The notes: generated from the sequence alone by a model not told the origin. Counted from the first letter of the stretch, positions 1 to 64,000 are shown. The stretch: 64,000 nt of DNA from Antedon mediterranea (GCF_964355755.1 NC_092676.1:7107888-7171887), one strand, 5' to 3'. Numbers and translations: made by a program.

Positions 1-318
1 CAACATAAGCAAATGCACTTCCAATAATTGTGTTTGTCCCCATCTGCGTGAAATCAAACCTGTGATTTTCGCAGCACTATTGCGTTGTCCGTTCCCACTT
101 GTGATTACGTTATACATCACTTTGCGTCAATACGTCGCTAACTACTGAGTCCCTATCCCCTCCCACCCAAGACGAGTTTGACCGGATTGAAGAGCAAGCA
201 ACATATGCAATAAAAATTAAACAATTTTTTCATGAATTATATGTACTGTAGATTTCCAATCCAAGCAAATAAGGTACCGTAATCCATAAACTATAATTAT
301 AACCATGTTCCATTTTAG

Positions 319-3300
319 AATTACGGAGATTCAAGGTAGTTACCCAAAAGGAATGCGCGTTGAATACGTCAGTGGTTATGGACCGAATAATGCAATCGTC
401 AAAGTTAGAGTCACGTTTAGACCTATGAAGGAGAGAACCTATGTATACAGCTTTACCGCTACGGACAACAATGGGTAAGTCTCGTCAAAACAAGTTCATA
501 CTTCTTTACGTATTCTTTCTTTTCTTTCTTTTATTTACCCAAAAATATAAACATAAATAAAAGATAAAATTTCAAGGGAAGGGCTGAAAAATAGGGTAAA
601 AAAAATAAATTTCAGCCCCTAAATATTGAAAATTAAATAGTCAGATAAAAGGGCAACCTTTCTAAAAATATACATAATATAATATACATAAAAACCTTTT
701 TTTTCAAATAAACTTTCTCTCAAATATATAATTATTTTTTAGAAATAAATAAATATCTTAAACAAACAAATAAAAATCTTTAAACATCTGGAATATCATT
801 TCACAGGTTTCCGCCGCAATACCTGATTTTTTCTTGTCTGTGAACTTTTTGAATAATGAATTATTGTATAAAATAAATTTGTTGTCTCCAGAAATTTACC
901 ATTATACTATCATGAACAAATAAATAGTTAAATACTGATATTGCTGATAATTCATTATAATTAATGAGATATTTTGTTTATATTTGATACGACATTTATT
1001 AATTAAGGATCTTTTCAATGTAGGGTGCAGAGTAATCCGACTTCAGGACTTTTGAGAGTATCATGTAAGTTTTGATGTAACTAACCTTTCTGTTTTACGT
1101 TAATTAAATTAATCTTATCGAAATTGTATATAGGCCTATTGTTTGAATGTTTTACGAAGGAACGAAATCAAATGTTGATTTTGTGGTACACCAAGTTTAT
1201 ATAGTTCTGAAAAGAGTTTCTATCTCTTTTTATACTATAACGTGGTGTACCGCAACATTACTTATCATATTATTACAATAATAAATTTGGTTTGTTTTAA
1301 ATATAATTACCATGCGGATTAAAATGATTAAACAATTATTTAATGTTGACTGCAAACGGGATTCTTTTTTAAATTTCAATATTTTGCACAGAGACGCCTC
1401 ACAAAGATAAACCACCTTAGCTTCAAGGTGCCTCAGATGCAATTATTAAACATATACACCAATCAAATCTTGAAAAATAAAAAATGGCTGTACATAATAC
1501 AAAAATTAAACATTTTCACATTTTCAGATCCAAAAATTAAAAAAATCACTTACAAATTTAAAATTATTTATCTTTATTTTTCTCTCATAAATCTAGGCCT
1601 ATTGCATAACTCACAAAAGCCTACACTCATCACTCTTCATCTTTTTATTTCTTTATACACATAGCAAAGTTTTTTCAACAAGTCGCTCCTGAACCACCAG
1701 CCATCTTACCACACTTGTCAACACCAGCAATTAACACAGTCTACGACGGCAACGAAGATATGTGGATACTTAAGTTTGATTCTCCGGTAGGCCTAAATCG
1801 TCTTATCTATTTTAATGCAAAGTTACATGGAACAAGGCCAACAGCCATTAAGTCGCGTGCTACAATGCATAATGATAACGGACCGACAGACAGACCGACA
1901 GACAGACCGACAGACAGACCGACCGACATAGTGAACTATAGTCGCGTCCACGCGACTAAAAAGGCATAATTTTGACGAATTTTTTAAACTTTTTCATCAA
2001 AAACGTGCGCAAATTATCCAATTCGACGTGCTCGTATGACGTAATTTTAAGTCGAAATTGTTTAAAAGATGGTAAAATTATTAGAAAAGGCTGCAAAAAC
2101 ATAAATCACGCGAAAAAAGTATGTATTTTACGCTACGTGCGCACCACGCGCGTAAAAATTTGCGCGCGTATGGGAATTTTTGACATGCTCAAAATGACAA
2201 GAAACGCGTAGAAAGTTGATTAAAAATGAATTTTGCGCATTTTAAAATTTTAAATGCGCGTGCGCGCGTAACTTTGTGGCTTTGTGACTCATGGCAATTT
2301 TGTAAACGCTTAAAATTGCCTGAAACGTACTCTTATTTCATCGAAAATAAATTTTGAAAATTTTAAGCGCGCGTACGCATGCGTTACATGCGCTACGCAC
2401 GTAATTGTATTGCCATATGATGATTTATGCCCTGATTTATGAGTACCAAATTTTATTTAATTGTGATTCATGGTTGTGAAGATATGATTACAAACGTGAT
2501 TTCGTTAAATCGTGCGTAGACCGCGTCATTTTTTATTGCGCACCGTGAAAACATAACCACATCGATTCCTGGCCATAAGGAGTATACTGTGAAAAATTGA
2601 CTTAGCTAGATTAAACTGATATCAAGATAAGGTCAGAAAGCGATAAAACGCATAGTGATACCGGATCGACAGACCGACCGACAGACCGACCGACCGACCG
2701 ACATAGTGAACTATAGAGTCGCTTCCACGCGACTAAAAACCGATACATGCCATATTCCATTAGCCTTGTACATTAAAATAATGAAAGAGTCCGGTTCCCT
2801 TGCTCATTCTGCCTCCTTCATTCCAATAAATGGCAATTTGTGACGAAAAACAATCTTCCGATATCAAAGTCAATTGCAAGTTCCAGGGAACAAAATTCGG
2901 TCTTATTTACTTTGACAGGATTATAATCGAGCGTTATAAAAAATTAATATTATCCCATTATTTATCTGCGTTTGTAAGAACAAACTATTATTATAATATC
3001 TAAAAAATGTCAAATAATGTAAGAAATAAACAAGTTCAACTTTTCTCTACTGCTACTATTCGTCACGACACATACTGCTCTCTATCTCATGCCTTCCTCT
3101 CCGTTATCTAGTGACCTGTGTAGGCCAAAAGTTATCCGATAAGCCTATAGTTATCCTCTATGCCTACTGCTTATAAATAAATGTTCACCATACAGGTCAC
3201 ACGTCCAGAAAGAAAATCCTTCATCAGAATCCGAGAGATTGGTTCCAACAAAGTTATAACTAAATACAACGCACTTGATCCAAACGTAGTAAAATTCTCC

Positions 3301-6300
3301 ACAACCGATCCAACAGTCGTTCATTACCCTGCACCAGAAGGACTGGCAGGAGGCAAGGCGTATCTGGTTGATGTTGACAGAGGTTTTGGTGTCATCAATT
3401 TTAAAACACCGTGTGGAGACAGCGCCAGTGCTGCCAGTGATCACACTATCTACAGATTTGATACCGGTAAGAAATGCGTTTTACCACATTTTAAAACTTA
3501 TTTAAATTCTCGGCAAAGAATGGGAATTACTTCCATGTAGTGAAGATTATGTATTAAGAATATACTTTAAATAAAGGTGTAGCTAATAATAAAATCTAAC
3601 TTAATCAATGGCAGTTGTTCGGAAATGATAAGTTGCACATGTATAAGGGAGAGGATTTAAGTTTTACAGATGCATCACAAGAAGATTTAATGAGACGATT
3701 GGTCGTATCAGTGAGTTGTTAATTAACAATTCACTGGTCGTATGGTCCCTTGTTGCTGAAAGCAGAAAAAAGGGTAGGCCTACTTGCCAGAGGCGGAACT
3801 TTCTGTCTCAGCGTGGGTGTACACATGTACCTTCCTAGCCTTTAGTATAGCTAATAATAGCTAATAGTATAGCTAGTAACCTAAAATATCCATAGTTTCT
3901 CTAATAGTAAACTAATTTTCCTTTATTTTATTGTTAAAGTAACCCATATGCATTTTAACTGAATGTGCTGATAAATATTTGTTTCAAATCGTTATGAACT
4001 CAATTACTAACCGTTTCCGGAGATCGAAATCACTATAACTTGTTTACATTTTAATAGCAAAACCACCACAGCCAGAAGTAGAATGCGGTGACTCGTACAT
4101 TAAGGTACGCATTCCAAAATCTAAAGTCAAAAATATTCCAGCGAGTAAACTCCATCTTCACGATCCAAGATGCAAAGTTAAACAAGTCAATGCCAACTAT
4201 TATGAGATCAAGTTTGCCTATGATGAATGTGGCACGACTATTAAGGTAAGTTCACTGGTAGGCCTACACTACATTGTAGGTTTTATAAAATGTGTTGTGG
4301 CATAACGTAGAGACCTGAGGCCCCTGGTTTAGGAACCCTAAGTGACCCTCCAACGTTGGAGGCTTCGGGCGTTTTTAGCCTTTTTCGACATATTTTAATG
4401 CCTGTTTTCCTCAAGGGCCTCATAAGCTCAGGGGCCCCTGAGTTTAGCCAGTGAGCGCTCATAGACGCTACGCCACTGTCGGTGTTGCAAACCAAGGATA
4501 GTTCAGTCTTTATTTAAAGCAATTGCCTACTCAACGGGTAAGCTCAGCACATTTTTTTACAATGTAGGCTCTGATCCCCTAATCATTGCGGATCCGCATA
4601 TAGCAGAGACGATCGCTTAGTCATGCATTCCGACCGTGGATGAAAAACCATGGATTAAAGAATAGAACGCACTGTATTTTGGAATACACGGACAGCTGCA
4701 ACGTTGGCAATTAGGTCACAGTCAGTTACCCCACCTATTAGCCTACATGCCAATGTACACCAATAATACGCCCAAAAAATATCTGTTTATTAACTCTTAA
4801 ACGTTATTTATTTTTAGAAAGTTTCGAAGACAAAAACTAGATTCTTTAACACAATTCGAGACGATCCAAAACCAATATTCAAGGGGGCACCGGTGACACG
4901 TGAAAAGCACAAGATAGAAATGAAGATCATTTGTGAAATAAAAGGACTTGGTGTGTCTGATGTCTATTTCAAACCAGCTGCAGCTTTGAAACCGAAGAAG
5001 TACAAAGCTACTGGAGAGTTTCAGACTTATCTTAGAATGTATGAAGACAGCACCTTCAGCAAGCAGATCAGTGGAACTGCCGCCGTGGAACTTAAAGAGA
5101 AGTTATACTTTGCTGCGCACGCAACTACTCCTGGGAAAGAGGTTGCCATAGAAAGTTGTAGAGCAATGGCTAAGCATGGAACATGTACAGAGAATGACAA
5201 GAAGTACACTTTCATCAAAGACGGGTTTGTTTTTACATCTAAATGTTCATTCTAATTCCATAAAGTGTATTTTCTAGTAAAAAGGCGGCCTGATCTAAAG
5301 CTTGATTTCCAGTAAGAGGCAACGCAACAAATCACAAGCGATGAATTATGATGTCGCACGGTCATTGGTCAACTCGTATGTGCCGTACCGTTTGCTTAAA
5401 GATATACTGTCCCCCTAAAAACGTTTTTTTTACAAATTTTTAATAAGCCTTTTTAATGTCGCATAATAGTGATTCACTTGATCAAAAACTGGATCAACAC
5501 AAAATTATTTACCTGAAAAAATGTAATTTAAAGCAAAACAATACAAATTGTCAGACAACGGTTTTTGGTTAAAGTTAAACGTTTCTTTTGTCTTTTTATA
5601 AGTGAAATAATATTTTTTTTTCTTTACAGAAGTGAATAACTTTATTAAAACTGCAAAATGGCCTATTTAAAGTCTGATTTTATTAATCGTCATTTTCCAT
5701 GTTAAAGGGGAAAATACATCTTTAAATATATTCAATCTCCGTTTTCATCAAGTTTCTTTATTATCCTCAGGTGTGCAGTCGATTCTACGGCGTCCATTAG
5801 TTCTGATTTCACTGGCATAGGCCATAACTTCCTCATCGACTCGTTTGGATTTCTCCAATATGGTTTGACCAATGAGGTATGTATATTATGCTACAGGCAA
5901 ATTAAAGTACTTCGATTATTAATAATTAGAGAGAGTTTGTACTGTAGCCCAGACAAATTGATGATATATATAGGGTTTATACATAGGCCTAAGACTAGGC
6001 CATGATTGCGACCAAACTCATACGGAGAAGTATATGTGACGTGTATGTACCAGGTGATCGTTTTAGAGCATGCGCAGATCCAAATTGTAATAAATCTTAA
6101 TCTTTACAAACCACGAAGAGGCGAGTTAGTACACTTATTTTATTTTTTGCCGATACACGCATACATTCTTGTGATAACTTTTTTTGAAAGGGGGTGTATG
6201 TACGTGTGATGGGTATATCAATAAATTGGTAGCGTCATTTGAGGTTAACAATACACGAATATAAGGCAGACATTTAGTTTTATTCTTGTTTCATTTTTTT

Positions 6301-6460
6301 TTTATAGATCTTGGTTAAATGTAAGATGGTAACGTGCGATCCTGGGGTTAACGACTCGCGTTGCTCTGAGCTTAAACAAGGAGGATGCGTTCCTAGAAGT
6401 CGAAGAAGTTTATCATTTGAAAAGGAAACCGATGCATTTATGACATTAACAATTGAATAA
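319..6460 (+). CDS. Secreted ZP-domain protein with an upstream Ig-like module (5' part lies outside the window)
   Basis: Phase-compatible GT-AG exons 319-474, 1024-1064, 1665-1786, 3196-3466, 4058-4245, 4818-5224, 5771-5876, 6308-6460. They translate to a ZP-N pattern (VECGDSYIKVRIPK...LHLHDPRC...FAYDECGT...ICE) and a ZP-C pattern (LRMYEDSTF...ESCRA...FIKDGCAVD...IDSFGF...KCKMVTC...SRC...GC). A furin-type site (RSRR) precedes the stop at 6458-6460; there is no transmembrane segment. Confidence 0.85.
1831..2739. mobile_element. Helentron-associated non-autonomous element (HINE/DINE-1-like)
   Basis: Two direct copies of a (GACA/GACC)n microsatellite followed by catagtgaactatag and the hairpin agtcgcgtccacgcgact-aaaa (about 1880-1962 and 2667-2739). 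The internal region is rich in CGCG. Confidence 0.55.
4295..4478. mobile_element. hAT-like MITE (same family as 32604-32720)
   Basis: Termini gtggcataacg...cgctacgccactg; internal sequence (gagacctgaggccc, ggtttaggaaccctaag, gagcgctcatag) is shared with the 32604 copy. Confidence 0.65.
5400..5721. mobile_element. Kolobok-like non-autonomous DNA transposon
   Basis: TTAA on both sides (5396-5399, 5722-5725) and imperfect TIRs agatatactgtcccc / ggggaaaatacatct. Matching ends recur near 15770-15789, 39606-39624, 52677-52696 and 53869-53889. Confidence 0.65.
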
Positions 6461-7336
6461 TGGCATTTTATAATAAATAATTAAAAGTATAAAACATTTA
6501 TATCTCACAATAATAATTATGATGGCTGTTACGTTAGTTTACGTCAGAGCAATGTCTTTTCTAATATGAACTATAATATAGTTTTCTTAATATAATATTA
6601 AGCACTGATTTTAAATAAATTTGTCAATTTTTATAATTTGCACACAATTATTATATTAATAAGAAATTGAATAATATTTATATAAAGACTCATTAGATTT
6701 TTCAATTATAGTCTTTAGCCTCAATTGTTTTGTTATGAAATTATAGTTGTTGTTGCTGGTGGAATAAATACATTTATAAATAATGAATAAAAATAGTTTC
6801 TTTTTATTTAACCACAAATTTATATGTTACCGTATATCATCTAGGCCTATATAGTGGAAACACATGGGTAATATTATTAAACGAAAACGTTTGTTGTGTG
6901 CATGCGTGTAATGTTCGTGTTGAGTGCGAAAACTGGTAACCGACAAGTAACTTATAAAATGATAAAGTATATTATTACGTTTCAATTTGGTAATCGCAAA
7001 TCATTGCGATAACTTCGGCCTGAATCCTTCCTGAATAAAATATCTGTGTTTGAATTTTCCATTTTAACTATATTTTTGATAGATGATGCGGTTTTAATTA
7101 AATATGTATTTACATATCAAACATAAAATTATGCCGGAGGTTCAACCCAGTATTATTCATCACTTTTGTTGTATTTAATTGGCTCTAAAAAAAAACACAA
7201 AAAACTACAGATCTATCTATAAATAGCATATATAGGTTTATAATTCTATATAAGTTGTATACGGTATTTCACAAAATCATTCAACCTGTAAGAGTAGTCT
7301 AGTTCATTGCAGCTCAAGAGATCTAGACAATTCACC

Positions 7337-10300
7337 ATGTGGAATTTTTTAAAGAAAAAAGGTATGTACAATTTTGTTATTGTATGTTTATATTAGTATT
7401 GTATAGGTTAGTCGACCTAACATTGAAACATAGCATTATCTGCAAAAATAATAATGCGATTGGCTTCCATACTTAAAGAAGAAATTTAAAATTACGGAAA
7501 AAATTGCTAAATGTTATGATGGCTATTCTATCAAAAAGATTTTTGTATAAACACAAATATTTGTATTTTTCAGAACAACAGACAGACGGTAGGAGGAGAA
7601 GAGAAGAAAATAGGGTTTGTTTTAGAATCAACTTAAAACTAAAAAATGATAGTTAAATGTAAACAATTTGTAATAAGATCGTTTCATTGATTTTGTTATG
7701 GTTTATGTTTTTTTGTATAAGTCTCTGTAATGGATTACTTGATATAAAAAACCTAATGCGTCAATTGTATAATTGTATGGGATTTTCCATGTTTTGTAGG
7801 AGAATTGTTCATGTGTATTTTTAACGCATTGATGTATGATTGATTTATGTTGTATTTATTGTTAGGGTGTACAAAGTCCTGCGGTAAGGTCGACACAGAA
7901 AAACCAACGTGAAATAAGAAAACAACAAAGAAAACTGGTAAGTAGTATTTTATGATGACTATTTTCCATTACTAGTAAATTCAGTCAGTTCCAACACAGT
8001 TCTAACGAAATCCGACATGAAATGTTGCTTTAAACAATGTTTATCAATTGTGTCACGTCAGTAGTTTGTTTATTTGAAACATGTAACAGAGTTTTTGTAA
8101 ACAAAACTATTTTGCAGAAAAGAGAGAAACAGAGAGCAGAAAAAAGAGAAAATAGAAAGGTTGGTTACGTTTTTATTACGTAGAACTCGGAATTTGATAA
8201 TAACGCTCCATGAAATGTGTTATGGTTTAGGCATAAGCCTATGTGTTGTTTTTTGTTTTGCAAATGAAGTATTTGTGTGTTGCCTAACAATGTCGAACAT
8301 CTTAATTATCAGGTACAGAGAGACCTTAAACGTGAAATAAGGAAGCTTGAAAGAGAAGAAAGAAAAATCGTAAGTAATTCACACAGCTCCGCACCAAAGC
8401 CAATAACCACCCTTCAAACCCCTTCCTCCTCAGCTCTAACGGAACTCAACATTAATACATTGCTTGTAGATTTAATGTATCATGTGTCTATAATCTGTGT
8501 CTATTTGAAAAAATATAATTTTGTGTGTAGGCTTTTTAAAAGAGAAAAATGTAAAACTAAAATATTTGTATTTTACAGGAAAAAGAAATGCGGAGATCGG
8601 ATCGAAGAAACTATACAAAGGTTTGTTTCGTTAATCAACTAACTCAAAATAAATAGCTACATTCTGCAATTTATTTTTGTTGTACAAAGTCAACCATCCG
8701 TTATCAGTTGAATTCTTGTGAATAAATTTTCCAATCGGAGTATATTTATATTTTAAATTTTCCATTTCTGATTTAAAATTAATATTTTGATGAGATCTAA
8801 CAGTCCCAAACTAGGTTAAAGGATGATTTTCCAGTTCAGTAATATTGCCCTGTGTTCCGAACATTTAATGATGCGTGTCTCGTCAATAGGTTCTTGACGT
8901 AAATCAATATTTTGTAGAGGGGTTTTCCATGTTTATTTTTGGACCATCGATTTACTAATTGTTATGGTTAGAAGTGCCTTTATAGTCGTATTGTTCTGTC
9001 ATACTGGTAAGCATTTAATAGATAAATAATGCGTACAGTTTGTCTAATAAGTAGAAGAAACTTTAAAAAATGGCGTTCTGCAAGAAAGCGTTTGATCTTT
9101 TTTTCTTTTATTTATAAAAACAATCTCGCCAGTCAATATAAATAAATAAAATAAGTGGCATAAGGATAACTATTTATAGAGATACAGAAAAACTAAAGCT
9201 ACAGCGATAATGGATAGAAGGAAATGTTGACGCCACGTATTATGAGCTGTATTATAGGCTATTGAGAAGGAATTATATCAGAATAGGAAAATCAGCGTCT
9301 TGTATGATCTCACACCACAGAGCTTATACTGTAGACGACCGACCTTGATTGTAGACGTCTGTCACCATTACCCCTATTCCAAAATGTTGTGAATATTTCA
9401 AAAGATATTAAACCCAATGTTAGAGTATGAGTAGACCTAATTGTGTCATATTATTACTGAAGTCTCTATTTGACAAAAAAAAATCAGATGGAACGGTTAC
9501 TGAGTTTTAGCGCGACCAGCTGATAATCAATGATCAATCAGTCTTGAATGAATTCTTTATAACATAAATAATTTAAAATATTTTAATTTCAGACAAGTGC
9601 AACTTTACAACAACATCTTGTAAATTTGCTGAAAGTAAAATCAATATGTAATGCAGTGAGAGCACAGGCAAAGGTGAGTTTTATTTTTCTCTGGAAATGA
9701 TAATTGATTATTGTTGTTATACAAATTAGATATAGTTGATGCAGAGTAAACATTTTCCAGAGACTATAACCGCCTATGCTGATTTTGGTTGAAATAGTTT
9801 AGATTTCAAAACTACTTTGCTCTGTACAGTAGGCCTAAGTATTATTATAGTTTTGCGAAAATTATCAACCGGGCGTTACCAAAGTATTGAACCGACTGCA
9901 AGAAAATACTGTAAATTCACTCATCGCCGTATCCCCACCTCTTCTCTACATTGCTCTTTTTACTAAACTATTATTTTACAGGAAAACGAAAAACGGAGAG
10001 CGACAAGAAGAGGGGATAGGCCTCCTACACAGGTTTGTTCTGTGGATTATTACTGTAACTGAAAACTTTAAAAATGTGATACATTTTTTCGATCCAGAGC
10101 ATTAATATTGTTTTTGTTTTGTTGTAAATATGACTTATTTGTTTTGTTGTTGCTTAATGTCAAACATCTTAATTATCAGGTACCGTGACTTGGGGTTTTC
10201 CATGTGTATTTTTGCAACCATTGATGATTCATTGTTGGTTTAGAAGTGCCTAGTCGTGAATCATTCTTTCATATGTATTCTTTGTCTAAAAGTAGAAACC

Positions 10301-11436
10301 TTTGTGTTCTGCTAGATAACTAATATCTCACCTTCTGACGTCAGTTATGAAAAACTCACTATTTTTTTCACGTAATTTTGAATACAATTACTATTAAATA
10401 ATCATTTCAAAACAAATTTGCATAAAATAATCTAACATGATAGTTTTGTAAAATTATAAACTGGGCGTTACCAAAGTTTGAACCGACTGTGAGGAAATTC
10501 CAAAAACAGTTAACTACACGCAGATGATAACATTATTATTATTATTATATGTCAATTAACTTTGGATTATATTTAAATTTCAGCCTACAGAATCACTTGT
10601 CACATTATTGAGAAACGCATCTGAGGTAATTTAAAAACATAATATCATCATCAAATTTCTACTCTAAATCCATCAAATCTAGTCTTTTAAATATCTTACC
10701 ATTTTTTATAAAGCCGAAACAGTATATAATACCGGCTATTGAACTTGCTGCTCCGGACTGGAATTATACAATAGTATGAAAACTAGACCTTCCATTTAGA
10801 TACAGTACACTTGGCATACAAAGTGTATTCATATAGTTGTGTTACTATATTCCCTTTCTGCTTTTAGGTAATGGGTGCAATGCATAAGAAGATGCCACCT
10901 GAACAGTTGGCCAACATCATACAGGAGTTTCAGACAGAGTTCGAAAGAATCACCGAGGCACAACAATTAGGTATGTTTAATTATAATCCTGATGCTATGG
11001 TTTTATTACAGCATCGTACAGGTTAAAGCATTCATTGCATGATCAATATTCGAACTGAAGTAAATTAAAGCGACCAATATGAATTGACACGACGGGCACG
11101 AGGACTAATGGAGCGGCTGATCCAGGATGTTAAATAAGAAGAGAGGAAAAGGGCCTAAACATGATAAATAATGAATTAAATAAAGTGTTCAATTAACTCT
11201 ATCAATGTCCTATTTTAGCTTTGTAATTTCAAAATCTGAAAATGTACATTGCTTTAGGGGTCACACAATTTACGTGAATTGGAATTTGTTAGACACTAAC
11301 ACTTTTTTTTAATTAATTAATCTCATGGATTTTCTTAACTTCAATTAATTGTATTAATTTCCACATAATTTTTTTTTAAAGTCATGGTTCATTCTTAGAA
11401 GAACTTCTAGAGTCTGGAGATAAGGAGGAATGGTAA
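7337..11436 (+). CDS. Divergent CHMP2B paralogue A (about 197 aa; multiplied N-terminal exons; lacks helix 5 and MIM1)
   Basis: Exons 7337-7361 MWNFLKKK, 7574-7614 EQQTDGRRRREENR, 7866-7937 GVQSPAVRSTQKNQREIRKQQRKL, 8118-8159 KREKQRAEKRENRK, 8313-8369 VQRDLKREIRKLEREERKI, 8579-8620 EKEMRRSDRRNYTK, 9593-9673 TSATLQQHLVNLLKVKSICNAVRAQAK, 9982-10032 ENEKRRATRRGDRPPTQ, 10584-10625 PTESLVTLLRNASE, 10868-10970 VMGAMHKKMPPEQLANIIQEFQTEFERITEAQQL, 11399-11436 EELLESGDKEEW*. An alternative acceptor at 11382 gives VMVHS*. All introns are GT-AG and in frame; exons correspond to those of the CHMP2B at 27845-31888. Confidence 0.72.
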
Positions 11437-11519
11437 TTCAAGTTTCGGAACTGCTGGTAGCAATCAGAAGAAATTTAATATTATTAAATTCGATCGTCAT
11501 GCTTTATCGTGCAGCTAAT

Positions 11520-11790
11520 TATCATTTAATTAATTAATAAGTTAAAGGTGTTTTATATAAATTTTACTAAAAATGAGTATTTGAATTAAATATAATAAAT
11601 TAGGGGTGTTTTATATAATTCAGTAAAAATAAGCCTTTTAATTAATCATAAAAATTTAGGGGTGTTATATATTAAATCTAATAAATGTGGGATGTTCTAT
11701 ATAATTTCACTAAAAATGAATATTTTAATTAAATATAATGAGTTAGGTTTTTTATATAATTTCACAAACAGTGAGTATTTTAATAATATG
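11520..11790. repeat. Degenerate AT-rich minisatellite (about 55-bp unit)
   Basis: About five repeats of ggtgttttatataatttcactaaaaatgagtattttaattaaatataat. Confidence 0.6.
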
Positions 11791-12606
11791 CCTTTTTTAA
11801 CAGTTTATTTAACCATGTATTTATTTATGGTATTTAGTTATGGTATTTATTTATTCACACAATTATAAAGAATACAAGTCAAGGCCTACAAGTAAATGGT
11901 GTGTGAGGAAGACACGTCACATGGCCAGATGGCTTTAGGCTTGGTCCTCAATAAATGATATATAATATTTTGTTGAAAAGAGTTTAGCAAAGTAAATAAA
12001 GTAAATATTAAAATTGATGCAGTCTCTATATAGATGTACATTTTTTTGTAAGGGTTTGTATTTCAATTTCAATTTAATTTATTTCCACAATATTATAACA
12101 TACATACAGGATAATAACAGCAAGGAAGTAATCATGTGGGGGGAGGATCATATAAGTCAGAAAGACTTTAAGTTTGACCCACCCAAGGATATAACATTAA
12201 ATACGAATACACGAAAAAGAAAAAAATATACACATATTAACTAATAATAAATATAAGGTTCTTTAATCTAAATAATTTCCAATAAGAATTCGATTGTATA
12301 ATGTAGTTATAGCAACTAGTCAATACGATAAAAATAGACGTCCAGTAGCGATATTGATTAATACAGTTTTAACAAAAGGCATGCGTCTGATGGACGAGAA
12401 CTATAAGATGAATCATCAGTGCATTGTAGATCACATTCACACATTCTAAAAATAGTAATTACTATAAATACATTTATGTCGTAACACATAGCGTCACTAT
12501 TACGTCACAAACTCATTCAATTGTTATAATAAATAACAGTGTATGTCTAGCTTACATTCTATATCTCACAGTTTTTGCTGAACGTTTTCGGTCTAGATAA
12601 TTCAAA

Positions 12607-15521
12607 ATGAGTGGACGAAATAAAGGTTTGTAAAATCATTGCATTTATTGTAGGTTTCATCATAACTAGATTACCCCACTGTCACTATCATTTATAGAGA
12701 TATCTAACCAAGGTATAGGACACAATTCGCTTTAGTTTAAAAACGCTGGACACAGACATAACCATTAAGGCCAAAACAAAAAGTTCAGATAGAATAGTAA
12801 ATATATTTAATGGAAACATGTCTTGAAAAGATAAGATAAATCATATTTAATACATTTTTAAATACTTAAATTTGTTGAATTAAAAATACGAATTAGGTAT
12901 AATACTGATGAACTTCTAAAACACATAGTCGCAATTGAACCAAGCTTATTTATTCATTCCACATCACATAAGCTTATGCCATGTCTGATGAATATAATAT
13001 CAGCAACAAAAATAAATAGTTATATGAGTCTTAATTTAAATTTTCGGATATTCTGACAGAAATGCGAAAAAATGGCAAAGCACTAAACAAAACTCATAGA
13101 GAAATGGAACATGAACGCGAAAAACTTGAAAAAGAAGAACACAATTTAGTAAGTCAGTGTCAAGTTATTTCATCATCCTCCTTAAAACAACATAGGCCTA
13201 AAGGATTGCTTTCTTTTAAAATGTGTAAATTTATACTGTTTTTATTTTAAGGAATTGGCAATACAAAGAGCAGCAAAAAAAGGAGACAAACAGGTTTGTT
13301 TTGTTATCTGCATTAAACGTAATGATTTTTATTTACATTTATATATTTTTAAGTCCAGTATTGTTGCTTAAACTACTTAATTATAGGATGCAAGATTTCT
13401 CAATATGTACTTACTTCTATAATCGATTTTAAAATCTGTAGAATAGATGTTTTGGATTTCCCATGTGTTTATTTTTAGAACCACGTCGATGATGGCACGT
13501 TATATTTTTTTACTTACTTACATTTTGATCATTCATCCGTACTGCAACAAATAAACTTCTTTTAACTTGTTAAAAGCAATGACCTCATAAACAGTGACAA
13601 AGTATTATATGAATAATAACTCTAAGTGTTCCCTCGCCATTCAACTATTTTGTAAAGAAACAAAAGTCTTTTCATATTACGTGTTTAGTAACTGTAATTC
13701 TACCCTAACAATGCATAGACTAGCCTGCCGACTGATATCGTGAATGAATATTTGTAATTTCAGACATGTACAATTTTAGCAAAACAACTTGTAAATCTAA
13801 GAAAAACAAAAACAAGATCTTATGGAGCATCAGCAAAGGTATCAGCGGTGAAAACACAGGCTAAGGTGTGTTTCTTTTCTTGAGTTGCTGTTTTCTCATG
13901 GCATGATGATTAGTTATTTTACATTACCGCACTATTAGGATTTTGTTATTCGATTTGACTTTTAGAGTGAACTAGGAAACAAGGGGAAGTATAGTATAGT
14001 AACACGTAACAAACAAACATATACTATAGTACCGAGTAAAACTAGCATGTCTACGATTATCTAACTTTGCGCCTTTGTTTTACATTTCAGACAATGCAAT
14101 CTACAAAGACACTGGCCACAGCAATGGGAAGCAAAACTAAGGTACAGTATTACATTATACATTCATCATATTTGTTTATAGTAATAAGGTGTGTAATGTT
14201 TTCTAAAAACTGGAAACGCAAACTAAGTTATCAATGCAAACAAGACAATGTTGTTCAATTGCTTTGATACAAATAAAGGATATAAACACAACTCAATGGT
14301 CATTTTCCATTTTCATCTAACCTTATAAATTCTGGAAATTATAACAAAATCTGATTTAATATTAATGTTTGCCATAATTTAAGGGGAAATCTCACCTGTT
14401 GTTGGTAACTACAACGTTAACTTTGGAGTGGAGCTGTGGCTTGGTGGTTATGATGCTTGGCTACCAATCTAAGGGTCCTGGGTTCAAGTCCTGTCATATG
14501 TCAGGGTTTTTTTCTCATGACAATTTACAACTCCACTCCCAAAGACTTAATAATAAGTCTTTGTCTATGTAGAGCATCTTGTGTATATGTTTGTCTTATA
14601 TGTTCTAGTGCAGTATATGGAGAGCCATCTCGATAGTGCTTTGCACTCATGGCAATCCTCAGGGTGCTGCACCGCTGTGTTGTCATGTATGTTTGCCTGA
14701 AAATTAAATAAAATAAAATAAAATAAAATAAAATAAAATAAACTGAAGCCTGTCTTGCTAACAAGATTTACCAAGATAATGAACAAATATCCATTATAAG
14801 TAGGAGTAGGCAATAATAGACTTAAATAAATTAAATAAATCACAAAATATTGTAACATTTAAAACACACTCTCTCAATTAGTAAAGTGTATTAAGGAGTT
14901 GGTCATGATTATTTGTTTTGTTTTAAGGGAATGGTGGCCATGAATAAGCAAATGTCAACTGAAAAGGTAGACCAGATAACGCAGAAATATGGAAGCGAAT
15001 CTGCCAAGTCGGATAGGAAACAAGAATCAAGTATGTTTAATTGTATTTTACCACTATTACTATGGGTATGGTTTGAATACATTCATTTGAAAGGAAATTT
15101 TTCATTAAAAAAAAATTGAAATAGTAGAAGTGGAAGTCAAACTGTAAAGCATGAATCAGGGAGTAATCCTGATGTGAGGCATCCAGTTACTTTTATCCAA
15201 CTGTTATGATCGATGATAATAACAGAAATGATTCATATAATAGGTGCAGGGCATTTTTTATATTTAGGCCAATTGCCAAAGATAAAGATAAGCGAATTCA
15301 TTCACTATATTTCTTAAAGGTGCCAATCCTTTTCACAAGACAAATTAGCCATAACTCAGGTGTATAGCAACTTTACTATAGACAGTAAATATTTTAAATA
15401 ATTGTATTTACCTAATGTTGTTTTTTAAGTGGATGATACTTTAGAAGATCTTCTTACCGAGTCTGGAGACGAAGAAGAGGAAACGAGAGCAATCGTAAGC
15501 AAAGCATTAAAAGACCTTTGA
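12607..15521 (+). CDS. CHMP2B paralogue B (165 aa; lacks the terminal MIM1 exon)
   Basis: Exons 12607-12625 MSGRNK, 13060-13148 EMRKNGKALNKTHREMEHEREKLEKEEHNL, 13252-13293 ELAIQRAAKKGDKQ, 13764-13865 TCTILAKQLVNLRKTKTRSYGASAKVSAVKTQAK, 14091-14141 TMQSTKTLATAMGSKTK, 14928-15030 GMVAMNKQMSTEKVDQITQKYGSESAKSDRKQES, 15430-15521 MDDTLEDLLTESGDEEEETRAIVSKALKDL*. Exon phases match the parent and the frame is open (498 nt). Confidence 0.85.
14430..14742 (+). mobile_element. tRNA-derived SINE
   Basis: tRNA-like head with A-box tggcttggtgg and B-box ggttcaagtcc, a unique body and an (AAAAT)n tail. An inverted body fragment occurs at about 45508-45594. Confidence 0.75.
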
Positions 15522-16464
15522 GCAGCATTGTAGTACTACTGTAGCAATCGTACAAACAAACATTAATTTATCGTGGATTTTTATTTAGTTATGTTTTGTT
15601 TTAACATTAGGTCTACTGCTTTTGTTAAAATTACTCTTTTATTTTTGTTTTTATATAAGTAAAATAATAATTTTGTTGGATTTTTTCTACAGAAGTGAAT
15701 AACTTTATTGAAACTGCAAAAATCGTTTATCAAAAGTCTGATTATTAATCTTCATTTTTCATGTATTTGGGGGACAATACATCTTTAACGATAAAGTTAT
15801 AGTTTAAAAACTAAATTCTGTCTTTAATAAAACAACAAGAGATCGAGAACATAACAAAAATAGGTCGAGTATAAAGATAAATTTACGTATAAAAACTCAG
15901 CAATATTACTTATACTTATATTAATATAAAAGTTAAATGATATAAAGACTCAATCGAATTTTCTTTATTGTTTTGTTGGGGAACAATTCATGGCTATTTG
16001 TTGCTGGGGAATTAATAAATGTAATGAATATCATGTACAATAGGCATTATGGTGATCTAACCGTGTGACATGCAGTATTCGTATTACGCTCGAGAAATAC
16101 TGTTCCTAAGGTCCTTAGGCTTTTTCAATCCAAAATTGAATTATCATCATGATGCAAGACTCGGCAATAGTTTTGCCTCGGAATCGTTTAGAATAATATG
16201 TATAGGCCTATCTTTTGGATTTTCCATACCAGATCTATTTTTATCGATGATACGGTACAATATTTGTTTACATTTACATATCAAAACATAAAATTAATGT
16301 ATGTTTAGACGTTCTAAAAATAGCACACCAAAAACTACACACATTTACATATTATTGATTTATTTCTTCACATACTATATAAGTAAGTACGGTATGTCAC
16401 AACCTCACTCAGTGTTTGGTGAAAGTTGGATATACGAGGTATTCCTTGGTCTAGACAATTCACC

Positions 16465-19400
16465 ATGTGGAAATTTCTAAAAAAATTTAGACGAAAAAAG
16501 GGTATGTACATTTTTATTTATTGTATGTTTTTTTGTGGTAAGTTACAACCGTTATTTTATAGACCTGGCAGTTAAACACAGTATTTTGCTGATATTTTTA
16601 GAGATTTTATGAAGAAACATGATAATGACAACAGTAACTGCAGACCCAGTACTTAAACACTAATAGAATTATTTTCTAATACGTATAAAGAAAGAAATTA
16701 AAATATAGAACTAGTAGCAATTCATTCACCGTCATAAATGTAAAGTTTTTTCGAATATTGTCTTCATTGGCAAGTATGATAGAATAGAGATATAATTAAA
16801 ATACACAGGACTAACAGTATCTAACAACTTGTGTGTTGCTATAGATATTCATTTATCTAAATAGTTTTATATTTGAAAGAGACAAATTTAACACAAAAAA
16901 AAACATACCGGTATTTTTCAGGAAAAGAAAAAACTGTGAGAAGAAAAAAAGGAGATGATCAGGTTTGTTTCGTTGATTCAGTTCAAAATTCAAAACTTAA
17001 TAATACCCTTGTATAAATGTTATACAATTAATTATATAATCCGTTTATTTGTGATGTGTGTATGACTTATTTATTTTGGTATGATTATTGATTAACGGCC
17101 TATAATTATCATAATGATATGATGTGTTATTTAGGCAATTCTTTTAGGTTCTTGTGAATCAATTGTGCAATCTACGAATATTTTGGAATTTCCATTATGA
17201 TTATTTTAATAATAGATAATACATAAAATCGTTTAAATTATCTAACGATGGCCTTAAGGGTCTTTCACACCTGTTCCGTCTCCACTCGGCTATGCACCAA
17301 TCGATATGCGCTTAGCCGCGTGAAAACGAAACATTGACGTTCGATTGAATTTTCCGGCGCCGGACCGAAACCGTGCCGGAACAGGTGTGAAAGAGCCTTT
17401 AAGTGTATGATATAATGATGCAGGACAAATAATGTAAGACTTTTAATGGGTTTTGTATTTAAATAAATTTTACAAGCTGTTATACTTTTACTGGGATTTC
17501 CATGTGTAATTTTTTGGCGGATTTCCCACATTTAGTTTAACCACCCATTGATCTTATATTGTTCTGCATTGTTTACTTTTATAGTCTAAAGGTGTACAGA
17601 ATTCTGCGACAAGTGCTTTGGCGACACAAAGAAAATTTAAACGCGGAAAAAGAAAAGAACAACACACCGTAAGTAGCATTGTCCTGATAACTATTTTCTA
17701 TAAATGAAAATTCTTTCAGCAGTTTCCCTTCCCAACTGAGTTTCGAACCTAATAAGAAAAAGTTTTTGCTTTTAAAATTGATTTGTTTATCATGTGTATT
17801 AATATTTTAATACACATTGGTATTTTGTAGGAAAAGCAAAGAGCAGAAATAGATAAAAAGGCTTGTTTTGTTGATTTTTACTGTTTTAACTTAAATTAAT
17901 AACATTTATCAATTTTATATCTACTGTATCAATTGTTTGTTGTTAACGATGTCAATTATCAGTATGATATGATGATGATAAGGACCACATTATAGTTCTG
18001 GCGAATCAATTATGCAATAGAGAACATTTATATTTTGGATTTTACATTACTAATTAATAACAATTTGCTTTCCTTTGGTTTCTCTTAAATGACATTTCAA
18101 GACAACTTAATGATGCATAAGAGATGATGCAAGACTTTTTGGGGTTTTTTTTTCAATTTATTTTTATTGGGATTTTCCATCATGTATATTTTGAACCCAT
18201 TAATGATACAATAATTGGTTGACATTTTCTTTATTATCCATTATCTACGTTAGTTATCCGATTCTACGATGAACTCAATAGAGAGAGGCCTTGAACGTGA
18301 CAGAAGAGAACTTAAAAGAGACGAACAAAAAATCGTAAGTTGTATGCCTAAGACTAAAACGGAATGTCATTGTTTTTTTTTTTAAATACGTACAAAAATA
18401 ATATTTTGCTTTACAACTTGATTTGTAACATAAATGTATATGTATATTTTTAAAAGACAGATTTAACACATTTATGTGAAAAAAACTACTTGTGTTTTTC
18501 AGGAAAATGATATAAAGAAAGCTGAAAAGCGAGGGGATAAACAGGTTTGTTCCTTTGATTATTTACCGAATAAATTTACAACTTGATAATACATTTTATA
18601 AATTATTTTAATAGCTCGCCAGTCAATAATTGCAAATGGAAGTTGTGACGTAGTCCGTAGCGTTGGTAATTCAGTTATTGAGGCTTATTTACATACAAAC
18701 ATATAGAAATACATACAATATTTGATGCAAAGATAACTCTGACAAAAAAAAAATTGATGTGCCCATTTATGGACATGATTATGTTATATCACCACCATAT
18801 TTAGGCACATCACAGTTTTTGTTGTTGTCTAGTTTGATAGTGTTGAGAACCTTACATCACGGTACAAAACTAAATGTATTTTAAGTGAACAACAAATATT
18901 GGTATTGAGTTGTACAGTATATTCCTATTTTTCCTGTTTATTTGTATTTTTTGTGAATTACAATGCTAAATTTAATAGATGAAATTATTCAATCTAATGA
19001 AGCATAGTACGTGTTTTAGGCCTACTGCAGTTATCTTAGTAGTCCTCTTCCAGAAGAAATAGATGGAACTAACATTAGTTAGATTGGCCCTTTTTACACC
19101 GACATGTCGTGTTCGGATTCCTTTTCGCATCTGATTTAGTGACCCTAGTATTATCCTCGGGTACTCAATTCCGGATCAAACACCTTTGCCTCCATTTCAT
19201 AATTACGTATGGTACTTCTCTTTAGATTAAATGAGCCTTTTCAATTTCAGACATGCAAATCTTTACAAAAACATCAACAAGTTTTGAGAACAGCAAACGC
19301 GAACTCGCATAAAACATCAGCAAATGTGTCAGCAGTAAGAACGCAAGCTAAGGTGAGTTGTTTTCTCTGGCAATGATGATCGATTATTTTAGGCCTACTA

Positions 19401-20300
19401 TTTCCTCTCACATGTAAAATTATTATGGCGCCTGTTGTTGAACGTACAATTCAGAATGATATTGTGGATACTATTATAGAATGCCCGTTTCTTGAAAATT
19501 ATTATAGGCCTATTCCCTCCAGAGTAAACCATTGGCTTTGATTGCAAAACATTGCTAAATATTTTGATTGCGGCATTTAATGCTGAGACGTATTTTAAAT
19601 TTCAGACAATGCAATCTACAAAGACAGTTGTCACAGCAATGGAAAACACTACTAAGGTATTTTAATTTTTATCATCCATTAATATTATTAGCAGGTATAA
19701 TTATTCATTCGTGTGTTTTTTTTATAAACGACAATTAGCTCCCGAGGAGAATTAAAATGGTTGAAAATTAATTGTCAGTATTGAATTGTCCAAAATTAAA
19801 TAATTATTATCGTTTCTAGGCAATAAAAGCAATGAATAAACAGATGCCGTGTAAGCAGATAGCCAATCAAATGCATGCGTTTGAGAGAGAAAGCAACGCA
19901 ATGACCGAGGCACAAGAATTAAGTATGTGTATTATATAATTATATTTTCAACTGGTGCTGTGGTGGTGTTATTACAGCACATGTTAAAGCATTACATGAT
20001 TGGTCAATTCACCACCTGAAGTCTACCATTTAGCCATAAGTTTGGCTTGCAGAAAACCGTTACAACCCATGATTTTACTTAAGTCAAGATAGTAAAAAGT
20101 GCCTAAGTGAAAAGATAGTATCTTTTTAGCTTAAGCACTTTTTACTATCTCGACTTAACTCATGGATAACCATCCCCATAATATCCTATAATTTTTGCCA
20201 TATTTCGAATTATTCATGATTTCTGCCTCACTTAATTAATTAATTGTATGTTTCTCCTTTTTTTTAAGTGGATCTTCTAGAATCTGGAGATGTCGAGTAA
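16465..20300 (+). CDS. Divergent CHMP2B paralogue C (about 200 aa; multiplied N-terminal exons; lacks helix 5 and MIM1)
   Basis: Exons 16465-16501 MWKFLKKFRRKK, 16922-16962 GKEKTVRRKKGDDQ, 17585-17668 SKGVQNSATSALATQRKFKRGKRKEQHT, 17831-17860 EKQRAEIDKK (GC donor, may be skipped in frame), 18254-18334 LSDSTMNSIERGLERDRRELKRDEQKI, 18503-18544 ENDIKKAEKRGDKQ, 19251-19352 TCKSLQKHQQVLRTANANSHKTSANVSAVRTQAK, 19606-19656 TMQSTKTVVTAMENTTK, 19820-19922 AIKAMNKQMPCKQIANQMHAFERESNAMTEAQEL, 20269-20300 MDLLESGDVE*. Confidence 0.78.
17257..17398. mobile_element. PIF/Harbinger-like MITE
   Basis: TIRs agggtctttcacacctgttcc / ggaacaggtgtgaaagagcct, flanked by TTA on both sides. Confidence 0.7.
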
Positions 20301-20551
20301 TGGTGATTCAAGTATTGGTTAACTTGGTCATTCAGAAGAAGTTTATTATTTTTACCGTGTAGATACAAATATTTAATTATAATAAGTAGGGTTTAAACGA
20401 GTCGAAATGAGACTTCTACTATAGGCCTAGGTTTATTAAAACAGGGTAGATAGTTAAAAGTTAAAGTTCACACAACATAAAACAAGTTAAAAGTAAAACG
20501 TAGTGTGAGCAGATTATGTGAGATTAAGTTAACAGGGCTTTTGTTCTTTAA

Positions 20552-20806
20552 CCCTTTCAAGACGTGGCCCGTATCCCATACAGGGTAATTTACTGTACCA
20601 GGACGAGAGGCCTGTATATTTACGGGTTGACTTTTTGGGGTCACTGAATTGCACTTTATGAGCATTTGACCTACGCAATTTTTTAGAAGGCCAAAACATT
20701 CCCATAGCAATAAAACCAACAATTGCAGAAAGTTACATAAAAAATGTATTTTGGATTTTCCTAAGCTTTTTAAAAATACCTTCTTGGGGTTCGCGTATTC
20801 AAAGGG
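20552..20806. mobile_element. piggyBac-like MITE
   Basis: TTAA flanks (20548-20551, 20807-20810) and CCC...GGG termini with a 13-bp imperfect TIR (ccctttcaagacg vs ccctttgaatacg). Confidence 0.6.
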
Positions 20807-21289
20807 TTAAAAAGATAATAGGCCTATAATATCTTGTTACAAAATTATGAAGGGTAGGACTAAGGTAAAAAACAAATATGTTTCCTTATTTACAAAATTA
20901 GAGAATACATAATGGTACATCTTTTGCTAGTAGTACACAACAAATAATAATGTTTGCTTTGAGGTTATTTGTAGGCTAAAATTATAGTAAAATAAACATT
21001 AGTATAATACTGGTAACTGGTTGTAAAGTTAAACATAAAAGACACTTTCCCTGAAATTGTTGATGTTTTGTAAAAATAATGCATATACTGTATATTACTT
21101 TAAAAAAGTTGTATAGGCCTAGTTGGTAAACAGCGGTAACATACGAACATCGTACGCTTCAGATCTTTACTGCTTAAAGATGGAAGAAAATTATTGTAAT
21201 AGGCCAGTATAGTATTTAATGAAAAGCAGCTTAAAATAGATGAAAAAAACATAAAGGGAAAAGTACATTCATAAATGCATTTTGTAAAT

Positions 21290-24200
21290 TTAAATCCTCA
21301 AATGTTCTGGAACATTTGCTTCTGGCTCCCAGGTAGGTTTTTTGAAGCCAACCCACTTTACTTGGTACATAAATTGTCCTTTCTTCTTTTTCTTTTTTAA
21401 TATTTTTTCAAATGCATAAAATCCTGAAAAAAAAAAAGAAGCAATTTTTACAAGCATGCAAATAAGTTAAACAAACTGTGTTTCCAAAACAATATTTGAT
21501 TATTATCAGGGTTGTAATATTATGTCTCTGCATCTTACCTTCTTTCAACTCAGTTTTCTTACTGGTATGCCCAATCTCCGAACAAATGTTTGCTAAATCT
21601 GTATTTTTTTCTGGGAAAAAAAACAGTTAAGCATTAATTGTTAAAACATTTTGGGGTTCCCTGCTCTCTAATTTGAATGTATGTGCTGTTGCTATTTGAA
21701 AAATTTCTTTGAATTTAATTATGCACAAGGACACTTTATTGAGTAAAAACTTAGTCTAGTGTATATTGTTATGTTAAGGTCAATTAACTGTCAAATAATT
21801 TTTTTAATTTTATTTTTTTTAAAGCACTATAACACTGTATTGCTCATAGGTCATTCCATATCCTGTCACGTCTTTAACACAATTGTATTCATTGTATGTG
21901 TTGCTGTTTAAAATTTAAGTAGGTTTGCTAAATGTGTTACTCACCAAAATCAATTAACACTTCGTGAGGCCTAATGGTAACTTCAATTTCAGCTGTGGAA
22001 GAATTATGTTCATTGTGAAGAATATCACAAAGAAAAGTAAATACTGTATAAACATTTTGATTCACACTAAATACACATTTTCAATATATCAACAAATATA
22101 ACATCAAATATCAAGTAAATGATGTTTAACTTACCATCAGTAATTACTGTTTCATTTTCTGTAGCTGTGGATGAATAAATTGCAATAAATAATATTTTGT
22201 TCAATGACTATATCATATAATAGACTCGAACACCTTTTTACAACAAATTGTTTGGTTGCATTAAATATCAAGTAAATGATGTTTAACTTACCATCAGCAA
22301 TAACTGTTTCATTTTCTGTTGCTGTGGATGAATAAATTGCAATAAATTATATTGTATTCAATATGCAGATGTAATTTATAGTGAAATACAGTAGTACTGT
22401 TTACCTATATTATTTAAGAAAATAGTCTTGTGCCTTAATATACTACAGTATATATTAACCATGCACAAAATGTTAAATTAGATACTGACTATAGAATTTC
22501 AAATTCAAAGATATTGTAGATCTCTTAGATTTAAATATCATCCAAAAAACTACTTTCTGTCATGACTGCAGATGATTAATTGACATACACTAGAATTGCA
22601 AAATTAATTTTAACAAAACCAAAATCTGAAAGGCCTCAAAATGTTTATTAATTACTGTAAATGTTCTTAAGCGATTAATGTTTGCTTTTTGATTTTGTGT
22701 CCGTCGGCACATCATCGCGTCCGTCGGCAAACAAAGGTGCCGGGGACAAAAATAAACTATTATTCTGACAATAATTGAACTGTAAACATAATTCTTTTGA
22801 GTGTTTGTTTATTTACATATCATATCATCGATCCCTTCAGATCAACTATTTTTTATTTTCATTACATCTAACGAAACACGTAAAAAATGTGTAGCACGTA
22901 CGTACAGCCGTATGCTGTAGATTTTTTACTCAAAAGTCTTTGACCTTACCCTATTCAACCTTGTTTTTGCAGTTGAGCCTCTCATGACCTGGGATTTGTA
23001 TGTCTTCCTACGCTAAGATTATATAGTTCCACATGCCATGTGCTTTTTTGTCTAAGATATATTTATTATAAGTGCCAAAAACCCGTTTTTTTTTCTCGAT
23101 ATGAGGCCTTTATTATTCAAAATTTTTTAAGAAAAAGCACACATACCATAAAAAATATCCATGTATTTCATTTTTGGAACAGAATATTCCGTGAGGATCA
23201 ACTACAAAACCACCATTTTGTGATATGATGTCATCGTAAGCCAATCAAAGCTGAGCTTTCTCGCGATTGGCATTGCTCACGGTTGAATATTTTGGATTCT
23301 AGCTGATTTGATTGGTGGATGCGAATCACCCGCAGCGGAATGTTTTCTCTCGCGCGTGTACCATGAATCTCTCTGATCGTTACTACACAAAGTTAGAGCA
23401 ATGAATTTTCCCGAATTCCGTTAAGTAAACAACTTTATATATTTTATAAGCATTTAATTACATGTTTTATTGATATTTCCAATGGTGATATATAAAATAA
23501 ATTACTAAAAAACGTAATTATATGTAATTATTTTAACCAAAAATGGCGTAGTTAATAGAATTGTCGACTGAGGCCGCAAATTGTTTTACTTCTTTCGTGG
23601 CTAAAAACGATCATTTTCGGCGATGTTTTAGACCCTATATTTCGAAAACTACAAGTCAGATTTTCCTAATTCTTTCTTTATTGTAATATGAATGCAACAT
23701 ACTAACAGATAATGTTGGTTTGGTTTTAATTTTGCATCGTTATCCCATATAAGACAATATGACTATGTTATCCTAAAACATATATTTATCAGGTGTATGT
23801 ACAGATAATGACACCAATTTTGTCGGCAAATTGGCAATCCCGCCCCCCCCCCCAACTTCAAAATCCTGGATACGCCACTGAGTTAGGTGGCATGCTGATT
23901 AATGAGGGTAAACTGTGGTATGAAATAGTTTGATAATTCGAAAGTTGGATATCATTGATGCATGCGACTGTGTGTCAGTCTAAATTTTCTGAAACACATT
24001 TATTTTAGTTAAAACTTGCCTTCAAATTTAAGGTGATTGCTCTTTTCAATAATGCTTTCAAGTTCTTGGTAAGTGTACCTTCCTATTGGCTTAAAGCTAA
24101 TAGGATCGAGGCCACAAACTCGCCACTTTCCGTTCATCACCTCCTTGTAAGGCACCCTATCTTTCCCCGATGCTTGTTCTGAAAAAACATCCCAGAGTTT

Positions 24201-24729
24201 AACAATTTAGAGTGAAGTGTAAATTTATAATAATGAGTGTACATATAAATTATTAATACAGTAATAGTTAGATAAAAACTCTAGATGATTGGTATAGACA
24301 TAGGATACTTTATTTGTCAAAAATGTAATATTTTTGAAAAGATAAGATGTTAAAATACATTTAAAATTCTTGTAAGAAAATATTTAAAATACATTAAATT
24401 AAATATGAAAATTGCAATATTCAAAATACTGTGGATATATCGCATTAATAATATAAAATAATTTAAAATGCGTTTGACTTTGATAACATTTTTGGTTCAA
24501 AACATCCTTTATTAAAAAAAAATTGTGAACTTACTGAATTTGTTATTTAACAGCTCCTGCACTTCTCGTCTGAGCTTTTTCTTCTTATTTACTTGTTTTG
24601 CATTTGGACCTGTATGGATTAAAATCAGATTGTAAGCATAAATATAAATCATGTTTTTACAGTATTGTAATATAATGTTGTGTTGAGGTACTAATGAAGA
24701 CTCTTACTCGCTTGACTGTCGTAACACAT
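21290..24729 (-). CDS. GTF2I(TFII-I)-like repeat + C-terminal chromodomain protein (5' end uncertain)
   Basis: Minus-strand phase-1 exon chain: 24729-24708 MCYDSQA (tentative start), 24609-24535 SPNAKQVNKKKKLRREVQELLNNKF, 24178-24020 KQASGKDRVPYKEVMNGKWRVCGLDPISFKPIGRYTYQELESIIEKSNHLKFE (GC donor gcaagt), 22321-22292 ATENETVIAD, 22164-22135 ATENETVITD, 21992-21945 AEIEVTIRPHEVLIDF, 21610-21539 EKNTDLANICSEIGHTSKKTELKE, 21423-21290 GFYAFEKILKKKKKKGQFMYQVKWVGFKKPTWEPEANVPEHLRI*. The last exon is a clear chromodomain signature; the I-repeat was recognised by eye. Confidence 0.75.
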
Positions 24730-26038
24730 ATATTGTTTATTCAGTATAATATTTCAGTACAATAATGATTCGGTACAATATACTATTAGGATAAGGATAC
24801 AGAGGATCAGTGATGCTGTCGGTGAGGTGTGAAGTGTGTAGGTCTGCTTCTGGAGAAGTGGCTGTAAGGTGTAGATGTTCTTCTGAAGAAGTGGCTGTAA
24901 GGTGTGTGCTCCGTGAAGTGGCTGTAAGGTGTGTCTGGGCTCTTCTGAAACTTGAGGGTTTATTGCTTTGGTTCATTTACATATGTCACTACGTAATCTT
25001 AGAGGTTACTGATTGGTCCTAAGTTGGTCCATGGGTGTTTAAGTGGGAGTGATTGATCTTATCTGGGGAGGTTACAATGATGAATTGGCCCTGTCGAATC
25101 TCTGCTTAAAAACTGTCAATATCTAATTGTTTTACGATGGGAACAGTCACGAAATTAAGCTAAGTGTTTTCTTTAGGGATTCTATTATAAACTAAATGGT
25201 CATTAAAACATATGGACAAACTCTCCTCTGGACTTTCTGGGTCAAGTTTGTGAACTTATTTGAATTCCGATACAAAGGTCAATTTCTTAAATATAAAAGT
25301 ATATCGTTATATTACATCCCTCTGTTTCCCTTTTTTTTTCTTCTAATCTATTTTAATATAATGTAATATAATGTTGCGTTGTTGAAGTACTAATGAAGAC
25401 TCTCACTCGCTTGACTGTCGTAACACATATATTGTTTATTCAGTATAATACTTCAGTACAATAATGATTCGGTACAATATACTACAGTATTAGGATAAGG
25501 ATACAGAGGATCAGTGATGCTGTCGGTGAGGTGTGAAGTGTGTAGGTGTGCTTCTGGAGAAGTGGCTGTGAGGTGTAGATGTTCTTCTGAAGAAAAGGCT
25601 GTGAGGTGTAGATGTTCCGTGAAGTGGCTGTAAGGTGTGTGCTCCATGAAGTGGCTGTAAGGTGTGTCTGGGCTCTTCTGAAACTTGAGGGTATATTGGC
25701 TTCGGTTCATTTGCATATGTCACTACGTAATCTGTGAGGGTAACGATTGGTCCTAAGCTGATCCAGGGGTGTTTAAGTGGGAGTGATTGATCTTATCTGG
25801 GGAGGTTACAATGATGAATTGGCCCTGTCGAATTTCTGCTAAATTCTGTCAATATCTAATTGTTTTACGATGGGAACAGTCACAAAGTTATTCTTTAGGC
25901 ATTCGATTATAAACTAAATGGTCATTAAAACATCTGGACAAACTCTCCTCTGGACTTTCTGGGTCAAGTTTGTGAACCTATTTGAATTCTGATACAAAGG
26001 TCAATTTCTTAAATATAAAAGTATATCGTTATATTACA
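24665..26038. repeat. Tandem duplication of a unit of about 650-680 bp with internal gaagtggctgtaaggtgt repeats
   Basis: About 24665-25316 and 25361-26038 are near-identical; they differ in the copy number of an internal 21-30 bp repeat. Confidence 0.9.
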
Positions 26039-26250
26039 GTATGTATTGTAAATTTTATTGCTGATATATATTCAGCTGCTCTTTGATCTTAAAGTGCATA
26101 ATTGTTGAAGATGAAATGAAAATCAAGCAATGAATATGACTATAATTGATTAATTATAGTCATCGCTTGATTTTCAATTTTTAAGTTAAATTAATTAATT
26201 GAAATGGTTAAAAAAAGACAGAAGTCTAAAATGAAACCTGGGCTAGTAAT

Positions 26251-26886
26251 TTACCTCCGCCAAGGAGGTGTATGTGTCTGTTTGTTTGTTAGCAGGATTA
26301 CTCAAAAAGTAATTACAAGATCTTTAAATTACCAAAATGAATGTAGAGATAGATATGTGGTCAAGGACCATTCCATTAAATTTTGGGACCATTTCGGACC
26401 ACGGTCCCAATTCTGGACCACTTTTTAGTATACTTTTTTAGACCTGCTAGTGTTAAAAGATAGGACAGAATTTTTCAAAAGCCGGCTAGCAGTCTTAAAG
26501 TAACAAGTAAACTGAAATTGCATTTTCTCGAGAACTACTTGTCCAAAAAACTTCATTTTTGAACAAGAGCCAAGAGTTATAATTTGTGATTTGTAATTTT
26601 AAAACATAATTTGATTTAATGTGCACGTTTTTTGATGCGAGTAGTTTAAAAAACCTATTTCTTTTCAAATTCACTTGTTTGATTTTCGCGTTGCTGTTCT
26701 ATTGTTAGTCAACTGAAGCTATTGTTAATTGAAAGGCTTGTTACATAACCATTACACCAAACTCGCAATCACAAACAGCATTAAGACACACACAAATAAA
26801 TATATATTTTTTTTTTACCGGAGAAATCTTATGTAGGAGAATTTTACAGTAGGCGGAGGTATGCACTCTCGGAGTGGCTTTCTAGT
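26251..26886. mobile_element. Helentron-associated non-autonomous element (HINE-like)
   Basis: Starts ttacctccgccaaggagg followed by (GTTT/GTCT)n; ends with the inverted motif ggcggaggta, the hairpin cactctcggagtg and a terminal ttctagtt. Confidence 0.65.
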
Positions 26887-27089
26887 TAAGTTCTAAAATG
26901 TAAATGATACTTGGACTACTGTGTTTAACACCATTCATTAATATATGATATAATATAAGTAAGTGTCAGATCAGTGTGTGTGTGTGTGTGTGTTCCGTTG
27001 TAAATCTGCTACAATGCTTACTTTTGTCAAATTTATTGTGAAGAGGATGAAAGAGGTAATTTCAATTAAAATAATATTCAATTTTAAAG

Positions 27090-27275
27090 TCCTTATATAA
27101 AACTATATTTAAAATGTTGTAAAATGGTGCAGTCAATTCTAAATAAGTTCAACTTGCATTGAAAGAAGTTACACATTTTCAATTTATTGTATATAAACTT
27201 GATTTTTGCATCAAATTTAAGTTTGTTATCAATTTGATCATCTAAATGCTTGTATGTTTTAACTTCTGATAACCT
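27090..27275 (-). mobile_element. Degenerate LINE reverse-transcriptase C-terminal fragment
   Basis: Minus frame reads EVKTYKHLDDQIDNKLKFDAKIKFIYNKLKMCNFFQCKLNLFRIDCTILQHF, resembling the YKYLG..IDNKL.F region of CR1/L2/Rex-group RTs. Confidence 0.55.
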
Positions 27276-27639
27276 TTAATAACAATTTGGGGAAGCAAGT
27301 ACTTATATTAAAAAGCCAAGCAATGCACATTGCAAGAAAATTAATTTGATTAACCTTCTTTTCAATTTCCTTGGCTTTTCGTGCTATTGCAATTTTATTC
27401 TGGCCTCTGTCATTTGCGATGGTGTTGTTGGCAGTGGCAAAGCCAGTCTTGCCCGTTCTTCATAACTGGCAGATTCATTGTACAAAAGACAATTTATTTT
27501 TAATTATTATTATTATTATATTTTTTTCATTGTTGTTTATTTTATTTCCAATAAAATGTAATACTGTAAAATATAGTTTGGACTTTTCATTTATTTTTAA
27601 TAGTGTCACGCAACATAATTTCTGAAAACTAAAAAAAAA

Positions 27640-27844
27640 AAAGTTTTAAACTCTATAATTCTAAAAATAACCGTATGACTAATTGTTATTGATTGATGAT
27701 CGATTCCCGATGCGCGCGTCTGATTGATCACTCATGTTACGTCATACAAGACGTCACATGAAACAGACTCATCATCATTCAAAGATCGGTCGGTCATAAT
27801 ATATCCCATCCATATCATTTTATTTATGTTGAAAGTTTCACACC
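27640..27844. promoter_or_regulatory. Putative promoter of CHMP2B, possibly bidirectional with the GTF2I-chromo gene
   Basis: CpG-containing patch immediately 5' of the ATG with gcgcgcg, a CRE-like TTACGTCA (27737-27744) and GTCACATGA (M-box/CLEAR-like E-box, about 27753-27761). Confidence 0.45.
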
Positions 27845-30800
27845 ATGAATGTATTTAGGAAACCAAATGAAAAAGGTTTGTTGAACGTTCTATTATTAAA
27901 ACTACTATTTATGATTTTCTATAGGCTACTAAAACTATTACAATAGTCTAATAGAGTTAGACTAGGCTATACTATTGTATTAATAAATAGTGCTAGGCCG
28001 CCTAGTGTAGCTAGGCTGAGTGTAGCAGCAGCAGTGGTTGACCGGCTAGGCTAGTCTGGCCCTAGCTAGCGGGTATCCTAGCTAGGCCTAGTCTAGCTAG
28101 GCCGAGATTAGCTAGACCCAGAGTAGCCGGTCAACCACAGCTGCTGCTGCTGCTACACTCAGCACAGCTGAGCAGCTACGTTTTTCCAGCAGCCAGTAGA
28201 GGCCGTGAGCCTAGACTTGACTGATACAGACAGTACTGTAGTTTAGTAGGCCCCTTTTGTCTTTCTTTCTCTAACTCGTAGCTGTAGTTATTCTTGCTAG
28301 GTCGCTTAATTAAATCATAAACTTAATTTATCCATCCCCTGGTCCTGCGTGTGCTGACTAAACTATAAAAGTATGATAATAATTAAATTATGCCTGGCCT
28401 ACCAGCCACAAGATGTTTTTTAATCATACTGTCAAATTATAGAAACAGTGCTCATATTCGGAACATGATCTTATAATCGCGTCGAGCATAGCTCATCGGC
28501 GAAGTTTCCATATTTTTAGTTGTATGAAAAATTCTTTGGCAGGATTCGAACCAGAATGTATCTGGTGGTTGAAAATCTGTCATAATACCAATATGGTCGC
28601 AGGTTTGAATCCCGCCAAAGACATTTTTTCATACTAAAAATATGGAACTTTCGCCGATGAGCTATGCTCGACGCGATTATAAGATAAGATTCTATAATTT
28701 AACAATATGATTTATATATAAATTACACAGTGCTATGCAACACAATTGATTTATATACAAGATGTTTTACTTTTAGTCTCATCATTGCCTCATCCTGCAT
28801 GTTAATGATTGGTGGTTCTCTTTTTACTCCCTATATATAGGCTAGCCTAATCATTTATCTACATACTAAATTAAGCCCTTGTCCAGTCCTAATAAATGTC
28901 AGTATTTATTAAACAGTATTTCTTAATACTTCAATTCAACAGAAATTATGCGAAAAAATGACAAAGCACTACGAAAAACACAAAGGGACCTGGAACGTGA
29001 CCGAGGAAAACTTGAAAGAGAAGAAAAAAAATTAGTAAGTACTCCATTATCATGATTGCTATTTGAAATTCATTCACACACATTCTCCGATGTCCCTCCT
29101 TCTTCCTTAAAACATAAACAATCTCTTGCTTTTACAAATTTTGTAAATTAATTAAAAAAACTTTTTTTTTGATTAGGAACTGGAAATACAAAGAGCAGCA
29201 AAAAGAGGAGACAAACAGGTTTGTTCCTTCTTTAGTTATCAAGATAAAATAAATGAAAACCTTGTTATAATTGCACCAAATTCACTATCAAACTTTATGA
29301 GACAAAAATATCACTACCATATCTGGGCATATCACTACCATATTTGGGCACATCATACTTTTTTTGTCAAACTAGTTTGATAGTGTAGAGACAGAGCTTA
29401 AAGCAATATATTTCGTCCCTGCCGCTATACGATTATATAATGAATGATAATATCATTCATTATATAATCGTATAATCGTATTTTATGCGCTAGTTTTATT
29501 TTTTGTAGTATTTTAAATCGACTTTTTAGGATTTTATATGTATATTTTGTATGGCTTTTTTTATTGTATTTTATATTTTATGTACTGTATCCATTTTATA
29601 TTTGTATGTACTGTACTTTTGAAAAGGCCAACAGAGTTTCCCCATGGGGATAATAAAGTTTTAATTGAATTGAATTGAATATTTATTTTAACTTTATCAT
29701 TGATTCTCTAAATTTCAGACATGTACAATTTTAGCAAAACAACTTGTAAATATGAGGAAAGCAAAAACAAGATCTTACGGAGCATCAGCAAAGGTATCAG
29801 CGGTAAAAACACAGGCTAAGGTGAGTTTTTCTTCTGCTAAATTTGATTTCCCCTTGACAATATTTGTTTAAATTGTTTAGTTAGAATATTTTATTATGAC
29901 AACTTAACTTTGTTTTACATTTCAGACAATGCAATCTACAAAGACACTTGCCACAGCAATGGGAAACACAACTAAGGTAAAGAATTAATTTTTGAGATAG
30001 TAAAAAGTGCTTAAAGTGAAAAAGACTAGGATAAGAAGATAAATATTTGCTTAGGTTATTTTAGAAAAAAAAAAGTTAAGATAATTGTCTTTGATAAATC
30101 CAGCCACACGTGTTCTCTTGAAATCTTTTGTGGTGATAGAAACAGAAGTTAATATTTCAGATAATGGAGCCAATAAGTACAGATTTATGAATTTTATTAT
30201 TATTTTATTTATTTATACTGGCCTCTTCAGTAAAAGCCTGACCTCCCAGATGGCCCAGTTATGATCAGTGGCTGTGATGGATAGAAGTATATATAGTTAA
30301 GTTATTATAGAGAAGTTAATTATCATGATTACTTTTGTTTTATTTTAGGCAATGGGTGCAATGAATAAACAAATATCACCTCAACAGATAGCCCAGACAA
30401 TGCAGAACTTTGAGAAAGAGTCAACCAAGATGGCTATGACAGAGGAATTAAGTATGTACAATTGTACTGGTGTTGCCAGCCGTGGTCTTATTTGCATACG
30501 TAACAAGTAACAAACTCTTGTCTTGTTCGGGTTACTATGTTGCGTTGCGGATTGAAAAAAAATAAATATCAGTAAAATTATCTTTTTTCACAATGATCAC
30601 CTATAATTCAAGTTTATTTATTTATTCTTTGGGTGATCTCTTCAGTCAAAAACTATTCTCCCAGAGGGCTGTATGATGAGTAAGTTGTGTGAACTAGGAT
30701 GTTGAAAGATGTACTAGGCTGATGAGCCAGATATGTACACTGGACCTTATACAAGAAGACTCTTTCTACCACCAGAACCATGTAAAGAGTGATGCAGGCC

Positions 30801-31888
30801 TTGTCTTTTGAAAATTGCACTCCTCAATCAGGGATGCTCTAGATGTGCTGTATTTTGGTGTGTTGAAGTTTACCAAATTTAAGCATGTTGTAAATCACAC
30901 TCCTCAAGGGAAGTTTAGGAGTGTGTTAAGTGGGTGATCGCACTTGCTCGCCTTAAAAGACAAGGCCTGTGATGTTATGGCTACGTACAGTATTATGGTT
31001 CCACTGTCTTACTGCTTGGCCACTCACTCATTTTTTTTAAAACATAAATAACAACCCGACATAAAAGATGTATTTATTTTTGTTTTTTAAGTGGATGATA
31101 CTTTAGAAGATCTTCTTACGGAATCTGGAGATGAGGAAGAACAGGAGGCAATTGTAAATAGAGTTTTGGATGAAATTGGCATTGAAGTTTCTGGCAAGGT
31201 AGGATTGAAAGTGTTGATCAAGTTCAAATCATAAATAGTCACTTTTCTATTTGCTGTATTCATCAATCACATTTCTTAAATGAGATATTTCTCATTTTTT
31301 GAGTCAATACATATTTAAGGATTTTACTTAAGTGGTATGCACATAGATGTGATAGATAGATGATAAATGTTTGAATACTGACACTCTTTGACGGCCTCAA
31401 TGTTTTTGAATTTTTTATTTTAAATACTGTATTAAATACAAAATTTGGAACCGATGTATTGTCCACCTGAAAAAACTGTAAAATAACCTATCGTAATTTG
31501 ACTTCACCCGATTTTATTAATCTTAATTTTTTATGTTTTTGGTGGACAGTACATCAAAAAATTTGGATTTAGGAAAAGTTTTCGTTTTTAGGGCATCTGA
31601 TGTCAGTTGACTGTATTCATACTACTGTACAAAATATTACAAGACGTAATAATCAATGTATAGTAAAACTCAAATGGCTTCGTCATTGCCTGAATATCTG
31701 TCATTAATTCTGTTAGAATTCTATTTTTTATCGATTTTAATTAATTAAAAATAATTTAATTTTATGTTTTCTTGCAGCTTGCAGAGGCACCATCAGCTCA
31801 TAAAGGATCATTGGCCGATAGTAATGCAGCCAAGGATGCAGAATTAGAGGCAAAGCTAGCAAAATTATTACAAGTGAATGATGATTAG
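27845..31888 (+). CDS. CHMP2B: Charged multivesicular body protein 2b (ESCRT-III), intact parental copy, 212 aa
   Basis: Exons 27845-27875, 28943-29034, 29177-29218, 29719-29820, 29926-29976, 30349-30451, 31092-31198, 31778-31888. Translation: MNVFRKPNEKEIMRKNDKALRKTQRDLERDRGKLEREEKKLELEIQRAAKRGDKQTCTILAKQLVNMRKAKTRSYGASAKVSAVKTQAKTMQSTKTLATAMGNTTKAMGAMNKQISPQQIAQTMQNFEKESTKMAMTEELMDDTLEDLLTESGDEEEQEAIVNRVLDEIGIEVSGKLAEAPSAHKGSLADSNAAKDAELEAKLAKLLQVNDD*. This is a typical CHMP2B with the MIM1-type ELEAKLAKL. Confidence 0.95.
28468..28685. mobile_element. Fold-back element with long inverted arms (CHMP2B intron 1)
   Basis: atcttataatcgcgtcgagcatagctcatcggcgaa...tttggcaggattcgaacc pairs with ggtttgaatcccgccaaag...ttcgccgatgagctatgctcgacgcgattataagat; arms are about 85 bp. 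Confidence 0.8.
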
Positions 31889-32603
31889 TGCACATATTTT
31901 TGTTTTGGATGTGAAACAGAAAGAAAAAGAGATTAAGGACTATGGCAAGACAAAGGATTCTACTGTAGTTGATAACTTGCCAATAAAAAAAATGCATATT
32001 TCTATTTCTGCTGGGTAGCTTCTTTAGTACAGAGACTGTTCTCCTAGCAGAGGGCCAAGTATGACTCACAAAACATTACAATGCATAAAATTAACAAGGA
32101 TAAAAACACTACAATTTTTCTCTATCACCTTCCTCAAACCTCTCTGCCTACACTATCACACTTATGTGACAAAAAATGTTATGTGCCCAAATATGAACAT
32201 GATGATGTCATATCACTACCATATTTAAGCATATCACTGCCTAGTTTGATAGTGTAGACAGACTTTTAAAATAGTTCCTCAACACAGTAAACTTTATTTA
32301 TAGATTTAGTTTGAAAAGCAAGGGTATATGCCATCCTGTGATTAGTGACATTTATTTCGTTGGATGTGCTTTAAATGATAATTTTTAGTAAATATATATT
32401 AAGCTCTAAACACAAAACATGTTTGTATAAATGAAACTATAAATAATAATTTTGTATTTCTATGTACAGGTATATATAATTATAGTTCAAATTTTAGTTA
32501 ATTATCAAATATATAGATGTAAATAAATAGTTTGTTTAATTGAATATATTATAACACTGCTACTGTACCTTACCCAAAACGCCATACTTGAATATGTCTT
32601 GTT

Positions 32604-32720
32604 CAGTGGTGTAACGTAGAGACCTTAGGCCCATCCATGGTTTAGGAACCCTAAGGCACCCCAATAAGCTCCAGCGCCCCTGGGTTTAGCCAATGAGCGC
32701 TCATAGCCGTTACGCCACTG
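32604..32720. mobile_element. hAT-like MITE with a perfect 8-bp TSD
   Basis: TSD gtcttgtt at 32596-32603 and 32721-32728; TIRs cagtggtgtaacg / cgttacgccactg. Confidence 0.85.
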
Positions 32721-33462
32721 GTCTTGTTAAGTTATGGTTTAATATATAGAAGGATCTATGAAAGTATTCACCTGGACTCATCAAGATGTCAAGTTTAACA
32801 CTCACCCACACATGACCACTAGTAAAAATATTGTTAACATACCAGATATTTCAAGAAATTGAATTCATAACTTTTTTTTAAATAAAAGTTCAAAATTTGT
32901 ACAGTATTTTTTTTTATTTCTATCTTTTTTTACAATCATAATTTTAATAGTCTAACATCTCATTTGATTTCTATATAAATATATATAATACATTTTTCTT
33001 CCAACACGTTAAAACATACATGTACATGTATTAATAAATAGTATTTAATTTTCACAAAGTATAATAATTAATGATATCTGCTAAAACATCATCCGATAAC
33101 GTATTGCTCAGAAACTCTTGATTGGGTTCAAACATTCAACTATCTGGCAACGTGGTTAAAAAAAACATAGAGGGCCGGCTCCGGAGATTGTTTTAGTAAG
33201 TAAACCCTGTTGATTCGGATGTTATGCTTAAAAACTATTTTTTTCTCAGTATATGAATGAATAGAATACACAATAATATTGTCAGGTAATATTTCTATCT
33301 CATTTTTTTCAAAATCTTAAATTGTAACTTATAATAGGGATCGAATGTCCGTTTTTAATGCGCAAAAAGGGCTAGGGCCTAGGCCTAGTAGGCCTCTAGC
33401 TAGGCCCTATATATGGATTCCCGGCCCTATCTATATATAGGCTAGGCTAGTAGTAGTAGTAC

Positions 33463-33535
33463 TGGGGTAGGCCTAGGCTATACAGTAGTAGGCCTATAGT
33501 ATAGGCCTACTACTGTATAGCCTAGGCCTACCCCA
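33463..33535. repeat. Perfect 36-bp-arm palindrome within a TAGGCCTA/CTAG-rich tract (33365-33830)
   Basis: tggggtaggcctaggctatacagtagtaggcctata-g-tataggcctactactgtatagcctaggcctacccca. It lies just after the probable non-coding first exon of DOP1 (donor cag/gtaat at about 33285). Confidence 0.85.
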
Positions 33536-34688
33536 CTACTACTACTAGGCCTCTCGCTAGCTAGGTCTAGGCTAGCCTACTAGACCAGGCAGATCCATCT
33601 TTCTTACATGCATAAACAAAAGGTGAGGCTGGCTGGCCGGACAGGGCAGGGCCCTGCTAGCCTGGCCTACTGTGGTAGACATTTTTCTTTTCTGTCTAGG
33701 CCTACTGTATAGGCCTAGTTTTGAAACTTATTTATATAGTCCTAGGCTTATGAGTATAAAATGCACGTGTAAGTTTATAGCCCTACTCCTTCCTGAATCC
33801 TAGCTAGGGCTAGCTAGGCCCTATATTAAATTAAAAAAGCAACAAGATAATATAAAATAAACAAATTGTATTAAAAAGAGAAGATACCCAGCCATCAGGA
33901 GGAGGCAACACGTTGCACACCTCGATTTTTAATTGATTTTTTTTTTCATTTAAGTTTAATAATATTATAATTAATTAATAAAGACGCCTTATTGTTTAGA
34001 TTTAGTATTTTATTATATTTTTTAATAGTTTACTCAGTAAGAAAAAAGAAATTTACTATTTTATAATTTTTAGAATAAATGGGATCCCTTAATTGTACAA
34101 CAATTAAATCAAAAATATATCTCAGCCAGCTGTACCAGTTTTAATCAAAATCAATAGAGAATATTGATCTTGCAGTATGGCAGTTCATGCTGTATATTAC
34201 ACAGGTTCACTGTAATTAATAATCCTATCTGTACAGTAACTGTCTGTGATTACACTTAAACAGAACAGTGATATTCTTTACCAATAGATAACGAAATGTA
34301 TGCATAAAATTAAACCAAAAAATAACAATTGCATTGATTAAACTACTGTATAAGCATTGTATTATCAAATGGTGATGTGATTGTTTTAATTCATCAATCT
34401 AATATGTCGTTGATCCATAATCAATCATCATTCTCAAAACTTGTTGATAAACTGTTAAATTTACATTTCAACAATAGTTTCTGGAATTTGAGTTGTTATT
34501 GTTTTCACACCAAGATACAGTTGCAGCTATAATTGCAGCCTGAAAATAATGTACAGAAAAATACAGCACAATTTTATAGTACGTATACGTCTGTCAAAAT
34601 CTTCCAGATGCCTCTCAATTTAATCACACCAAAAAACTATTGCTTTTTGGCTCCAGTTTCTCTCGAGCTTTCCCAATTTATCCGTAAA

Positions 34689-35338
34689 AGCTCTGTCTAC
34701 TGTACACTATCAAACTAGTTTGACAAAAAAGTGCAATAAGATAAGATAAGATAAGATAACTTTTAATTTATTGATCCTCAAAAAGGAAATTCATTGCTCG
34801 TCATAATAACAAAGAAAACACTATAAAAACAAATATAGCATAAAACCATTCATATAAAAACATATAAAAAATTACAATATATAATTATCTTCTTGACTTC
34901 CTGTTGTACTGGATGATACCGGAGAGAATAAAGGATTTAGCAAATCGATTTGTTTTCACACTAAGGAGCCTCAATCTACCACTTGGATTAAGTTGGTCTA
35001 TGATCACTTTGTGGAGAGGATGAGAGGCATCCGACTCAATGCGTTCGAAATCTTTCTGGAGGTGTTCTAGGTGCACATCGGTAAAGGAAGGCAGTTCCAG
35101 ACCAATCATTTTACCAGCCCGACGGATGAAAGTTTCAAGGCGTCCTTTATTCCCTCCGGTAACATTACCAGCCCAACAGGAGAGGCAATACGTCCAAACA
35201 CTACATATAACGGATCTATAGAACGAAAGTAACATCAAATTAATGTGCCCAAATATGGTAGTGATGTGACGTCATCATGTCCATATAAGGGCACATCATT
35301 TTTTTGTTTATATGAAGTTTGATAGTGTAGACAGAGCT
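34689..35338. mobile_element. PIF/Harbinger-like MITE interrupted by a LINE 3' end
   Basis: Left MITE arm agctctgtctac...aaaaaagtg (34689-34733) and right part atgtgcccaaatatggtagtg...gatagtgtagacagagct (35243-35338) flank the LINE. Confidence 0.8.
34734..35240 (-). mobile_element. 5'-truncated LINE (Rex1/Babar- or L2-like RT C-terminus) with a (TTATC)n tail
   Basis: ORF 34885-35238 reads FYRSVICSVWTYCLSCWAGN...RAGKMIG...SHPLH...SGRLRLLSVKTNRFAKSF, followed by a 3' UTR and a microsatellite tail (ataag repeats on the + strand at 34736-34760). Confidence 0.85.
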
Positions 35339-36343
35339 TGTCTCCAGTTAGCAACAGATAAGAAGAGAGATACTGTACGTTTCAAATCGAAAAGTTTTTA
35401 TAAGTAGCTACATTTTTATTGTATGCCAGTACACTACTTCAAACATTTTTTTTTTTTTTCTTTTTTCAGTGATTAATAAAATAATAATAATATCTATTTC
35501 ACTTTGTCGTTTGCGACAGACGTCTGCCTACCGCTACTACAGTACTAACTACTACATCATTTTAATATTCTTTATTTACGTTTTCATGTAAATGTTTACT
35601 AACATATAATAACAAACATAGACAGCCTACAATAAGATAACATCATGTTGTTTATAATCAATTATTCATAAATTAAAGTACAACTGTCTTGACATTTTCA
35701 ATGAAGTGCTCAGGCAAAAATTATATGGACACATTTTATGTTCAAATTAATTGGTCTTTCAGTATTCATTAATTACTAGAATAGAATAATTATCCCCATG
35801 GGAGAAGATTTCCAGAAAACCATGTCTCCCAGAGCCTCAAGCGATTCTTACGAAATCGTTATTATCTAATTAATTACATACAATGCGAGTGAGTGTACTG
35901 AGTGAAAACAATTTCATCTGGTAATGTTAATATACTGAATAGTAATATATTACTGTATACAGTAAACTCTGGTATCATCCCAAACCCCTAGAACACAAAA
36001 TTGGGCCGACTTTGCGGGGTTGGAAACAATACCCAGGGAAAGCGCGATTCAGGAAAAAAAAAGTGATTGGTAGGCCTACAGTGTAAGCATTTCTTGTAAA
36101 AACTCATCTGAACTGGCTAGAGAGAGGCCTACATCTACTGTAGGTAGACCAAAAGTCAATACTGGGACTAAACCTAGGTATATGCTTGCTTTATGTAGGG
36201 TGAGGGATTAGAACAGAAGTGGGATTATAGTATACCAAAGGATATACAGTAATTGAATAGTAACTGTAATATACAGTACATGCTCACTGTATCACATTCA
36301 CATACCATTGGGAATTTCCCACACAAGTAGAAATAGTAACAAC

Positions 36344-36663
36344 TGTTGGGTCCATTGTATGGGCGGCCATTAGGGCCAAAATAGAAAAACGTTGCCGTAC
36401 GAACAATTCCGCTCCGGTAAGCCAAAAATGGCGTTAAAGACATAATTCCTCGATTGACAAACAAATATTGCTGTACGGACACACACATTTCCGTATGAAC
36501 ACATTGGTGAAAGAACAAATTGCCGTACTGTTTGGTTAATTTGACGTATGGTTAAATTGTCGGAAGGACAAGATTTGGTGTAAGGACAAAAATTGGCATA
36601 AGGACAACATTGCCGTTTGTCTATTTTGGCCCTAATGGCCGCCCATACTATTGTACCCAACAT
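36344..36663. mobile_element. MITE with long TIRs
   Basis: gtatgggcggccattagggccaaaatag is the reverse complement of ctattttggccctaatggccgcccatac; internal repeats of the tgccgtacggacaa type. Confidence 0.75.
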
Positions 36664-38132
36664 CACAGAAGGGATAGATACACTACATGCAAATAATGAG
36701 TACTGTGTACTGACTGTGCTTGGGAGATGCTTTATCCAAAAGTTAAGGGTGATAAATAAAGTGAAAAATAAAGCTTCTTAGTCTCATTTTATTTGCTGGT
36801 GCCATTAAATACTGTTTGTACTGACATATGGTGTTATGCTTGAGTGATTTCCTTTTTTTTTTAACATTTGTACTGTATACAGTACAACTTTATATTGGTG
36901 TGTGTTTGTCCATATTATTATCATTTAGAAATTTGATGGATTTTTATTAAGGAAATATATTTTAATTTAATATTGAAAACGTTAATGTTTGCCATACGTA
37001 ATAGTACAAAACATTATTTGTTTAACCGAGTATACATACAATGGTGGATATGTGTGTATAGCCAACCACACTGTACAGTATGTATTATTAATGATTATAC
37101 TTGGTGGTGATTGTTCTGTTCTCATTCCAACAATGTCGATTAATATGGTAAACAAAGCCCATGACATTCTTGATAAATTCTACAAATCATATCTTAAGAA
37201 AGCATGGGCCTTTAGACAACGTATAAAGTCTAACATTATCGAATGATTTTTTTGTTTATATTGTATGTACTGTAATTTGGTTTAGTTATCTTACTTTGTT
37301 CTTTTTCTTTTTTTTATATATCAATTCTGTTTACAGTCATCAAATAATTCACCACATCTGAAATAATTTAATCTATGCTTTCCTGTTTATTGATGTCCCT
37401 AATTTGGGTTCCTATTGTTCCTTATCATTTTCGCTGGGTGTATCAAGAGTGTGTATATCTTAACATAGATTCTAAGTACTGTATATTCCTTTGTTCATAC
37501 TGTATACTAATTGATGCTAATTTAGTGTCCAAGCTTATGTATGTGTGTTGCATTTAATTGGTATTAGTATTACAGTTTATTTTTAATTTGGTTTTATCGA
37601 ACTTCTGTTTTATCTGAGTATTATCTGTTTTAATCTAGTCTATCTTCATTTTTATACTCATATATTTTTATATTGTATGTTTAATTGTTTTAAGGATGCA
37701 CCATTATTATGTGTGCCGCTGTTCAAAAAGCGTTTTCCAAATAAATTATATATTATATATATTATATATTCAGAAGGAGTCTAAGTACAATAGCCAATCC
37801 ATGAGGCTCTTTATTTGACTCACAAATACGCTCCAGCTCTATCTACACTGTCAAACTACAGTAGTTTGACAAAAAAAGTGTGATATGCCCAAATATGGTA
37901 GTGATGACATCATCGTGTCCAGTCAGTAAATGGACACATCACATACTGTATTTCACATGAAGCTTAATAATGTACTGTAGATGGAACGTAAGAGCAGAAA
38001 TGTTTACAAACTTTTTAATGTTTTTTTTTCTGTTTAGGTATTTCAATCAAACTTTTATGAACTGATAGTACTGTAGCCTAGCGATGTTGGCAAATTGTAA
38101 CTTCACACCCGACTCTGCACATAACTGACAAA

Positions 38133-41100
38133 ATGAATTTAGATGAAGCTGAGTTACTGCAAGACTCCAAGTACAAGACTTATTCATCTGCGGTTGAGAA
38201 AGCTCTCAAAGGCTTTGAGTATTCCAGCGAGTGGGCTGATCTTATCTCAGCTCTTGGAAAGTTAAATAGGGTAAGCTAATTTATAAGTTATGCTGGTATG
38301 GGCTATACAGTAGCATGGTAATCACCTAAAACTGTAATGTAACCTCTATATCTAGTCTAAAGTTTAAATGGCCTTCCACCAGTCTTTGTATTAATTATTA
38401 TACTCTGCAGCCACAGGCAGTAGAAGCCAGCAATTTAGTTTTTTAATACATTTGCATATTTTCTGATCTCGCCTTTAATTTGATGTACTTTCATATTTTA
38501 AGATTTTTATGATATAGTTTTAAACTAATAGTTACTGTATGATTCTTCAGTACGGTATACTTCTTAAGCTCTGTTGATACTATTAAACTAGTTTGACAAA
38601 AAAAGTGTGATGTGCTCAAATATGGTAGTGGTATGGCCAAACATGGTAGTGATATATGACATCATCATGTCCTTATATGGGCACATCACATTTTTTTGTC
38701 AACAGAAACTTCGTTAAGTGAAGACAATTAAACTTTTAGAAAAAAAAATCATTAAAGCCCCTTGTGTTTTACATAACGTTGGTGTCCCTTGATGTACTGT
38801 AGATTACTATTTATACTACTACTGTATTAAACTGTTAATCTGGCAATATTTAAATTCTATTGTGAGAATTCAGATCCAGCATGCATAAAAAGAATGCATT
38901 TAAATCAGGTCACATATTGTTATTTTATAATACCTAAAAAAACCTTTTTATGATAGAGATAATTCAAATGTCATGAACTTTATTGTTCAGATATCAATTT
39001 TAGTAAAAATATTCAATATCGTTAGTTAATTAGTTAATTTTACTTTTAGGTATCAAAATTTAAAATACTTTATTTGCCATCACAATTTAAAGATTTAAAC
39101 CCTTTTATTAGACAGACACAAAAAAATAAATGTCAAAATATTTTAAATTTAAATTGGCCGTATCAAAGTAATATTAAAGTTATTAACTTTAAGTCGAAAA
39201 TTCGAGCCAAAAACAACAAGTTTACAGTACGTAATAAAACGAGTAAATTAGGTTCGTCTGGAAAATGTTGCGAGCGAAAGTAAACAAAGATTTCAAACCA
39301 TGAGTATGCATTATACAGTATGCAATGCTAATTAGGATTGTTTACAACTCGTCACGGTTGAGAAGGTGTTTTCACACATATCGCGAGGAAGTTTTATGTT
39401 TATGCATACAGAGTAGCCAAGCAAGCGCATTGCATTATGAGATACAGTATGTTTGATCGAAAACTTTGACTGGAAGGAAGTCAAAGTTATTTTTTGAACA
39501 AAAAAAAACGTCTGTATTTCAGTTTAATTTTTTTTTTTTTGCCTAATTTTTGCTGAAAGTTAATAACTTTTTATCGAAATCTTTTATTTTTTTAAAATTT
39601 GTCAAAGGGACAATACATCTTTAAGCATACGTATATTTAAAACATTAATATCCAAACATATTGACAGCTCCAATTGGTGTAAACAAGATCACGTTAACGG
39701 CTTCCTGCCGGTTCATATACAACATCATGATAAAGAAACTCACGGTAATTTCTGAATGTGAACTAGTAGTAGTTAATAAGGCCTTAGCCATTCATCGCAA
39801 CAAACCATCATTTGTGGTCTGAGAGCATCAAATGAGCTAAAATTGTTTATCTGATTTTCACTTGTGTGTCCTGCTGCCTTTTTTTAATTTTCTTTGTAAC
39901 ACCCTGTATGTCTAAATTGTTAATATCTCATATACAGTACATACTTATAAATAGAATGTAGTTTTAATTGTCTGCCTTTGGAATTATTGATCATTCCTGA
40001 TGATGATCAAATACAGATCGAAACGTTGAATCATGGCTTGCCTCTCGTTATTTAGAGTTTAATTATTTCTAATACTACTGTATGTTATTTAAATATGATC
40101 AGTGCATCTATTGGTTTATATCGTACTGTATGTCCTTTTTAATTTGAAAACAGTCAAATATCCCATTAATGTATGTACTCCCTGAAACTAAACATTGTTA
40201 TTACTATGATAATATGTTATTTGTCATTGTAATAATTGTTTCTTGTTCACCCTACAGGCTCTGCAATCAAACAACTCTCGTTTCCGTGTTATTCCGAAGC
40301 GTTTAACAATCGGCAAGCGGCTTGCACAATGCACCCATCCGGCGCTTCCAAGTGGCGTTCATCTCAAAGCTTTAGAGACGTACGAACTAATCTTCAAGAT
40401 TATCCCTCAGCAGACACTATGCCAGGACATGTTTATTTACAGTTCTGGTATATTTCCTCTACTTGGCAACGCAGCTATGTCAGTCAAACCGGTTTTGCTA
40501 AGCCTCTATGAAGAGTATTATTTACCGCTAGGTGAGCACCTGAAACCAGCTCTTACAGGGCTTCTGCAAGGCATCCTACCAGGCCTAGAAGAAGGTTCAG
40601 AATATTATGAAAGGTTCGTATGTGGATTGGGTTTCCTAATAATTCCCTTTATATTTATGTGCGAATGAACAAATCCAGTTTACACATCTAGCTCATGCAC
40701 TGTGCACTTTAAAGAACCTAGTACATCTTTTGTACACACACACAGCCATTGTCTCACACAGCCACTGTGCAATTGGGACTGGACCTTTTTAGAGGTGTAC
40801 AGTTGTATACCACTTGTTGGTCCCATCCTCCACTAATTTACATCTGTGTGAGAAGTTGAATAAATAAAAAAGTGTGTTAAGGTTTGATCATCAGTTCTTT
40901 GGTGAAAAAAATATGGTTTTTTTTAATAGCTTTTATTCTGTACATTTTAAAAACAATAACAAACATATTCCATCTTTTCTTTCAATCTCTGTCTAAACTA
41001 TCAAACTAGTTTGACAAAAAAAGCATGATGTGCCCAAATATGGTAGTGATATGCTCAAATATGGTACTGTATGACGTCATCGTGTCCATATATGGGCGCA

Positions 41101-44100
41101 TCACATTTTTGTTGGCACATAAAGTTTGATGGTGTATAGACAGAGCTTATAACATTTCTTTCCATTGTTCTATTCCTAGACACAAGTCTTGTCCTTATTG
41201 AATATTCCTTATAGTACTACTTAATGTATCAAAGTCAATATATATTTTCTTTAAATGTTAATTTGCTATGTACTCAATAACTGCTGCTAAATTTGAACAT
41301 GGATAAATATGTGTAATAAAAGATGAATTTAAAAATTGTAAAATAAAATTTTATAAAAGTTCTTTTTTCAATTTTTTATACAAGTCTACAGTATTTGACA
41401 GTAGTAGTCTTTGTTCCTTTTGACATTATCAGTTCTAAAAATAAAAGAGAATTGTGACGTTGCCGAAGCCTGATTGACTTAAAATTTAAAAAAAAAAATG
41501 TTTTCGCTTTAAGGGTGAAAAAAAACTATACAGTCCAAAACGGAAAAATAAATTATAAATTAATATTGTTTGAAACGTCGAGAAACTTCAATGTTCTTTT
41601 CAGAACCATACATGGTGTACCGCAATCTTTATATCAACATCAACGAATACAAGTTAAAAACTATTATAATTTCAACTTGCAATTGAACCACATTTTTCTC
41701 CACAGAACACAGAAGCTGTTGGAGCAGCTTTGCTCAGGAATGGATAAAGCGTCGTTCTACTCGGCACTTTGGGACTGTGTGCTAATAAGTCCTGGAATTC
41801 GTTTACAAGCGATTTCATTTGCTCTCTCCCAAGTGGACCGCAAAATCTCATTTCAAGAACAGCCTTATATAATGGGACATAATTCAGTTAAAATGGTAAG
41901 CACTGATGTATGCATAATATCTTGTATTTAATCGTCTTGAGGAAATCCCTAGGTATCAAATCTTTGTTTTTTGGAAAAGATTTTTTTATTATTATTATTT
42001 CTTTTAAATAGATTGTACTACTCTACCTGAAGTTTCTGTCTTTAATTTTCCATCATCACTGTAAAGATGTTCAATCTAAGGATCATTCACTAAACCCTTC
42101 CTTCCACCTTCGTCATATTCCTCTCATCTCCATTAGCATGCTAAGACCTCCCGCTTCCTCCACTGTACCCATCCCTCTTGTTTATACTGTATGGTCAATA
42201 TTTACCCCCTTTCTACCCTCCCGAATAATATTAAGATTGCGCTCAATTGTAAATAAGTTTTTTCTCAGTATGTAATGATTGTCTGTTAATGCGGATATTT
42301 GCCCTTGATGGCATCAAAATTGAATTGCACACATTTATCTTTATTTTTTATTTAGATACGAGCAATTAGTGAGTCCTTAGAAGATGCTGTAGTGCTGGTT
42401 CAACGAAGTGCGTTAGACCTGTTACTTCTCTGCTTCCCGCTTAACCTGACCACAATAAAGCAAAGTGAAATAGTAATGATGATGACGTCTGCATTGAACG
42501 TGCTACTACGACGCGACATGTCATTAAACCGTAGACTTTACGCATGGTTTCTTGGTAACAGTATGAACGGTACGGTCGGCGGTAAGAAACCGGTTCAGCA
42601 GGTGCTACGGTCAGATAGCACTGTTAGCACCGATGATGACCCATCTTCAGAGTTTTTTGAAAAGCATTCAAAAGAATTGCTCATTCAAGCATTGAAAAAC
42701 TGTCTGCACGCCGACCCAGACTCCAACCCGCTTGCGGAAGATTCTCCAAGTCGGCGTAAACTAGGCTTACTGCGTCCGTACCGTATTTTAATCAGTTTGT
42801 TGGATAAACCGGAAGTGACAACTCCCATCATTGACGAAATTTATCTGGAAGTCTTTCGTGCACTGTACAACCGCTGTCACGTAATAGCGGTCCAACAGGG
42901 CGCGGGAACACCGTTAATACACGCAACGAGAATGGGTAATATAGTATTTTCTGAAGGTGTTCGTCCGCAAGAATTAATTAAAACTGCTAATTTATTATTT
43001 GGGACATTTGAACCATATTTCATGTGGGAATATATAGCTAAAATGTATGACGTCTGCTGTCAGCAAAAAGTTTTAACCGAGAATACTGGTGGAATTGACG
43101 ATGATTCAAGGGTGACGATATCAGAATTATGTATGCTTGTGGAATTTCTGCTTGACATTGTATCTCTGGTAAGCAGATTCTATTTTGATTTATCATAAAA
43201 ACACAGAAATGTATTGTCTTGAGGATTAGGTTAAAAAAAAACCTCATGTTTGTGGCGTATTAAAGGGAACAAAAATCAAGAATAGACAACATACAAAAAT
43301 TTTAAAATTATACCGTACCAACTCAGTTTCAGGTAAATATAAAATAATAAATAAAAATAACTGTCTATTACTACTACTAGCAGATTTATTTACCTGTGTC
43401 AATAAGGTATTAAAGGGGTTTGATAACATAATGCAAGGTTAATTGTTGTCACAATGGTACCCGTTTAAAACCTCACAATTGGCCAAGATATAGGCAAGTG
43501 GAATATTGAATTTATTAAAAAACTTGTTTCTCTTTAATTTATTCATATAAACTTTCTTTCAAATGTAAATATCATAACTTTAAATATTTGCTTTATTATA
43601 GGAGACTTATGTTGAAATTCCAACAGAGCATTTGCCACAGTTATTGTGTAAAGTGACCATGTCCATGACTAACTATTGCGATTATTTAAGCCCTGAAGAG
43701 CTAAAGAACAGCTTGCAGCTGTGCACCAAACTACTAACTAAGGTCCAACCATCAATGGTCACTTCACCTCTTACCGAAGATGACCTGAGAATATCTGACG
43801 ATCGGATTAATGATAAAATTGAGAAAGATCGACCTTTACATCAAATGAATGGCGAGGTTTCTAGTCGGCAACTTCCGGGATTACCGTCATCTGTGAAGTC
43901 GCTAGATCGTCTTGTGTCGGAGGATCACGACGATGGAGATCGAAGTCGAAGAAAAAGTCATTCGTCTTCTTTTACAAGTGATACTAGCTCCGATTCCACC
44001 GCGCAACCAGATGTGCGATCTTCTCGTGGACTGTCCCAGCTCAGTTTGTCATCGGATACCAGCTTTTCAGAGGAGAAAACCCCACCAGTGTTCCTCATGC

Positions 44101-47100
44101 AGGCATGCGTACAATGTTTTCAATCATTTTTCGCAAAGTTTGTTGGATCTAGAGTTCTACCAAATCCAGAATTATCCACATTTATGGAAAAGTTAAGAGT
44201 ATCTCGTAGCTACTTTGGTGAAAATAAAGTAAAGTCAAAGAAAAAGGAAATGGTCCGACAGCGAAATGCAGAGACCAGACCCGAGTTAAAAGAAAGTAGA
44301 ATGGTTGAACAATTTGAAAAAAGAAGAGAAATTTATGAAAAGAAAGGAGAGAAATCTGAGGTAGGAAATCGAAAGAAACCTACATCTCCCGACAAAGTAC
44401 AAAAGAAAAACAGTCTTAAGAAAAAAGCAGATAGTATCAAAGAAAGGGCGCTTAGCCCTCGGTTGAAGCGGCAAAACTCCAAAATTGATCAGGAACGAGA
44501 AAGAAGGGAAAGAGAAATAGAAGAAAGCAGACAAGCTATGATAATGAAGTTGGAGATGGAAGAAAGAATAAGTGAAGAAAAGAAGAAAAAAGAAGAGGAA
44601 GAACGTTACCTCATTGGACTTGTCGTCAGAGATGATACCAGCCGAAAAGTAGATGCCAATCTAATGTCTGATCAATCAACTCAAAAATATTTAAGTAAGT
44701 TCAACATTCAATAATGAAATATGGTTAAAACCGATCTTATTCCTTACAAAGTTACACAGCATATCTCTGTGAAACTACTAAAGAAGACAGGTTGCAAGCT
44801 GACATCTGCAAGTCCAACAAAAGAGTGGTTTTAGTAGAAAGTCGACAAACAACAAATGGAACTTATTTAGGTAGTAGTAACTGCTGTACAAACCTATAAT
44901 GCTTCTTTGCATGTAGTCTTTAGCCCACAAAGCTCTCAGAAAATATTGCAATTCAATTTGTTATATAGTATTGTATATTGTTTATTCTATAGGTGAAGTA
45001 ACAGTAGATTGCGATAGGGCTAATAAGATCCATCAGGCTTTCTCTATAGCATGCCATCTATTGGTAGAATACACCTGCTTTCCTATGTACTGTAATGACT
45101 CCACAATTGCATCAAGTCTGTGTACACCAAAAGGTAAAGGTTAGTGAACACTCTCATACAAATATCATACAAGACAACACCACTCCTCATGTAAATGTGA
45201 CTTTCTATGAAAATCTTTGTTTCATCTTTTTTAACATTTTTTTTCTTGTTGAAATCACATCAGATATTGATTTTGATTTATCAAAAGGTAAGAAAATTAT
45301 AAAACTACATGCCTTTTCTTTGGTCTAGAATTTCATTTTCTAATTACTGGATGTTTTTATTTTTGGTTGCATGCATTGTTTTTAATAAAGAGCAACTTTT
45401 TATTTTACTGTGCTTTGTCAAATGTCCGCCATTATTCTAATTTTGTTTTAATATTTGTCAATTCATAGAAAAGGAAATTCAGTGAGTTTTTTTTTTGCTG
45501 ATTATTAGGGACCCTCAGAGGTTCACAAGACAAACATATACACAAGATGCTCTACATAAACAAAGTCGTATTACAAGTCTTTGGGAGTGGAGTAATTTTT
45601 GTACTGGGCTGTTTTCAATTTATAGTATTTTAAATTGAAATATAAAATCAATAACTGACAAATATCAGTTGTTACAGTAGCAGTTAAAATATTGATTTTC
45701 TTTGCTATGCTTCTGTCACTCGGTCATAGGTATATAACCACTATTTCATTAAAACATTTTTAAACCAGGATTTACTGACATAGCAAAAGTGCTATTATTT
45801 TTATGTTTGGGCACATCACACTTTTTTTTGTCAAAATAGTTTGACTTGTTTAAATTACATAGACTTTCATTAGGATTTAAGGTGTTGAAAGGTTACTGTC
45901 CCCATTCTTTCAATGAGTATATTAAAACTAGTGAAAGATGTCCGGGTAGGCTTTTACGTTGGAATTCGAAAGGCAATACTTTTCATAATTCTGTATTTGT
46001 TTCCTTTCCTAGACTATGGGAGCAAATACCAAATGACATAAAAGATTCACAAACAATTTCAATATTTAAGGCTGCTCTAACAAAACACTATATTTCATGT
46101 TATGTATAATTTATTTGTATTTTTCTTGTATATGGTTTTATCTTTAACTGATTGTATTGTATGGAGTGAGTGCAGAATCTGTTTGGGCTTTAGCCAATTC
46201 TCATTCCTGGTTATTTTTACATTGATGACCGAATAAATATTATTATTATTATTATTATTATTATATGAATTTAAAATTTAATTGAATGGTTAAATTGTTT
46301 TTTTGTTTTGTTTATAAGGGTCATCTCGTGACAAGTGCTTTTGTACTTCTTGACATGTTCCTGACTAAATTTTCCTTATTACTTTTTTTATCGGTTGAAA
46401 TAAAATAAATGTTGAGAATGAACATTAGATGACAAAATTATGCAAATAAAATTAATCCTGTTGAGAGATTCATTTGTACAGTATAATGTAAAGGTACAAA
46501 ATTTACAAATCTTGAATGATAAAACAGCAAATAAAATTATATTACATTTTGTTGGAGCTCTAGCTTGATGCTGCTTGCTTTCACATGACAAGGTCTTGGC
46601 CATGGTTCCTGCTCATTTGTCTACTACCTCTGTCGTAACTGATGAGTTATTTGCTCTTAGATGTGTGTCGGTTTTCAGCAGATTATCCTCGATTGCTCTA
46701 GCAGTCAATGAGATTAACTCACTACAAGGAGTTTACAAGACGTTTGCGAGTGACCAGTCTAAAGCTCTGTCTGCACTATCAAACTATTTTGACAAAAAAA
46801 GTGTGATATGCCCAAATATGGTAGTGATATGCCCAAATATGGTAGTGATATGACATCACCATGTCCATATGGGCACATATTTTTTTTTCACATAAAGTTT
46901 GATAGTGTAGACAGAGGTTTTTGATAGTGTAGACTTTAATACACTTTGATATTAATGTAGACAAGGCTTGAATACACTTTGGAAATAACAACTGTTATCA
47001 TTTCAGGAGCCTTAGATCATCTACCAGATTGGTTACAAACCCTCATCACAACTGCTTGCTTTGTCACAAACGTTGACCATCAAACAACAGCAGTGGGAAC

Positions 47101-50100
47101 ACTCCTCGAACTCATCGGCCTAACACGATCCGTCACATCCGGAACGAGTAATAAACTGGTTCTTCCAACTCCGCCAACAATTCCCGGAAGTCAAAGTGAA
47201 ACCGTCTCAGTTGTATTAATTCCTGCAATAGCGGTCAGCCATCTTGAATGTTTAAGCTATGAGTCCAGCTTTTTTCAGGTAGACAATGCATATTGTTATC
47301 TCTCTTAAGTTATACTGTAAAACCTTGAAAAAAAGCCCACTGGGCCTCTTTTCACAAATAAGTTAATCTCAAAAAGAAGCCCACCCAATAAGAGTTCTCA
47401 AAAAGCAGCCCATGGGCTTCTTTACAAGGTTTTTTAGTATATTGATAGTGTAGCCAGGTGGTAAATAAGTCCTTTTTTTTCCTTTTTTTTTTTTTTTTTT
47501 CTTCTACTTGGAACTAGTTTTGTTAAACAAGTTTTAATTCATTGTGTGCATTGAAATGTGCTCACTTAATTCCTCAACGAAGTTTCAGTGAATTCGAGAC
47601 TGTATAAAATAGACTAAATATACTATTACTAATGATGTTTTATGATTAGTTTTAATATCCTTATTTAATTTTCTTCTTTTCTTACTTTGTGTACATAGAG
47701 AGTTTCAGTGAATTTGTGGGGACATATGAGTTCCAAGACGCCTGAACTCCATCATAAGAGTGCAGAGTTACTACATCATTTGCATAATTCAACACCTGAC
47801 GTATATCTATGTGAAGATGTGATCGGTCATTCTCTGGTGCATTCAAACAGGGTAAGTATTAAGCCTTGTCTGTACTATCGAACTTTATGTGACAACAAAA
47901 TGTGATGTACCCATATGAATGAATGTCATATCACTACAATATTTTGTCATATCACTACCACATTTGGTCATATCACTACCATATTTGGGCATATCACTAC
48001 CATATTTGGTCATATCAAACTTGACAGAGCTTTAGTTTGGTTTATTACTGTGTATCATTTTTCTATTTTGTCCATCTTAATTGATTTTCGAATAACATTC
48101 AAATTATAATATTAATAATAATATCTTATTATTTCAGATAATATCTTTAGAAGCACATAACCGCTTTTCATTGCTCTGGCATTTGATACGGCCGCAGATT
48201 TTGACCTCCAGCCCAGCAAGCGGTGTCAAAACATTTGATAGGTGAGTAGAGACTTATTATATTAAACAGCATCTCCATTTAATGGCAACATTGGTGTAAT
48301 TCATTTTGTCGCCATGGATATGATATATGGTATATTGTTATTATTATATATATGGTACCGTGCCCTTAAAACCTAACCCTCTAAATAATCTCTCTCAAAC
48401 TAAAAAAAAAAGTTAAGTAAAGAATCGAACCCTAACCCATGGACCAATAGCCTCACAAGAAAACTATTGCCATAACCTATTAGGTTAACATCTATGCTTA
48501 CATAGCGCCCTCTATAATTACCCTACCTTTAGTTTTTAGAAGTATGTATACGTACCGTATCTTTAGACTTAATTTTATATTTCTGTTTTTATTTTGTCTT
48601 TCTTCTTTGTTGGAAGATATATCTAATTACAAAATCGTTTTAATGCTTTCACAGATCTTTATTAGTCATGTTGGATAGTCTACAACATCCAGACAGTGTT
48701 ATACGATCCGTGACACAAACCTGGCTTGCTCATGCAATTGAACGTGGAGATATCGCCCGTCTGTTGGAACCGGTTCTGCTAATTCTACTTGACCCCAAAA
48801 CGTCAAGAGTTTCTGCCCAATTCCTGTTATCCCATTCCCAAAAGAAAGGAAGACCAGCAAAGTTGGAGGAAAAAGCTGAGGACATTGAAGCGAAGATCTG
48901 TAGCATTAGTGGTGTGAACGGAGAGGTAACATATCATGTCACAAAAGACGGAAAGAAACCGGTTTTTCTACCACCAGAACGTGGTGACCCCATATTCGCA
49001 TGTACCACTATCGGAGATGAATTCCAGTGTGTTACCAAAGTTAACCCAGAACTGCATTATCAGATTCCTTCAGAGACTTTGACAAAACCTTTGAAACTCA
49101 CGGTAAATCCTATGAGCCATGCTTCTTTCAGCGATTCTGAAAGCGACCCTGTCACGCCCTCTGCTAAACGAGGATCATTAGACAAACGAAGCTCCACACC
49201 CGAAAGCTTCAATAGCGATTTTGATAGGAATTTAAGTTTTTCTACCAGTGATCTTAGCGTGACCGGTATCGGTAGCATTTCAAACCTAATGGAAGCTGAG
49301 CAATCATACGTCTTCAATGAAGATGCCACTGAATCCATCGAAGAAATTGTCCAAGATGTTTTAGAGGCCATTATAGACCAGGTTGTACTACAGCTAGATG
49401 ATAGTTCAGGTAGTGACGATGAGAACAGTCAAATATATTCAGGAAGGGGTAGCAAACAAGGAACACCAAAATTTAGTAAATCTGGAAGAGCAAAAGTAAT
49501 GCCTTCATTGGAGGCAGTATTTTCTGACGATACATTTATTGATGATCTTGAAGGAGTACTGTCTGGAATGGAGACTGATGGAGACCCAGATTCACCAAAG
49601 AAGGATTGGAGTCCAAAGAAAGGGAAACTTACAGCTATCCAGAGTGCCAATCAGTCTACTCTTAATACATTGCAACATCATATTTTACTCTATGTTCAAG
49701 TGTTCGATGCACAGCGATCTCTATACGTTCTGTCGCTTCTCAAATCCGTGCTAACCACTAATCCACGTCCGTTTGTCTGTGCAATGTCATCCACGAGTTT
49801 GAGTAGCGCTAACACGACACAATTGATACGACTGCAGCATCTTCTGGCAAGACACAAGGCCAGCATATTGGGACGAGATTTCTTTTCTGAAATTCCTCAA
49901 GACTCTATTTCTTCCTTCCGAAGCAGTACGTACCTTGACATCGTACTTTCTGTCTGTGTATATTTCATACGTAGTTACTATCCCAAAGATTCAAAAGCCA
50001 CTGACTTTGATGTTACAGGAAATCGAGACGTTCAGATAGCCAGTATGGATATCCTGCGACGTATTCTGAATGAGTTAGTTGAGGTGGTGAAAGTTAATGG

Positions 50101-53100
50101 ACGTGGGTTCGCAACTTTCATCAGTGATCTCTTACAGCGATGCAAAGTGCAGAAGGCGGTTTCTTACGGGTTGTTAGCATCGGTCTTTAACAGTCGCAAA
50201 CAGTACAAGAAAACAGATGCCTGGAGAGACTCGCAGCTGATAAAAGAGTTAAACAATCGTGACAGCCAAGGAGGTGCTCAAGCGTTCCAGTCACAACTCC
50301 TCCGTCTCATTCTGGTTATTATTATTCTTGAGGATCAGCTGTTCACGTTGAAAGATGACACCGAGTTGCTAACACCCATCAGATCCAGTGAGTGGGACCA
50401 ACGTATAAGGGTGCAGAGACAAGGAGGTTCCTCATTATCCTTCCTGCGCTCAGAGAGGTTGTGCTGCCAAGGAATGCTGCTCACTGCCATACTGTTTGCC
50501 TTGAGGCAGCAACACATCTGCCATATGCATCGTCATTGGATTACCGTGGTTACAGATGCTCTGCCATATTTGGATAAAGGTCTACCAAAGATAACCGTTC
50601 CAATGGCCACTCAACTGTGTCGTAATTTGGAGCTTTTAGCAACACTCTATGAAATTTCAGATGACAAGAAAAAGTGAGTGTTAATAATAATAATCTATTT
50701 GTGTTGTGTGTATACTATTGAGAATCTGTGAACATTAGTATACAAATATTTGCTTCGCTCAGGGGCATGGTTACAAATATAGCCCAGGGTGGTCTGGAGA
50801 CTATACAGAAGTTAACTATCGTACTTGTAGGCTAGGGCTAGCTACACGCAATTGTCGCCTTGATTGTATTTAAGAAGATAGAGGAAACAGACATGCGCAG
50901 TTTAGCCGGTCTATAGTTCGATGGCATGTACTATAGACCAGCGATTAACCAATCAGATGCTGTGAATTGTGCCAGTCCCAGTATATATAAATACTATACT
51001 ACTACTAATAGTAATACAGTACTATATTTTATGCTGACTCACTTTCTAACAGAATACTTTTTTATTAATTGCAGCACTGTTAAAGAGTTAAGTAACGTGC
51101 CACCAGACCACGTAATCACTGTTTTGGAAGGACTCACTACAATGTGCCACTACAGCCTTCTAGAATCTACGGCTAGCCTGTCCACGATGACAAGTAGACA
51201 CACTACCGGCGGCTCAACAGAAGCTGAAAACAGCTCAAACACTCAGATTTTCTCTTCCATATTTGGTGCTTTCTCAAGAGACAAAACCAAGGTTTTTATA
51301 AATATTTATAAGACCAAGGCAATCTATCAACAGGATGTTGAGCTTGCCTTGCCAAGATAGGAACTTGTATTACAGTCATTTGATCTTATGTCTGGCTGCG
51401 ACAAATTCATAGTAGATGTGGTTACAGTACCACAGTACCAAGTACATAATTCCATAGTTTCTGTTTAGAGGCATGGAACTGATTGTGTTGCAGCCATACA
51501 TCAACCATTGATCTAGCAGAGCTCAGCATCCTGTTATGTTGTTAGATTGCCTTGATAAGACTGATTGTACTAAAGTCATCATAAGACTTTGTATAAAGAA
51601 ATTGTTAATGCATTCCAAGTAAATCCCAATTTCTAATTGTTGAGACGAGTAGGGGGTTACGGTTTACCCCAGTGTACAAGCTCACACATACACTGTCGTG
51701 GATAGACGAATAAGTCCACAGCGCCATGAGCAATGATTGTTGAAACGGCGCTATATGAATTGAAAATAATATTATTATATTTGGGAATTTACAGTACTAT
51801 TATTTATATATTAATGACTTTAAATTTTAAATACAAAGCTGAATTACAGATTGAACTTATTTGGCAGTAAATAACATCACATAAATGAATTAAAAGGGAT
51901 AGATAACATTTAAATTTTATAATCTCATATGACAATTTTCGCTGATTTAAAAAGTTATTAGTAGTTTCGCTTAAAGTTACTTCAAAGGCATTATGAACCG
52001 CATTCCAATCAAATCCTACATTGATCAATAATTCTGTAATTGTTTCAGGGTAATTCCAGCCAGCCAGCCCAAGCACACAACCCTAAACACGAAGCCAGGA
52101 AAGGCCTACTGGTTATGCTGCCACGAATCGTAACAAGTATCGCTACGCTGTGGAATGTGGTCCAGCAGTGCGAGAGATTACGAGAGAACGTCAGTAAACC
52201 TACAGAGTTGCCTGACTGGAGTATTGGCTCACCTAAGGTAAAATGGAGCTTTTTTGATTTGGGATGACTGTTGATGGTGGTGGTAATAGTAATCTGTTCT
52301 AAGGCATGCATCCTATACAATTGTGTTTGTATGGATGTAATTGTTTGTAGAGGAAGTCATCCACCCAGCCTTAAGCTCTGTCTACACTATCAAAATGTGT
52401 GATGTGCGCAAATATGGTATTGGTAGTGATATGCCCAAATATGGTAGCGATATGCCCAAATATGGTAGTGATGCCCAAATATGGTAGTGATATGACATCA
52501 TGTTCATATATGGGCACATTACATTTTTTTTGTCACAGTTTAATAGTGTACACAGAGCTTTAAGCTTACTTTTCTATAAAAGAAAAGCTTTTAAACCAAT
52601 CTATTTACAAAACAGAGCTCACACAAGAAACCTCTTGAAACATGAAAGTACTGTTTAATATTTGTTTCACCAACCCTTAAAGATGTATTGTCCCCCAAAA
52701 ACATTAAAATCAAACTTTGAATAGTCACTTCCATAGGGAAAAAACACAAATAATAATGTTTACACTTATAAAATAAATGGTTAAATTCAACCAAAAAACC
52801 CTAACCCTAGACGTCTCCAGCCAGACAACACCAAATCTCTGCTTCTTCAATTAAGAAAACACAGCATGTTAATTTGTTTTTTGTTTTAGGCTGTTCGGCA
52901 ACAGATTTTGGAGTTACTAAGTCCTATTGCATTACATCATAACACAAACCTATTGGCAGCTATTGGTGTCGTATGGAGCAACTTGAGAAACAAGGCAAAA
53001 ATTGTGACCAAGAAGGTACGTATACCTTTGATTTGTTATAAAGCTTCGTCCTCTCTAAAATAGCCATCTTTTTAAGACATTGCGATAGTCACGGACTTAC

Positions 53101-56100
53101 TGTTGTTATTCGTGATGAAATGGTTTTTGCTTTAATTGAGTGATCACCATCAAAATGTAATTTTGTTAGATTTCTTTATGGAGAAATTTGAGAAACAAGC
53201 CAAACCTAGTAATAGACAAAAATACAGTAATATTCCTCATTTTGGACAACCCTATTAAGGAACATCACTATTGAGGGTATACTTTTCTCTAAGTGAGGGA
53301 CAATGTGTGTTTTAACACTACGGCCAACCCTACTTTGAAGGTGACACTTCAGGATTTTGAGAATAGTGTGGGTTAAAAGTGGTGAAATCAAGTGCAGAGT
53401 TTAATTTGATGTCCCATCTTCACTTGAATCCGCCCCTGCTTTTTTGGTCACCTAAGGGGTCCTCTTTATTAGGAGTTCTACTGTTATGTATAAATACATA
53501 CATATATTTATAAACTTAACAGGCACAGATCATATATTTCATTTAATTTTAGGCATTGCCCCAGGCAAGTGATGAAGATCAATCATTATTTTATTTTGTA
53601 TCCGTTGAGATCCAGCCACTGATAACCACAGTATTGTCATTTTTTCAGTAATATGCCTATATATACATATACATATATTTTTCATTTATTTTTAGGCCTT
53701 GCCTCAGGCAAGTGATGAACAGCTAACGTTAGTTGACCTCATTACAGCTATCCGAGCCCTTCCAACTGACACGTTAATACAAACAATTAAACAGGTTTTA
53801 AAAGTACCTCCGTTCACCATTAAGAATAAGGTAAGTAGTAGTTATTATTTTTATTTTCTTTTTTAATTTAAAAGATGTATTGTCTCCCAAATACATGAAA
53901 AATAAATTAAAAAAAAACAGATTTTGAATAGGCCGTTCTGCAGTTTTAATAAAGTTAAAATGTGAAAGGTGATTAGGTGAATTCTAAAAATATGTCTAAA
54001 GCTCTACACTATCAAACTACTGTAGTTTGATAAAAAAAAAAGTGCCCAAATATGGTCGTGATATTCCCAAATAATATGGTAGTAATGACATCATCATGTC
54101 CATATATGTCCACATCAGATTTTGTTGTCACATAAAATTTGATAGTGTAGACAAAGCTTAAGTGAATACAAATCATATCCTTGAGATATTTATTGAATAA
54201 ATAAAAATTATGTTTATGTTTATGTCGCCTAAGGTTTATTGGTGAGTACAGCGACCAGCTCTTTTAAGGAGTTTTAAATACACAACAAAAAACAAAGATA
54301 TAATACTGTATAACCAGGGAAGAGTTGGTATAACATAGATTTTATTTTTGTTCATGCTAATACAAAAAAATAAACAACAAAGTAGACTTATATTTGATTG
54401 GATATTATTCAGTCAGATGATTGATCAATACTTAAATCAGACTGCCTGTGACGTATGTAATCTGCTATCTTTTTCAACCACCACCATTTAAACTTATTTT
54501 AATTTTAATTTTAACCGGTGGCCATGACTTAAAGTTTGTTTAACAAACTTATTTTTGGCCTCCATCCACACGCCACCTTATCCTAATTTTGTTATTTCAG
54601 TTTAACGAATACTATATTATATTATCATGTGATTGTATTTATTTGTGTGTGGAAAATCAATAAAACAAACAAACAAACAATGTATTACAGTTAATATTAC
54701 ATTATTATAACAACATTAATATATGTATGAGTATATTATTATTGTTATTGTTTATATTGAAATACTAATCATTATGTGAACACATTTATTTCAATATCTG
54801 TAAAAACTCAATTTAGTTTATAAAGTGCTTTAATTTGTTATGCTGAATAAAGCAGATAACCTGAAAATGTACAGTAATGATTACTGGAACTATAGTACTC
54901 ATTATAGGCCGAACTAAGGGGTTGTGTCCAGACCTCATCACCTGTTCCTAAACTAAGAACTACCAGGTTGCTGGCAGAGCTAGAGTATATGCCATTCCCA
55001 TATGAAGAAACCATAGTGTCCCCATTCTTCTTGATAATAGTTCCCATATAGTTTCCACTTTTAACCGCTTTCTTCTGAGATGTGTAATGAAATATGTAAG
55101 TGCCTGGATACTGACAAACAAACTTTCCTGTTTTCTTATCATAGTGATTGCCTATGTTTGTGATAACATGGTTGTATTTCATCGGATCGCTTGCAGAAAG
55201 CTTTCCTGGGGTTGTTTTATAAACGACGGAGAATGCCGATTTCTTCTGGATTATAGGAGCAGCGTGTTCTCCTTTATCTCCTTTTCTCCCTAGATCTCCC
55301 TTTAATCCTTTATCACCAGTAAGACCCATTGCACCTTTTTCGCCATGATGCCCTTTATTTCCTGGTAACCCTTTGTTACCGGTAAGACCCACTGGACCAT
55401 ATTTACCATGGTGTCCCGTATCTCCCTTCTCTCCTTTTGGACCGTCAATCCCTGCATCTCCCTTTAGACTTGTCAATTGCTCTGCCTCTCTTTTTTCTCC
55501 TGTTACCTCTTGGATTTCTTGTGGAGGACAAATACATTCTTGAGTACCAGTTGATTGAATAGCACAGATAAGACTGAGTTCTATCAGAATTGTAACGTAC
55601 AACATCTTGGAACTTATCTGAAATCGGTAATATTTCCCGAAAATGAATCCAATTGTAAATTTTCAAACAAATTATTCTTAAAACAAATAAACCAAGCCCT
55701 TTGGAAAGTGACTGCAGAAATCAACAGAGGATGCACTATCAATGGAGAACAAAAACTTGTATCCTGAATTTTAAACAGGCTTTTATAATCCACTAAAAAC
55801 TAAATAAAAAATATTCACCATTCACCACTGCGACTAAATCAATTGACAATTTTCATCATGCGCCATCAAGGACAAATAATTATCTTGTTCATTTGGCAGC
55901 AGGTGGAAAAACTACCCAAAGAAGAACAAAAAAATATATAATTTCTACTTACTAGGCACTGAAGAAGGTAAACTTTTGTCTTGTAAGTTGTTAATACAAC
56001 AATACTTAAATGTGTATTGTTTCTCAATGTGAGCGAGCCGCACCACACCGATTCTTTTATACACTTTGGTGTGCATTATTTCCGTTTGTAAATTCAATGC

Positions 56101-59100
56101 CACATTCCACAAAAATTCCCTTTTAAATCCAAGCTCTTTCACACAGTTCCTTATTCTGGGAATTGTTTTCCCAAGGAAGAGTAGGATTTATCTTGGTCTT
56201 CCTTGTTTTTCCAGATGAAAGTTTTTTTCCTGTCAAAATGTGTGCTTTAAAAGTTCTTGCGGATAATATTTAAACAGCAGTTTTGTTTCCTTAATAAGTT
56301 CAGGTTACAGTAGTTAAAATAATTAATGTAAGATAACTGTACAAATATATATCCCATAAAAGCAAAAGAAATGAAAGTATAAATTTATTATATATAAAAT
56401 TATAACTCATGAATAAGATATTGTATCTCATTAAAAAGATTCATTCGGTTGGTATTACAAATAAAATATAATAGTTAATTATATCTTAATAGTAATAGTA
56501 AATAACGATTATTTTATTTACCTGACGTTTCGCCAACTATCAGTTGGCTTTCTCAAAGTGTAGTGACACGTATGTCACCGTTGACCTCTCGATGATGTTT
56601 AGTAGTCAAGTGTGGACCAATGTGTTGACCACGTCATCTAGAAGTCAACAGTGACATACGTGTCACTACACTTTGAGAAAGCCAACTGATAGTTGGCGAA
56701 ATGTCAGGTAAATAAAATAATCGTTATTTACTATTACTATTACGGGTGAGATATAATTAACTATTATATTTTAGATATTGTACCTCTTGCAATAATGATC
56801 ATAAACATTGTTGATCTAAGCTGTATTTATGAATTTTGTTTATAAACTCTCCGAGGTGTTAATTATTTGCGAGGGGTTTAGCGGGGCGTTTATCCGAGTC
56901 ATTTATAGATGTGGAAGTCAATGAATTTTACTAAATATATAAATGTGTTATAATACAATATTGTGTGTAATGCATGTGGTGGGGCGTTTATTTGGAAGAA
57001 CAAAATTAGGACCATGGGGCGTTTATTCCAAACGATGTTCTATGCCGGGAAGGATGTGTTTATTCAAAGCGGGACGTTTAATTTAATAAATGTAGTATTT
57101 GTATTCCTATTAAACGGTTAATGCCTCTTTTTTTTTATTTTAGAACCAACCCTCTTTAGAAGTTAGTATGCTCCAATTTCTGTATGCCTATGTGCAGCGT
57201 TCTGGTATCGTTGGAATACGAGATTCCTGGCCTTCATTGTTGTCTCTGTTGAGAGACGGACTACAGTTGACCCTGTCTCCTCCTGGCCAGTTTATGCTGT
57301 TTGGGTAAGAACAAAATATGGTGTATTTTTGTTAATTTTTTGATGCGAAAACGAGGCCTGGGTTCCATTGTAATTTTCTTTTTTCATTTCGTTAATTAGG
57401 ATTCTAAATGAGTTTGTGCATCGTGCTCCACCTTTCGAGGAAAGAAAAGACATCCGTGATTTACAGGACATTACGCAAAAACTCATTGAAGCCTGTAACC
57501 TGATTGCTGGATCATCGCTCGAACCCACGACTTGGCTCAGAAGGAACGTCTCTGTCAAGTTTGAGCCACAGAAAAATGTAATTGGCGACGGTAAGTTAAA
57601 ATATTGTATTATAAAGAAATAATGAAAGAGAATGGGGAGAATATTTTTTTAACACATCTATTGTTATATAGAAACGTCTTTTTGAAAAAGCCGTCTTTAT
57701 AACACTCTGTCTACACTATCAAACTTTATGTGACAAAAAAATATGTTGATGTGCCCATATATGGACACAATGATGTCATAACACTACCACAAAAAATATG
57801 TGATGTACCCATATATGGACACAATGATGTCATATAACTACCATATTTGGGCATATCACTACCATATTTACTTACTTCTTCTTTATTGTATCAAACAAAA
57901 AAAACATTTTTTCCTTTGAATAATTATTTTTTATGACAATAAACACAAAACTTGTTTTCTTAGGAACTGATGACGAAGATGGTGATAACTTGAAAGACAC
58001 GACAGCCAGTGTAAATGCTAAGAATAAGCTGTATTCACAGTACAGTGTACATGCTCTTACAATATTAGCCGAAGTATGAATTTTGTTTATATTATTATTA
58101 TTTTAGTATTTGAAATAAGAAATAAATATACAAAAATGAAAATATCTGTTTATTGTGTATGAACATGCTGTAAGTAAACTTGTCTTTCTGTCTGTCCCAT
58201 AGGCGGATTCAAGTTGGGGTGGGGTTAGGGGATTCGGGGTGGGGTAGTGTGTGTTCCCAGTCAGCTGCTAATTGTAATGAAAATGATAGGACACTAATTT
58301 CAGTTGGACACCTACAAATTTGCCATTTTTAGGTCCTGTGCCCCTTTTTTAAAATCCTGGACCTGCCATTGTGTCTATGCCTGGTCATTTCATTGGCATT
58401 ATAGGCCGATGGAACAATATATTTAGTTTTTTGGGCCTAAACTGGGTGTATTATAATTAAAAAATGAAACATTGTCTGCTTATTAAGTAGAAAATTATGG
58501 TTGATAATATTTGTGTGTTATTTATTGACTCTTTTTATAATACAATTTTGTTTGTACTATAGTTACTTGCACTGTTACTTGATCTAGTATACGGTAGTGA
58601 TGAGAAGGATAAAGTGCTCCCTCTATTAACATCCATCATGCATAACGTTACACCTTATCTGAGAAATCACAGGTAAAGATCTAGACAATGCTCAGTCATA
58701 TCAGTTATACAGATTATTAGTTTGGCCCAATGTACAGAAATGTAGATTGTTAATGGAAAATATATACACAAAAAAATTGACGTACCACAGAATATGAACA
58801 GTTTTGAAGAAGAGCTGCGAAACGGCTTGAGAAATTGAAAAAAAAAATAAACTTTCAAACTATTTGTTGTTTTGTCAACTCTCCTAATACCGCACTCTCT
58901 TAAAACCAGAAACTCTCCCAATACCAGGAGTCCAAACAGTCACAAATTTCTATTTACTATTAAAAACACATTCCGAATACCAGACTTTCCGGAAAAGTGC
59001 TATTTTGATATAGCTATTAAAATTGAATGTACTAACATTGAATAAACTGATTGCGAACTTAGTATCGTTATGTATTTTTTCAGTGCACAGAATGTTGCAA

Positions 59101-62100
59101 GTTTCCGTGCCTGTACCAATCTGGTGGCGAGTCTGAGCGGTTACCAATACACGAGGCGTTCTTGGAAAAAAGACGCTTTTGAATTGTTACTTGATCCAGC
59201 CTTCTTTCAAATGGATGCTGTTTGTGCCAATGGGTAAGTTATTCATTTATATCATTTACAATAGAATTCGTCACAGGAGCGTATCTACACGCTTCCTCTT
59301 TTGACAGCTAAATAAAATTCTTTACTAAAGCTCTGTTTACACAAACTAATGCATAAAATTAACAAGGATAAAAATTTTTTTGTCAAACTTGATTTGGTAT
59401 TGTAGACAGCTTAAGATCAAATTAAATCAAATATTCTTTATTCATCAAACATAACACATTGTGAAATACAACAATATATGAATACATTTAATATAAAGAG
59501 ACTATTGATAGTGTTATATTTATTCATGATCGCTTTTACATATCTAGATGGCGCTCTATCGTTGACAATCTTATGACGCATGATAAGACAACATTCAGAG
59601 ATTTAATGGGTAAGTTTATATATTATATATAGTTATATATAAAATTAAGCACAAACTATTTTGTTGGGGATTTCCTACTTGGTTGCTCTTTGACTGCTAT
59701 GCACATTTTCTGTTCCTAGAACATATCAATAGAATGTTTGTTTAGTATCGTTTTGCTATTTAATAAATTAACTCCAAAACACCCATTATTGTAATCCTAT
59801 AAAAAATATATAACGGTGGATTTAAAAATATAATGTATTGTGGCCGAGTGCTTAAAATTAATTAAAATAAGTTTGTTCAATGAATTTTAACATCAGTCCA
59901 GAGCCCTGTTTTTTTTAGAAGGGTGTTTTTTTTATTATTACCTTTTTTTCTATGTTTATGAATTTTCGTATTTTTATTTTTAAGGTCGTGTGGCTGCCAT
60001 ACAGAACACCTCCTTAAATCTTTTCACGAGTCGTGAACAAGAGATGGACCAACGTGCGCAACTTTTGAAACGGCTCTGTTTCACACTTTTCTGTAGCGAG
60101 ACTGACCAGTATGTACGTTTGCTACCAGACATACAAGAACGACTTGCAGAGTGCCTGCGATTGGTCAATGTGCCCGTCGTCCACGAACAGGTGTTTGTTT
60201 GTTTTAGAGTTTTGCTGCTTAGGATTTCACCACATCACCTCACAGGGCTTTGGCCGACGATGATGTCAGAACTTGTAAGTTGTTATAGCTAATTGAATTA
60301 ATCATTAGGGAGGTTTCGCAACCTTACGAATACGATAACGAAAACGGATACGTCACACATTTGTGAAACTTTTGAGCTGATCCCCATTTTATATACGTAA
60401 ATCGTATTCGTGTTGACGAATATCGCCAGTCATATTCGTGCCTACAAAACGAGTATAGTTTTTGATCCATTTTGCATTTGAATCCGGAATGATTCATGAT
60501 TATAATATAATTATAGATTTATTGAAAGTAATTTACTAAAGTAATTTACTAAAATGCCAGGTAAATTTTGATAAATTGCAGTTTTTAAAGTCCTCACTCG
60601 CTTTGATGTTACGCTAGGCCTAGACAGCTGGCCAAGCACCAAGCAACACGTACCTGCGCTTCGCTCTAATTTACCGCAGTCATATTTTGGACGGCGCTCT
60701 CAATATTTTGTTGCCATGCGAAAAAGATTTTTACTGGCTTCCGAAAAACGAATACGTGTGCGTAACGTATCCGTTTTCGTTATTGTATTTGTAAGATTGC
60801 AAAACCTTTCTATTGTATATTATGTTTTACTATAAATGTTTAGAAAGGACTGTATGAACAATTAACTACAGATGCTAAGATATTCTTTTACTTTCCCACG
60901 TTTATGTTTTAGTTTCTTTTTCTAAACCGTTTCCTTAACTTGTAAAAAAAAAAATTCAACTTCCTTTTGCTGGTAATTTGTACATTTCTAAGTCAGAGTT
61001 CAGTAAACTTGGCAAATTGCCAATATTGTAACCAACAAAACTCTGGTGTCTGTGTTTAACAGAACTAAATTGTAGCAATTGTAATTATATAGCAACCTCT
61101 AGTGTTTGGTGTAACTTGTGTTATCAATTGTAATTAATATATAGCAACCTCTAGTGTTTGGTGTAACTTGTGTTATCAATTGTAATTATATAGCAACCTC
61201 TAGTGTTTGGTGTAACTTGTGTTGTTAATTGTAATTATAGAGCAACCTCTTGTGTTTGGTGTTGGTTGTAACGTGTGTATGAATTGTAATTATATAGCAA
61301 CCTCTTGTGTTTGGTGTTAGTTGAAATGTTTGTATCAATTGAAATAGTACTATAGACTTAGAATTTGGAGTTGATCACTTACTAAATTACAGTGGAAAAA
61401 TGAAAGTATTTCTTTAACATTAGGAATTTCACTATTTTTTAGAATGTTAATCTTTTTGTTTGTTTTTTTTTTATTTAGGTTCAGGTGTATTTACATATGG
61501 AAGAACAGTTAAAAGCTGTACAACAAGAGCAGGGTAAGCCATCAACTATGAGACGTGTTGCAAGCGAGTTTTCTATATTTGGTAATAACCAAGTACGTAT
61601 TACAAGGGAATGGCTTGGCTGTTATTTGGCAGCCTGCAAGTTCTTGGACATGGCGCTGTCACTTCCAACTGAAATGCTGCCGCAATTTCAAGTGTAAGTT
61701 GTAGGATAGAGGAACTATCACAATACTGGTATAGTAATATGAGTATTGATACAAATATATGCAGTACCAGGTAGGCTGCCTAGCTTTTAAAGCCATGAAC
61801 AATATTGCCCCTCGATACATCACCCAACGATTTTCCACTGTTCCGATACACTCTATGAGGACTAGGACTGCTTCCAGGGGAGACTTGCTGGTACCCAAAG
61901 TTAAATTGGAATGTTTCCGGCGCTCTTTTATTTATTCTGCTTGTATTTTATATAATGTATTACCTTCTGTTTTGAAAGAATGTACCAATATTAACTCGTT
62001 TAAATTTAATTTTAAAAAACACATTTTATCGTAATTGTTTAATTGAATTTTTTTGGATAATTATTTTTTTATATAATAGTTTTAAATTTAAATGTATATA

Positions 62101-63483
62101 GTAGATTCGTATTAGTTAAGTATAGTTTTATATATTTTGTCATTTTCAAGAGGGCCCCCGAATATCAGCTGGCCTGCGGGTTCAGCTGGAAGGGTTACCC
62201 TCTATAAATAAAGTTGAAATAAAAAAAATAAATAAAAATATGTAGTTTACAGTTCCTTAAAAACATAGGAATAAAGTTAATAAAGTTTTGGCAAAAATGT
62301 AGCATTAAATAGACGTGAACCATAGAAGGGAAAATATAGAATTGGAACGGGAGAAAACGTTTTTAAAGTTATAGCAGAAAGAGAAATAGAAAATCACCAT
62401 ATGAGCTTATTAAATAGTTTATAATAACATTGGTGCCCTCTATACTCATCATCATTGTGGTAGCTTCAGTTAATACCAATTTCTAAACATGCAGAACATG
62501 TATGATCATGTGATCCTTTTTTTGTCTTTTAAAGCACTGTAGGCCCAGAAGATTTCGTAAAATGTGCGAAGAAAAATTGACATTTATTTATTTTATTTTT
62601 TCTCCAACAGATATAAGTGGGCATTTATTGGAACAAAAGAAGGAGTTTCCAAGAAAGATTTCATCCCTCATATTACTAGAGTTTCTAATATGTTAAATAA
62701 TCGTCGAAAGGTAATTATATTAGTGGCGCTACCAATTTTGTAATTTTCCAAGCTACTGTCGTTGAGAAGAAAATTATTTTGTGTGTGGTAGTACTGTATA
62801 TTGTCCTATCTATTTATTTGTTCGTCTATCCAAAAATTGAATGTTATTTTCTTTGTTTTATCTTATAATCTAAACTCAATACATAGGGGTTGCTGATACT
62901 CACATGTTATGCCGCATTGTTGCTTTCGCAACCCCTTGAACGAAGAAGTAAATGAAATAACATTTTCAAAAAGATTACAATTAAATGATGAAATAAACAT
63001 TGCAATATTTTTTATTTTGAATTTAAGTTTAAAAATTGCTGTTTTTTTTGTAAGATTGAAATATCATATAAAATTTCATCTCATACTCATAATACATGGT
63101 TACAAGATCATTGTGAGATTCGAGCCGTGCGCATGCATAGATCAGTGAGCCAGCGTTTGTGGCGATCATTGTTGTTTGTACCGATTGATTAATCTTTCCA
63201 TTTTTGTTTAATTTCATTGTTGTAGGGAGGAATTCAACCGGAAAAATCATTTTTGAAAAGAACTCCAGGAAGACCACTCCTTAGTATGTATCGGATCAAA
63301 TCATTGGACCAACTTTTACCTTTTTTCAATACAATCTGTGATTTTAGCCAATTGAATGAGCCGTTAGAAAATATGACTTCCAAGAAAGCCTATTCAACCA
63401 GCAAGCAAGATGATCAGCGGGCAACGCCTAAGGAATATATCGAACGGCTGATGGAACGAGATTTCCTGATACCTCTTTCCTAA
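38133..63483 (+). CDS. DOP1A: Protein dopey-1 (DOP1A/DOPEY1 orthologue), Golgi/endosome trafficking partner of MON2
   Basis: 24 coding exons: 38133-38270 ([46 protein letters not shown]), 40258-40613, 41706-41895, 42356-43168, 43602-44694, 44993-45133/45139, 47007-47278, 47699-47851, 48138-48241, 48655-50673, 51075-51291, 52049-52237, 52890-53015, 53696-53830, 57144-57304, 57400-57590, 57964-58073, 58563-58672, 59084-59233, 59548-59609, 59985-60274, 61479-61693, 62611-62710, 63226-63483. Diagnostic motifs: [77 protein letters not shown]. Confidence 0.95.
39993..40031 (+). ncRNA. Minimal hammerhead ribozyme motif at the 3' end of a decayed Penelope-like element
   Basis: attc-CTGATGA-t-gatc(aaataca)gatc-GAAAC-GTT-gaat: stem I attc/gaat, stem II gatc/gatc, palindromic stem III aacgtt. 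Upstream, 39781-39813 reads [11 protein letters not shown], resembling the end of a GIY-YIG domain. Confidence 0.55.
45846..46265 (+). mobile_element. LINE 3' fragment (CR1/L2/Crack group) with an (ATT)n tail
   Basis: [12 protein letters not shown]...[33 protein letters not shown], then aataaa and (att)n; it abuts a truncated MITE end at about 45800-45845. Confidence 0.7.
47313..47439. mobile_element. Tc1/mariner- or pogo-like MITE
   Basis: ta-ctgtaaaaccttgaaaaaaagccca ... tgggcttctttacaaggttttttag-ta: imperfect TIRs with TA flanks. Confidence 0.5.
52374..52559. mobile_element. High-copy PIF/Harbinger (Tourist-like) MITE, representative copy
   Basis: TIR agctctgtctacactatcaaa with a TTA TSD (52371-52373, 52560-52562) and internal tandem repeats of atgcccaaatatggtagtgat. 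Other copies lie near 18735, 29280, 32140, 34689, 37836, 38567, 40985, 46762, 47861, 53999, 57705 and 59328. Confidence 0.85.
54838..55605 (-). CDS. Secreted C1q/CTRP-like protein (signal peptide, 22 Gly-X-Y repeats, globular C1q domain), nested antisense in DOP1 intron 53831-57143
   Basis: 255-aa single-exon CDS: hydrophobic leader, CICPP, collagen GDAGIDGPK...GDKGEH, then SAFSV...[31 protein letters not shown]...[15 protein letters not shown]...TFSGYLLY. Probable 5' UTR intron at 55952-55618 and TATAAAA near 56060 on the minus strand. Confidence 0.93.
   Translation of the reverse strand: MLYVTILIELSLICAIQSTGTQECICPPQEIQEVTGEKREAEQLTSLKGDAGIDGPKGEKGDTGHHGKYGPVGLTGNKGLPGNKGHHGEKGAMGLTGDKGLKGDLGRKGDKGEHAAPIIQKKSAFSVVYKTTPGKLSASDPMKYNHVITNIGNHYDKKTGKFVCQYPGTYIFHYTSQKKAVKSGNYMGTIIKKNGDTMVSSYGNGIYSSSASNLVVLSLGTGDEVWTQPLSSAYNEYYSSSNHYCTFSGYLLYSA
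56464..56772. mobile_element. Inverted pair of Penelope-like LTR remnants, each with a hammerhead-like core
   Basis: Near-perfect inverted arms of about 130 bp around a spacer of about 35 bp. Each arm contains ttgagaa-a-gccaac(tgata)gttggc-gaaa(c/t)gtcagg followed by taaataaaat. Confidence 0.65.
60307..60811. mobile_element. PIF/Harbinger (ISL2EU-like) non-autonomous element
   Basis: Imperfect TIRs of about 48 bp (agggaggtttcgcaaccttacgaatacgataacgaaaacggatacg / cgtatccgttttcgttattgtatttgtaagattgcaaaacctttct) with ATT on both flanks. Confidence 0.75.
61066..61345. repeat. Minisatellite, unit about 50 bp, about 5 copies
   Basis: aattgtaattatatagcaacctctagtgtttggtgtaacttgtgttatc in tandem. 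Confidence 0.9.
61759..62240 (+). mobile_element. LINE 3' fragment (CR1/L2/Crack group) with 3' stem-loop and A-rich tail
   Basis: [15 protein letters not shown]...HSMRTR...[27 protein letters not shown]...[10 protein letters not shown], then the 3' UTR hairpin gagggcccccg...gggttaccctc, aataaa and an A-rich tail. Confidence 0.8.
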
Positions 63484-64000
63484 AAATATTTATGATGATT
63501 GAGGGACCAATATTTATCTTTCAAATTCTGCCAATTTATGTGAACTTATAGTTAAACATTTCTCATATGTGTTTAATGGACACTAAAAACGTGACATAAT
63601 ATGTGGAGTTTCGCAAAATTGATCAGCATAGTTTTAACGTACCACACTTATATGAAAGTACATGTGCACCAATTAATATTTTTTCTGTTAAATATAGAAA
63701 GACTGAACAATTTTAATTAAAAGGTAATGTATAAAACTCCATTTTTTTTAGTTGGAGTAAAAGATTATTTTTTAAAGTATACCAGATTTTTCTGAATTAG
63801 TAAAGTTTATTTGTGTTTGTGGTTTCCTGATGTCACAAAATTTACAAGTGCAATAAAGTTTGCATATTAATGTAATGTATTATGTTTTTTTTTTAAATAT
63901 GGACAAAAATATGAAGTACTTTTAATTTCCTGTGATATAAGCCGTTTTATATTTTTATTTAAATTGGTATCATTGTAACTATATACATAAATACAAAAAA

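Follow-up and report, generated by a model that had tools for sequence, protein, structure and literature searches.

What are the three shortened CHMP2B-like genes that stand beside an intact CHMP2B in the crinoid Antedon mediterranea, and what could they do in the cell? In the window (the whole 64 kb stretch of DNA analysed), three intron-containing CHMP2B copies (hereafter A, B and C) lie upstream of an intact eight-exon CHMP2B (hereafter the parent). The preliminary description had proposed this arrangement, and it holds: the exon chains read from the window translate into proteins letter-identical to the RefSeq models.

7337–11398, plus strand: copy A, 11 coding exons, 190 aa; identical to XP_071956287.1; 8 of 10 predicted GT..AG joints in run X1; Snf7 28.3 bits
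12607–15521, plus strand: copy B, 7 coding exons, 165 aa; identical to XP_071955326.1; Snf7 97.2 bits
16465–20300, plus strand: copy C, 9 coding exons, 190 aa; identical to XP_071955325.1; Snf7 68.8 bits
27845–31888, plus strand: parent CHMP2B, 8 exons, 212 aa; identical to XP_071955324.1; Snf7 145.3 bits
31835–31867, plus strand: parent MIM1 (the VPS4-binding motif), residues 196–206, in exon 8; pattern match

Copy A had been drawn to 11436; RefSeq and a joint in run X1 place its last acceptor at 11382 and its stop at 11396–11398, and 11436 is the stop belonging to another acceptor, use of which was not seen.

All four proteins score above the Pfam Snf7 (PF03357) cut-off of 27.3 bits. The parent shares 91% identity with Anneissia japonica CHMP2B, falls in the CHMP2B clade and carries the MIM1 leucines conserved across the family (L199, L203 and L206); its predicted structure, built from a five-row alignment, reached a pLDDT of 64 and was not used further. 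A quick tree of 152 rows unites A, B, C, the parent and Anneissia CHMP2B in a single clade (SH-aLRT 99), which sits inside the group with named CHMP2B proteins. A more careful 22-row tree draws a choanoflagellate protein into this clade, a warning of long-branch effects. Exon boundaries are common to copies and parent. By sequence comparison, the copies are descendants of CHMP2B rather than of CHMP2A or CHMP3, and they arose by tandem DNA duplication in an invertebrate. AU tests did not separate an earlier from a later origin of A and C relative to the Antedon–Anneissia split (p 0.39), and gave p 0.27 for A, B and C as one clade. No relative turned up in another species; the copies are known from one species. 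An assembly artefact or allelic duplication is excluded, because the copies are 35–70% identical to the parent and are covered by DNA contigs of another sample. Divergence is uneven: protein identity to the parent is 70% in B, 53% in C and 35% in A.

The copies lack exon 8 and MIM1, as had been described. Tblastn and blastn searches with exon 8 found no credible second copy of it in the window (next protein match, E 2.3). The MIM1 pattern matched none of five copy isoforms (A, B, C and the extra isoforms of B); the two matches among seven scanned proteins are both full-length crinoid CHMP2B. Applied to a set of 154 proteins, the scan left 91 without a match, many of them plainly full-length tails that it missed, so it cannot count truncated relatives. 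Splicing onto a distal MIM-bearing exon left no sign in the read contigs over the copies, and the last exons continue into untranslated sequence. Exon comparison also bears out that helix 5 is absent from A and C and that B retains a version of it (15489–15518), in altered form and in the 165-aa isoform only. RefSeq holds two more B isoforms (158 and 157 aa), which leave exon 7 before helix 5 and gain no MIM; an exon at 15693/15696, likewise without a MIM, likely supplies the ends of RefSeq isoforms X2 and X3. The new end of B was considered as MIM-like and rejected: it fails the MIM pattern and is helix 5 by DNA alignment.

15693–15698, plus strand: probable alternative terminal exon of B, with acceptors at 15693 and 15696, from protein ends; no read joint
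20301–21084, plus strand: 3′ untranslated region of C, from run X1 pieces 20269–20650 and 20628–21084

We then compared exon content and charge. A and C have 11 and nine coding exons instead of seven, owing to duplicated exon-2-like and exon-3-like units:

7574–8159, plus strand: duplicated exon-3-like, exon-2-like and exon-3-like units of A (7574–7614, 7866–7937 and 8118–8159), from exon alignments and profile matches
9982–10032, plus strand: additional exon-3-like exon of A, lying between exons 4 and 5; profile match E 1.1e-10, both joints in run X1
17831–17860, plus strand: exon-3-like unit of C with a GC donor, skipped by the RefSeq model; exon comparison and RefSeq

These duplications triple the basic residues before helix 1 (Lys + Arg before Arg25 number 8 in the parent, 6 in B, 21 in C and 23 in A), and the net charge is +25 in A and +21 in C versus +2 in the parent. 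The acidic helix-4/5 cluster is gone in A, cut in C and kept in B (Asp + Glu in the 34 positions from 137: parent 14, B 12, C 5, A 0). The pI of A and C is 10.2 and 11.0. The helix-5 docking residues follow the helix itself: Ala49 and Ala61 (91% and 98% conserved among 66 relatives) persist in B, which retains it, and have been replaced in A and C, from which it is gone. A putative N-terminal hydrophobic membrane anchor, judged by pattern, is present in A and C and absent from B, and the Trp/Phe/Leu N-terminus of A and C is stronger than that of the parent.

Each copy departs from the parent in its own way: (i) in A, the duplicated units (profile matches at 8108, E 5.5e-5, and, weakly, at 7555, E 0.21, and 7906, E 0.78) extend basic helix 1, and the proline-rich end of the inserted exon breaks helix 2; (ii) C keeps core exons 2–6 intact behind duplicated basic N-terminal exons (16922–16962 and 17585–17668), with three of the four helix-1 basic positions mapped from CHMP2A lost and Gln at 61, 64 and 65; and (iii) B has lost the conserved helix-4 residues Met124, Met134 and Met136, and its exons 3–5, which match the parent at 59 of 65 residues where exons 2 and 6 match it at 23 of 53, may have been maintained by gene conversion. 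The predicted structure of A is a helical hairpin protein (pLDDT 82, pTM 0.61) with helix 1 lengthened, helix 2 broken at residues 129–138 and further helices present; its top Foldseek fold matches are CHMP2A–CHMP3, but weak (best E 0.03). Given the helix-1 losses in C, the helix-4 losses in B and the broken helix 2 of A, co-assembly of the copies with ESCRT-III may have been lost.

None of the matching sequencing runs is recorded as RNA. Run X1 is RNA-like and run X3 DNA-like, and we took X1 as RNA because it holds GT..AG joints. The joints of A found in X1 do not occur in X3. Within the duplicated 5′ part of A, joints 7361>7574 and 7614>7866 were seen in X1, while 7937>8118 and 8159>8313 are not among the joints listed; exon 8118–8159 has no cover among the X1 matches listed, which is evidence neither way. 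In X1, a contig piece starts at the B acceptor 15430, with 161 letters before it, and another at the C acceptor 20269, with 156 letters beyond it; exon 1 of C is joined to the next exon in a loose contig end. In one mapping with 106 joint rows, the 15 listed all come from repeats and cross-mapping, which leaves B and C with boundary evidence only. The proposed splicing is supported at most joints of A, and in B and C at the exon-7 boundaries. A run with no known challenge contains each of the three copies, which speaks against the inducible reading given below. Runs X2 and X4 show low depth across the 5′ half of A; X3 does not, and the signal was dropped.

The three copies together retain 24 GT–AG introns and 545 codons free of stops and frameshifts; every exon length change preserves the frame, and the new exons are spliced in frame. 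The statement that all splice sites are kept is accurate for these introns and fails for the C unit at 17831–17860. In neutral simulations (4000 runs for each copy), the probability of keeping an open frame and all splice sites was at most 0.00025 per copy at 0.15 substitutions per site, and the estimated branch lengths are about 0.14–0.45. The frames and splice sites of the copies outlast neutral decay. Amino-acid constraint is weak: pooled dN/dS is 0.61, which differs from 1 (2ΔL 4.76, p about 0.03), whereas about 75% of sites fit a dN/dS of 1 and no single copy branch differs from it. Positive selection was not detected in the branch test of A (dN/dS 2.36, not different from 1; 2ΔL 1.7) or in the site model (2ΔL 0.64). 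In A, 18 of the 20 core hydrophobic positions are retained, where 14.1 would be expected (p 0.035), and the substitutions it carries are conservative (p 0.0015); B (p 0.84) and C (p 0.54) do not pass the core test. By identity, family-conserved positions are not better kept than variable ones in any copy (B 31/44 vs 51/74, C 28/44 vs 39/74, A 17/41 vs 27/67; p 0.17–0.53). In other samples, five of seven exon variants are missense, and segregating frameshifts, named earlier as a sign of decay, are absent, as are stops, from the variant rows listed.

We also searched the introns for regulatory motifs. Motif scans gave the following kB-like sites:

7779–7788, plus strand: kB-like decamer, intron of A
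8919–8928, plus strand: kB-like decamer, intron of A
10192–10201, plus strand: kB-like decamer, intron of A
13454–13462, minus strand: kB-like 9-mer, intron 3 of B
17493–17527, no strand assigned: two kB-like 9-mers, intron of C
18169–18178, plus strand: kB-like decamer, intron of C

Four strict decamers lie in introns of A and C versus 0.17 expected over the three copies, a count to be read with the fact that the sites were spotted by eye before the pattern was chosen; the 27–33 kb region of the parent has none, and the DOP1 region has three further strict matches. The sites of the copies descend from one intron element, and identity is 0.81 within the motif versus 0.68 in its flanks, a comparison biased by anchoring on the motif and thus not a test. 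They also fit NFAT-type sites. These sites are a hint, from motifs, of inducible control. A STAT-like motif is not enriched in the copies, and an ISRE-like motif was discarded as unspecific, being in excess in every region except the first.

How might such proteins act? We tentatively favour, at somewhat less than even chance, the reading that the copies are inducible, VPS4-uncoupled brakes on ESCRT-III filaments that would become part of these filaments or coat them, slow their turnover and possibly serve in defence against enveloped-virus budding. Between filaments, acidic helices 4–5 lie opposite basic helix 1, and helix 5 docks in trans onto a hairpin tip; truncated CHMP3 needs its helix-1 basic cluster to act as a dominant negative (10.1101/2022.04.12.487901). 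Truncated CHMPs inhibit budding (PMC7618577). By analogy with human ESCRT-III structure, A and C would be permanently open without helix 5; their aromatic–basic N-terminus and enlarged basic helix 1 would attach to anionic membrane and to the acidic stripe that helices 4/5 form on an adjacent filament; and, offering no acidic stripe, helix 5 or MIM themselves, they would cap the filament laterally and leave VPS4 nothing to grip. The effect of B would be milder, with hairpin and helix 5 kept and anchor and MIM lost. Putative Rel/NF-kB (or NFAT-type) sites, which increased in number as the intron was duplicated, would keep expression to conditions of immune activity or stress and thereby hold toxicity down. 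A specifically antiviral role for the copies seems to us unlikely. We hold equally doubtful the fuller proposal that a crinoid independently evolved NF-kB-inducible, CHMP2B-derived ESCRT-III poisons that block budding of enveloped viruses or retroelements, exon duplication having multiplied both basic helix and kB site. The decoy or restriction idea put forward at the outset is partly supported: its premises hold (spliced genes, a lost VPS4-binding exon, frames beyond neutral expectation and tandem duplication in an invertebrate), and against the antiviral role itself stand undetected positive selection, weak constraint and occurrence in one species.

A rather improbable alternative takes the copies as relaxed duplicates. 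On this view, the gene was duplicated in part, without exon 8; drift, together with selection against co-assembly, made the resulting toxic truncated subunits harmless; and weak constraint keeps the frames open without any adaptive role for the copies. The predominance of sites at dN/dS 1, the lack of any deviating branch, the unfavoured conserved sites, the missense variants and the decayed exon of C all agree with this; the similarity of B exons 3–5 to the parent may reflect gene conversion, and the Lys/Arg richness of A and C follows from copying purine-rich exons. It is harder to square with introns and open codons that persist although B and parent introns no longer align, with length changes and new exons that are all in frame, and with the conservative changes of A.

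Alternatively, A and C could polymerise or bind alone as a VPS4-independent coat that stiffens, seals or marks anionic membranes (in wound repair, autotomy, regeneration or damaged phagosomes) and leaves the canonical pathway uninhibited, which we consider possible but doubtful. C-terminally cut human CHMP2B binds PI(4,5)P2 membranes alone and rigidifies them (PMC8033747), and loss of the acidic cluster parallels CHMP1A/B, coats of positively curved membranes (10.1101/2022.04.12.487901). The high net charge and hydrophobic N-terminus of A and C fit such a coat, and their altered interfaces speak against co-polymers with the parent; however, without a MIM such a coat has no known removal route, B lacks the anchor and helix 2 of A is broken. 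Much less probable still is a place for A and C outside the ESCRT pathway, with the long basic helix binding nucleic acid or entering the nucleus. Their pI values would suit this, and the Lys/Arg runs in the N-terminus of C are similar to a nuclear localisation signal. CHMP1B–IST1 filaments bind ssRNA and ssDNA, according to the titles of entries 8v2q and 6e8g. Yet the Trp/Phe/Leu N-terminus suits membrane, the hairpin core is kept and B is left unexplained.

Returning to the reading of the copies as brakes, the closest known system is retroCHMP3 of New World monkeys, lemurs and mice (10.1101/2020.08.30.273656, 10.1101/2021.04.27.441704), the sole natural truncated ESCRT-III inhibitor found in the literature searched and limited there to mammals and CHMP3. 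Both systems comprise an extra ESCRT-III gene beside an intact parent, C-terminally truncated to 140–190 aa with loss of VPS4 binding; in both, truncation recurred independently, the frame is kept beyond neutral expectation and core substitutions are many. By contrast, the copies (i) derive from CHMP2B, not CHMP3; (ii) have 6–10 introns each, are spliced and form a tandem array of three of DNA origin, unlike the intronless LINE-1 retrocopies; and (iii) show helix-1 exon amplification (A and C) in an echinoderm host. Mouse retroCHMP3 is interferon-inducible, and no truncated retrocopy of CHMP2A or CHMP4B turned up in a survey of primates and rodents (10.1101/2021.04.27.441704).

Canonical CHMP2B (Antedon XP_071955324.1, Anneissia XP_033095943.1) shares exon structure, Snf7 domain and clade with the copies, but MIM1 is in no copy, A lacks helix 5 and the acidic cluster, C mostly does, and B lacks the anchor; dN/dS is about 0.6 in the copies versus 0.1 in canonical CHMP2B. 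The FTD3 alleles CHMP2B-Intron5 and Q165X (PMC2865375) affect the same subunit, with a similar cut site (B has 165 aa) and the same lost VPS4-binding end, but are disease alleles with an intact core, whereas the copies are separate diverged genes coexisting with the parent. Engineered CHMP2B-ΔC (PMC8033747) is an open, membrane-binding truncated CHMP2B, as the copies are predicted to be; A and C depart from it in that their basic helix is duplicated and their acidic cluster lost.

If the proposed poisoning holds, these would be the first invertebrate, non-retrocopy, non-CHMP3 restriction factors of the ESCRT-III poison type, and, if the array is defensive, sabotage of one's own ESCRT-III would be a general defence route, open to other subunits. 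Whatever their role, the three natural variants dissect the subunit: B has no anchor or MIM and keeps helix 5, C has no helix 5, an intact core and an extra basic helix, and A has no acidic stripe and a broken helix 2. They test the model in which filaments pack by basic helix 1 against acidic helices 4–5, and they illustrate how CHMP2B truncation of the FTD3 kind can be tolerated. As short cDNAs, the three are suited to standard assays.

The plus strand carries a ZP-domain gene, three CHMP2B copies (A, B and C), the parent CHMP2B and a DOP1/Dopey gene, the last with a C1q-collagen gene nested within it on the opposite strand. Exon chains were assembled manually from a self-comparison of the window and a splice-site scan. 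Their translations match the Antedon mediterranea RefSeq models letter for letter (100%) for the copies and the parent, so these four genes are already annotated:

7337..11398 (+), copy A; XP_071956287.1, 190 aa, RefSeq label 'uncharacterized protein'
12607..15521 (+), copy B; XP_071955326.1, 165 aa, further isoforms of 158 and 157 aa
16465..20300 (+), copy C; XP_071955325.1, 190 aa, RefSeq label 'uncharacterized protein'
27845..31888 (+), parent CHMP2B; XP_071955324.1, 212 aa
320-6360 (+), multi-exon gene with ZP-N and ZP-C, ending ~1 kb upstream of A
about 40200-63500 (+), DOP1/Dopey gene (Dopey_N and DOP1 TPR domains), immediately 3' of the parent and also linked to endosomal trafficking
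54838-55662 (-), one-exon collagen and C1q gene, antisense inside a DOP1 intron

All four CHMP2B-like proteins exceed the Pfam Snf7 cut-off, A by a narrow margin. A quick tree built from 152 proteins places them in a single clade with Anneissia CHMP2B (SH-aLRT 99) amid named CHMP2B; inside it the pairs are A-C (97) and B-parent (88), and the same pairing is favoured by codon data (20 log units).

Our results reveal that the copies are real, spliced and retained. Five sequencing runs cover the stretch, none of them recorded as RNA. Nine joints are listed for A: eight are GT..AG in run X1, which we therefore treated as RNA, and the ninth is non-canonical and comes from the DNA-like run X3. Joints 7937>8118 and 8159>8313 are absent among those listed. 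The junctions predicted from the sequence are thus corroborated for 8 of the 10 A introns, while B and C have exon-boundary evidence, plus an exon-1 joint for C: an X1 piece starts exactly at the B exon-7 acceptor 15430 (161 further letters), another starts exactly at the C exon-7 acceptor 20269 with 156 further letters that fit exons 6 and 5, and C exon 1 is joined to the following exon in a loose end. This support comes from one run, X1, possibly overlapping the data behind the RefSeq models. The final exons of the copies extend beyond their stop codons in the run data.

The absence of exon 8, and with it of the VPS4-binding motif MIM1, from the copies holds: no credible second exon 8 was found within the 64-kb window, and the pattern that we take to represent MIM1 is confined to the two full-length crinoid proteins among seven scanned. 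B indeed retains a version of helix 5, as a helix-5-like stretch precedes its stop. A and C share an exon-7 deletion with neighbouring stop codons, whereas B stops at a different place, 3' of that stretch, which indicates at least two separate endings. The end of A, placed at 11436 in the preliminary description, is corrected to 11398 because acceptor 11382 is used instead.

Amplified front exons make these genes stranger than the preliminary description had seen. Both A and C contain extra exon-3-like and exon-2-like units upstream of the core, and in A exons 4 and 5 are separated by an additional exon-3-like exon. When four exon-3 copies were combined into a profile, it matched the remaining ones with E values of 1e-10 to 1e-3; the match to 7574-7614 was weak (E 0.21). 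Of the first exon-2-like units, that of A gave a weak match (E 0.78) and that of C none; both are recognized by alignment and a common donor context. The stretch 10109-10290 is a second copy of intron stretch 8244-8316 / 8919-9003, with an acceptor resembling that of exon 8313 and no matching exon, and is a decayed unit from this duplication.

B is patchy relative to the parent: its exons 3-5 share 59 of 65 residues with it, its exons 2 and 6 share 23 of 53, and synonymous change leans the same way (p 0.06), so that conversion of B exons 3-5 by the parent is possible. Exon 5 (19606-19656, 14091-14141 and 29926-29976) is ~90% alike across C, B and the parent, synonymous sites included (dS about 0.09), a closeness that the other C exons do not share; patchy gene conversion is a possible cause. 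The 5' untranslated stretch ahead of the start is common to A, B and C (7322-7336, 12592-12606 and 16450-16464) and unlike the parent's. With coding exons that are nearest the parent's, B is possibly a mosaic.

We then analysed selection on the copies. In neutral-substitution simulations (4000 each, ignoring indels and the choice of models for open frames), a copy retains its frame and every splice dinucleotide with a probability of <=0.00025 once substitutions have reached 0.15 per site; the copy branches are about 0.14-0.45 long, depending on the model, and B and parent introns can no longer be aligned. Seven exon variants read in other samples comprise five missense, two silent and no stop changes, after exclusion of five rows in B exon 4 that carried the parent's letters, and no coding-exon indel occurs among the rows shown (all for A in one set; 40 of 78 substitution and 12 of 25 indel rows in the other). 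At the near-invariant Arg68 position of A (window 9630), the reference and X3 have Leu and X1, X2 and X4 have Arg. A codon model of our own, applied to 118 codons from exons 2-6 without exon 1, exon 7 or the duplicated exons, gives a dN/dS of about 0.1 for the parent and 0.61 for the pooled copies, the latter differing from 1 (p about 0.03); single-branch values for A, B and C (2.36, 0.65 and 0.44; 2dL vs 1 = 1.7, 0.8 and 3.6) do not differ significantly. A site model found no positive selection (2dL 0.64) and placed about 75% of sites at 1, and identity at family-conserved positions is no better retained than elsewhere. Change is significantly conservative in A (18 of 20 core positions hydrophobic vs 14.1 expected, p 0.035; mean BLOSUM p 0.0015), but B and C fail the same test. 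The earlier claim of kept frames and splicing stands, while protein constraint is weak; a fair reading is that an open, spliced frame is under selection and most residues are free.

Net charge rises coherently across the copies (parent +2, B +8, C +21, A +25). Lys plus Arg N-terminal to the invariant Arg25 number 8 in the parent, 6 in B, 21 in C and 23 in A, and acidic residues of helices 4 and 5 number 14, 12, 5 and 0. Close to the hairpin tip, Ala49 and Ala61, which from CHMP3 work we take to dock helix 5, are substituted in A and C and retained in B, tracking helix 5 itself. A predicted A structure (71-row alignment, pLDDT 82, pTM 0.61) has a single helix 27-88, a helix 2 interrupted at 129-138 by the inserted exon, and two helices after; its best fold matches are CHMP2A-CHMP3 chains, weak at E 0.03, with none at 0.001. 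In the CHMP2A-CHMP3 polymer (10.1101/2022.04.12.487901), basic helix 1 lies opposite the acidic helices 4-5 of the neighbouring filament, the hairpin tip two subunits on is the helix 5 binding site, short hydrophobic motifs at the N-terminus point towards the membrane, and both polymer formation and dominant-negative action of cut CHMP3 require the helix-1 basic cluster. Four CHMP2A basic positions, mapped by alignment, are basic in A (4/4), B (3/4) and C (1/4), the added exons of C contributing other basic residues.

A and C could accordingly be pictured as open, membrane-avid subunits that would bind the acidic filament face and present none themselves, and all three copies would be unable to recruit VPS4. 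Truncated CHMPs are described as inhibiting budding and endosomal traffic (PMC7618577; PMC2865375), and we infer the function of the copies at every point. That they form an inducible ESCRT-III brake is a tentative reading, somewhat short of an even chance; that the brake is specifically antiviral is doubtful. Its working would resemble that of retroCHMP3, the truncated CHMP3 retrocopies of New World monkeys, lemurs and mice, although A, B and C are not members (different subunit, introns present, tandem origin); a primate and rodent survey reports no truncated CHMP2A or CHMP4B retrocopies (10.1101/2021.04.27.441704). Interface changes in the copies speak against co-assembly; partner binding is weakened in retroCHMP3 alongside loss of toxicity (10.1101/2020.08.30.273656), so such changes cut both ways. 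An independent membrane coat is unlikely, despite a report that cut CHMP2B by itself binds and stiffens PI(4,5)P2 membranes (PMC8033747); relaxed duplicates are equally unlikely, and nucleic-acid binding is quite improbable.

Induction is no more than hinted at by kB-like sites. GGGRNWYYCC, which we take to be kB, was one of seven patterns scanned, chosen after such sites had been noticed; it has 7 window matches vs 1.67 expected (7 attained by 1 of 100 shuffles), four in A/C introns, three in the DOP1 region and none in that of the parent. A further three sites, 9-mer variants, fall in B and C. The sites in the copies are non-independent, being part of one intron element duplicated along with exon-3 units; with each site left out in turn, its profile finds 4 of the 8 again (E <0.05), and it has no match in the parent. 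Sea-urchin immune responses are described as involving NF-kB (PMC5457136). A CRE-like octamer lies ~110 bp 5' of the start codon in the parent (27737) and B (12500) and 800 bp for A (6539); C has none upstream of its start.

For A and C, word searches gave relatives limited to their own locus and Anneissia CHMP2B. In a profile search across 1.84 billion representatives, B, C and A came out on top, and among the best 150 of 3353 matches no further protein fell in the crinoid clade (quick tree); few crinoid proteomes are apparently covered, so this absence shows little. Within the searchable literature the copies are undescribed: searches of the open literature, largely without subscription journals, gave no prior description of them, none of a truncated ESCRT-III paralogue from an invertebrate, and no match for ESCRT with crinoid.

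Between C and the parent lies a tandem duplication of ~680 bp (24655-25316 / 25351-26038; 88% identity, short internal repeats), and short, AT-rich tandem repeats of ~56 bp occur 3' of A (11549-11790). An element with inverted-repeat character, ~100-170 bp long and covered at great depth in the runs, is dispersed through the window in >10 copies, among them 18735-18850, 29308-29400, 32134-32250, 35243-35340, 38560-38727, 40984-41150 and 46757-46920.
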